Assembly (NCBI GenBank): GCA_001724265.1
Contig: MEDY01000046.1
Coordinates: forward strand, 62,001-110,427
Direction: 5' to 3'
DNA length: 48,427 nucleotides
Origin: Rhizaria sp. SCN 62-66
Taxonomy: Eukaryota
A program made the position numbers and the translations under genes. The notes under the pieces were generated by a model. That model did no database searches. It worked only from the letters and a program-made list of their open reading frames with translations, and had not been told where the DNA came from. This document shows, piece by piece, positions 1 through 48,427 of this stretch (positions within the stretch are counted from its first letter, which is position 1; the number at the start of each line of letters is the position of its first letter).

Positions 1-3000
1 ATTTGGACCGCGTTGCCACCACGTAAGGTGCTGACTCAGCATATGAAGAGTCACCGGCCGCATGGCAGTGTCGTCGCCCTTGCTGTCATGTGCCTCGCGC
101 AGAGTCGACACGTCTCCCAGCATCGAGAGCACAGCCTGGGCCTCAAACGCGGCGAGAGCGGCAGCGTCAGTACCGAGAACTTCAGTGGCGTCGCCGGGAC
201 ACAGCGCTGAGACGAGTCCAGCAACGGCTTCGTTAGTGACGTGTTCCTTCTTGCCCGATGCCACAACTAACAGTGCAGAGGCCACGCATGCGCGGCAAAG
301 ATCAGACGACGGTGCAGGACCACCGTGCGCAGCGTATGTCGCAGCCTGGCCAAGCAACACTGCGATGTCCGAAGACACACGTGGACGTTCAGGAATTACT
401 GCGGCAAGCGTACCAGGCCACGTTGCATAGAGCGGCGCGGACTTATCAGCGGCGAAGCACACACGCCTGCCATTACGAACTTGACTCATCCAATTGAAGT
501 CGTTGATACTGTCCTTAGGGACAACGGGCGGCTGGAGCAGCTTCGAGATAAACGATGCTGTCGAGGTTGAGTGCAACTCAGCGATACCCGCCGCGTTAAT
601 GTGCTCCTCTATCTCTTGTGCGACAGCACCATGGTCGGTGAAGATGGCTTTGCCGCGGAAGAAGAAAGTGTCCCATCCACTCGAAATGGTCGACGCAGCT
701 GCCGCGGCAGCTGCCACGAAACCAGCAATGGGAGAGATGGGCACGCGCAAATGATAAAACATATCAATATCACTGCGCTCACCACCGCAGCAGTTGCAGG
801 GCATCGACGTCAGCATGTGACGCGGCGCTGCCAAACGCGCACTTGGAGCTAAAGCTAGCAAGGCGACTGGGAGCTGCGTGGTGATAGTGCCACTGTTCTC
901 AGGCAACGCCAGGGAGACACCGTGGTACGAGTTCATCTGACGGAACAACTCAGGCTCCACGCGCGGAGTGTCGACAGACTGTAGCGCCAAATACGGGGCA
1001 GAAATGGGCGCGGTCACCGTCCACGCAGCAGCAGCGCGCGGGTGCTTAGCAAAGCTCGGGAGACCCAACAAAGCAAGTTGGTCATCAGTAGCTCCGCGTT
1101 GGGCCGCCAATGATGCCACAGCAGCAGTTGAGGCATTGATGACGAGACTTAGAGTCGGTGCACTAGGCTTTGAAGCGCCCATGCCGGTGCCAATAGCCTC
1201 CATCTCACCGACGGCAAAAAAATTGGGCGTCGTCAGCTTGGCGGCAACGAGTGGCCGTGTGACATCTGTGTCAAGCGCCATGGCAACCAATGCGGGGCGC
1301 GCGCGAGCAACTGACAACGCGCAATGCCATGCACCAGCAAGCGCATCTGTGTTGGCTGCAGAAACAACGGCCTCTATAGCACGCTCGCGCATCAATGATC
1401 CCGGAGGCGCAGTTGTTGCGATCGTCGGCAGAAGCAGCGTGCCAATCTTCTCGTCAGCAGCAGAGGCAGGGTCAACCTCAGGGGAGCCAGCACCGACAAC
1501 TGTTGCAGCGGTTTTGGGCGAAGCAGCTGCCTTCGGGACAGCAATCGCAGTGACATGAAAACGTGCGTCCGCAGCAATAGCCAAGTCGGAAGGTAACGCA
1601 CGTGACTGGATTTGGACAAGTGCTGAAGCTGCAAGGCTTCTAGCAGGTGCGTCCACTTCAGGGTCATCGTCAGAGGCGTCCGACGGTGGATACGAACACG
1701 AAGGAACAACATTCACCTTTGCGCGCGCATGCGCAGTCGCGACGGCGGAGGCACCCGCATAGATGGCATTTGCGGATGCGACCGTTGTGGCCATATCTGG
1801 CAGTGCTGACACAAACGCTCCGTGAGCGACCGCTTCCAGCATGAGACTCGACGTCGATAAGCGCGAATCGCTGGCGATGTTCGCGAGCGTGGCCTCCGTC
1901 ACTGGTAAATCGGCAATGCGTCGATTCTTGTCTGCCAGTGTCGCCTGCGCCACAGAGAAAGACGTCACTAAAGCGGGCAGTGGATTCAGCGCAGGTACAT
2001 GTCCTGCGCCCGGGAACATGAGCGGATCTCCGTCACCTGCAACCAGCGGCGTGATGCGAGCAACAGCCGCAGTAGCAGAACCGAGGTTACGTTGTACGGG
2101 CGCTGGCGCAAGGTAGTAGACAGAGTAGTGCGCAGCGGCCACACCGACAGCGGGCGTTGCAATGATGACAGCGGTAACCGGCGCAGACGTCGCCACTGCA
2201 CTGTCCTTTGTGCTAGGTTGGCGTGTGACACCGTCTGCGCCGAAGAGACCGATGGGTGCAGTCGTCGCTACAATGCGCGTGAGCGTGGGGTCAAGGCTCA
2301 CGGTCTGTATCGTCGAAGGCATAGCGGGCGTGGGGAATAGCTCAAGCATACTGTTCGCAGTGTGGACAGAACCAGAGCTCATTGCGCTGCTACAGTTGTC
2401 AGGCGACACCGAGCAGAGGTTAGCGCCGACACGGGCAGTGTTCGTTGCAGCCGGGCGGCGCACCAGTGAGAATGCGGCGGCACTGGCAAGCGCAGCGTCT
2501 GCAGTCGCACCATGAGGCGGCGCAGAGATGTTCGCAAAGCGCGACTGCCAACCCTTTTCGCGCTCCATCCTGGCTGCACTGAGCTGTGACCTGTACCGCG
2601 CACCGCCACCGCGCCAGGCTGCAGCGTGTTGTGTCTTAGCAACTGCCGCATCAAGCTTGCGTTCACCCTTGGTGAGTGTCGAGTCGGCGCCGACCTTGGC
2701 CCAATGCTTTGATAAGGCGTCATCATGACGGAGCACAGGCATCGCGTCAAAACCACTCTCGATCTCAGGCTGAGTTGTGTGCGGCGCCACAGCATAAGCC
2801 ACGACCTTAGCAGCACGCTCGCGGGGCTTGGTGTGAAATTCACGCGCAAACCGCGATATCGGTACGAGGATATCGGAGGCCGTGCGGTGGCGGTCGACGT
2901 TGGTGTCAACTGTGTACCAGAACGGTAGGACAGGGGCTGGGACCGAGGCAACAGCAGCAGCTGCGGCGTCAAGCGCAGCGTCAACAGCCTCGGTCGATGA

Positions 3001-6000
3001 CTCGGCGTTTGTATCGGCCGCGGGAGGTAACGCAATCGGGTATGGCCCACAGAAGAGTACGTGGCCGGCAAAGAGCGAGTTGTGGAGACGTGTAGAGAGC
3101 GCGTCCGCAGCAGCCTCAGTGGTCATGACAGAAGCGCTGACAGAGGGGGTGATCGGACTCACTGGGGGACTCGCTAGTCCGGAGAGGGATGAAGACGACA
3201 GTGTGGGCAACATCGGTGCCGCAAGAGAGAGCGATGAACTCGAGGTAGATGCAATCATCGATGACGCTGCGGACGAGGTCGTGGCTGAGAGCGAACTGTT
3301 GCTCTTTTGACTCGAGTCGGGCTTGTCTTCCCAGATGCGCACAAGCGCCTTCGCAGCTGCTAAAGCTTCCGCGCGAACCTGGACTGGTGTCGCAACATGC
3401 GCACCAAACGAGACACGCACAGTCAAGCCGAGTAGCGCAGGCATCTCAATGACGGCGGCGACTGCAGCAGGTGCGGACACAAAGCGCACATACGCGGCCT
3501 GGCCGTGCAGAGGCACCGAGATGGACCGGATTGCACGGCCGAAACGGGTGCGCATTAGAGCGGTCAGCGCACCCGCAATGGCGCTCGCGTCGGTAGAGCG
3601 GTTCCGTTCCTCTGCCACAGCAGAGACTTCGGCTGTCTTCCCGGAGAGCAGCGCGCGTCCCGAAATCGCGCGGGCCGTGAGCCACCAGGGCTGAAACCCA
3701 CTGATCCAGAGTGTGCTCGTGACGCGCTCGCCCATGCGCTGGTCGATGAGGCCGTGCGCCGCAAGCACCGTCAGCGCGGCGTGCGCCGAAGCTGCGGTGG
3801 GGAAGCGCGGGAGGCAGCCGTTGGCGACCCGGACTGAGTGGGCTGCCGGGAGGCTCGACGAACTGAATTCTGCTGCGGCTGAGACTCCGGGGACGTCAGG
3901 GCGGGGCTCCGTGGTCTCCAGCATCGCAGACTGCGAGAACTCCGTGGCCCGGCCGGGAGGAAATCCGACAACACTGGGAGTGGGGACGAAAGAGCGCTTC
4001 TTGATAGCATCAGCTATGTGCGGGTACGGGGACGACGTCGATGGGGGTGCGGAAGCCGGAGGCAGACGGCAGTAGAGGTACAGCTGCAACACGGCCGGCG
4101 CCCAGCGGAAAAGGTAACGTACAGAGACGGGAATTAGTGGGTTGACCGCGAGCTGTGTGTGTTTCACCAGGAGGTCATCCATGATCGTAGGGTCCACAAG
4201 CGCGCCACGGGCCGATGCAGCGCGCGCGGCAGTGACGTTGAGCACACGCGCAAGGCGGCCTGCGGCGAGCGAGGCCGAGAGCGCGGCGCGGGACACGAAC
4301 GCAACGGCGTGGGGCGCAAAGAGTCCCGTGGTGTCAATACCGCGAAGGTACTCGAGTGCGACGCCAGTGGGCGTGCACGGCGGGAGCATCGTCTGGGCAA
4401 CGTGCTCTAGGAGTGCGTCCACAGCTGTCTGGTCCTGATTCCTCCTGACGCCAAAGGCCTTGTACCCCGGCGTCAGCACTTCGTCACCGCTGTAGGGTAC
4501 GAAGTCAAACAACGCAGCACCACCAAGCAAGTGTGACAATTCGAGCATCGTAAACACCGCAATCGTGGGTGTTTCAAATTCAAAGGCACACATACCACCG
4601 ATGCCCCACACACTGATCCGATCGTTACTGAACGCACGGCGGGCGTCCGAGTTCGGCTCGTCGGTCAAAATCATTGGCTTTTGCTTATCACCAAACATAC
4701 GTCGCAGTAGCGTGTCAACAGCATCTGCAATCAGGACTCCGACGTTGCCCTCTTGGTTCCGGATGTAAGGGGCATCTTCGCTGGCAAGATTGCCCTCTCC
4801 AGCGCAGCGCACGACACGAGGCGCACCCGCAGCGGCAGCGTTCGCTTGATCATAGTCATGCATTGCAGTGAGGCGTTGGACGAGAAGTTTGAGACGGCTA
4901 ATTAAGGATGTTGCACTCCCCATGATGTCTTGCCGCACCCGGGCGCCGTGGTTGTGCTCGCACTGTTCCCAACCGGGCTGCGGACTAGGTGACATCGGTG
5001 TCGTGGCCGCGTGACCCACTTCTGCTCCCCGTTGCACCTGCGCCAATTGTCCCTCCTTGGATGCCTCTGAGCGTGTCGCTTCGGCCGACATGCGCCCATG
5101 TGCACCAGCCGATACAACCGACGCTAAGGTCAGTCCGGTGATCAGTGGGTCAAAGAGAGGCGCAAGTCCGGGGTACCTGGCTGATAGGATACCCGCAACG
5201 CGGTTCGTGGCCGCCGTTGCCGTTGCGAAGGACCGCGGCGTGAAAGGGGAGAAGCTGAAGTTATGCGCCTGCTTGAGACAGTCCTCGATTGTGAGCAGAT
5301 TGAGCACATTAATCAGTGAGCTGGCAAGCGTTGATATAGCCGCCTTAGAGCGAGAGAAGCCGTGGATGATAAGCCGCTTGCTGACCGCGTTGGGGCGCGT
5401 TGTGAGTCCTGCGTTGTAGAGAGTGTAGCCATCCAGTGCGGGATTGCGCGAAGGGATCATGCTCAAGACATCATTCGCCTTTTCTGGGGGAACGTGGACG
5501 CGCACTTCGTGGCGGACTGCTGCGCTTATGTTCGCTAACTGTGGGTATTCACTCCAGCGCACCAGCAGAAACATCGCGTTCAGCGCTTCGCGAACGCCCC
5601 ACAGCGACGCCGCAATGTCAGCCACGTCAGCCTGCGTGTGCGCCGTCGCGCGCGCCGCAAACACGTCCGGTGTATCGGCAAAGCCGCGTGGGGGCAGCAT
5701 TGCACGCTTGCTGAAGCGCGTGGTGAAGCGGTCCTGGATGCGGGGCGAGAGCAGCGAGTTCAGCGCCCGCGCGCGCGACGCAGCGTGACCCAGCGCACTT
5801 GTCGGCTGCCGCAGCGTCAGGTCAAGTTTAGCGAGGTTAGCTGACCCGCGCACCGCGTTTGCGCCCGCGTCGGGGAGCGCGGCGACTGCGGGCTCGATGT
5901 ACGGCGACGCGGCCAGGAAAGGCTCCTGGCTGAGGATGACGGCCTCCGTGAGCCCCGCCGCGGCCAGACGCGCGTAGCTCACGGCCTGTGGCGTGTTGGC

Positions 6001-7157
6001 GTTGACGGCGACAAGCGCGCGCTGCAGGAACGGCGAGGTGACGGTGGCGCGGCGGAAGGTGACCGAGAGCGCGCCCCGCGGCACGCCCTGCAGCGCGAGG
6101 GTGACTGTGTGAGGACGGCCGTTGGGCGGAATGTCCGACAGCGGCAGCGTAAGCGAGCCCAGCGGGTCGTCGCGGAACAGGAAGTCGCGGTCCCAGACCG
6201 AGATGACGAGGTGCTCCGTCTCGGCGGCCGCGGCGGCGGCGGCGGCAGCGGCGCGGGTGGGAGCGAGCACGCGGTTCACGGAGCTGGGGCTGAAGGCGCT
6301 GCTGGCGGCTGCGGAGGCCACGGCGGCGGGAACGCAAGCCGGAGGCACGTAGAAGATGAACGACTGACGCCAGACAGGACTCAGAGTGCTGCGGCGCACT
6401 GATGAACGCTTAGTGACTGAGTTCAGCGTGAACAACCTACAATTGAATTGACAAGACAGCAACGATCGATGGGAATGAAAAGCGAGAAGAACATTGAACA
6501 GTGACTTGTGTTATTCTTGGCGTTGGTTTTTCTCGAATATGATATGCTAGAACACGTACACGTAAGGATCACTACTGTTGCCAAAGTCGGCAGCGACGAG
6601 GTCGTGACCAGTGTGAAGATCGATCAATAGAGCGTCACCGTAGTCGAAAACAGTCTACAATCAGGATCCACATAACGTCGCATAGAGTGGTAGGTGAGCT
6701 TGTGTGCGTGAAATGTTGACATTTGCGGGTATTTTCTATGAAGACAGTGAGCGCGTACAAAGTTGCAGATACGTACAGTGGGGTCGATAGGGTTGGAGCC
6801 GGGCTCGGCAAGAACGTAGGTGTCCTGGTGCTGGTCGGCGTTGCTGCTTGAGCTTTTAGAATTTGCCCCAGCGTCAGCTTCCGGCCCAGTGATATGATTG
6901 GCGGCAAATACGTCAACGGAGTCGTCTGTGAGACGCGCGCAGTTGACCTGAACAGTACACTCTTTGGAAAAATGAAGCGTGTCGATGGTCGCATTGTTGT
7001 CCATTAGAGGGCGACCATTGAACAGCATGACAATGATGCGACCGCGCACATGAGTCAAAATGCGCTGTTTTAGGTGTAGCACGGTGACCTTGGACGTAAC
7101 ATCGATGTTAAGGATCTGTGGACGGCCCAGACCGATCACGTTCGCGAAGATTAACAT
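1..7157 (-). CDS. Large multidomain protein (N-terminal ubiquitin-like domain, C2 domain, RRM-like segment(s), long Ala/Ser-rich regions); exons 7157-6777, 6654-6560, 6436-<1; 3' end outside the window; >=2304 codons
   Basis: I translated the minus frame by hand and found no TAA/TAG/TGA from 6436 to 1. The ORF track probably omits it because it has no stop in the window. Exon 1 MLIFANVIGLGRPQILNIDVTSKVTVLHLKQRI..LFNGRPLMDNNATI is ubiquitin-like. Splicing rebuilds a C2 signature: GHDLVAADFGNSSDPYV|LFTLN..RRSTLSPVWRQSF..LVISVWDRDFLFRDDPLG. The RRM-like segment TLWISGF..GQAAYVRF..VRVSFG lies at ~3717-3403. Confidence 0.85.
6223..6252 (-). repeat. Imperfect (GCC)n tract encoding a 10-residue poly-Ala run inside a C2-domain loop
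   Basis: Plus strand reads ggcggccgcggcggcggcggcggcagcggc. Confidence 0.7.
6437..6559 (-). other. Spliceosomal intron 2 of the Ubl-C2 gene (123 nt, phase 2)
   Basis: GTACGT...CAATTGTAG, AT-rich; removal restores the C2 motif SDPYV-LFTL. Confidence 0.88.
6655..6776 (-). other. Spliceosomal intron 1 of the Ubl-C2 gene (122 nt, phase 0)
   Basis: GTACGT...CCTGATTGTAG; removal joins PIDPT|TVFDYG in frame into the C2 domain. Confidence 0.8.
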
Positions 7158-7988
7158 TGCGTTGGCGTAGCCCGAGGCCCAGCTTGGTAAGGAGGGATAC
7201 ACCCAGTTGCTTTGCCGATGTTACGGATTTAAGGGCAGTTCTTAAATAGAGTACCCTGTCTTCAAGGTGAAAAAGGTCATGAATAGTGTTGTACAAGTTA
7301 AAGAGGGGTCATGGGCGAGTATTGTCCATAGGCATGCACCCAATGTCGCTAGCACTAACAAAAAAGTGTTCTGTGACTCGTATTGAGGGCTTCTGGTTAT
7401 GAGGTCTAATATCTGTATACAAAGCAAACACACACTGCCGGCCAATAATATACAACGCTCTACCACCGATCATACAGGGCAAGTATCTTGCTCTAAGAAG
7501 TCCCCTCTCACATGCTATTGACTGAACGACCGCCCTCAGTCGCGTCACCATGGTCAAATTGGTGTTTGTGGTCAGACACACTTCTTAGCCATATCACATC
7601 ATATCATCTGTAATACTTGTGCATTTCGAGTATTTTAAGCAATACCATGTCTGCCAATATAGGTTTGAGCTGAAGCGACGACAACATGCTTATTATATTC
7701 AGACAAGTACTCAATTCACATTACTAACACTTAGACACACACCAACCATTACATGCACCGATTCAATCTCTATTGTATTTAAAGCCATACCATGTAAAAG
7801 CAACACAGTTGCAAACGACAACGTGTACTGCCACGCACCTGAACCACCAACCCACCAAGAGAAACAAACTGGAACCACGCCTGCCTCTCACAGTCGCAAC
7901 ATTCATCATCATCAATCACTGGTAATGATTGATCGATGGCTGTCCGAGCTGCCAAGAAAACCACAGCCTGTCCACACCGTCAAGCTCC

Positions 7989-9296
7989 TTAAAGCTTTGC
8001 AGCAACAAACCCAGCGGCGGCGGCGTCGCCCTTGCTGCTGAGCGCTGCGATGCCGGGCATGGGCTTGCCCTCAAGCAACTCTAGTGTGGCACCGCCGCCA
8101 GTGGACACGTGGGTCACGAGGGACGTGACGCAGAACTTCTTGCCTGCAGACGCGGTGTCGCCGCCGCCGAGGATCGACACGGCGCCATTGAGCATGGTAG
8201 CGGCCGCCACAGCCTGCAGCAGCCGCTGCGTGCCCGCTGAGAAGGCCGGGAACTCAAACACGCCGCACGGCCCGTTCATGATGATGGTCTTGGCGCGCCA
8301 GGCGACCTGCGCAAACGCGGCCGACGTCGCGGGCCCGTGGTCGAGCCCCATGAGCGCGTCGGCGATCCCGCCCGCGGCCTCGGAGGCCTCGCCCACTGCG
8401 GCGTCGGGGCCGAACTTGTCGCCCGTGATGAAGTCCACGGGGAGGTGGATCTTGACGCCCTTGGCGGCGGCCTTGGCCATAATGCGCGGGACAAGCTCCG
8501 CGCCCTTGGCGTCAAAGAGGGACTTGCCGATGGGCATGTTGGACAGCACCTTCTTGAACGTGAAGGCCATGCCGCCCGAGATGATCATTTCGTCAACCTT
8601 ATCGAGCAGGTTCTCGATCAGCTGGATCTTGTCCTCGACTTTGGCGCCGCCCAGGATCGCCAGGAACGGGCGCTGTGGCGTGTCGAGCGCCTTGGAGAAG
8701 GCGGCAAGCTCCTTGGCAATGAGCAGACCGGCGGCCTTGACCGGGAGGTTGACGCCGACCATGGACGAGTGCGCGCGGTGCGCCGTGCCGAACGCGTCGG
8801 ACACAAACACGTCGCCGAGCTTGCTGAGGGACGCGCGGAAGGCGGCGATGGCGGCCTTGTCGGCCTTGACCTTCTTGCCATCGGCATCCTTGCCCTTGCC
8901 TTCCTCCTCGGCGTAGAAGCGGACGTTCTCGAGCAGGATCACGGAGCCGGGGGCCGGGTTGGCGCAGGCCGCCTCGACCTCGGCGCCGACGCAGTCCGAG
9001 AGGAAGATCACCTTGCGGCCGCCACCGAGCAGCGACTCAAGCACGGGTACCACGGGGCGCAGGGAGAACTTGGCGTTCTTGCGGCCCTCGGGGCGGCCGA
9101 GGTGGGACATGAGGATGACAGCCTTGGCGCCGTTGTCAAGGCAGTGCTTGATGGTGGGCATGGAAGCCGCGACACGCTTGGGGTCCTTGACGGCGCCAGT
9201 AGCCTTGTCCAGAGGCACATTGAAGTCAACGCGGATAAGAACGCGCTTACCCTTGACATTGACGTCCTTAACGGAGAGCTTGTTAGAGAAAGACAT
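7989..9296 (-). CDS. PGK: Phosphoglycerate kinase (435 aa) with a C-terminal extension ending -AKL (PTS1-like)
   Basis: Motifs [66 protein letters not shown]; strong C/G-ending codon bias; stop TAA. Confidence 0.98.
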
Positions 9297-9782
9297 CTCG
9301 CTAGTGGATCATAACAGGTAGAAGAGAAGGAAACAGGGTAGATATCAGTATGGGTCTTGGACGAATGCATCAAGGAGTTCAGAAGGCGATACATGGTAGC
9401 TAGATTGTGACAGATAATAGATACTATATATTTGAGTCCAGTTCTACCTGGATTTCATAGTTTTATGCACATGGACGATGCTAAAATGGGACTTGGAAAG
9501 ACTGAAAACTGTTGCTTGTCCGAGTGTTCGGTTGCCGCCACGATCGACCAGCAACCGGCAAGCACGCCAAAAGACCGCACATTTGAAACACATCCATCTC
9601 TCTGTTACTTCCGTCAACAAGCATGACGACCAAATTGTGCAAATTTAACTTACGTCTTCTATCTCTTTCAAACAGACATACTTTACTACAGCTCTAACTC
9701 CCTCTATACTCCTTGTACACCGCAACCTTATTTTTTCATATAGGAGTTCGACACCAACTCCGCACCACAGCGACCTGGTCCA
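9297..9782. promoter_or_regulatory. AT-richer divergent intergenic region (putative bidirectional promoter and 5' UTRs) between PGK and the RbfA-like gene
   Basis: Head-to-head genes 486 nt apart; pyrimidine tract plus YAG upstream of both ATGs. Confidence 0.5.
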
Positions 9783-12395
9783 ATGTTACGTGCAGGTCCT
9801 GTCCCGATCTCCGCAGCTGCTGCTGCGGCGCGCGCGACGCTACCAACGGTGACTTCTTCCGCGCAGCGCGTGTTCTCGAGCAACCGCCGCTTCGAGCGTC
9901 TGATGCAGATCCGCCACGACATAGCACGCGGAGGCCGCAAGCACCTATCGCGACGCGCCGAGCGCGAAGAGTACGAGTCGACTGCGGGCATTGTCTCCGC
10001 GCTGCACGAAGGCGCGCGGCCCGACGCTTCGCCGCAGCAGATCCAGCAGCTCACGCGCCGCAGCATGGCGCAGCTCGAGGAGGTCGGCGGGCTCCACGGT
10101 CCGCAGCGTCTGCCCTCGGCCGGCAGCGTCCAGCGCGAGCAGATGCGCCTTGCCGTGAACTCGTTAGTTCACACGGGTGACACCGAGAACCTTTCGGCTG
10201 CAATCCGCTTCCTCAACGGCACGCTGGGCCCCGGCGACGCACGCCTGCGGGACCACGCTGCCGCCGCGCTCCAGCTCTCCGACCTCTCCACCGAGGCGCT
10301 CTCCAACGCCAAGGGCGGCGTGAAGCGCATCGCGGCGCGCAACACTGCGCTTGCCGCCGTCGTTAAACGGTCCCCGGACCTTGCGGCGCGGCTGGAAGCG
10401 TCCGCGGACAAGCGCGAGAGCGACCGGATAGCGCTGATCCAGGATCCGCGGCACGCGGGCGTGGGTATGGACTCCGGCGACCGGTTTGACGAGCAGGCCG
10501 TGATGACGGAGCAGCTCCAGGTCGGCTCCGCAGTCAACATGAACGACGAGACGCGCGAAAAGTACGTCGGCCGCGTCTCGAGTCGCCGATTCAACGCGAT
10601 CCAGACCGTTGCGCAGGCCGCGTCCAACGTGCTGACGCAGCGCCAGATGTCTCCAGCCAAGCGCGCGATGGTGCGCGTGCCAGTCCCGCATACACTGCCC
10701 AAGCACGTACGCGAGCGCATGCACCAGCGGCCGCGCTTTGTGCCCGTTGGCTACGTTGACCTGTACGAGCTCGACTTCGCCATCACGCGGGTGCACGTGA
10801 CGCAGGACATGTCGCACGCCGTCATCTACTGGACCGCTCCAGGCCTGGTCGACCCTGTGGCCGACGCAGACGTGGCGCACATGGACATGGACATGGGTGC
10901 GACCGTGGTCGCGAACCGGCGCCTGGGGACGGTGACGCCATACTATGCGGCGCACTACGAGCGTCAGTTAGGGCTCGCGGCACATGGCGCGCTCGCCATG
11001 CTCCCGGGTCCCGCCCACGCGCCCGCCGAGCAGGCTGCGGCGGGCGCGCCGCAGACCCAGGCCGCCGCGCTGGGCTCCGCGGTGGACGGCGTCGAGGTGT
11101 TCACCACAGCTGACGCCGGCGGGGCCGGCAAGACGCCTCTGCCCGGGACCTCACGGGAGCAGCAGCTGCGCCCACGATTCCGCGGTCTGGCTGTGCACGG
11201 TTCCGTCGACCTGCCGGACCCGCGCCGCGCGCCGCACGTCTTTGGGCTGCTCCCGGGGCCCGTGCCCGCGCAGTTTGCCGGCCGCCGCGGCGCGCCCGCC
11301 GCCGCCAAAGGCTCCGGCAGCGCCATCACGGGGCAGGTGCGCAAGCTCGTGCGCATGCAAACGGCCAAGTACCTCAACGCCGCGCTGCCCGCGATCCGCT
11401 GGCGCGTCGGCGAGTGGCTCGGGTACCGGTACGTGCCTTCGGTCAAGTGGGAGTTTGACGACCAGCTGTCGCGAGCGAAGCTTCGTGCACGGACCGTTGG
11501 CGCGGCGCTGCAGGAGCAGCTGCGCGCGCAGGATGAGGACGCTGGACTCACGCTTGAGCAGTTGCAGCGCCGCGCCGCCGCGGACAAGCGCGCCGAAGCC
11601 CGCCGCGCCAAGGACGAGGGCGATCTCAACGAGCTGTACCAGCGCGGCGAGAACCCGCTGTTCCGCGGCAAGGTGCGCCCGCTTGAGGCCGCTGACCTGC
11701 CCATGTCTCTGCTCTTTTCGGAGGTCAAGGACCCGGCGATGCGCGGGCGGCTGGCGCGCGAGGAGCGCGAGCGGCGCGCGCGCGCCGAGCAGGAGGACAT
11801 GCGGCTGCGGATGATGGAGGCCGCGGGGATGCGCGGCACGCGGACACAGGCTAAGGGGAACCTGGCGCATGCGACACTGAGCAACGTCGCCAGCGCTGAC
11901 CAGTACGCGGCCGAGGCGGACGCTTGGAACGAGAACGACGACGCCGTGGATGACGGCTGGGTGAGTGACATCGCTCTCGGCAGTGATATGGACAGTGCCA
12001 ACGCTGGTGCTGCTGCCGCTGGCCGTTGTGGTAACGGTGACTGGACGCTGAACCCCGCTGCGCGCGCGCTGCGTGCAGAGCTCGACGCCGAGGAAGCCGC
12101 TGCCAACGATCTTAGCGGTAACTACAACGACGACGTCGGCGCCAGTGTGACGCGCTTCAGTGACCTCTCTGACAAGGGCACGCTCGACTTCCTGGCCGCG
12201 TTCAAACAGCGCATCCAGAGCAACGTTGCCGCCGGCGCGGGGCTTGACGACGGGCTCGGTCACGGCGGCCGCAACAGTATGAACGCCAACACTCTGGAGG
12301 AGGAGGCTGATATGTACGAAGACGAGTTTGACGCTGCGGAAGACGACGGTTATGCGTACAATGAGCCGCCCCAGGCACCGCAACGCAAGCGTTGA
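9783..12395 (+). CDS. RBFA: Mitochondrial ribosome-binding factor A (RbfA)-like protein, 870 aa, greatly expanded
   Basis: Acid-free, Arg/Ala/Ser-rich N-terminus (MLRAGPVPISAAAAAARATLPTVTSSAQRVFSS) resembles a mitochondrial presequence. RbfA motifs ITRVHVTQDMSHAVIYW and LNAALPAIRWRVGEWLGYRYVPSVKWEFD are present. Stop TGA. Confidence 0.75.
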   Translation: MLRAGPVPISAAAAAARATLPTVTSSAQRVFSSNRRFERLMQIRHDIARGGRKHLSRRAEREEYESTAGIVSALHEGARPDASPQQIQQLTRRSMAQLEEVGGLHGPQRLPSAGSVQREQMRLAVNSLVHTGDTENLSAAIRFLNGTLGPGDARLRDHAAAALQLSDLSTEALSNAKGGVKRIAARNTALAAVVKRSPDLAARLEASADKRESDRIALIQDPRHAGVGMDSGDRFDEQAVMTEQLQVGSAVNMNDETREKYVGRVSSRRFNAIQTVAQAASNVLTQRQMSPAKRAMVRVPVPHTLPKHVRERMHQRPRFVPVGYVDLYELDFAITRVHVTQDMSHAVIYWTAPGLVDPVADADVAHMDMDMGATVVANRRLGTVTPYYAAHYERQLGLAAHGALAMLPGPAHAPAEQAAAGAPQTQAAALGSAVDGVEVFTTADAGGAGKTPLPGTSREQQLRPRFRGLAVHGSVDLPDPRRAPHVFGLLPGPVPAQFAGRRGAPAAAKGSGSAITGQVRKLVRMQTAKYLNAALPAIRWRVGEWLGYRYVPSVKWEFDDQLSRAKLRARTVGAALQEQLRAQDEDAGLTLEQLQRRAAADKRAEARRAKDEGDLNELYQRGENPLFRGKVRPLEAADLPMSLLFSEVKDPAMRGRLAREERERRARAEQEDMRLRMMEAAGMRGTRTQAKGNLAHATLSNVASADQYAAEADAWNENDDAVDDGWVSDIALGSDMDSANAGAAAAGRCGNGDWTLNPAARALRAELDAEEAAANDLSGNYNDDVGASVTRFSDLSDKGTLDFLAAFKQRIQSNVAAGAGLDDGLGHGGRNSMNANTLEEEADMYEDEFDAAEDDGYAYNEPPQAPQRKR

Positions 12396-12646
12396 AGAAT
12401 CCTGCAATGTTGCGACGCAGCAAACCTTATTTAATAATCGATGATGTGGTCTTATGTATTGACTGGGCCGATGAATTTGCCGTTGTGTTATGTGAAATAC
12501 AATAACAAAAGAACATGCTTTGCCGTTCAGATATAAAGTATTGATCAATCAAGATTAAGAAACTATGTAACGTTTGATTTAGTAAAGATGAGCCAACTGT
12601 AATAACACGAGATGCTATCAGACGATGACCGAGTGACATGCGGAGT

Positions 12647-13997
12647 TCAAGCAACGGTGGCCCGCACATGCACATGTGAGTCGGCACTCTCAGCAGCGAC
12701 ACCGCCGGCACGACTCACGGTCGCAGCAATAGAGTGTGCAGCCGCCGCAGCGCCGCTCTTCTCATCGTCGCCAGTACTTTTCACTTCAGTGTCCTTGCTC
12801 GCAACTTGCGCACACGCGGATGCGGACGTGGGTGCTGTGGGCACAGTTTTGAGCAACGGAAGCGCCAGCCCCGGGGCCAGTGACGCGTGCATTGCACTGA
12901 GCGGCATTGCTGAAAGAGACGACGAATGTGCATGCGAAAGCGACGGCGAGTCAGCGACAGCTGCGATCGGGCTGCTGTCACTGGCACTCGCGCTCGCGCT
13001 TGCAGCTGACTCAGCGGCGTCGCGCGACTTAACTTCCTCGCCGTCCACAGCACGATCCCGGGGTCCCCAAGGCTTGCCTTGCTTCTTCTTCTTCAGCTGA
13101 TCAGCGCCGGTGAGCTTGTCTAGCGCGACCGCGGCCGCGTTGGGGTTGCTGTTAAACACGCCGCGCATGACCGCAGCGGTGTCGTCCGCGTTGGCATTGC
13201 GTTTGCTGACGTGGGCGCGCAGAACGAGCGGCAGCACGGCGTCCACGCGGCGCAGCCCTTCGCGCTGCTCAGGGGTGAAGGGCGAGAGCACGTAGTCGCC
13301 GATGTCGGCGTTGGCGGCCGCTGGACGGCTGATGCCGACGCGGATGCGCACGAAAGGAGAGTTGTTGCCCAGCACTTGAAGACAGTCGCGGATGCCGTTT
13401 TGACCTACGAAACAAACAGAGACAACATTATACTGTTAATAAGACATTAACGTTAAGAAATTAAGTCATACACTCGAATGAAATTGCAAGTTGACCCAAG
13501 ACCGTGGTTGTGTTCGTACCATTAGCAGATCCGCTGTTGCGGACCTTAACTTGACCGATGGGGATCTCGAGATCGTCATGCACAACAATGAGATTCGAAT
13601 GCGGAACCCCAAGGCGGTCTGACAGTGCGCGCACGGCGCGGCCACTGAGGTTCATGTATGTCTCAGGGTTGGCGAGTGTGACGCGCGTGCTGTCGAGCAC
13701 GAGCGCGTCTGAGTAGGAGCACGACGCGCCGGAGTGCACCAGCGGGGCCTTCCAGGCGCGCGCGAGGTGGGCGACGAAGTCGCGGCCAACGTTGTGACGG
13801 GTGCCGTTGTATTTCGCGTCCTTGTTACCAAGACCGAAAATGATATAGTGATCAGAGCTGGACGACGCGGCAGTCGCGAAAGGACGGCTCTCGGTTGACC
13901 CGAGTGAGACGACGAGACCGAGAGCTTGGTTCGCAACAGAGCGGCGGCACCGCTTGACTATACCAAAAAGGGAACTGCAAGGGGAACTACGGCGCAT
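12647..13997 (-). CDS. PTH1: Peptidyl-tRNA hydrolase (Pth1 family, probably mitochondrial), 411 aa; exons 13997-13520 and 13404-12647
   Basis: Motifs IFGLGN..YNGTRHNVG, PETYMNLSG, VVHDDLE and, after splicing, GSANG|QNGIRDCLQVLG..FVRIRVGISRP..DYVLSPF; Arg/Ser-rich N-terminal presequence; stop TGA. Confidence 0.92.
13405..13519 (-). other. Spliceosomal intron in the Pth gene (115 nt, phase 1)
   Basis: GTACGA...TGTTTGTTTCGTAG; AT-rich; joins ORFs 13461-14195 and 12647-13375 into a continuous Pth domain. Confidence 0.9.
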
Positions 13998-14318
13998 TTT
14001 GTTCCTCGAATGAATTTGCAACCTGACGTTGTCTTTGTCGAGAACGCCAATGACAAAACTTATCCACCACGAACACCATCTTGACCGCAGCGTCCACCAC
14101 ATGCTGATTGTGGTAGAACAAATAAATAAGTGCATTATAAGCCTAAACTCCGTCATCTCGCATTGATGTAACGATATCTGATACATTATATGCAACTATA
14201 TTGAGTTTTAAATTTCCGGTTTTGCAAAACTCTCATGTATCCTCTCATTGCGTCCCGCCGGTATGCACTGCTGACACACACTCCGCTGCCTTGTCGCACT
14301 TTCTGTACGTTGCAGGTT

Positions 14319-15907
14319 ATGAAACAAACACCAGCTCCTCATGCAGACCGCATTGAGTCTCGCAAGGCCCGGGAGAACGCTTCCAACTCATACCCGCCAT
14401 GGTTTCCCTACATGGTCATATCTATCGTTGTCGCACTCCTCTCTCCGGTATGCCACCAATGCTTTCGCTCTTGAACGCTGACATGACCTCTTCCTCCGAT
14501 AAGCCGCAGTTATTTCGCATGCATACATGAAACGATGAGCTCTGTACGTATTTTTAGTATGTAATTATCTAATCCTTCTCTATTTTTTCTTACGCATGCG
14601 ATATATAGGTTCTCCTGGCTCGCTTCGGCATGCCCCCGATGTCGATCCTCGACGTCTCCGAGCCCGGAACCGACCTCAAGATCCGCGAGCTTCTTACCTC
14701 TGGCGCGCCCGCGGCCGTGTTCTGCGCCGACGCCGTGGACACACGCCTGTCCGAGTCGCTGCAGGCCGCGCAGTCGACTCTGATCAAGAACGTCACCGCG
14801 ACTATGATCGACTGCACCGCGATGCTGCCCAGCACGTCGCTGACCGTGCTGGAGCGCGTCGGCCTCGTCGCCATCGACGGAACCGCGCCCTCGGCCTTCC
14901 ACACGACGAACCGCGGCGACGGTTTGACGCGGTTTGTGCCGTTTCCGGAGCAGCTGTTCCCCGTGAACGCGAGTGTGTCGCCGCTCATCTCCGCGTTGCG
15001 GCTGCTGCGCCACGTCTCCAACGCCAACGAAATCGACGTTCCCATCATTAGCGGCAGTGGTCAGGCAAACACGCGGTTACCGACTCAGACGCAAACTGAA
15101 GGCAAGGCCCAGGTCCAGAGTGTTGCGGCGAGCAGTCTTACTCAGGCCCAGAGTTCGTTCAACGCGTGCATTGCGCGCCCGGCCTGCGTCGTGTTCCTTA
15201 CAGAGACCCCCTCGGCGCCCGCCGCTGCCGACGTCACCAGCGCCGACGCCACACCCGCCGCTGAACACGCCTCAGTGCTCGCCCGCGCCGCCCGGCGCTA
15301 CCGCGGCGTGGCTTTCGTCACGGTCGACGCGCGCGCGATGCGACTTGACTTCCCGCAGGCTGCTGTCGACCCCGCGCTCGTCGAGGACACCGACGTCGCT
15401 GCTGTGAAGACGCGCCCGTACGTGCTGCCTGCGCTTGAGCTCAAGGCCACCGCGACGACGGGTGGCGATGCTGCGACTGGTGCCTCGAGTGCAAGTGTAA
15501 GCTCACAGTCAGGGCCCAGGCTCCTTGCGTTCCGCTCGATCCTGCGCGCCGCGCCTGCGTCAAAGTCATCCAGTGCTGCAGCTGCCGTGCGCAGCGCCGG
15601 ATCGCTGGTGACTGTGACGCCGCTGGCGTCGGCGTTCCCGGCCACGCGCGGTGACTTCGAGACACTGGATCTTTTCCTCCGTTCCGTATACGGGCCTGCG
15701 AACTTAGGACTGCTGACCACGCTCGACGCCGCGCGCGTGGCCGACACCAACACGATGCTGCTGCTTGACCAGCCGCCCGCAGCGACAGGGACTGAGGGCG
15801 CGGATCTGCGTGCGCGGGCTGCGGCAAGGCGCGCCGCGGGCAAGAGCAACGTGGGGGAGGCGGTCGCGCTCGCGGGACCCCCGACGCTCGCGCTCAAAAC
15901 GGCGTGA
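14319..15907 (+). CDS. Hypothetical single-pass membrane protein with two degenerate thioredoxin/PDI-like folds (no CxxC), 475 aa; exons 14319-14447 and 14609-15907
   Basis: Splicing gives a continuous hydrophobic segment WFPYMVISIVVALLSP|VLLARF. Downstream AAVFCAD..MIDCTAMLPS and FNACIARPACVVFL..ARRYRGVAFVTVDA suggest thioredoxin-like folds (inference). Coding-like GC3; stop TGA. Confidence 0.65.
14448..14608 (+). other. Spliceosomal intron (161 nt, phase 0)
   Basis: GTATGC...pyrimidine tract...ATATATAG; AT-rich; in-frame join. Confidence 0.8.
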
Positions 15908-16487
15908 GATATTTCGGCACGAAAGGACTGTCCTCAATGTGATGTGGCAAGGTGTATTTATGGGGTCTGTACGTGTCTAACTTTTATGCGGGACCTATGA
16001 GGGGCCAGATCCCGGTCGCAAATCGAAAATCCGTGACTTCAGGCACGTGTACAAGGACTAAACAGATTAATTTATTAACTTCCGGAGAATAAACTCTGAT
16101 TCATACTCAGTAATTGTTGTTTTTGTTGCATTATCGTTTGTTGATAGTCTCATATTGTGTCATATGTGTCGCTACCTCGTGTTGCTGGCTGAATCCAGCT
16201 AACTCGGCTCCTCGTCCAAACCAACAAAACAGCTACGAACAACTCATGAGACAAGCTATTTAAAACGTTCAAATGTATTTGTGTTTTGTTCCCCGTATAG
16301 AAACCTGCTCCTACAAAATCATATAATTTTTTGTCACCATATTTACTCGCTATTTTCAATTGTATTATCACTCAAAGTTGTGCGTATCTCACTGACCACT
16401 GTCTCGCGTTACCACTTCCTATCAAAGGCTAACCCACTGCATAGTAGTCGGTTCACAAGGATTTAACGTGTGTTCAACGACGAAGCA

Positions 16488-19400
16488 ATGTAGCCCCGCA
16501 CGTCAACATACCTCCATTTGGCGGAGCTTCTTGCGCGTCTGCAGGCTTTCGAGGCCCAACTGGTCTCATCCCCTGCGAACTGCGATGTCGAGGAAGTCCA
16601 AGAGCTCGTGGCAACGCACCTTGTCCCGTGGTTGAACACCGCTCTGACGCCAGAGTATATTATAGAAGCCAATAATGACCCGTCTGAGTGGTGGCGCACT
16701 GCTGCAGATGCGATTTCTCCCGAGACCGCACGCATGCCCCTCGTTGACCGCATTGCCGCCGTTCGTGTCCTCCTTCCGATGACTATCGCGCTGCCCACCG
16801 ACGACGATGACGCAGCGCTTCCGGCATATTACGCCCTGCGTGCTGTTGCCCTGGAAGCCCTTACCCGCGCGCTGCGGCTGTGCGTGGCGATGGGTGCCAT
16901 GGACTTCGCCGTGGCGTTAGTGCAGCTCGCGCGCGTAGACTACAGCGACCGCCGCGAGAAGGCGTTTGAATCGATCCGCAAAAACGCTGAGAAGAAGGCA
17001 GCAAAGAAGGAAAAGAAGGAGAAGAGCGACAAAAAAGACAAGAAGGTCAAGCGTGCTGGCGCGAGCGAGGAACAGAGCGAAGGCGATTCCAGCGCCGCTC
17101 AGTCGTCTTCTGGCATTTTCAGCGTGACTGATGTGAGTGAGGTCACCCCGCAGATGGTCGTGGACTACACCAGGAAGAATTATAAGATCATGCGCTCGCC
17201 CGCGTACGTTACGCTGCTGCTCTGGTTTTCCAGTGTCACGCGCATTGATGATTTTGACATCGCCGCTTTCGTGAACTTGGATCGTGGTGCGGTGCCCGCC
17301 GTTGCCATCAGTTACGCCGCATCAGATGCTGAGCGCCAGTGGTCCCACGCGCTCTGCGTCTTTTTCACAACGCCCGGGTTTCTTACCGCCGACGCGCCTG
17401 CGCTTCCGCCCTCTATTGCCCTCGCTACAGCCGCTAACCCTGTGATATCCGGCGATCCTCGCGCTGACGCGACTTTCACCGCGAAAACCCATGCAATTGG
17501 GACTGATCGCTACCATGATAAGTTTTGCGAGCGGCTCTTTACCCGCGTTTGTAATGATGCGCGTGAGGCAAATATTGCTCTGCCAGGGCCGCACTACGAC
17601 GACAAGAGTCACCGCATGCTGTCCATGGGCCTCCTACTGGCGCATGCGCTGGCGGCTGATGTGAACGCCTTCGCTGAACGCGAATTTGCTCTCAATCCCC
17701 CCACTAACAACGCAAGTGCTGCTGGTGATTACAAGACTGCGGTGGGGCTTATTGCCAGTGCACCCGCATTTGGTCTCTGGATCCAGCACTGTCTCGCCGC
17801 ACTTTTCCCGTCGAGTCTTGTGGTCTTCGGCGTCATCAGCGAACTTCTCACGGTTATCCTTAGCTTGCTTCTTGATTCTCCCAAGAACGGTGCGGAATTT
17901 ACCAGCCTTAGCGAGCGTCAGCGCCGCGCACTACAACTTCTGCGTCGCTGTCTTGATCCTGTGATCGCGCGGCTCCCAACGATTCAGCTCCCGCCCGCAG
18001 AGGCGATCACGGCACGGCTGCACACCACGGCGGGTGCTCGCGGTGCCTTCACGCCGCTGCTGCTCCCGCTGCTCAAGCAGCCCTCAGATGCGGACGCGCT
18101 TGCAGCGCTGACGCGCGGCCCCGGCGACCCCGCTGCGAGTGCACGTGTAAGCACGCTGGACCTCGACGACACCGCGTTCGTGCTCTGGCTCGACATCGCC
18201 CCCCCTGAACCCGGCGACATGTCCTTAACTGCCCGTCTCCAGATTGCCCGGCGTGAAAACGTGCTAGAATGGCTGTCTCCGCAGCGCGGCCAAGTGTGGA
18301 TGCCCTATGTGCGCATCAACACAGCGCCGAAGCAGCTGCTGCCTTTCGGCGATGAGCCGTTGACGGCATTTGCCCTGATGCCGGCGACGCCTTTGCCGCG
18401 TGAGAATGATGCGGAGGAAAATCCCTCCTTGGCGCTTCCTGTGCTGTCCCCCACGCGAGTGTCGCCGCGTGTGCTGGTCGACTATCTCCTGTCGCTTATC
18501 GACAATCCTACTGGAGACGCCGACCTCGACGCGGTTGCAGCGGCAGTGCCTGCATTGATTCTGCAACAGGCGTCTGTGCGAGGCGCCATGCATGACAAAA
18601 TGGCTCGCGATGCCGGACGCTGGCGCGATGACGCCGCTAACCCTGAGTTTCTTCCCAGTCTTTGTCACGCTGCACTACAAGAGCGTCTGCGCAGTGAGCC
18701 CGTCACCCCAGACCGTTTGCTGCAGCTTGCTCACAGCGATGACGACAGTGCGCCGCCGGACACGTCTTTTATTGCTAGCATTGTCAACAGCAATGACAAC
18801 ACCATGGACTATTGGTTGGAGCTTTTGCTCAAGTGCGTTGCAGCGCTGCCCGCTGCTGCGCGCAAGAAGCGATTGGCGGGTCTTGCGACTGTTCTCGCGA
18901 ATGTGATAATCGGCCGTAGCGGCGAGGGATCACTAGCTGCGCTTGCACCCGCGATGTACAGTAGTGTTACTACGCTGGCGAATGCCGCACCTAATGCGCA
19001 CAACGCTCCACTGTTGTACACGGTTGACTTGCTGTTGGCGTTGGTACCGACGGCCGCACAGACATCTTCGTTTCTGGCAGTGGCGCTTTGCAAGATTTAC
19101 GCGACCTTGTTTATCGAAATTAACTCGCTTGCGCAAATGCGCAAGGTCACATCTATTGGCCACATTGACTTTATGCGGATCTCGGACGCTGCCTTTGATG
19201 CCTTGTTTACTCTCTGCCCTGAACAGCCGGTGGCTGTCATTGAGGACACAGACAAGGGTAGCAGCAGCCTCAGTGGGAACAATAGCGGTAGCTCTTCTGC
19301 AAAGACAACTGGACCTATCTCTGCTGGTGTGGCAGTGGCCAGTGGCACCTCACTTACAACCCTGCAACGCGCCGTTGTGGAGATATTCCTGCTTGACGAC

Positions 19401-22400
19401 GAGGCTGAGAAACTCACCCGCGAGCGCGGCGCAAACAAGATCTCTCTCTCTCTGCCTGAAGAGGCGCACGCGGTCTGCCGTCGTTGGGCAGAGCATGATC
19501 ATGCGCGTCGGTTGAACACTTTGCTCGGCAAGGTGACCTTCGGGGCCGAAGCGAACAAGTTCGGGACTGCTTCAGCTGCGATGTCAGTCAGCCGTGTCCT
19601 CCACGCGATGGCCCGTACGGCGGACGTTTCACTCGTTCTGGCCTCGTGGCGCGACTCGTTGATGCCGACGCTTGTCGCGCCTGCGGCACCCTTTGCGGAG
19701 TCAACAGTGGCAACATCAGTTGAGATTGCAAATGTGTTGCTTGCATTCGCAAATGAGACAGCCGCAAGTGTCAACAACGTTTGTAAGACAGAAAAGACGT
19801 GGCGTTGGCCGTGTCTGCTGCTCAATAACACCGCGACAGACCGCGTCCGGTCCCTGGTAGAGCTCACTAACTACTATCACAACCGCGACGCAAAGCAATA
19901 TCAGGCACTTTTGACTGGACTGAAGGCATTTCTTGCTGAGTCAGTTGCACCGTTCCTCGCCGGACTTGTTGCTGCCAGCAAAGTTTCGGTCTCGGCCAAC
20001 GCCGACTATGCACATGCACGCTGCTCAGCTCAACTCCACGGTGCGCTGCTGCGTCTGTTACGTTACGCTCTGCCCCAAGTTGCGACGTCCGCCGACGTTT
20101 CGGAGCTTATCTCCGCTGTAGCTGAGCATGACTCCGGCATGATCGATCTTTCTGACTCGGAGGCCGCTGCTACAGACGAAGAAGATACTGATGGGGACGA
20201 TGACAGGCAGGAAGAAGAGCAAAAGGAAGAAGAAAAGCGTGGAGTTCGCGAGCCCAAAATCATCGGTGAAGATACGTCTTCACGTAATCTGCCCGTTTTT
20301 CCTGTTAAGCCTTCCATCAGTCGCTCGCGTAATTCTCGTCAAAAGGCCCTGAACGGCTTCGTCGAGACGATCCGCAGCCTTTCCACGGGCGCTTCTGGCC
20401 GCGCCATGGGTGGTGTAGGCAATGCGCTGGGCCAGGCACTCGATGCATACGCGTCGAGCACCAAGACGCGTGATACAAAGGCTGGTCGGATGCATCATAC
20501 TGACCGTTTCTTGGAAGACGAGTCGTCAAGTGACAGCAGTGATGGCGATGCTCGTGGCAACGGAAAAGATCGAAACAACGATAGTAGTGACAGCGATGAC
20601 GCTGAACAGAGCAACGGAGGGGTGTTCATGACTCCAACTGCGCGATCGAACCTTGCGCAACTACAGCTGATGATGCAATCGCGCGTACACATTATTGTTG
20701 AAGGCGAGACAGGACAGGGCAAGTCAGCGTTGGTGACTGAGTCTTCGCGGCAGCTTGGACTGGACCTGGTCCGTGTGAATCTCTCGGCGACTACTTCGCG
20801 CGACACGCTCTTTGGCCATGCTACGCTTCACGATGGCGGCCGTTTCTGCATGACTGAGGGTCCGTTCCTCCGTGCCTACCGCACCGGCGCTGTGCTGCTG
20901 CTCGACGAGCTCAACCTCGCGCAAGACGCAGTGCTGCAGAGTATCGAAGCAGCGCTGGACCCGACCGTCACGGTCTACACACTGCCACGTGAGGCAGATG
21001 TGTTCCTGGGCAACGTCAAAGGTGATGACGGGAAGGATAAGCCGCAGTATGAGTGGCGTACGCGTGTGGAGCGGCATCCTGACTTCCGTTTGGTGTGCAC
21101 ACAGAACCCTGCTGGTAGTCGCTACTCTCGCCAGTCACACTCGGATGCTTTCCTGAGTCATTTCAGCATCGTTAAATTCAAGTCATACAACGCGGATGAC
21201 ATGCGGCTGATTGCCCAGCGCCGTATTGCCGCGCGATGGCCCCGTAGGGGTGAGGGACTGCAATCCTGGGCAAAGCGGCTCACGAAGGCGTTCCTAGGCG
21301 CAGCGGCAACAGAACTTCACCGTGCGATGATTGCTGCTTTCGGCTACCCCGCTGTCGCAACTGCTAAGGGTTCTGACGCATTACCGTCAGTCGTTGATTC
21401 CACTCCCGTTCTGAAGGCTGCACAAAAGCTTGCCACTGATCAACCTGCGATTGAGTCCGTGGCTCTCGAAGGTAAAGAGGCGTACGCGGAGATCACGCTG
21501 CGTGACTTGCTGCAGTTGTGCGATGGCCTCACTGCCTTGCTCACAACAGCCACGCCGGCTCGTTTGGGACTTAGTGGTGGCAGCAGCGCTGATGCTGCGG
21601 ATACAGCCGCTGCTGTTGCGTTTAAGCTGGAAGCGTGGGCGTGCTACGCAGCCCGCTTGCGAAGCAACACGAGTCGCAACGATCTCGCGGCTGTGGTGGC
21701 AGCGCTAACAAACACACTTTTCCCGAACAGCGCTGCGAACTCCGGGAACTCCGCCCAGAACATGTTCGATAACCTGCGTGTCTCTGCCGTTGGCGGTGCT
21801 AGATCTTCAATTGTCAGTGCGGGCGTGACCGCGGGTCCCTATACGGCAAATACGCCGATTGGTTTTTTAACTGCCGTGGAAGCTATTCTCAGCAAGAAGA
21901 AGATGACACGTGAGCAGCGTGCCTCTTTTCCCTTAGTGCGCGGTGCATGCATGGCGCTGTGGAACGAGCTGCGGCGCCAGGCCGAGAGCTGGGGTGTTGT
22001 GCCGGTTGACCTGGTGGGTCTCGCGCGCGCTATGCTCGATGCTGCTAAGGTCGACTCTGGGGTGGGTGTTGCAACGAACAAATCTTCGAAACGTGGTGGT
22101 GCAACGCAGGCCAATGGGTGGTTCGGAGACCTGGAGCCCGACGTGTTTGGCGCCGCTGAGGAGAGCGATAACGACTCGCATCAATTGTACAATGGTCAAC
22201 CTACATCTGCGAATCCTATCAATCTTGCACTTACGGATACTACGCGCGCTGCCCCTGCAGCATCGCTGATGGATGACGATCTTATTGTTTCCTCGCGCGC
22301 CACAGGCCGCACGCACCGCTACAATGCGCGCAACAGCAGCAGCTCTGCCGCCGGTGGTGATGACGATGATGACAACGAAGAGGAGGACATGGCGTCTGTT

Positions 22401-25400
22401 ACAGATGCAATTCGGAATCGTATCGCGATTGCGTTCTACAAGACCGTTTTTCCTTGGTTTGCAACTCCTTGTCACAACGATCTTCTGAACGTCTTGCGTT
22501 CAGCACTCGGCGATTCGGCAGTCTCCGCCGTGCGCGGCTTGGACGCGAGCAACGACGCCGCACGCTTAGTGCAGCCCGTCCGGCTAAACCTTGTACCTGG
22601 AGCATTTGTCTGCCTAGTTCGCGCTGCCTCGCTGCGCCAACCCGTGCTCATGTCGGGCCCTGCTGCCTCTGGTAAGACATCGCTGTTGCGCGCATTGACC
22701 TTCTTGACCAGTGGTCTTGCACCTGAGGAAGTGTTCCTGACGCGCCAGTCTGAACCGGAGGACCTCATTGGTCACCACTCTATTGCGCAGGGCAAGCGTT
22801 TAATCTGGGTTGACGGCGCCGTCACGCGCGCGGCTGAGGCAGGACTACCATGCGTTTTGCACAGCGCGGACCTTGCGCCTGCAACGGTGCTTGAGCGTTT
22901 GAACCCGGTGATGGAAGATCCCCCCCACTTATCTGTGCATGAGAACAACGAAGCGGTACCACGCAAACTCGGCAAGGGTTTCTTCGTCGCCGCGATGGTT
23001 ACTACGACTGCAGAAGCAGTCGCAGTGCACGGTTCTGGTATCTCTCCTGCCTTCTTCAATCGTTGCAGTGTCATCCACGTTGACCCTGCAGCGCGTGCCG
23101 ACGGATCAACGCGTTTTCTCTCAGCTATCGCCGCCCCATATCTCGCCGGACGCACTGAGCTTCACGCTCTTGCGCCGCTGCTTGCACAGTGGGTTGCCAC
23201 AGCGGGAATTGTTGACACGCCCATCTCTATGCGCGCAGCTTACCACATTGTCCGTGCAGCCGTCGCCGCTGCACCAGCTATTGCACGCTTCCCATACTCT
23301 GCGGCGCCTGGGTCTGTCGCGGTGAATAGCGATCTTGTTTGGCGCGCCCATATGTGGCTCTCGGGCACTCTCTTCGTGCGTGCGACACCCGCGTTACGCC
23401 GCGCTTGGTTTGCCGGCGAGCATCGCAATGCGGTGCGCGCTGCTTGTGTCCATTGTCTTGCGTGTTACCCCACGGCGTTGTGGGGTGCAGACTGGGGTCA
23501 GCCCACGGCAACATACACGCCTTGTGGCACGGCGCTAAATCTCGCCGCGCTGGCGTGCCTTGCGCGCTCCCCGCTGCTGCTTGAGGGTGATGCCGCAACT
23601 GGTAAGACTGCACTTGCGCGGCACCTTGCGCGGATCCACGCTCCCCTTGACGATTATGATTTCGGTGTCACTGAAGAGAAAATCCCGAGCGAGACCAGTA
23701 TGAAGGGTGTTCTGGAGCGGTTTAATAACTCAAAGAGCACGCGCCGTGAGGACTACTTTGGATCTTTTGTTCCCGCAGGTGCTGGTGAGTTTATCTGGGT
23801 TTCTGGTCCGCTGACTCGCGCGCTGAGCGCAGGTGGTGTGTTCTTGGCCGATGAATTCAACCTGTGTCCTAGCGACGTCATGAACTGCCTTGCGCCTGTG
23901 CTTGAGTCTGGTTTGTGCGCTGTGACGACATACGACAACGAGACGCACGCGCCAATCGTTAAACGCGCGCGCTCCTCTTTTTTGTTCCTTGCGACGCAAA
24001 ATCCGGCTGCGATGCGTGGTCGTTCTGCGATTCCTCCTGCACTGTTGGAGCGCTTTGCGCTCATCCCTGTGCGGCCCTATATTAAAGGCCAGCTAGAACA
24101 CATCGCAAAGAACTTTGTTGAAAAGCATTCTGTTGCCAATACTCTGGTGGCGACTGCTGACGCATCACGTCTCTTTGGTATCACTCGTGTTGCTGCGCCT
24201 GCGCAGTCCCAGATCAAGGCTAGTGATGCGGCGTCAGTCTTAGTGACTGTTATGCAAATTCTTTCGGATGCAGCTGCAAATGGTGACTTGACTGTGCGCG
24301 GTAGCGCTGGTGTGGAGGGTGCTGAAGGTGCGTTCACCGTTCGTTTCATGCAGCGCTGGTACGGCCGCTTCACGAAGGCGTTCACGCACAACGCCTTCTT
24401 CATCGAAACGCCCGCCCTGACGAATCTTACGGTGGCCCTGGGTGGATCTTCCGGTCGTGCCATGGCGTTATTGCTGCTTGTCGGCTTTGAGCTTGCATCT
24501 TCTATTATTGTTGCTACAGACCGTGAGAAGGTCGCGGGTGCATTTATGAACGCCCTTGTCGTAACCAACCTTGTTGACGGACACAACGCCAACGCGGCTG
24601 CAGCTGCTCTGATGGCAGCATGTCCTGTTGCGGTGACCGTACGTGAGGCGCGCGATCACGCTCTTCTGATGCGCGGATCCCGTGCTGTCTTGGTGCCACC
24701 CCATGCCGTGGCACTTATGGTTAGCTCCAACGTCGCACTATCCACAGCCCCACAGACTCTGCTCCAGCCACTCGTGCTCGCCGCCTCCGCGCTGACTGCG
24801 GCTGAGCCAACGTGCCTGATCGGTCCCTCTGGCGTTAAGACCATTGTTGCTGAAGCCGCACTTGCAGTGGCTTCTGATAGGAACGCTAATGACGCTCTGG
24901 AGCGTGTTTATCTTACTTCGCTCAGTGAGACGCATGACTTGGTCGGCCACATCCACGCATGCGCTATTGATGCTGCGCCTCTTGCTTTCGTTACTGCAAT
25001 GCAATCCTTGGTCGCGCGTTTGCGCGCACTACAGAAGGATCTAGTGAGCGTAGCAGAACGCGACATCGCAAGCAAACTTTTACAACCGATTGAAGCAGTA
25101 TACACCGAAGTTGATGAGAAATTCCAGCAATTTGAGGTGTCTGTTGATGAGGAAGATAAGCCTAGTGTTGATGGAGCTTGCAAGGCAACCACAGCTGTGC
25201 CTGCTTCAAAACCTGTGAGTGTTGCGTCACCTTCTCCAGCGTTCGTTCCAAAGTCGCATGTTCGCGAACCGAAGCTCAAGGGGCGCAAGGCTGTCGACGA
25301 TGAAAGTGAGAGTGAAAAGTCGTTCGCCTCTTCGACTGAAGATGAGTCTGACTCGCAGTCATCTAGTCCCGATGACAGTGACTCTTTTGTGAATGTGGCT

Positions 25401-28400
25401 GACAATGTGGAAGACTATGACAGCAACGATGCGTCCCCGCATATGTCACTCGCAATGCCATCCTCTGTTGGTATTAATAAGCGGCAGCGCATCCAGTCAT
25501 TTTTTACGTCCACAGAGGTTGCTTCTGCCTACTCAAGGCTGCATTTCATTGCGACAACCGTTGAGACGTCTCTTGTTAAGGATACCTCAGAGCTTGCACT
25601 TGTCCGGGACCCTGCTGTTCTGAACTTAATCAAGTGGATCTGTGCGTTTGTCACACGTCTCTCAACGTGCAACAAACCTGGTGCTCCAGGCATGGACTTT
25701 GTGTTCAACGATGGACCTCTTACAATCGCACTTAAGCAAGGTCGAACTCTTCTTTTGGAAGGCCTCGATGAACCGTCAGCTGCAGTCACAGAGCGTTTTA
25801 ACAGTGCACTTGAGTACGAGCGCAACTTCAATCTCACTGAGGATGTTTTTTCGCAGCGCCAAGCTGGTGGTATTATCGCTATCCCGTCATCGTTCCGCCT
25901 GGCCGCGACAGTCACATTTGATCCGAATGCAGGCATGCTGCGGCTGTCAAGTGCGTTGCGTTCGCGTCTTACCGAGGTCTGGACGGAAGGTTATGAGGCT
26001 GCTGAACTGTGCACTGCTGTCTCTACGGTGATGCGCACTGAGGAGAGCAAATTCGCACCGGAGGCCTTGACCGCGCTGGACAATGTTATGCGTTCTGTCG
26101 TTACATGGGCTGTACCCGCGCACGCGGCGCGTGGTACTGTCTTTGGTATCCGCAACTCGCTGCGGCTTGCGCACTTTGTCACTGCGTACGCTAAGACGCA
26201 TGCCAACGTCTTTGGTCGCGAGCGTAGGATGACGCCCGAGCACGCGTGTGCGATTGCCGCGAGTGCTGTGCAGTTTGTTGTGTTGAACGCGATTCCTCGC
26301 GAAGACCGTGAGACGCTACGTGACGCACTGTCAGCTGCTGTTTTATCAAAGAGCTTCGGCAACGTGACCGTAAAACGGCTTCTTGCAGACACTAAGTTTG
26401 ACACCGCTGAGGCCGCTGCGGCAGCGCTTAAGGCAACGGCTGACGGCTACCGTGGCGCATTACCACCTTCTTTTGCTGCAGACGATAAACACTTTGATCA
26501 TCCACCGATGTGGGGTGTGAGCGCCGAAACGCGTCGCCTAGTCGCGATTGCCGAGGATGACACGACGCTCCTGGCTGGTGTTGCTGTCGTTGATACGATC
26601 GCTCTCGCACCATGTCGCCGCGGTTGGCGCGCATGCGATGTTTGGGCGGTATGGCGACATGAGCGCTTCTGCGCGCTGAAGAGCGTCCGCAAGAATCTCG
26701 AAAACATCTTCTTTGCGACGAGCCTTGGCATGCCACTTCTGCTTGAAGGTGCGCCTGGTAACGGCAAGACTGCGATTGTGCGACTCGTACACCGCGTGCT
26801 AGGCTTCGCAGGCGTCAAGACTGCCGCACGCATTGATAATGAAGTTGTTGCTGTTATTGATCCCGCTGCTCGCAAGAGTGACTTTGATCATTACGTGCGT
26901 TTGAACGCGACTCGTTCTAGTACTAGCGGCGCAATGTTCGGGCAGTATATTGCAAGCGCTGACAGTGAGGGTCAGCAGGTGTTCCTCTGGCAGGAAGGCG
27001 CCATGAGTTCGGCTTTACAAGAGGCACGCGACTGCACCGACGGTTCGCAGCTAACATTCCTTCTGCTGGATGAGATCAACACATATAGCTCAGAGATCCT
27101 ACAGACAATTGTTCCTTACATCGCTGACTCTGTTCCAGGTGCCGCTGTGACGCACGGTGACCCTGCTAAGCGCTTAGTGCCAGCGTCAGTCCGTGTGTTT
27201 GCAACGATGAATCCGGCGAGTGTCGGTGGCGGTCGCGTAACGCTTCCTCCTGCTTTGTCAAATCTGTTTGTGCGTGTAGAGCTCGAGGAGTACACAAATG
27301 ATGATCTGTGCCTCATTGTGTCGCACTTGACTCTTGGCAACGAGAAGAATATTCTCGGTAAAGCAGAGGTTGAGTTGCTACTTCGCATCCACATCAAGCT
27401 TTCTACTATGATTACGAACCGTGACATAGCATCGATTCCGCGCCACGAAAACTACAACTTGCGTGATCTGACAATGCTTCTTGCCATGGTGCGCACGTAC
27501 ACGCCTATCATGCAAGCTTTGTCGCGCCTTTCGAGTTCTAGTGGACCTGCCGTAAACGCCGCCTCATCATCATCATCATCGTCGTCTTTTTCTGCTGTAA
27601 ACACTGATGTTGCACGTGACAGCTCCGTAGCACGCCACGCAGTTAGTAAGTTCGCAAGTCTGGTCTACGCACATCGCATCTCCGACTCTAAGGAACAGGC
27701 ACTTGCGGTTAAGGCTATTGTGGATGAGACCAACAGTGCATCTGACTCTGCAGCTGCTGCTGCTCAGCAGCGTTCTGGAGCTGCTCACGACTATCTTGAT
27801 TCAGACGTTTCGTTCACTTCGCTTGCGAATGCTGAAACTGTTGCAGTTATGAGCCGGTTCATTCGTATTGGCATTGTATTTGCCCAACGTGGCCCTCACC
27901 GCTCTATGGAACTTCCATTAGTCCACACCGCGGATACGGTAGAGTTGCTGGAAGCGATGCTCGCGGCTTCTCAGTCGCGGTGCCCTGTATTGCTTGAAGG
28001 TCCGCTTTGCGGCGGCAAGACTGCTCTTGTCCGTGAGCTTGCGCGGCTTTGTGGTCACAAACTCAATACTGTTAATCTTCATCAGGACGCTGATGATGGC
28101 GATCTTGTTGGCACATGGGTCCCACGCTCTTCGGACCGTACTTCTAAGAACACTCTTGAACATGCGATTTCAGCTTCCGATGCTGTTTTCATTGCCGTTT
28201 GTGCCAATCTTCGGAAGCGCGTGCGGGCGACAATGACCTTGAAAAATGCGGCGTTACTTGTAGCGCTTGCCAAGGAACACAGGGCCATCTCTGAGGCTAC
28301 TGCAATCGACACGGCTATTGCTGCAGTCCAAGCATTCCGCACTGCGTATAACCACCTTCCTAATGCGCTTGTTTGCTCTGATCATCGGGCCTTGTTGAAG

Positions 28401-31400
28401 AAACATTCAGATGCCCTGAATGAAGAAATCAACGCCACCAGGGCCGCCAAGCGCGCTGCGGAAATTGCGGCATCCTCGGACGGTCCCACTTCGCACGCTG
28501 TCAAGTTCGAGTTTGAATACTCTAAGCTTGTCAATGCGCTTGAGACAGGTGAGTGGGTTCTGTTGGACGCAGTCACAGCGTGTCCGCCGCACGTGATTGA
28601 GCGTATCCTTTCTGTGCTCGAAGGTGAGTCGGCTAGTATGACACTGCTCGAGGATGGTACAGGTCGTATGTGGACCGCTGCACCTGTACCTGGTGGAAAC
28701 ACAAAGCTGCGCAGTCAGATCAACCCAAACTTCCGGTTGTTCCTTACTTCGACCACGGGCCGCGCAGGCACGCACAAGCTATCAAGTGCGCTGCGCAACC
28801 GTGTTGTCAAGATCACAGTACCCGCACTGCATGAGCGCAAAGGCTACGCCGAGATTCTGAATCGCGTCGCGACTCAATTCACTGCTTCGGTCGCCGATAG
28901 CTCCCTAGCTGGTGCTACGAAGCACGCGCTCCCAATGCATCTTGTCGCCAACACTGTTGTCACAGTTTTCCGCAACGTGCGCCAGCTTGTCGCGTCGTCG
29001 CGCATCACCGCTCCGCTCGGTCTCTCGCTTTCGCACCGCTCCGCTCTGTCAGCAGCTGCAATGGCCACGCGCATGGCGTCGGGACCCAATGCGGTCCCCA
29101 TGACTGTAGCGCTGGCGCGTGTGTTATCGATGATTATTGTGGATCGATTCAACGATGAAAGCGAACGCGATGAAGTCACGGACAAGATTGTTACCGCTCT
29201 CATTCCCTTCGCCAACGCCACCGGAGTTAATATGCCTGCGCCTGTCATCGAGAAGGCTTCAACAGCTGAGTTTGTCGAAAGCTCAACGGGTGCACATGCG
29301 GCGATCGTGATGCATCAGGCAATGCGCAGGCGTGGCAGGCAACTGCTACGAAGTGTCAAGAAGCTTGAACAAGACATTAAGCCAGTGGTGTCATGGCTAC
29401 TCTCAGTCGCCCCCGCTCTACAGCGCGCACCAGGTCTCGCGGTTTGGCTTGGTGATGTGACACCTTTGACGGTGCAAGAGGTGGAGATTCAAGTCGTGGC
29501 TGGGCGCGAGCTCAAAAAGGCGGCGTTGCATGTGGTCACCGAAGCAGTGGGTGCCGTGTCAGTGCTCGCAATTCCCAGCCTGCGCGATCTGCTTGCAAGC
29601 TTTGCTGATGCTGCCGCAGCTCTCAAGAAACTCCGTCCTCTTAGGAAGGCACTGCAGCTGATATCGCACAGTGGGCTTGAAGCTGTAGTGTCTGAATCCG
29701 GAGGTAACGATGCTAGGTGCGCACGCACTTTGCTTTCAGAGCTTGAAGCAGCCGTGGCTGTGTGCGACTGGATAAAAGAGGTCCGTCAAAAGCTTGATGC
29801 ACTCGCAGAGCACCGTACTTGCGCAGGGATCATCGGCGAGGCAGAAGACGCTTCGGAGCAACTGAAGGAAACTAGCGTCGATGGGCTCGCGTATGCGCTG
29901 CTTGACGAGGTCATGTCGCTCTCGCTGTTCACTAGTCCAGGTTTTAGCAAGGCTTCTGCTGGTGTGCCTGTTTTAACTCTGGGCGAAAAGCGTCGCACAC
30001 TTGTAGCCGCACTCTTAGACGCTAGTGACAAGATTAATGGACTCAACGTCTCCGCTCCTGACCAGATCAACCTCGAAGTGTTGCTCACCACATTAGCAGC
30101 GACGGCGCTCAAATGGCGTGTGATGGCAAAGACGGGCGTGGGCTCTTTGCAACGTGTTGTGCTGCGTCACGACGAGTTGTTGCAATATTTCGATGCCGCC
30201 GTCCTTCATAAAGTTAAGATTGCATTAACTGACTTTTTGGTAATTACAAGCTCTGTGTACAAAAAGGCACCCAACCTCATGGACAACGACCTCTTCTTTG
30301 AACGGATCGGTCCTGGTACTCTACTATGGCAGAAATGCGAGCAAGTAGTGTTTTCTGGCGTATGTAACAGGCTCAATGCAGCTGCCTTACTTGCATGTGT
30401 TCCTGAGCATCGTTCAACTGTGGACGCAGCCACAAACCGGGTGCAATCGTGTGCGCTTTCAACTGCTCGGTTAGATACAGACGAGTGGATGTCTCACCCG
30501 CTTGGGTTGATGATGCTCACGGTGCACCATGCGCTGTTTTACCCCCATTCGCCGCGCCACGACATTGTGGCCGTGCGTTACCACAGTCTGGCCGCAATGG
30601 ATGACCCAGCTCTTGACCGCTACGCAGCGCTGCGCGCGGACGAAGCCGCCTCCGATTCCGTGGAGGTTCACATTGCTTGGGTGCCTGTGCATGCGACTGC
30701 GCAGTTTGCGCACGCTGATGTGCAGCGTGACTTTGGTGTGCTCGTGACGTTCCCTACTTTTCCAGCTCCTGCAGCGGGTCTCCCGATGACTGACTCCGAT
30801 CATGAGCAAAGGGATGAAAATAAAAGCGATGAGATGGAGGCTGGCACAGCTCAATGCAACAGGGTTGGTCGTGCTGCAGTGTTAATTGTACCTGCATCGA
30901 CTCTCCGTCATAAGGAAACTAAGAATCGTCTCGACAATGATTGGTGCCTGCGTTTTCCCGGGTTGCGAGTCATTACAGTCGACGTCAAGGTTAGCTATGA
31001 TCACATTGCGCCCGTTGCCCGTAGTGTGCTCCCCAATCAGCAACACGAAGAGGAGGAAGAAGAGGGTGTACCTATATACGGTCATGCGTCAGCACCGATG
31101 GTCGATGAAGATGTCGAAGAAGAGTTGGCCAAGCCCATAAGCGTCGTGTCCGCCCTCTGCCTTACAGTCAAGAATGTACTTGTAGGTCATCTTGCGCATC
31201 CCGCTGCTCTTATCAAGCTTGGCGCAACTCAATCTATTGACGTCGAGCAACATCGAGGCGAGCCCGAGTTGCTCTTTGAACGCGATAGCCAGCAGCTACT
31301 GAGTGAGCTCCGATCATACACCAACAATGTCTCTGTTGATGTCACACAATCTGTTCCCGCAGAGCTAACGCGCGCTCGCGAGGCAATGCGCGTGAGCCAA

Positions 31401-34400
31401 ATCTTTGACGTATTGGTTGACCAGTTTCAACAATCCAACGGCGAGCGTCCAGATCAGGCAGTCACGTATTTCCGCGAAAATGGGCTCATCCCGATAAAGT
31501 CAGCGGACGATGCGTTTATCATTGAGCTATCTTTAGTCGCTAATCTGACTTGGGAAAGCATCTCTCGAGTTCCTGCACATGAGCATGCTCAAGCCATGTT
31601 CCAGCTGCGCGACTGTATCAATAATAGCATTGTATTCAAGCTACCGCAAGACATGAACATCGACGATCATCCCCTAACTGATGTAATTTCTGCGTTCGAA
31701 GACAGGAGTGAACAGCAAAGTCGTTTCGCGCCCGCGCTTGACTCTGCGCGTAAACTCCTCGGGTGTACCCTCGATGGAGTGGCGGCGGCCGAGGCTCTTA
31801 TTAAGGGTGTTGCCAATGTACTGTTAATTGATAGTCAGCACGTAGCAACACGTCAAACCTCGCGTGGTTATGTCTTCCGTCGCCTGATGCAACTGGTTGT
31901 ACTTTGGGAGGTCATGTGCACAGCTATGACCGCGCTGGGTGACGCTGTTGCAACGTTTGACGGTATGGTGTCGCAATGTTCGGGTGCTGCCGACATCCTT
32001 CGCGCGCTGGCCGCAGTTTATCTTGCAAGTGTACATACGAATGCTGCTGCAGACGCAATTCCAAAATATGCGTTGGAACTTGGTGACTCAAAGAGCGAGC
32101 TCATGGTAGCCCTTAACGGAGCAGTGAAGACTATTGGTGCGCTTGCGAACAACTTTTGGCGTGCAGCTGAGAATCTTGACCCAAACATCAAGGGAAATGC
32201 TGAGAACAATCAGGTGTCCGATACAGCTGTGGCCGAGGTCGCGAAGCAACGTGACCGCGCGAATGAGCAGGAACAGCGAGCGCAAGCAGATCAAAAGGCC
32301 CGCGAAGAAGAGATGTTACGTCGCCGTCGCGCCCGTTTCAGTGATGTCCGGGAGCGTTTGCACAAACTCTTGCATCGCGTGAGCCGTACTGGTGACGCGC
32401 AGCTGCTGCAGCGTGGACTGGCGCTTTTAAGTGGATTGGACAAGCTGCTCAAGCAGGCGCACGAAGAACCTGTGACGGGCGCTATGCTGGTTGAACTTGA
32501 CACTCAGGTCAAGGAGCTCGGCATCTACGAGGCTGATCTTGCAACAGTCGAGCGCAATGGCAATGCTAACTCTGTTGCATTGCAACACCTGCTCGACGAT
32601 CCTGATATCAAAGCAGCAGCTGCTTTAAATGAAGACTCATGTCGTCAGCTGAGTCCTGACGACGACAGATCACGTGTTATCGCAATTGAAAAGCTTATCA
32701 ACATTTGGCAGAGATACAACCTTGCTTCATACTGTCAGAAAGCAACAGTGGCTGTTCACCAGATCGACAAGTTCGTGAAGAATCTTCATGTGATTTGTGA
32801 CCGTGGAACCGCGATGCTTGATGTGACTGTACTACGGGTATTTGAGGGTGATTTTACTCGTTTTCTTGCGCCTAGTATTCGACTTGCAAACCAGAGTTAT
32901 GCTGAATGGGTTTCGAAGCTGACGACACATATCGTTTCGCTTGTGCATTCAGTTGAAACGCATGATGGTAAGAAGTGCGATCATGTCTTGCACATCCTAG
33001 GTATCATGGCATATCTGCGGACGCTGCTTCAAGGGGCTTGCCGCGGTACGAGTGACACGTCTACGTGCAGGCTAACTGTGGCTGTCGATAGGATTGCAGC
33101 GACAGAATGTGCAGCTCGTGATGGTTTTGAAGTGCCTTTGTGGGCTGCTTATGCGATTAAACAGCCTGCTGAGATGACTTTGTCGAGCTGGCCTGGTGTT
33201 ACAACGACGACTGCCGCCTTTATGGGTCCTGAACAGCTCAGTCGCGTCCTTCCTGATCTCACTTGGGCGTTTAGTGCTGTAATCGCGCCCTTCGCCGACT
33301 TGGTCTCGGCGTTTCCCCAGCTCTCCGCTGTAACCGCGACGGCTGGGTCTTCCGACTCCGCATTGAGCCGTCGTGCACGCGAGATTGTCGCACAAATTGC
33401 GTCCGAGCTCACTGATAAGACTACACTCCTGCCTGCGACGGTGCTACCCGCACTAGCTGATGCTGTGACACTCTTCAATGACGCTAAAGGAAGTGTGTTT
33501 CACAATAGTACATCTATTACCCCGCGTGATATTGGTGTGGCACGCTTCCTGGCACTGGTCGTACTTGTGCGCGCGCATGTCACTCACCCTGAAGTCGTAG
33601 CGTTGGCGCCCCCAACTGTTGTGCCCGAGCAACTTGACGCGAAGCTGCTACAACTCCAAGAGGAACGCAGGGCTGAGCGGGACCGCACGGTTGGCATGGT
33701 CTTTTGCAACGCGATCAAGACGCAGAATGCGCGTGAGATAGCTCTGGCATCCAAGAGGAACGACAATGAGAGCGAACTGCGTCGGCTTAAGGAGAGGATC
33801 AAGCAGGTGTTCGTGTCGGATGTTGATCGGAGGGAACATCTCTCAAAACAAGAAAATGATCTTATTGCGAAGCACAAACGTGAGACTGATGATTTGGTCC
33901 GTAAGTGGGACGTGTCAAATTCGACTCTGGCTGCGGCCCGTAGTCAACTTGAGGCGTTTGATAAGGACACCGCTATCCTGATAGGCGAGGCTCGGCAGGA
34001 CGCTATTCCGTACAAAGCCACGTTATTCTCTGCGCTCGCGTGCTTGCTCACCCCAACCGGACTCGATCCTACCATGTTGACCGACATGTTAACCAATAGT
34101 GCTCTCCCGCAGGTTCTCAGCTGTGTATTCGATGACTTCCCTCTCAGTGCTTCTGAGCTGCATGAGCGCATGGTGCGGGCCGATCAATTGTTATGTGACC
34201 TTTATCAATCTCGTACTGATTTGAGCTTGCAAGCACCGTTTACGAAAATGCTTGGTTGCTTGATTATGACATCTTGTGGCGAGATTAAAGGTGTTTTTGA
34301 CGCGGCCGAGGCTGATGAGAAGGCGGGAGCTGCGCTGTCGACAGCAGAAAAAACTCCTGGTTCAGTGCGCGCCGCGGCCGCAGATGCACTTTCTCAGAGT

Positions 34401-37400
34401 CGGTGGCTGCACGATTTCACGAACAAATTCTTCGATACACACTGCGCCGCGGACGGATTGGAGACGCACACACAGTCTCGGCACATTCGCACCGATATTA
34501 CGGGTGCCGCATCACTATGTCTTACGCTTAAGAGTGCTCTTCAAAACACGAAAGATGCAGTACAGCATGCGCCGCGAGTCATTTTCACCGCGACGGGCAG
34601 ATCTGTTACCAATCAAGACGAGCAGGACACCAATGTGTCAATGTCTCTCAAGCACTCGGTGCGTGTGCGTCACCTAATGATCGCACTTGTGAGTGCGACA
34701 AGTACATATCTCCGTTCAACATACGAGCCAGGGTGTCTTCATGGCGTCATTTCCAACGAAGATGAGCTCGCAGCTGCCGAGATTCCTGCGCTGACGACGA
34801 CAACTGCAGAGGCTAATAACAAGGACACGATGGTCGACGAAGATGGATCAACGCCGGCTCCAGCTTCTGGAGCGTCAACAGCTCCGACAGCTGTGGATGA
34901 AGTTGGTCGTGACAACCGACGCAAGTGCGAGCGCATGGCTGCTGCAACACGTATCGCAACCGTGACGCGTGAACTTCAGGCTCTGTTAGGCACCCATGCA
35001 GAAGCGTGTACAGGTGTGACCGCGGTGCCTCTTCTGCTCGCAGACGACCTGCGCGCCATGACGTCGGCTGTTGACACGCCTGTAATCCGCGCTGCTAACG
35101 CACTTGGCCGTCTGCGACTTGAGCTTTATCAGCTTGCTACACAGATCAATAATGACACGGCTTCGCAGCATTTTGTTGGCAGGACTTTCTATGAAGTGCA
35201 GCAAATCTTGGCTGGTGATATGCGTACTATGGCACCGCTTGTTTGTGCGGCGTCGGAGGCATTTGATGCACTCAAGAATCTCGCTACACAGCAAAATATT
35301 GCCTTCTCATCCGTGGGTGTTTTAGATAAGCTCATGCATGAGCTGCCTCGATGTGATTCCGCCGATTTTTCAGCCCCAGGAAGCGCGCCAGGTCTGATTA
35401 CACATGTTGCGACTGCGGTACGCGAAGCGCGTGTAGCTTTTTTTGAGCTGTTGTGCGTGCGCGCGAGTGTTTTGTTTGCATCCGCAGCTGCCTTTTCACG
35501 TGACCAATACTCCAGTAGCTTTGGTGAAAATGACATTGTAGACCCCGCGAAGGCGGCGCTTGTTGACACTATCTTGGACGCAACTGCGCGCGGCGCTGCC
35601 GCTATTGCAGGCGTGTGCGCTGCGGCGTGCGATGCATCACAGAATAGCCTTGGCAGCGACGTCGAGCTTGCTCCCGTTGTCACCGCGCTTGTGGGACTGC
35701 TTACGCGGGCGCTGAGGCAGATTAGGGATCTTGACGTTTCTCTGGCAAGGGATGCTGCTATTGTTCATAATGTTGCCAACTCAGACGATAACTCTGAAGG
35801 TCAAGACGACGAGGATGAGGAAAATTTGGGAGAAAATGACGATGAAACATCAGATCTCCAGATAGATAGTGCTCTGTCGTCAGACAACGACGCTCTGGCA
35901 CTTATTCTCTCGCCTTCGGCCGCTGTAGTATGGTGTCTGCGCAACGGTGTATCACGTGAACTCATCACTTGCACCGGCGATCTCATCGACTCAGTTGCAG
36001 CAGCGTGGACTAAACTTGCTGAGTTGATTGACGCCCAGCAACTGCAGCGCCTTGCCGATACTGCGGCGACTGCGCTTGCAGATCGTTCGCCAGCGCTGCA
36101 GAGTGACGAGGCGTGGGACCACTTAAGTCGGGAACGAATTCGGCAATATAAGCACGCAATGCGCGCACACGTGGAGTATCTTGACGAGTGTGTTGATATC
36201 CGCGATGGTAACGCTCGGGCGTTTGATGAGTTGATGGATATCATGCAAAGGGCGACGACGCATCATCCTATGAACTGGATGATTCATAATGTGCTTAGGC
36301 AGCACATTCCCTGGGGTCGACACAATGAGCTCGTGAGTCGACGTGATTCTGCGTATTCGATGCAACACATCTTTAATGTGCGCGTTAATGCTGTCTACTT
36401 TCCAGCAAGCATGGCAAAGATTGATTTTTTCAAAGGTCTTGTGTTCACCCCGCATATCATACTCACCTTCATTGATAAACAACTTCGCTCGGGCTCGCGG
36501 ATTGTGGTCCCGATTCATCCAGAATTGTTGAATGGTGGTATGTGTAAACTCGCTGACACTGACGTCGGCTTCTACATGGGCGCACCGATGTCTGGAAATT
36601 TTCTTCTTATGGCTACGTTTAAAGAGCATCCAGATGTTGTATTCAGTGGTGATGTTGATCTGGTGAAATTCCGCGAGGGCTTTTCGATCCTACATGCTGA
36701 ACTACAGCCGAACAACGCTGCAAAAAGGAAGAATATTGGTACTGTCGTTGTTCATCTTAAAGGCGAGGGTGAATTCACAGAACGCTGGGTGGCCCGTAAT
36801 GCCTCTCTGCGCGATGCTATTCATGGTCTCAGCTCTGCGAGTGGGGCGGAAAATGTAGCCAGCTCAGTTTTAAATGACCTTATCAGGGCTGCTGGCAAAC
36901 TCCGCAACACGCCTCAACCTGTTCAGGAGCCAACGGCCCCCACAGCACGGGGATCGCGCAAAACGATTATTGACACCATCAGGAATACGATCCGGCATGT
37001 GCTATGTAGCACGATGCCTCCCGTAAGTAACGCACTACATGCAGTTGGTGAGATGTCATCAGCATTCGCGCTCTTTAAGGAATCCACAACGGTTACACTG
37101 AGTAGCAGTGCAGCTATTGCCGAGCATACAAGTGGCGTGACTGTTCATTTAACACAGGTTGCTGATGCCGCCGACGAGATTGTGCGGTCGTGGGTGGGAA
37201 ACACGAATCTTCATCTCTTGGCCGATCTTGTGCACTCGACCGCTGCACATTCGATCAGTGGTGACCTGATGCTTGCGGGCATTGAAACGCGGACCTTACA
37301 GGCAGTGTTGGTGCAGGTGCTGCAGACTTTTGTCAGCCATGTGCACGAATGCAATCACACTGCCAACGTAAGATGGGGAAAGGCGCAGAAGGAGCTTGCG

Positions 37401-40400
37401 CATGCTATCACAGTGGTGATCATTATTGCATTGCTACACTGTACGGATTTCCGCGATGCCCAAGTTGCTATTGACGCTTTGCAATCATACTGCAAAAAGC
37501 AGGCGATCAACCGCGGCGGTGGCCATCTGTGGAGCCCCCAGGTACCGGCCAGTCTTGTAGGCGTGTTCCACACTACCCAGACGCTGCTCACTTACTGGGG
37601 TCGTGCCGCTGACAATGTTGGCAAAGTCAAGACAGGTGGCGTGCGGCCGCATGATGCCATGACTGCGCTCCGACTACCGCGTAACATGCGCGATACTCCC
37701 GTTAATCAGGCCAATCTCCGGAGTCATACCGGTGCGCTTGAGCTGTTACGCCGACTTAACTTCTCAGGCTCATCAGTCATGGAGCTCACTGAAAATTCGC
37801 CAGGTGATGATAATGGTGATAACGACGAAAATAAAGATACAGGTCAGGACGCGAGTGCTGCTGAAATACCGCGCTTTAAATGGAGCCAACCAGGAGTGAT
37901 CGCAAACTTCGGCGTGATGTGTCCCGGTGAGGCCATGGCTCATCGTGAAGTGCGCATTCGCAATGCCACGGCGCACAACGTCGAGTACACCGTTGAGCTC
38001 TGTGTGGCGGGCTCACGTGATGCTATCCCAGCCGGCGCTGACGGTTTTGCACAGCGCGCGGGACTCTGGGTGTCGCCGATGCATGGTACACTCCTGGCAG
38101 CACAGACTGCGACGCTGCGCGTGTCCGTCGAGCCGCTGTTGTCGCAGCCGATTTCGATGCTTTGGGACGTCTATGTACGCATGCGCGCTGTGCGCAGCAG
38201 CGGTATCGACCTACCTGAGACAGCGTTCCGTGTTACACGCTTGCTCGACATGCCGCGTTTGCGTCTCTCCGCTCCGCGCGTCCTGTTTGCACCCCTGAAA
38301 CTCGCGTCAGGTGGTGGCCAATTTAGCCCTGCAACAGCTTCACTGACAATCACGAACCCAGGCGAAAGCGACGTCACGTACGCTCTCTCGCTGGGCGAGC
38401 AGTGGCGCGTCACCGCCGCGCAAAGTGTTTCAGATCCTCTTGGTACTTCATCGATCGATAGAGACTGGCGCAGTGCTGTTAGCGGACCAGGGTACACTGT
38501 CGCGAGCAGCAGTAGTGCAAGCGCCAGCGTTAGCTCTCGCTCTAGCTCTCGTTTGTCGGCTCCAGCCATCGCTACGCTACCGATACGCGCAGATTGTTTC
38601 CGTCTGTCTGTCGAAGACGCTCTCTCCGCAGCGTCATCTGCGGCAACTGAAGCGCGGGTGCTTGTTGGGCCCGGGCAAAACAGGGAGGTCCGCATTGAGT
38701 GTGCGCCGCTGCCTCTTGGCAACTTTGCGTTAGCGACTGTTCTACAGTTGCGGCCCATCGGTGCAAGCGACGCGCCTGCACAGACGCTGCGTGTCCCTGT
38801 TATCGCCACTGCCACTGTTCCGCAAGCAATTGTTCGCGTGTCGCAGTCTCAACCGCTTTCTGGTTCACGCGTTGATGTAACGGCCAGAATGCAAACAGGG
38901 CTCCAGTGGACTGACATACCGGGCGTACCCTTCGTCGAAACACCGAAGCGTGATTTCGCTGACCATCGTGCACCTCGGTCACAGTCTGTGCAGCACAAAA
39001 TCACGTTTGGCACTCCGATGTCGCGTGGTGGATTACTGCGCACGGCATGTCTGATCGCTGTGGCGTCAGGCGAACGGGGTGGTGAACAGCCATATAAGGT
39101 TGAGACTGTTGAATCTCCTGCTGGTGTCACAGTGCTGTTTAACAACAAGAAGACACTTAAAGACAAGGCTGGTGGAATCGCGGCGTCGGCTTCAGTTGCA
39201 ATCATTAATGTTAGCGTGTCTATTGAGGCATATTTGGCAGTCACCTTAAAGTCTTCATTCACGGTCAAATTCAATATTATAACCGACACTTCTCAGCGAA
39301 TCGTCGAGCTCGTAATCCCGTTAGACAATGACTTCATTAGTTCCTACATCAATTCTTTGTCAATCTCATGTTCCAACGTCGACCGTGTTCTGACTCGTAC
39401 TCGTGAAAACGAAAACATGTCTCTCATCCTCACTGATACCCAGAACTTCCGCTCGTGCAAAGACCGGCCAACTGCCGTCGCGGTCCCTATTCCCGGCCAA
39501 GATGGAATTCGTCTGCTCTCAGTTTAGCGCTCACCCAGTAACACTCTCACAGTGCCGTTACCGGAACCTGCCACAGATGTTGCGTTGTCCAGCTACCGGT
39601 TTGGAGTTGCAGCCTGGCAAATGGGTTCATCCGACTACCGGCCGGCGTATGCGACCGTAACACCATTGTTTCCACGCCTCCGCTTTTCGTGGGAAGTCGG
39701 TGATGCTGACAAGAGCGGTCGCGTGACCGTTACTGTCACGGTGCACAACATAGGCAATCACCGCGGTGCACTCGCGCTGGGCATTCCTGATTTATCTGGG
39801 GCTGAAAACGTCGATTCGGTCGTGTATCGGGGTGGTGATATGCGAGAGTGCAACAGTGAGAGTGATTTCTTCAATGATCTTTCGGAGGCAACCCATGTGC
39901 CTGCTGCGAGTAAGCGTGGAAATCGCGTGAACAACCAGAGTGACGCTCCAGAGCCACGCTACTGGCGAACTCTCGAGCCCCAGACGTCGACTGAGCTAGA
40001 GTTCAACATAAGGATCACCCCTGGGATCAGCGCTGACACAATCGTAGCCTCATCAATGCCAACGCTAGACGAAGGAGATGAAGAGGGTGGTAGCAGCATT
40101 ATTGCGTCTACAGCTGCCGCGTCGTTGAATGTTGCAAACTCGACGACAGACGACGCTATCGTACAGTGCCCCCTTCTGTTTTTTACTGATGAGCCCACTT
40201 TGCTGTCTGTCACTGGTCGTCGCCAATTTTCGGTGCCGATTGCGCGTGCGTCGACAGATCCTGCGCAGATAGACAAATATAAGCGTGATGCTATACTCGA
40301 GGACGTTCTTCATGTTCCTACGCCCCATGGAGTTCGTGTGGGAGCTCAGTGCGCCACGCGGAGCACGCACGTGACACAAGACTTCCCGTTGCCTCGTGAC

Positions 40401-43400
40401 GCTGCGGAGCTCTTCACGACGACTATGCGTTTGTTCTCTGACGCTGCCGTGACCGAGCTTGTCAACTTTAGTACCGAGTCTGTGTTGGCAGGCGCCTATA
40501 GTGGCTCTGGATATGTCGACGGCGTGTCTTTGATGGAGCGACTCACGCGTGACGCATTGGCGGAAGTGACCAAGAGTTCCTCACTAACTTATAATACGAC
40601 TGCCACAGATGACGCTGTTGCGGCTGCGATGCACAATCTGCGTGAAAATGACAGCACGGCCCAAGCGAGCAAAGAACTTGAGTGGAAGATGCCGATGGTG
40701 GTCGAGGCGCCCAGCGTTGGTGATGTAGAATGCGTTATTTGTGGCGAATCCAGTGTGGACGGTGCCGGTTGGTTGATGTGTAACGCACAATCGTGCGATG
40801 GCAAGCACGTCCTGTGTAGTGACTGCGCATGTGGCTATGTTGAAACGAGTGTGTTCGCCGAGCTCATGGCTAAGAATGTGACCTCTGTGTCAAATGCAGA
40901 CGTATTTGCCGACACAGAAGGTATCGTGTTCTGTATGGCGACAACGCGCCACCCTGTCCGTCTGGCGCTTCTGACAGCCCAGGTTGCGGGTACGCGTGCG
41001 GCAGATGTAGCTGGTCAGTGCATGGCACCGCCCTTCACTGACGAGCAGCTGCGCCGAGTGCCCAATGTCTGGCAGCGCGTCGTTGCTGCCCGACAGCACC
41101 TTGCGGCCCTCAAGCGCCAGCGTGATGAATGTGTGCGTGCTGAGGAAGAGCGTGTGCGCTTACTTGATGAGGAGGAACAACGCAAGGCGCGCAAACGCAG
41201 TCAAGCTGAAGCTGACATTCGCCAGCAATTCGCGGGGATGAGCAATCTTCTTCAGTGCCCACGATGTGGCCACGGACCCGTCGAGGCGTTGAACTGCTCC
41301 AACTTACAAACACACAATGGGCAGGCATCTGGCAGGGGAGTGATCAACAACTCGTGTGGTGCATGTAGTTTTTTTTCAGCTGATCGGAACGCCTGGCACG
41401 CATTCAATGGCGACTTTTCACGCTTATTAAACGATGTTGCCGTCAGTAAAAACCTTACTGTGAGGCAGCAGTCGCCCGCTGAGCTCACCCAGCAGGCGGC
41501 AGAACGCGAAATTCGCAGCAAGGATTTCATCCTAGGCGCCGAGATCTGTCAACGTTCGTTAAAGCGCGCGCATGTAGCTCTAAAGTCATCGTCGGCGATG
41601 TTGGGCGCCGCCCTGAGTGGACTGGCGAACAACGCACTTTGGTTGCCGTCTTTCCGTACCGCTGCACGTATTACTGGCGAACTTGCTCGCGCGTGGCAGC
41701 ACTTACATGAAGCCTTCCGTACTGCCATCGACCGTGCGAAGCCGCAGTTCTTACTTAGCGTGATTGATTGGACTGCTGCGATAGGTCTTTTCAAACACCT
41801 ATTACGCTCTGTCAAACTTGCCAGTGCTCTCTTTGCACCCATTGCACCACGCCCAGTTGCAACTTCCGTCATTCTTTCTGGGACTGCAGCTACAAATAAT
41901 GAGTTAGTATGGCGCCGCGCTCCCGCAGTTGGTCTTGCGAATCTGCGACGCCAAGTGTTGGCCTTTGCTCGCACCGTCAGTCGCGAGGACCGCGCGCGCG
42001 ACGTTGCAGACAGTCTGCGTGAGGCTGACCCTGACGTCGGTGTCGTCCGTTTTGCTGATGATACGGCTGCTGCTGCCGCTGAGCGTGACCGCGCCCACGC
42101 CGAGCAAGAGAATAGCACCGAGGACGACACTGCCGCCCGCAAGCGCGCCGCGGAGCAGCGCGAGCGCGAGGACGAAGATGAACGTGATCGAGCTCGCGAT
42201 CGCCGTCGCAAGCGTGAGCATCAGGAACAAGCCGAACGCGAGGCTGCTGAAGAGGCTGCGCGTGCCGCTGCAGAAGCTGAACGTCGACTTCAAGAAGAAG
42301 AAGCCCAGGACGCGGAGGACGAAGCCAATGATGTTGGCAACGCTGATGAGCGGCGTGAGCGTGCTGCTGAGCGTGAGCAAGCGCGCGCTGCCGCGCAGCA
42401 AGCAGCTGATCTTGCAGCAGTCGATGGCGCTCCTGGCGCCGCTGCTCCTGACGCCGGTACTGGTGGCGGGACGGCTGGAGCTGCGGATGCCGCTGCGGCA
42501 GCTGTCGCTGCAGCGGCTGCAACGGACCCAGCGTACCGTGCACTGAGGCAAGACGACATCAACAATGCGTTCGACGCCGCGAGGCAAGCGTACGCGAACC
42601 AGCGTCTCGGTCGCGGTGCTGAGGGCCTACGTGGGGCTGCTGCGGCGCAGGCTGCAGCGGACGCTCTTGAAGGGCGTGGGCACCCTACCTGGGCGGCAAC
42701 GGTGGCCGCAACTGTTGCCGCCGCGGCTGTGGCAGCAACCAATGGAACAACTGCCGCTGCCGCGAATGCGGCGGCGGTAGAGGCTGCTAATGTGATGGCG
42801 CAGCGCCACCACGGGCTGCAGCTGCGCGAGGATGACATCGCCGCTGCCGCCGAGCGCGCCTTTGGCGGTGTCCGTGACGGTCGTGCTCAGGGCCGCGACG
42901 TGGATGCTGCAGCGCGCGATGCTATTCGTGAAGGACTCGTGGGTGTCGGTTTCCAGTTCAACACGGAGAATCAGGTCCGCAATGAGCGCGTGCAGGCCGA
43001 TGCTGCGGCAGCTGCGGCCGATGCAGCGACAACTGCAGCGCGCGCCGCGAACCGCGGAGCCGCAGCCGCTGCTGTCGCTGCGGCTACGGCCGCTGCGTTT
43101 GCGAACGAGGCGGGTCGCGGCGCGGCTGCAGCTGCGGCCGCAGCTGCCGCAGCTGGTGCTGCAATCGACGGTGGCGCAAATGCTGAAGCTGCCGTGGCCG
43201 CTGCTGTTGCTGCTGCAGCAGCTATCGATGCTGGCGCGAATTCTGGGGCTGCAGCTGATGCTGGCCGTCGTGCGGCCGCAGCCGTCACCTCCTACGGACC
43301 TGGTCACGGCCACGGCACAGGTAATGGAACTCGTAACGGTCGCCCTGCCCACGGCCTTGGTCGCGGCGACGAAAGCGGTCATGGCCCCAACAACGGAGAT

Positions 43401-46400
43401 GGCGCGGAAGAGGAAGAAGAGGAGGCTGTGGAGGACGCGATGCTGACTCAGCAGCGTCTTCGCGACAAAGCTCGCCACCAGCAGACGCGTGACGGCACGC
43501 GCCACAACAACGCTGCCGCCGCTGGCAACAGCTCCGGGGGCGGCAGCGGCTTGAGCGCGGCTCAGCGCGCCATGCGTAACGCTGGGGTTGGCGACGACGC
43601 GGCAAGTGGGAACGGAGCTTGTGGCAGCTCCAACTTAGGTCGCAGTTCTGTTGCTGGAGACCCTGGCAATGGCTCTTCCGACGGCGCCACTAGCGGCAAC
43701 CATCTGCCTCGTGGCTTTGGACCCTCTGCAGCACGTGGCAGCCGAGATCGAGCAAGCGCTGGTGTTGGCCATAACACAGACCGCATCAAGTTTACAGACA
43801 GCTTTGCTGCAGAGAGTCTGCGGTCGTCACGCGTGGCCAATGCGCTCACGCGCGGCACGCTTCACATCGTGGCCGACAACGCTCATCGCAACAACGACGA
43901 CGATGACGAGGACGATGATGATAGCAGTGGAACCAAAAAGAAGAAGGCTGTGGATCCCAATGATATGGTCGAGGTCAAACTCACCGGAGAAGAGCTCGCT
44001 GCGATGCAGCACCAGATGCAGCAGCAGCGTGGCGGTGGTGCGCGCAGCTACGTCCGTATGGATGCTATCACGGACGAAGCAACTGCTTTTGCTGAGAATG
44101 ACATTCAGCGCGTTGACCACTCGACGTACGAGCTGCTTGCAAACTTGCCCTCTATGCGCACATTTGTTCGCGCTTTGGTTCAGCGCGCGCGCAGTGCCAT
44201 TATGGAGCTGAGTCGTCACCTGAGCGCTGCTCCGGAAGGCACCATGCCGGTCGCATTCTGCATTGTCATCGACTGCTCAGAGTCCATGTCAGGCCGCCGT
44301 GGTGAGTTTGCGCGCACTGCTCTTGTTTTATTGCTCGAAACGTTCCGTCGTCTTGAGTGCCCCGTCTCCGTCGTCAAGTTCTCTGGATCCCGGCAGCAGA
44401 ACGTGCTGCTGGCAATGGGCGCACGCGATCCGTTCGACTACGTGCGTGGCGAGCGCATCATGACCGAGCTCGCGCAGGCGGGCCGCGGCACGCGCTACGC
44501 CGAAGCTCTGCAGTTCACCGCGACGTCAGGCTTTACTCTCGCCAACGCTGAAGACGGCGCTGGAGACGGCGCCTTCCGCACACGACAGGTCAAGGCACTA
44601 ATGCACAGCGTGCTTGTGATTTCTGACGGTGAGATTGAGTCCGTACGTGACGAAGACATCGCCCGCAATTTGTATCCGTTCTATTCAGCACAGAACATGC
44701 ACCTGGCGTTTGTGCAAATTCACTGTGACAGCGTCAAGGGCGACAGTGCGGCAGATGACTTCAGTCAAAACACCTTTAACGCGCTGCGTGAGTTCTATAG
44801 CAAATGTACCGGTGTGCAAGCAAGTGCCCGGCAGTGGTACCATGTCTTCCGTATGCTTGATAGCAAGATGAACGAGCTTCCGCGTACCCTTGGTCGCATC
44901 GTTGAATCGCAGTTACGTGAACATATCAAGCGACTCGAGTCATCATCCGCTGCAAATGCTCCTGTTGCCCGTAATGTTGCGCACACTGCACCAGCACCGC
45001 AGGCTTCGAGCTCAGTCACAGCTGGAGTGGGCTCGGTTATGGCCACCGTGCGTCGTCTTACTCGTGTCGACAATCGCACAGCGTTAGATGCACGGAATCT
45101 CGTTGAAGATGTCATGTTTGTGGGTCCGACTGACGGTGGCGCAGCCTCCGCTGCAAGCGGCGGCACACGCGGCGGGCGCAAGGCGAAGGACGACGGCTTC
45201 CACGCTAGCGCACTTGACGCGCGCCCTCACAAGCCGGACAAGTCGGGCACCACTGTCAACAACATAGCTGCGGGCAACTCCGCTGCGCAGCGGACTGTTT
45301 CTCAGCGCGCGCAGTCGGGCCCAGACCCGCGCTGGGCGGCGACGCGCGTTGTGACTGGAGCACTGACACCTGCACACGCGCAGGTTGTCGAGAACGCTTG
45401 GCGCGAGGTCCTAGCGCGACTTGCACAGGCGCAGCGTGGCCTGGTGCATTCTTTCTCTGAGGGCTGCCTGCCGGTGAACCGTTTCTCTATCGGCGCTCCT
45501 GCCGCTAAGGGCAGCAAGCTCAGCATGGCCGGCGTCATGCGTTTCCTTTTAACTAACGGCATGAACAGGAACATCTTTGAGGCTCAAGCTGAAGGTGGCT
45601 CGCGCAAATACTCGCTGGGTATTTTGCTCGACCGCTCAAGCTCTCTCTCTGGACCCGCAGGTGCCGAGGCGCAGCGCGCGGCGGTGCTGCTCGCAGCGAC
45701 ATTCGTTTCGCTGGAACTGCCACAATTCGCCGTGATGGCTTTTGGCGACGTGATTGAAGTGCTCAAGCGCCGCGACGAGCCGTTCACTGCACTCCACAAG
45801 CTGCGTCTGCTCGCGGCCACTGAATGTGTTGCTGCTCGCACGAACGACGCCGAAGCCGTAGCCTCTATTGCGCAACACCTTGCCCAAGGCGCTGGTGACG
45901 ACACACCCGCTCTGCTGTTTGTGTTCACCGACGGTTACAGTTCCGACCCTGTCGGGCTGCGGCAGACGCTGCAGACGGCTGAAGCGCAAGGTGTGACCGT
46001 CGTCGCCGTGAGTGTGGGCAACCCCGACGCTGACGTGGCGGCGGCGTATCACCACTACGTGATGGCGCGCGACCTAGCCGCACTGCCCGACGCGCTTCTG
46101 CGCTGGGCCGGCGGTGAAGGCGCGCACCTGCCCCCGCTGCCTCCCATTGAGGATGTCTTGGACGACCTCGACGAGTCGGCGGCGCAGCTTGGTGACCGAG
46201 GGCGTGGCGACGCACATGGCGTGTGGGATGAGCGCAAGGCCCTAATGCGCACTCGTGGACAAAACCTTGAGAATGAAATTGTACTGCGCGTGAACCGCAC
46301 AGCACTGCGCAATGTTGGTGGTGGCAATATGGATGGTGGCGATAGGGACATGAGCTTTGACATTGTCATTGCCATTGATACCACGGGTAGTATGTCGTCA

Positions 46401-47105
46401 TACATTGACGGACTTCGTAGGCACGTGACGACAGTTGTCAACAACCTCGCGCAAGAGATCAAGCAACGTATTGGTCGCAATGCTGTCATTCGCCTTGGTA
46501 TTGCGCCATACAATGATCACAAGCCTGGCTGTACGCGCACAACTTGCGATACTGGCAGGTATGGCACATGCCACGCAGACTATTACCAGCCCTACGATTT
46601 TGTTGAAGACATGAACAATGCGAGCACCTTTATGCACAGCCTGAACGTCGTCAATGGTGACGACTGTGAGGATGTTCTTGGTGGTCTGTGGAAGGCGACG
46701 AACCTGACGTGGCGCGCTAACAAGGGCCGCTTTGTGCTTCTCGTCGGCGACATGCCCTGCCACGGCGTGCAGTACAACCAGCGTCAAGGGTACCCTTCGA
46801 CGCATGACTCGATTCCTGGTGGTGATCCAAAGGGTATCACGCCAGAAATGATTGTCAACAAGCTGGACGATGACGCGCGCGCCGCGGGTGCAGAGTTGCA
46901 CATGATTGCTGTCGACCCTCACAGTACAGGCAATGGTGAGCGCACGTTCATGGAGCCGATGTTGATGTATTTCAGTGACCTCCTTGAGGCCAAGGGGCGC
47001 AAGCCTGTCAAGCGCGTGCCTCAAGGACATGGAGTCGACGTTGCAGAGTTCATGCGCAACGCGCTGCACAGCATTCTCTCGCTTGTCACCGAGGACGTGC
47101 TGTAA
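16488..47105 (+). CDS. Giant midasin (Rea1/MDN1)-like protein of ~10,205 aa: 6 AAA+ modules, helical linker, Ig-like domains, RING/RBR-like Zn modules, Ala/Gly-rich linker, 3 vWA domains; two in-frame TAG codons (16491-16493, 39525-39527)
   Basis: ORFs 16518-39527 and 39552-47105 share a frame and are separated only by TAG plus 8 sense codons (RSPSNTLT). An in-frame ATG lies at 16488. The AAA ring is in the first ORF and the midasin-type MIDAS domain is in the second, as expected for one polypeptide. Final stop is TAA. Confidence 0.8.
20690..28810 (+). other. Six tandem MoxR/midasin-type AAA+ modules
   Basis: Walker A motifs: GETGQGKS (20703), GPAASGKT (22656), GDAATGKT (23586), GPSGVKT (24822, degenerate), GAPGNGKT (26748), GPLCGGKT (27999). 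Midasin-like motifs F.W..GPL..A, LDE.NL, ERLN, FRL.AT.NP, LS.ALR.R are also present. Confidence 0.9.
37890..40030 (+). other. Tandem Ig-like beta-sandwich (ASH/PapD-like) domains spanning the second TAG
   Basis: Patterns ANFGVMCPGE..REVRIRNAT..VSPMHGTLLAAQTATLRVSVEP; VLFAPL..ASLTITNPGESDVTYAL..VGPGQNREVRIECAP; VTVTVTVHNIGN..LEPQTSTELEFNI. Confidence 0.6.
40731..41380 (+). other. RING-like Zn finger followed by an RBR Rcat/RING2-like Cys cluster
   Basis: CVIC-x11-C..C..H.LC..C..C..C, a charged helical spacer, then CPRCGHGPVEALNCSNLQTH..NNSCGAC. Confidence 0.6.
42060..43760 (+). repeat. Low-complexity coding region: Glu/Arg/Ala coiled coil followed by poly-Ala/Gly-rich repeats
   Basis: Many GCN runs, e.g. 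AAAAAVAAATAAA, GAAAAAAAAAAAGAA, AAVAAAVAAAAA. Confidence 0.8.
44250..47102 (+). other. Three von Willebrand A domains with MIDAS-type motifs
   Basis: vWA1 IVIDCSES (44271)..GT..VISDGE. vWA2 ILLDRSSS (45630)..TND..VFTDG, preceded by the midasin-like GSKLSMAGVMRFL..NIF..RKYSLGILLD. vWA3 IAIDTTGSM (46377)..YNDH..GDDCEDVLGGL..L.W..VGDMPCHG. Confidence 0.88.
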
Positions 47106-47302
47106 AGCATTCTACGCAAGTGAATCTTTGCGCCGTCACTAGTCACGAATCGTGGGTTCTAAAGAATCATGTGTTCTAAATCTATTCACGATAATCACTT
47201 CAGAGCGACTAAGTACGATAATTTGATTCGAGAAGCGCTTGTTTTTATTTTATTTGCCCCAATCAACTGTATTTAGATTCAGTAATGCCACAATATTTCA
47301 TG

Positions 47303-47351
47303 AAACAAAACAAAGAAAAAAGAAGAAAAAACAAAACGGAAAAAACGTAAA
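47303..47351. repeat. A-rich low-complexity tract in the convergent intergenic region
   Basis: aaacaaaacaaagaaaaaagaagaaaaaacaaaacggaaaaaacgtaaa. Confidence 0.7.
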
Positions 47352-47712
47352 CACGGAAGATCGCAGTTCGATATCGTTGTTTTGAGTTGGAGATCTCAAC
47401 TTTATTTCGCGCTCTATTTTAAGAGGCTTTAAGTGCATACATGTACTCACAATTATTTGAATAAAATACTGTTTTAATCACAACGCGAGACTGTCACAAT
47501 CACGTTCTGAAAATGTATGTTCACTTCTATGTAAAAATAATCAATTGGACAATGTGATTTCGCATCTCAGGAGAGACTCCAGTGGTACACACGCTGGCCG
47601 TGTGGTACACAATGAAGTAATTTCGGTTACGATTTTTGGTTTAATACGTAACTACTTCGACTTTAAGAGCAATACAGATGCTCAATTACTCAGAACTCAG
47701 AACTAACTTTGA

Positions 47713-48427
47713 TCAGTGGTAGCGCGGCTGCTCCAGCAGCGCGTGCTTCTCCAGAAACTGCAGCAGGCGTACGGCCACCACAGTGGAATCCGTCTCGTGC
47801 ATCCAATGGCTCCCCGCGACCACGGCAGCTTCAAGCTGGACCGCATCCATCGTCGCTGCCCTCGCATTTGCGCTCACACTCGCTGTATTCGCAGTCGCTA
47901 CCGTGGCACCTCCTGAGGCAGTGGAACGCACGCTAGCATTGTCGTGGCTGTGCGCGCCGCCATTCCGGTGGCCGAGGGCGCTGTGGAGCCCCGTTGATGG
48001 CCGCAGCGTCTCGTCCGCAACCAGCGGCGACGAAAACAGCATTAGCCGCGGCACCGCACTCAGAGTGCACTGCTCCGTAGCGGTCGCGCTGCTGAGTGTG
48101 TCCTCCGCTCCAGACTCTGTTTGTGTCGCGGGGAACGCCCACGGCAGGGCCATGTCGCGCGGCAGCGGTGCGTACCACCGGCCCCACAGAGCGCGCAGCG
48201 CCACGGCGGGCACGCGCGCGCGGTAGGCAGGCACCAGCGCAGCGCAGTCACGTTCGCTATCGTCCATCCTCGCTGCGCACTCGTCACGAGAAAGTTCGCC
48301 GACAGAGCCAGTCGTGTCGGCGATCTCTCGCGCTTTGCTGGGTCTATCGCCGCCGGCAAACGTCTCTCGCGCGAGCGCAAACGCGTGCGCGGGAACCATA
48401 ACGGTCTCGAGCAAGTGCGCCGTCGAC
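47713..48427 (-). CDS. C-terminal part of an alpha/beta hydrolase, protein phosphatase methylesterase-1 (PME-1)-like; 5' end outside the window
   Basis: Frame is open to the window edge. YRARV..LWGRWYAPL..VPRLML..GSHWMHETDSTVVAVRLLQFLEKH parallels the PME-1 C-terminus (Y.WR..W.GWF.GL..PKLLL..GH.VHED.P..VA..FL.RH), including the catalytic His position. Stop TGA. Confidence 0.55.
   Translation of the reverse strand, partial: STAHLLETVMVPAHAFALARETFAGGDRPSKAREIADTTGSVGELSRDECAARMDDSERDCAALVPAYRARVPAVALRALWGRWYAPLPRDMALPWAFPATQTESGAEDTLSSATATEQCTLSAVPRLMLFSSPLVADETLRPSTGLHSALGHRNGGAHSHDNASVRSTASGGATVATANTASVSANARAATMDAVQLEAAVVAGSHWMHETDSTVVAVRLLQFLEKHALLEQPRYH

Follow-up and report, generated by a model that had tools for sequence, protein, structure and literature searches.

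Midasin has a near-universal role, so that a normal MDN1 is to be expected in lineages such as Mesostigma, Bryopsis and Chlorarachnion. In the MoxR–vWA pairs, a vWA partner carrying a MIDAS captures the peptide (PMC7159879); RNF213 provides a precedent for an AAA ring that controls E3 activity (PMC12075652), and the RZ finger is described as having one zinc site with the nucleophilic Cys between the knuckles (PMC11549300). The stretch of DNA analysed here (the window, 48,427 nucleotides of contig MEDY01000046.1) holds on its plus strand a giant gene in a single frame of 10,205 codons (16488–47105), with a predicted full-length product of 1.09 MDa. The reading that we consider probable is that this is one ancestral gene of an uncultured, intron-poor eukaryote, and that its protein is one of a widespread group of giant mechanoenzymes resembling midasin. 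Its parts, in order, would be an N-terminal domain of undefined fold, six AAA_5 modules forming a ring within one chain, some 3,000 residues of linker, a beta-rich region, a zinc cassette, a tether and three vWA domains, each with its MIDAS metal site.

The frame is real, and the mass agrees with the approximately 1 MDa deduced in an earlier sequence-only reading; that reading had presented 16488–47105 as one protein, and the codons are indeed in phase throughout, but two in-frame stops had been passed over. These are the only two in the frame and both are TAG, one being the second codon (16491–16493, immediately after the ATG at 16488, the pair spanning 16488–16493) and the other lying at 39525–39527, and under the standard code the frame splits into two ORFs, 16518–39527 and 39552–47105. 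The ATG at 16488 is usable as a start only if the adjacent TAG is decoded, and the first in-frame ATG 3′ of this TAG is at 16734. The gene ends at a TAA (47103–47105), beyond which lies an AT-rich spacer of some 600 bases. In comparison with X4 and X8, 17 synonymous and 23 non-synonymous substitutions were counted, which points to only moderate constraint on the gene. A eukaryotic origin is indicated by the neighbouring PGK (541 bits against PDB chains named 'Phosphoglycerate kinase 1'), a C2 domain in a neighbouring gene, AT-rich spacers between the genes of the window, and contigs from a poly-A RNA library that map onto the giant gene; the host probably belongs to wastewater or bioreactor communities.

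The N-terminal region (16734–20567, starting at the first in-frame ATG past the TAG) has no recognised domain and matches no Pfam family at or above the cut-off; related strains have a 978-aa 'mini' protein (P0036/P0200/P0201) in which its first 720 or so residues are found again. The ring that follows is marked by six P-loops (residues 1406, 2057, 2367, 2779, 3421 and 3838), and all six modules expected from the earlier reading exceed the Pfam AAA_5 cut-off of 22 bits. AAA1 (20568–21695; 54.3 bits), AAA3 (23451–24578; 55.4 bits) and AAA5 (26613–27740; 32.4 bits) carry complete Walker A and Walker B motifs (GETGQGKS and LLLDE, GDAATGKT and FLADE, and GAPGNGKT and LLLDE, respectively). The Walker A of AAA2 (22521–23450; 55.4 bits) is GPAASGKT, and a script check for D[EA] behind a hydrophobic run found no Walker B in this module; in AAA6 (27864–28991; 52.0 bits), Walker A reads GPLCGGKT and Walker B is reduced to LLDA. 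AAA4 (24687–26237) is split and degenerate, with a P-loop GPSGVKT, an AAA_5 match of 33.8 bits restricted to the C-terminal half, and an interrupting insert, acidic and rich in Ser, of some 250 residues; the Chlorarachnion homologue is split likewise, and pieces 2755–2849 and 3070–3203 of the giant protein are collinear with residues 482–574 and 1006–1153 of P0071.

When the ring was searched against the PDB, the best matches by far were Rea1/midasin chains (E 4e-76), well ahead of the weak matches NorQ and CbbQ, and no dynein or RNF213 chain was found at E<=0.001, so the ring is midasin-type, as had been proposed; among 30 non-self protein matches, 29 are midasins or midasin-like and the remaining one is P0021. 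With midasin as the best-scoring known relative, and with its plan shared by both proteins (one chain in which six AAA_5 modules precede a very long linker, an acidic, charged low-complexity tract and a C-terminal MIDAS-type vWA), the giant protein could be read as the host's own highly diverged canonical midasin, that is, an MDN1 orthologue acting in 60S ribosome biogenesis, a reading to which a weak match to the midasin AAA_lid_7 after AAA1 (31.8 bits with a long segment, 21.8 bits with the module alone) and weak matches of AAA4, AAA5 and AAA6 to the same-numbered midasin modules also lend themselves. However, AAA1 is closest to midasin AAA5 (87.5 bits) and AAA2 to midasin AAA3 or AAA1, the midasin lids PF17865 and PF21108, present in the Pfam matches listed for most of the midasins compared, were not found in the giant protein at E<=0.01, and members of its family occur in the very lineages expected to own a normal MDN1; orthology with MDN1 is thus highly improbable. 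The giant protein probably represents a separate lineage rather than canonical MDN1, a preference derived from its three vWA domains, a size double that of midasin, and modules that do not pair one-to-one.

The vWA domains place this lineage in a wider context. The core of vWA1 (44262–44522) matches Pfam VWA_2, has its MIDAS start, DCSES, at 44271 and is collinear with P0021; that of vWA2 (45621–46031) matches VWA (E 2.6e-14), with the MIDAS start DRSSS at 45630, and is the one most like the MIDAS domain of midasin, its tile matching 132 family proteins and nine of the 29 midasin-like matches. The third, vWA3 (46365–47102; MIDAS start DTTGS at 46377), reaches 24.2 bits with VWA_4, under the 27-bit cut-off, while relatives match VWA_4 at this place with E 1e-7 to 1e-12 and the tile matches 107 family proteins. 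The three different vWA domains of the sequence-only reading are therefore all recovered. With the vWA region as query, HMMER yielded 1,117 representatives at E<=1e-3, of which 172 reached <=1e-10 and 41 reached <=1e-30, and chains of 4,300–7,400 aa occur among the best 150 of the 1,117; members include proteins of Bryopsis sp. KO-2023 (GMH42204.1), Mesostigma viride (Mv01936) and Chlorarachnion reptans (CAMPEP_0114502740), many metagenomic proteins and JGI 'MoxR-like ATPase/YegL' proteins. P0021 (6,783 aa) combines AAA4–6 and three collinear vWA domains in a single chain, and collinearity with the giant protein extends over AAA3–6 in Chlorarachnion P0071 and over AAA4–6 in Mesostigma P0074, both with C-termini that match its vWA region. 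Collinear giants of this family thus occur in green algae and in a rhizarian, and the giant protein, rather than being unusual in itself as first supposed, is one member of a sizeable group. The family is widespread and apparently undescribed, no description having been found in print.

The AAA and vWA regions are kept in one chain in P0021, P0071 and P0074, and for this reason we favour one gene at this locus as well. The TAG at 39525–39527, between ORFs of 7,669 and 2,517 codons, is present with no differences both in a DNA contig from another study (X3 record 4) and in a contig of poly-A RNA (X8 record 23, 39365–39653), unspliced, unedited and with no joint, and RNA contigs cover both flanks; the diverged strain X4 probably carries it too, its covering contig having two substitutions of which one is of unseen position. 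This TAG may simply end translation, and that it is a true stop, in a gene either recently broken or split into two proteins, is a substantial possibility, if the less probable one. In the split version, a 7,597-aa motor protein would be accompanied by a 2,494-aa Zn/vWA protein starting at ATG 39621, an arrangement resembling the two-gene MoxR plus vWA pairs, the partners of which are separate proteins in prokaryotes (PMC7159879). The presence of the TAG in DNA from two studies and in RNA, without splicing, is consistent with a stop, and public gene calls give the two parts apart (P0003, 7,669 aa, and P0034, 2,494 aa). The codon is also far too infrequent for an ordinary sense codon, since there are two in the 10,205 codons of the giant gene and none in the other listed long ATG-start frames (with TAG read as X). 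On the other hand, the five gene ends in the window are TAA, TGA, TGA, TAA and TGA, none of them TAG, the same phase remains open for 2,525 codons directly after the TAG, a diverged strain has a 3-base, in-frame insertion downstream of it (after 40330), and the next ATG is only 94 bases away, without a spacer like those between other genes. A residue-by-residue check verified AAA modules and vWA domains on one chain in P0021, P0071 and P0074, and in P0050, P0061 and P0080 the P-loops are N-terminal and the vWA matches C-terminal. Moreover, the sole ATG upstream of 16734 stands directly before a TAG, a hint that TAG is decoded. The full-length protein of the one-gene reading would need TAG 39525 to be decoded or read through; otherwise, the products would be a motor part of 0.82 MDa and, at best, a Zn/vWA part of 0.26 MDa made separately.

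The linker (28992–37847, about 2,950 residues) has no relative detectable by sequence: it matches no Pfam family at or above the cut-off, and tiles over residues 4201–8100 gave no match among about 180 proteins (30 non-window matches plus vWA-region representatives). It is followed by a candidate Ig-like region of ASH/PapD type (37875–40337), which spans the internal TAG and was recognised by eye from motifs of the 'v.l.N.g...v.f' type. Pfam HYDIN/ASH Ig-like matches occur in relatives at the equivalent place, which precedes vWA2 by about 1,900 residues, and a profile built from such domains found 30 of them in 19 proteins and none in the giant protein, for which there was likewise no Ig-like match in Pfam at E<=1 and no sequence match in the PDB. 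The Ig-like repeats proposed at the outset therefore find no support here, and the beta-rich region, Ig-like in relatives as judged by these matches, is a candidate only in the giant protein. The low-complexity tether (41925–44027) is charged (D/E/R), then Ala-rich with some Gly, in line with the Ala/Gly tether reported before, and then poly-Asp; its Ala-rich stretch, residues 8501–9000 of the protein, is 33–34% Ala, and the tether holds two short tandem repeats.

The Cys clusters placed by the first reading at 40731–41380 are indeed found there. Cluster 1 (40731–40952) is a RING-like array of Cys and His (C-x2-C ... C-x3-H-x2-C-x2-C ... C-x5-H), with C9, H34, C37, C40 and C76 invariant in all four homologues. 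A long, coiled-coil-like helix (41061–41228; residues 128–183 of the segment in the AF2 model, with pLDDT of 75–95 in 10-residue blocks) joins it to cluster 2 (41211–41447), a five-Cys, zinc-ribbon-like domain (C-P-x-C-x-H-G-P ... C-x-N-L ... C-x2-C-x-F-F) in which C16, C19, G22, P23, C29, L32, N47, C49, C52 and F55 are invariant in nine of nine sequences, the fifth Cys lying between both Cys pairs and followed by a His in most members. In its first residues (C-P-x-C-x-x-x-[VI]-E ... C), cluster 2 resembles the beginning of the Rcat of RBR ligases. A profile search with cluster 2 found eight proteins; Pfam gave no IBR or Rcat match and only a weak one to Zn_ribbon_3 (seven of ten members, best E 0.032), and a fold search of the module alone gave no match. 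On its conserved residues, cluster 2 is a zinc-ribbon-like domain of no described family. It adjoins RINGs in a kinase (P0190), a dinoflagellate membrane protein (P0185/P0189) and a GBP/URGCP-like GTPase protein (P0184, L003), and is absent from the other vWA-family representatives searched save the close orthologue P0035 (a 53%-identical fragment), which indicates that it is not a feature of the giant AAA–vWA family. The RING pattern occurs at the equivalent place in three of 32 family proteins of at least 2,000 aa, namely in P0044 and P0071 in its strict form and in the giant protein in a loose form; P0044 additionally matches Pfam zf-RING_2. RING-like finger, helix and five-Cys ribbon are likely to form a lineage-specific cassette.

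By analogy with Rea1/midasin and the MoxR–vWA pairs, the three MIDAS domains would bind a substrate through its acidic peptide ligands, which they would capture, and the ring and linker, moving at the expense of ATP, would pull on or remodel it; the zinc cassette may contribute a putative ubiquitin-ligase activity. A more far-reaching proposal, and an unlikely one on present evidence, makes the giant protein a self-contained recognise–pull–ubiquitinate machine, an analogue of RNF213 in defence or quality control, in which the RING-like finger would recruit an E2 and the second Cys module, as a catalytic finger of Rcat or RZ type, would transfer ubiquitin. The ligand pattern kept in the four homologues, with canonical C3HC4 spacing in P0190, the RING E3 domains that make up seven of the top ten Foldseek rows for the cassette model, the ribbon's adjacency to RINGs in several unrelated proteins and the RNF213 precedent (PMC12075652) are consistent with it, and the fifth Cys recalls the RZ layout as given in PMC11549300. 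All scores are, however, non-significant: E is at least 0.39 in those Foldseek rows, VIA gives cluster 1 a Z of 4.4–4.9, with C1 and PARP zinc fingers scoring equally, below the level that the tool calls common by chance, and hhalign of cluster 1 against family RINGs yields E 0.005 with a probability of 7%. Pfam finds neither RING nor IBR in the giant protein's copy, the RING-like label being supported by the ligand pattern and, weakly, by the fold matches, and the Rcat-like label by neither Pfam nor fold search; nor is there evidence bearing directly on defence or quality control.

Compared with its own family, the giant protein shares collinear AAA3–6, the split AAA4 included, collinear vWA1–3, and a distance of about 6,000–6,400 residues from AAA6 to the C-terminus; it differs in its zinc ribbon, in a RING pattern found in few long members, in lacking the Pfam-detectable HYDIN/ASH Ig-like domains, and in its in-frame TAG, seen only in this gene, the homologous positions of relatives not being alignable. 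From midasin it differs in being twice the size, with some 1,300 extra N-terminal residues, an AAA4 split by an insert, a linker unrelated by sequence, added zinc modules, three vWA domains where midasin has one, no match to the lids PF17865 and PF21108, and AAA modules that are not orthologous position by position. Cluster 1 resembles the RING1 of RBR E3 ligases, but an IBR is not detected by Pfam, Rcat's second zinc site is missing and no Rcat fold is matched. RNF213/mysterin is likewise a giant with a six-module AAA ring joined to zinc-finger E3 modules, so that a functional analogy is possible, with the E3 function of the giant protein putative; no sequence relation between the two emerged when the ring was compared with PDB chains at E<=0.001, and RNF213 is not known to have a vWA domain. 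RNF213 pairs its RING with a single-zinc finger containing a non-ligand Cys, and the RZ ligand set is C, H, C, C (PMC11549300), in contrast to the CxxC...CxxC of the giant protein. In the MoxR–vWA pairs (NorQ–NorD, CbbQ–CbbO and RavA–ViaA), a helix-2-insert-clade AAA_5 ATPase is similarly coupled to a peptide-capturing MIDAS vWA (PMC7159879), whereas the giant protein unites six such modules with three vWA domains in one eukaryotic polypeptide.

The giant frame extends in a single phase over 10,205 codons of the forward strand (16488–47105), ends in a TAA before an AT-rich spacer of about 600 bases, and would specify a protein with a predicted mass of 1.09 MDa. The sequence-only reading of this gene was largely right in what it observed, its Ig-like and helical assignments being putative, but overlooked the in-frame stops, of which there are exactly two, both TAG, at codon 2 (16491–16493) and at 39525–39527. 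Under the standard code, the same stretch is divided into two ORFs of the same phase, 16518–39527 (7,669 codons) and 39552–47105 (2,517 codons); the ATG from which the gene had been read (16488) stands directly before the first TAG, and the next in-frame ATG is found at 16734. The neighboring genes comprise an ORF that exceeds 2,154 aa and contains a C2 domain (1–6462, reverse strand), a phosphoglycerate kinase (PGK) of the animal/fungal type (7989–9296, reverse), an 870-aa ORF whose match to RBFA is sub-threshold (9783–12395, forward), a 425-aa ORF without family (14630–15907, forward), and a partial ORF at the end of the window (47713–48426, reverse). Five gene ends, those of four neighbors and the TAA of the giant, have their stops inside the window, and all are TAA or TGA. 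The genes seen in the window are all uninterrupted frames, in contrast to the locus of a 53%-identical orthologue fragment (L001), where an intron of the GT...AG type, AT-rich and about 160 bases long (713–870 of that locus), lies between the RING-like finger and the helix, a place at which the gene of the window has none. Opposite the GC- and Ala-rich tether (41904–43382, reverse), reading through TAG yields an antisense frame of 492 codons, most likely a by-product of composition.

The internal TAG was evaluated by comparing the contigs of four sequencing runs over 37000–42000. A DNA contig from another study (X3 record 4) covers 39375–40290 with 0 differences, which rules out a sequencing or assembly error at this position, and a poly-A RNA contig (X8 record 23) covers 39365–39653, likewise with 0 differences and with no joint; further RNA contigs lie both upstream and downstream of the TAG. 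The identity of these DNA and RNA contigs, and the lack of joints, indicate that the TAG is real, is transcribed, and stays in the RNA. A possible 42-base intron (GT...AG, in frame, 39511–39552), whose removal would eliminate the TAG, was rejected because the RNA contig runs through it unspliced, although rare forms are lost from contigs and an RNA library may contain DNA. The existence of fused, full-length relatives speaks for an origin of the two ORFs as one gene, and we consider the chance that the TAG at 39525 is decoded or read through to be slightly better than even. Decoding is favored by the 2,525 codons that stay open in phase after the TAG, by the sole upstream ATG, which is itself followed by TAG, and by the stops within the window, none of which (0 of 5 gene ends) is TAG. 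Against it stands the rarity of the codon: TAG is otherwise absent from the 10,205 codons of the giant and from the other long frames listed when TAG is treated as X, a frequency much too low for an ordinary sense codon. Neither tRNA genes nor Rfam families were found within the window, so that no suppressor tRNA is encoded there. A conserved and transcribed in-frame TAG of this kind offers a means of testing, in an uncultured protist, for read-through or a change of code.

The contig of a diverged strain (X4) also crosses the TAG, with two substitutions (the position of one of them displayed) and an in-frame TGT insertion after 40330. In the same strain, 29 of 516 bases differ from the window in 37000–37515, and 2 bases and one inserted codon in the 2,523 bases downstream (39371–41893); the 40 substitutions listed for runs X4, X5, and X8 comprise 17 synonymous and 23 non-synonymous changes. 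Such patchy divergence between strains, seen when 37000–38050 is set against 39371–41893, suggests recombination or fast evolution at the linker/Ig-like end.

The same DNA is present in bioreactor, wastewater, and activated-sludge metagenomes from several studies, and the protein is also recorded on a contig of 172 kb. The PGK of the window scores 541 bits against PDB chains named 'Phosphoglycerate kinase 1', and at most about 330 bits against chains that we take to be bacterial or trypanosomal; the score against 13pk, presumably the trypanosomal enzyme, is 282 bits, and a kinetoplastid origin was discarded on this difference. A bacterial origin is ruled out by the type of PGK, the C2 neighbor, the AT-rich spacers, the poly-A RNA contigs, and the named eukaryotic members of the family. 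We therefore read the DNA as eukaryotic, because of the PGK score, the C2-domain neighbor, the poly-A RNA contigs on the gene, and the algal and rhizarian relatives.

The ring consists of six AAA modules, and its proposed midasin-type character is supported. P-loops are located at residues 1406, 2057, 2367, 2779, 3421, and 3838, and, when each module was scanned alone against Pfam AAA_5 (cut-off 22 bits), AAA1 to AAA6 scored 54.3, 55.4, 55.4, 33.8, 32.4, and 52.0 bits, all six above the cut-off. A full Walker A and an hhhhDE Walker B are kept in AAA1, AAA3, and AAA5; a scripted motif check gave no match for the Walker B of AAA2, AAA6 keeps the Asp alone, and in AAA4 (24687–26237) the P-loop is degenerate (GPSGVKT) and an insert splits the module. 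This acidic, Ser-rich insert parts the AAA4 P-loop from the remainder of the domain, and the homologue from Chlorarachnion is split likewise, which marks the division as an old feature of the family. A PDB search with the ring returned chains of Rea1/midasin as the best relatives (E 4e-76), then NorQ and CbbQ, far weaker, and nothing else at E ≤ 0.001. In a word-indexed protein search, 31 of 679 candidates reached E ≤ 0.001: the protein itself, 29 midasins or midasin-like proteins (22–35% identity across 6–28% of the query), and an unnamed protein of 6,783 aa (P0021) that aligns with AAA4–6 and, collinearly over 811 columns, with all three vWA domains.

The vWA region (44025–47102) was used as the query of a HMMER search against 1.84 billion representatives, with 1,117 matches at E ≤ 1e-3, 172 at E ≤ 1e-10, and 41 at E ≤ 1e-30. 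Many of the best 150 of these 1,117 matches are chains of 4,300–7,400 aa that have their only P-loops at the N-terminal end, which we read as probable N-terminally cut copies of the same architecture. Members of the family include a hypothetical protein of Bryopsis sp. KO-2023 (GMH42204.1, 6,477 aa), a transcript product of Chlorarachnion reptans (7,408 aa), a model of Mesostigma viride (7,189 aa), and a JGI cluster labelled 'MoxR-like ATPase/uncharacterized protein YegL'; the Chlorarachnion protein is collinear with the giant over AAA3–6, the split AAA4 included, and that of Mesostigma over AAA4–6. In local tile searches against about 180 collected proteins (the 30 non-window matches of the word search and HMMER representatives), the vWA2 tile retrieved 132 proteins of the family together with 9 of the 29 midasin-like ones, and the vWA3 tile 107 family proteins; residues 4201–8100 matched nothing in this set except the close orthologue fragment (P0035). 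A search for longer fused forms of the C-terminal part, covering 4,420–5,000 aa, returned none. The collinear relatives and the tile and HMMER matches indicate that the giant is one member of a sizeable and deep family, which, judged from these alignments, appears to be related to midasin and yet distinct from it; the idea of a midasin paralogue is thus supported at the level of the family. A literature search of listings, abstracts, and some passages found no published description of it. Midasin and dynein usually count as the pair of single-chain six-AAA motors in eukaryotes, RNF213 having been added later, in animals, and, if a separate and widespread family is confirmed, midasin-like proteins of about 1 MDa with three MIDAS grippers would represent a new class of protein-remodelling machine.

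The presence of three vWA domains, as initially proposed, is borne out by Pfam matches to VWA_2 (44262–44522) and VWA (45621–46031), by a VWA_4 match at the start of vWA3 (24.2 bits, below the cut-off of 27), and by a MIDAS-type motif after a hydrophobic strand that opens each of them (DCSES, DRSSS, and DTTGS); in relatives, the place of vWA3 matches VWA_4 with E values of 1e-7 to 1e-12. Upstream of the vWA block are a charged stretch, an Ala-rich stretch, and a poly-Asp run, and the Ala-rich tether is likewise substantiated, with 33–34% Ala over residues 8501–9000. Related strains contain a 'mini' protein of 978–983 aa (P0036, P0200, and P0201), recorded on 5 contigs of up to 68 kb, in which the N-terminal ~720 residues of the giant (88% identity) run directly and in frame into vWA3 (95% identity), the joint coinciding exactly with the beginning of the vWA3 strand; the corresponding parts of the window are 16533–18698 and 46338–47102. 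Inspected by eye, the three variants combine, mosaic-like, the N-terminal sequence of the giant with a second haplotype. The 'mini' protein may represent either a paralogue or an allele formed by deletion, and its composition hints that the N-terminal domain and vWA3 may work together.

The Ig-like repeats assigned to the giant can be traced in its relatives, where Pfam recognizes Ig domains of the HYDIN/CFA65/VesB-like type (P0064 and P0131) or ASH domains (P0106) about 1,900 residues upstream of vWA2. In the giant itself, residues 7130–7950 display, by eye, repeated 'v.l.N.g...v.f' patterns typical of ASH/PapD-like sandwiches; the region has no Pfam match and no PDB sequence match, an iterated profile built from the Ig domains of the relatives collected 30 domains in 19 proteins and none in the giant, and a jackhmmer search started from the putative Ig region of the giant did not link it to those domains. 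An Ig-like region in the giant is a plausible candidate feature.

The Cys clusters placed at 40731–41380 are indeed present, as two clusters separated by a long helix in the AF2 model (segment residues 128–183, pLDDT 75–95 in 10-residue blocks). The first follows the pattern C-x2-C-x12-C-x4-C-x3-H-x2-C-x2-C ... C-x5-H, and, when aligned with the orthologue locus (L001), a related locus (L003), and a protein kinase (P0190), ligands C9, H34, C37, C40, and C76 and residue V45 are invariant in all four; the kinase has canonical C3HC4 spacing and ends in C-P-K-C. A RING pattern occurs in 3 of 32 family proteins of at least 2,000 aa, namely P0044 and the Chlorarachnion protein, which hold the strict form at an equivalent distance upstream of the vWA block, and the giant by a looser pattern; P0044 also matches Pfam zf-RING_2 (E 2e-5). 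The RING-like assignment has the ligand pattern across four homologues in its favor; Pfam, fold, and profile matches are weak or absent in the giant. Pfam gave neither RING nor IBR in it at E ≤ 1, a scan of the cassette alignment gave zf-RING_14 in a single member (E 0.028), and a PDB sequence search with the Cys region returned nothing meaningful. With the AF2 model that includes the first cluster (mean pLDDT 66), Foldseek found 0 matches at E ≤ 0.001 among 317 at E ≤ 10, and 7 of the top 10 are RING E3 domains (the best being ZNRF1, E 0.39, rmsd 2.2 over 50 columns); in the VIA fold comparison, a PARP zinc finger (Z 4.9), a C1 domain (4.6), and the ZNRF1 RING (4.4) are ties, below the level that the tool calls common. 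By hhalign against two RINGs of the family, the first six ligands fall in register (E 0.005, probability 7%).

A profile of three sequences of the second cluster retrieved 8 proteins (E 2e-34 to 9e-8) from a database of 5.8 billion, and C16, C19, G22, P23, C29, L32, N47, C49, C52, and F55 are identical in all 9 sequences, giving two Cys pairs with a fifth Cys between them, followed in most members by His-His. Pfam detects a weak Zn_ribbon_3 in 7 of 10 members (best E 0.032). For the resemblance of this cluster to the Rcat module of RBR ligases, part of the initial proposal, no match came from Pfam or fold searches: Pfam IBR was not found in it, and the cluster modelled alone (pLDDT 73) gave a best Foldseek E of 2.3 and 0 of 48,161 chains at Z ≥ 2 in a VIA-wide comparison, a fold-search null that is evidence of neither novelty nor a different fold. 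Its hosts are, besides the orthologue fragment (P0035), a GBP/URGCP-like GTPase with RING-like finger and helix also present (P0184, loci L002–L004), the protein kinase with a canonical RING (P0190), a membrane protein of Polykrikos kofoidii with a C-terminal RING (P0185/P0189), and helical proteins without RING (P0186 and P0187). Within the vWA family set, the domain occurs only in the giant and the orthologue fragment, which points to a lineage-specific acquisition. In another uncultured eukaryote (L003, 7103–8338; L004, frame 2; P0184), a cassette of RING-like finger, helix, and five-Cys zinc ribbon stands in front of the GBP/URGCP-like GTPase domain, and in P0190 it stands behind the protein kinase domain. 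The cassette appears to move as a module among large proteins of signalling or immune type. The five-Cys domain, recurring beside RINGs, a GBP-like GTPase, and a kinase, is a candidate new domain of the ubiquitin system that can be tested directly in vitro.

A mechanism for the giant may be outlined by analogy with Rea1 and the MoxR-vWA pairs, for which passages of two papers provide mechanistic precedent (PMC3495828, PMC7159879). As in those systems, the MIDAS sites would engage a substrate peptide through one of its acidic residues, and ATP-driven movements of the ring and the linker would then pull on the substrate; the presence of three different vWA domains suggests several ligands or avidity. 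The zinc cassette could mark the captured substrate with ubiquitin, much as RNF213 couples an AAA ring to E3 activity (PMC12075652). A reading of the giant as an E3 ligase with a role in defence is weakly supported. An even broader proposal, which we judge improbable as a whole, would make the family a third ancient eukaryotic branch of single-chain six-AAA proteins beside dynein and midasin, in which, in the present lineage, a RING and a new single-zinc finger with an invariant, transthiolating free Cys were captured to give a motor-driven E3 of ~1.1 MDa, analogous to RNF213 and independently built, with a synthesis dependent on UAG decoding, codon 2 included, either by a rare nuclear code change or by programmed read-through. 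Should none of this hold, the analysis would still have cleanly annotated a hypothetical gene of very large size.

Compared with known systems, the giant shares with canonical midasin the six tandem AAA_5 modules in one chain, although the modules of a fungal midasin do not appear to pair with its own one-to-one: AAA1 is best matched to midasin AAA5 (87.5 bits), AAA2 is closest to midasin AAA3 or AAA1, and AAA4–6 have weak matches to the modules of the same number, all scores being low. Among the midasin lids, AAA_lid_7 (PF17867) is weak in the giant (31.8 bits with a long segment and 21.8 with the module alone, cut-off 22.7), and AAA_lid_5 (PF17865) and PF21108 have no Pfam match at E ≤ 0.01. 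Canonical midasin carries a single C-terminal MIDAS domain after a D/E-rich tract, whereas the giant has three vWA domains with MIDAS starts and also contains a charged tract. The coupling of an AAA_5/MoxR-type ATPase to a MIDAS vWA domain is shared with the MoxR-vWA class, the matches to bpMoxR and NorQ/CbbQ being weak. With respect to RING E3 ligases and their eight-ligand C3HC4 or C3H2C3 cross-brace, the first six ligands of the giant are canonically spaced, but the last pair is non-canonical (C-x5-H). RBR ligases are built as RING1-IBR-Rcat with a two-zinc Rcat, whereas the giant is without an IBR match and has a helix between its modules in the place of the IBR. In the RZ finger of RNF213, for which no sequence relation to the second cluster was found, zinc is bound by C4505, H4509, C4525, and C4528 and the nucleophile is C4516, according to a passage of PMC11549300. 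The layout described there, a single zinc site C-x3-H ... C-x2-C with the nucleophilic Cys between the knuckles and a distal His (PMC11549300), recalls that of the second cluster, although the ligands differ, those of the giant being arranged as CxxC ... C ... CxxC.

Follow-up and report, generated by a model that had tools for sequence, protein, structure and literature searches.

Midasin (Rea1/Mdn1) carries its AAA ring and its MIDAS domain on one chain. In-frame UAG codons followed by a long frame that adds domains are found in MoMLV-type gag-pol and in the leaky UAG of plant viruses, and the leaky-UAG motif is CAR YYA. In MoMLV, a purine-rich spacer of 8 nt follows the UAG and leads to an H-type pseudoknot of 50 nt (PMC13517186). 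MoxR proteins are small ATPases of a single module that assemble into hexamers, and their vWA partners come from separate genes with their own starts. In bacteria, MoxR and vWA proteins exist as distinct polypeptides (PMC9976466, PMC13036017 and PMC10585395). RNF213 (mysterin) is a giant protein in which a dynein-like AAA core is accompanied by zinc-binding ligase modules.

Here we describe a locus that shares features with each of these systems. In the window, the whole 48,427-nt stretch of contig MEDY01000046.1 from a metagenome assembly, a TAG at 39525-39527 of the forward strand (context GTT TAG C) stands between two long open frames. The original prediction placed this codon, without an intergenic spacer, between an AAA motor and an E3-like/vWA effector half, and the sequence ..CTG CTC TCA GTT TAG CGC TCA CCC.. 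reads there as quoted. We find that the halves on either side are colinear, coding and related, and that the site offers neither a significant structure nor an intron fit. The reading we prefer, which in our judgement is evenly poised between right and wrong, is that the TAG represents a nonsense codon of recent, lineage-specific origin, which ribosomes would pass only through unassisted leakage, if they pass it at all.

Two open frames on either side of one TAG

The two frames (Table 1) share a reading frame and have a spacer of zero between them, and when the TAG is read as X they merge into a single frame at 16467..47105 of 10,212 codons. TAG occurs once among the 10,203 codons of the giant frame. 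An open frame of 2,525 codons cannot have originated by chance, and the codon frequencies of the downstream half correlate with those of the upstream half at r 0.89, as against 0.27 and 0.02 for the downstream half's two other frames. GC content within ±100 nt of the TAG is 0.56, compared with 0.36-0.44 in six measured gene-boundary spacers of the window (251-759 nt); by this comparison, the AT-rich spacer typical of the window's other gene boundaries is absent from the junction. The lowest-GC 200-nt interval of the whole 30.6-kb frame lies just 5' of the TAG (39194-39393, 0.40), and this patch retains its in-frame coding score.

The downstream ORF had been described as callable only from a GTG. 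The first start-like codon 3' of the TAG is indeed a GTG, at 39552, but an in-frame ATG follows at 39621. Any downstream product expressed on its own would begin at this ATG. The six other ORFs in the window end in TGA (four) or TAA (two) and never in TAG, and none of these six ends has a C at +4; the C that follows the TAG, a weak termination context, is peculiar to this site among them. A second in-frame TAG lies directly after the sole ATG upstream of the giant frame (ATG-TAG, 16488-16493). It would be explained as the acceptor site of a putative intron, which ends exactly where the giant frame opens, and not as a second read-through TAG. This putative intron and the three protein-supported local ones are 114-123 nt long, begin with GTRCGW (GT[AG]CG[AT]) and finish with NGTAG.

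In the upstream frame, five canonical Walker A motifs begin at codons from 20703, 22656, 23586, 26748 and 27999, and a sixth, degenerate one was judged by eye. Pfam AAA_5 matched four stretches (E 4.9e-66) and one further stretch (E 7.1e-5), and AAA_lid_7 matched at E 1.9e-7; six concatenated AAA_5 modules in one chain, a feature of midasin-like motors, are present. The top five of the seven solved-structure matches of the AAA region are midasin (E 5.4e-69 to 2.1e-65), and NorQ is the sole non-midasin match (E 3e-9 and 1.4e-7). The downstream frame encodes a beta-rich part, two Cys-rich clusters, coiled/charged and Ala-rich low-complexity regions, an acidic stretch located before the vWA domains, and two vWA domains with a possible third, of which the second is matched weakly by the midasin MIDAS chain 6qt8_A (downstream residues 1987-2163, E 5e-4). 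The vWA part of the label E3-like/vWA is borne out by Pfam, while its E3 or RING-like part finds no counterpart beyond the two Cys-rich clusters: the RING, RBR, HECT and RZ families gave no Pfam match at E<=0.01 or at E<=10, and an Atlas search gave no usable match. Closer to the TAG, Pfam at E<=10 recognized no family in the 599 residues before it or in a 342-residue piece spanning it, and an AlphaFold2 model of 38925-40424 (single sequence, TAG as Q) had a mean pLDDT of 33.7 and was unusable.

Because of the shared frame and codon usage, the midasin-like AAA region, the MIDAS-like vWA region and the lack of a boundary-type spacer, both frames appear to belong to a single giant midasin-like gene in an uncultured, intron-poor protist from wastewater. 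The original proposal that they belong together as one AAA-plus-vWA gene agrees with the frame, the zero spacer and the codon usage. Judged from its predicted domains, such a gene would consist of an N-terminal region, a six-module AAA ring, a linker, a Cys-rich plus acidic/low-complexity region and a C-terminal vWA/MIDAS-type region. With the standard code, translation terminates at the TAG at 39525, ahead of the vWA domains, and the ring and the MIDAS domain are not on one polypeptide. A single polypeptide with both arises only if the TAG is read through.

Table 1. Positions of features at and around the in-frame TAG, numbered from the first letter of the window.
Feature	Position	Strand	Description
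Upstream open frame	16494..39524	+	7,677 codons: N-terminal region, AAA ring, long linker, all-beta-looking region before TAG
Downstream open frame	39528..47105	+	2,525 codons + TAA
First in-frame ATG after TAG	39621..39623	+	codon 32 of downstream frame; P0004 (mechanical 2,494-aa call) begins here
Midasin-type AAA ring	20655..28803	+	Pfam AAA_5, AAA_lid_7; solved midasin chains
Cys-rich cluster 1	40731..40862	+	two CxxC pairs + His; common to P0006 and P0007; no recognized RING
Cys-rich cluster 2	41256..41402	+	CPxC...CGxC; common to P0007; only Zn_ribbon_3 at E 0.15
vWA domain 1	44262..44522	+	Pfam VWA_2, E 5.5e-11; best stretch residues 1579-1665 of downstream frame
vWA domain 2	45621..46031	+	Pfam VWA, E 2.6e-14; residues 2032-2168 of downstream frame
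Possible vWA domain 3	46365..46466	+	Pfam VWA_4, E 0.0016; 18.5 bits, below cut-off of 27
Weak hairpin	39535..39564	+	RNAfold; opens 7 nt past TAG; chance-level energy
X8 record 27 contig	39365..39653	.	289 nt; 0 differences, 0 gaps; 160 + 126 nt flank TAG
Intron	6776..6655		local; protein continuity
Intron	6559..6437		local; protein continuity
Intron	13519..13405		local; protein continuity
Putative intron	16380..16493	+	114 nt, GTGCGT...ATGTAG; ends where giant frame opens; motif and length match
Earlier candidate intron	39312..39527	+	216 nt, GTAATC...TTTAG; rejected, read as coding

The TAG in relatives and in other datasets

A search of 1.84 billion representative proteins returned three short fragments (P0005-P0007) together with the gene's own two pieces. 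The sole relative to reach the TAG site is P0006 (~30% identity downstream), which is encoded on a public contig of 9,564 nt. Both HMMER and MAFFT align Ala60 of P0006 with the TAG, and the called frame of P0006 runs without a stop through the 59 residues before. The codon identity at the site in relatives, a check proposed with the original prediction, is Ala in this one relative (n=1). The first 60 residues of P0006 resemble the 75 residues that precede the TAG no more than expected by chance (1,546 of 3,000 shuffles as high), and so Met1 of P0006 could be a true start. Another relative, P0005, aligns across the low-GC patch 5' of the TAG, with only 11 of 3,000 shuffles scoring as high. Word-index searches of proteins of 5,426-17,266 aa, which cover only those lengths and leave shorter or fused forms outside, recovered the gene's own 7,669-aa call alone when the junction region was used (458 candidates scored), and nothing when the vWA region was used (459 candidates scored). 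P0006 as the query returned itself only, alignment A1 offered no conserved stretch fit for a search, and two metagenome-contig scans (A2; first 400 downstream residues) found no relative and missed the window itself as well.

We also compared the locus with contigs, rather than raw reads, of other datasets. These include X3, which is DNA from an independent study, and X8, a polyA metatranscriptome from a third study, with the caveat that DNA can occur in an RNA library. Record 5 of X3 covers 39375-40290 with 0 differences, TAG included, and a contig of X8 crosses the TAG with identical letters (Table 1). Overall, the TAG-bearing form is the assembled form in three studies, from 2015 to 2025. 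All of this evidence comes from one haplotype, and a second, more divergent haplotype is present in the samples.

The colinearity of the X8 contig over 39365-39653 means that this contig is unspliced there; RNA thus retains the TAG, and splicing does not remove it. The contig covers part of the 39250-39600 interval in which RNA had been suggested as a check. A joint of 39311 to 39528, which the original prediction had named as evidence against itself, is absent from the contigs of four runs, from which a minor spliced form could escape. Five of the eight X8 contigs listed lie downstream of the TAG, and the contigs of three runs start at 39365-39375. For several bins, for example 47104-47770, no X8 contig is listed, and we draw nothing from this gap. 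A loose end of X8 at 48207 was considered as a splice site of the neighbouring gene and rejected, as its letters form no acceptor on the minus strand; it therefore provides no proof of spliced RNA from the protist in X8.

Divergence 3' of the TAG is small. Among the contigs listed downstream of it, those of X3 show no differences, while those of X4 show 2 differences in 2,526 letters and 2 in 2,397. The variants comprise one 3-nt in-frame insertion and 2 synonymous versus 1 non-synonymous SNP, which are too few to weigh. With such scant divergence, an intact frame would be expected even without selection.

Weighing the readings of the stop codon

Several explanations would make the TAG something other than a functional stop within a gene. 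An error of sequencing or assembly deserves mention because the window is a metagenome assembly, but it is scarcely credible, as the contigs of X3 and X8, two studies beyond the possible source run, carry identical letters; the TAG is a genuine genomic codon. Removal of the TAG by an intron, either 39312-39527 or some other GT..AG pair spanning it, is very improbable. The GT at 39312 matches the AG at 39526-27 in phase and excision between them keeps the frame, a pyrimidine-rich run precedes the AG, the interval has a GC content (0.48) among the lowest 6% of the gene's 216-nt windows, and contigs show presence rather than absence, such that a spliced minority form could exist. Nevertheless, both the ends of this candidate and its length of 216 nt, as against 114-123 nt, depart from the local introns, and no GTRCGW...NGTAG pair spans the TAG on the + strand. 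The interval is moreover open over all 71 codons, has an in-frame coding score of 11.8 (10th percentile of gene windows) versus -5 to -36 for non-coding sequence, and starts with codons (V-I-P-L) that lie within a motif common to P0005. Together with the colinear X8 contig and the lack of the joint in any run, these features led us to discard the phase-0 intron that had been put forward as an alternative. A 131-nt intron from GTACTC at 39397 to the AG of the TAG was rejected because its excision would break the frame. It is also quite improbable, if slightly less so than an intron, that a variant code applies, in which a dedicated or relaxed tRNA reads TAG as an amino acid and the codon is simply very rare. 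UAG-only reassignments are known in protists (PMC11687900 and PMC10553269), TAG ends none of the six other ORFs, and a second in-frame TAG follows the ATG at 16488-16493. The latter (TAG at 16491) is, however, explained by the acceptor of a 114-nt unit with the local motifs, and even if one gene in five ended in TAG, a set of six ORF ends would lack it in roughly a fifth of cases. Reassigned codons usually occur much more often than 1 in 10,203, neither the PGK ORF nor the 2,170-codon ORF becomes longer when TAG is read as X, and no tRNA gene is found within the window.

The remaining alternatives concern how the downstream half might be expressed. The original prediction assigned a stimulatory role to a hairpin 7 nt 3' of the TAG. 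RNAfold recovers this stem as drawn (39535-36 and 39538-45 paired with 39551-53, 39557-61 and 39563-64), but its energy of -6.5 kcal/mol is at the shuffled level (mean -7.58; z +0.43), and since 125 of 200 shuffles fold equally well or better it is indistinguishable from chance. The suggested comparison with shuffled controls went against excess stability at larger scales too, with z +1.87 for the 141-nt context (192 of 200 shuffles at least as stable) and z +0.62 for the 300 nt 3' of the TAG (149 of 200), and Rfam gave no match in 39300-39900 at E<=1. The two codons past the TAG, CGC UCA, do not fit CAR YYA, and the canonical 3' readthrough motif is absent; the C at +4 was the only readthrough signal that we found. 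Against this background, selected programmed readthrough, in which a fraction of ribosomes decodes UAG-C by near-cognate tRNA to yield two isoforms, seems unlikely. One would be the motor alone (~7,680 aa), the other the full protein (~10,200 aa) with the Cys-rich and vWA modules. In favour of this possibility are the in-frame stop followed by 2,525 open codons of matching codon usage, the C at +4 that sets the site apart from all six other ORF ends, the unchanged TAG across three studies, the RNA-library contig that spans it with further ones downstream, and the fact that the sole downstream indel polymorphism is in frame. Besides the lack of a stimulatory 3' structure, an Rfam element or the leaky-UAG hexamer, it is opposed by a spacer from TAG to stem that is pyrimidine-rich where that of MoMLV is purine-rich (PMC13517186), by the absence of a stop at this site in P0006, and by a divergence too small to reveal selection on the downstream frame. 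Separate expression, in which the upstream protein ends at the TAG while a transcript of its own, translated from ATG 39621, supplies the downstream half, which then acts in trans, appears improbable. Such a transcript would start inside the upstream coding region, and the model for this arrangement is provided by MoxR ATPases with their vWA partners. The dip in GC just 5' of the TAG, the contig starts at 39365-39375 in three runs, the Met of P0006 ~60 residues before the equivalent site with chance-level similarity upstream, and the separate chains of bacterial MoxR and vWA proteins all speak for it. On the other hand, the junction has zero spacer and coding-like GC, the low-GC patch scores as coding and is crossed by the alignment with P0005, an RNA-library contig crosses the TAG, and the shared frame would have to be a one-in-three coincidence.

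If the TAG is instead a young nonsense codon, as we prefer, the substitution would have arisen recently in the lineage, and the widespread haplotype would carry it. It would not be ancient, because P0006 has Ala opposite and an open frame before. Most ribosomes would stop at the TAG, giving a product of ~7,600 aa, that is, a motor without the vWA part, and the 2,525 codons 3' of it would be reached through unassisted near-cognate decoding of the weak UAG-C or through an uninterrupted second allele; a dedicated RNA signal would play no part in any passage. We thus infer a young age for the TAG, termination as its main outcome and a low leak. Several observations weigh against this reading. The same TAG form in three studies is odd for a harmful allele unless it is clonal or sheltered, and the downstream variants look constrained, albeit in small numbers. 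The leaky C at +4 and TAG itself are each found at none of the six other ORF ends, and with five of the eight listed X8 contigs downstream the region does appear in an RNA library. P0006 lends weak support, given its chance-level similarity upstream, and the samples hold a more divergent haplotype beyond the contigs that bear the TAG.

Significance and comparison with known systems

A young truncating mutation would be ordinary: a giant gene is a big mutational target, and one haplotype was assembled. Readthrough of the TAG at a fixed rate would instead represent a rare cellular case in which the substrate-binding end of an AAA motor is dosed by recoding, and recoding would be possible without the structures usually sought. 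It is doubtful, though conceivable, that a single UAG without canonical structure lets one mRNA yield a midasin-like machine of 10,000 residues in two forms. If true, a bare motor would coexist with a motor tethered to its own Cys-rich, vWA/MIDAS substrate-binding end, a cellular counterpart, on an AAA motor, of the viral gag-pol strategy. The gene is notable regardless, as a midasin-type motor that is roughly double the normal size, has additional vWA and Cys-rich modules and has almost no relatives.

Among the known systems, RNF213 is presumably what the label E3-like had in mind. Its likeness to the giant gene is limited to the Cys-rich clusters after the AAA motor; no RING or other E3 family was detected here, and no solved RNF213 chain is among the matches. 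With MoMLV-type gag-pol and the leaky UAG of plant viruses, the locus shares an in-frame UAG followed by a long domain-adding frame, and a structure ~8 nt past the UAG has been proposed both in gag-pol-type systems and here. In contrast to MoMLV, the spacer here is rich in pyrimidines and the stem folds no better than chance, and the plant-virus hexamer is not matched by CGC UCA. The MoxR/vWA pairs NorQ/NorD and RavA/ViaA likewise combine an AAA_5-class ATPase with a vWA protein, and show that the two functions can reside on two chains; the giant gene differs from them in having six modules in one chain and its halves in one frame without a spacer.

The comparison with midasin covers the largest number of parts: the six-module AAA_5 ring, AAA_lid_7, the long linker, the acidic stretch and the C-terminal vWA/MIDAS-type region, the last by a weak match. 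Unlike midasin, whose solved chains have ~4,700-4,900 residues, the giant gene has 10,203 codons, about twice as many; it has two or three vWA domains rather than one, two Cys-rich clusters and an Ala-rich low-complexity block of its own, and an in-frame TAG between the ring/linker and the vWA part. The order of parts in the giant gene is nonetheless that of Rea1 (PMC11603028 and PMC8837202).

An in-frame TAG inside a giant open frame

The predicted junction text, GTT TAG CGC, was borne out, with the TAG at 39525-39527. The upstream frame (16494..39527) comprises 7,677 codons, and the downstream frame (39528..47105; 2,525 codons, ending in TAA) follows with no gap and in the same phase. Translating TAG as an unspecified residue yields a single frame of 10,212 codons (16467..47105), which confirms this part of the original prediction as well. 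To check the TAG, four public sequencing runs were compared over 28428-48427, all as assembled contigs rather than raw reads; statements on contigs rest on 32 listed records and those on differences on the listed differences. X3, a DNA run from a separate study, provides a 916-nt contig over 39375-40290 with 0 differences to the window, while a 289-nt contig from X8, a polyA metatranscriptome run that belongs to a third study, spans 39365-39653 with 0 differences and 0 gaps. A 2,526-nt contig from X4, which belongs to the same study as X8, covers 39371-41893 with 2 differences (sites not listed) and a 3-nt insertion behind 40330. Since the X3 and X8 contigs match the window letter for letter across the TAG, the codon is not an assembly error, and an assembly or sequencing artefact is an extremely improbable source for it.

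Several lines of evidence suggest that the two frames belong to one gene. Codon frequencies of the upstream and downstream halves correlate with r 0.89, versus 0.27 and 0.02 for the downstream half's two other frames. GC is 0.56 within 100 nt on each side of the TAG, and no spacer-like sequence was found at the junction when compared with the six gene-boundary spacers measured in the window (251-759 nt, GC 0.36-0.44). The protein-library entries for the two frames, of 7,669 aa and 2,494 aa, are mechanical calls, the first of which begins at TTG, and thus are no evidence for two genes.

When 1.84 billion representative proteins were searched exhaustively with HMMER, a 1,199-residue query with the TAG at its centre retrieved five proteins, two of which are the window's own pieces. 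The short-fragment relatives are P0005 (450 aa), P0006 (687 aa) and P0007 (252 aa), and the family is nearly unsampled. P0006 shows clear kinship to the part downstream of the TAG (none of 3,000 shuffles reached the score), and both HMMER and MAFFT place its Ala60 opposite the TAG, with the P0006 frame open before this residue; judging from P0006, then, a stop would not be conserved at this place. Its first 60 residues resemble the 75 that precede the TAG no more than chance would give (1,546 of 3,000 shuffles), and P0006 therefore gives no proof of continuity, as its Met1 could be a true start.

Local introns, splicing and the predicted hairpin

The window, a eukaryotic contig, derives from metagenomic DNA of a bioreactor or of wastewater, and a run search returned 11 runs, 9 of them with at least part of the stretch (5 studies). 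Ordinary eukaryotic genes lie on both strands, with AT-rich spacers between them. The PGK ends in ...AKL, which we take to resemble a type-1 peroxisomal targeting signal and which hints that part of glycolysis is peroxisomal or glycosomal. A large gene at 1-7156 on the minus strand, with more than 2,170 codons, runs past the window edge; its first exon is ubiquitin-like, and a phase-2 intron splits its C2 domain in the middle of an SDPYV motif.

Neighbouring genes and introns in the window
Feature	Position	Strand	Length	Intron ends	Remark
Phosphoglycerate kinase (PGK)	7989-9308	-			intronless
Peptidyl-tRNA hydrolase gene					one intron
C2-domain gene					two introns
Intron	6776..6655	-	122 nt	GTACGT...TTGTAG	protein continuity
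Intron	6559..6437	-	123 nt	GTACGT...TTGTAG	protein continuity
Intron	13519..13405	-	115 nt	GTACGA...TCGTAG	protein continuity
Putative intron	16380..16493	+	114 nt	GTGCGT...ATGTAG	

The local introns, three protein-supported and one putative, are uniform (114-123 nt, 5' GT[AG]CG[AT], 3' NGTAG), a signature that could aid binning and annotation of other contigs of this organism, whose genome is intron-poor. The putative intron ends exactly at the opening of the giant frame. The sole in-frame ATG upstream of that frame is directly followed by a TAG (16488-16493, ATG TAG CCC...), and the first ATG within it is at 16734, 80 codons further on. We read the TAG at 16491-16493 as the probable acceptor of the putative intron, and the true start of the giant protein would be either in an upstream exon or at Met81.

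Removal of the junction TAG by splicing, whether of the 216-nt intron at 39312-39527 that had been proposed as an alternative or of another, is highly improbable. The proposed intron does not fit the local ones in its ends (GTAATC and TTTAG) or its length, and the plus strand has no GTRCGW...GTAG pair with the TAG inside it. Its 71 codons ahead of the TAG contain no stop, its in-frame codon score of 11.8 lies at the 10th percentile of gene windows (spacers score -5 to -36), and its first codons fall within a motif common to P0005 (alignment score matched by 11 of 3,000 shuffles). The X8 contig, from an RNA library that can contain DNA, is colinear through most of the candidate and across the TAG. 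No splice joint at the candidate was seen among the listed contigs of the four runs, which could miss a minor spliced form, and a loose end at 48207 in X8 gave no proof of spliced RNA.

RNAfold recovers the stem that had been predicted to start 7 nt after the TAG, but its energy is no better than that of shuffled sequences. The 51 nt with the stem fold at -6.5 kcal/mol (shuffle mean -7.58, z +0.43; 125 of 200 shuffles as good or better), the 141-nt context at -31.7 kcal/mol (mean -38.7, z +1.87; 192/200) and the 300 nt downstream at -99.7 kcal/mol (mean -103.08, z +0.62; 149/200), and Rfam gave no match around the junction. Known stimulators of readthrough are on a different scale: in MoMLV, as described in an extract of PMC13517186, a spacer of 8 nt rich in purines is combined with a 50-nt pseudoknot, whereas the spacer between TAG and stem is pyrimidine-rich here. 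The hairpin is a chance pairing.

Haplotypes and the fate of the TAG

Listed X4 contigs upstream of about 39384 show 14/743, 8/779, 50/2,376, 42/879 and 16/1,897 differences (0.8-4.8%), and those downstream of 39371 show 2/2,526, 2/2,397 and 1/725 (0.08-0.14%). Among listed contigs over 37488-47201, X4 divergence thus falls by a factor of about ten or more at 39371-39384, roughly 150 nt before the TAG, which could reflect a boundary between haplotypes or of a recombination event, or a mixture of strains. Downstream of the TAG, listed X3 contigs have 0 differences and two listed X8 contigs have 3/312 and 3/238 (about 1%); given the X4 and X8 patterns, at least two haplotypes are in circulation. 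The listed contigs over the TAG represent the window-like haplotype; if the other carried a sense codon at this site in the same cells, the TAG would be a sheltered nonsense allele. Both indels reported for X4 in the giant gene, insertions of 6 nt behind 33045 (upstream of the TAG) and of 3 nt behind 40330 (downstream of it), are in frame. Listed SNPs number 2 synonymous and 1 non-synonymous downstream, against 15 and 14 among the 29 listed upstream. Contigs of X3, X4 and X8 all begin at 39365-39375. Of all 200-nt segments in the 30.6-kb frame, 39194-39393, just upstream of the TAG, has the lowest GC (0.40); it keeps its coding score and encodes an Ile/Asn/Ser/Phe-rich, strand-like stretch, an amino-acid make-up that may account for the low GC.

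The reading we favour, to which we give about half of our confidence, is that of one midasin-like giant gene in which the TAG is a nonsense codon of recent, lineage-specific origin, with at most unassisted leakage past it. Programmed readthrough, as originally predicted, is unlikely. A leaky stop would agree with the C at +4 (G, A, A, G, A and T at the six other ORF ends), the intact downstream frame, the presence of contigs from the RNA library both upstream and downstream of the TAG and the mildly constrained look of the downstream variants, but the site has neither significant RNA structure nor a known hexamer, and the stop appears not to be conserved, judging from P0006. Moreover, TAG-bearing copies from different studies are near-identical downstream, so the 7.6-kb frame would still be whole even if no selection had acted on it from the origin of the stop onwards, and its intactness proves nothing. 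Separate expression of the downstream half, for which the low-GC segment and the shared contig starts could speak, is quite improbable, as that segment scores as coding and aligns with P0005.

A TAG read as sense is very unlikely: the giant frame has a single TAG in its 10,203 codons, the PGK and 2,170-codon ORFs stay the same when TAG is translated as an unspecified residue, and the second TAG, directly after the ATG at 16488, would be explained by the intron acceptor. The six other ORFs in the window end in TGA (four) or TAA (two) and none in TAG, a sample too small to weigh. The stop itself would be of interest only with protein or ribosome data that show it to be passed at a meaningful rate.

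Comparison with midasin

The upstream half matches Pfam AAA_5 (E 4.9e-66) in four stretches, with a fifth in the next piece, as well as the midasin AAA-lid, and contains five canonical Walker A motifs. Among solved structures the upstream half is closest to midasin, with matches to five chains (E 5.4e-69 to 2.1e-65); after these comes NorQ alone. The downstream half had been described as E3-like, for which the Pfam domain searches offered no support; its C-terminal part holds vWA domains (E 2.6e-14 and 5.5e-11, a third below the cut-off), one of which weakly matches a solved midasin MIDAS domain (E 5e-4), and an acidic stretch lies N-terminal to them. About 400 codons of the downstream frame (42200-43500) form an Ala-rich stretch of low complexity (36-41 Ala in every 100 residues) with GC up to 0.65, and several runs have loose ends and false joints there.

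A narrow search of the full-text literature found no description of such a gene, which does not show its absence from print. The giant gene represents a known family of motors in an unusual, enlarged form. Extracts of PMC11603028 and PMC8837202 give the order of midasin's parts as ring, linker, acidic stretch and MIDAS; the order here appears to match, and the two frames together would therefore restore an architecture known from a single chain, though about twice as large as in midasin.
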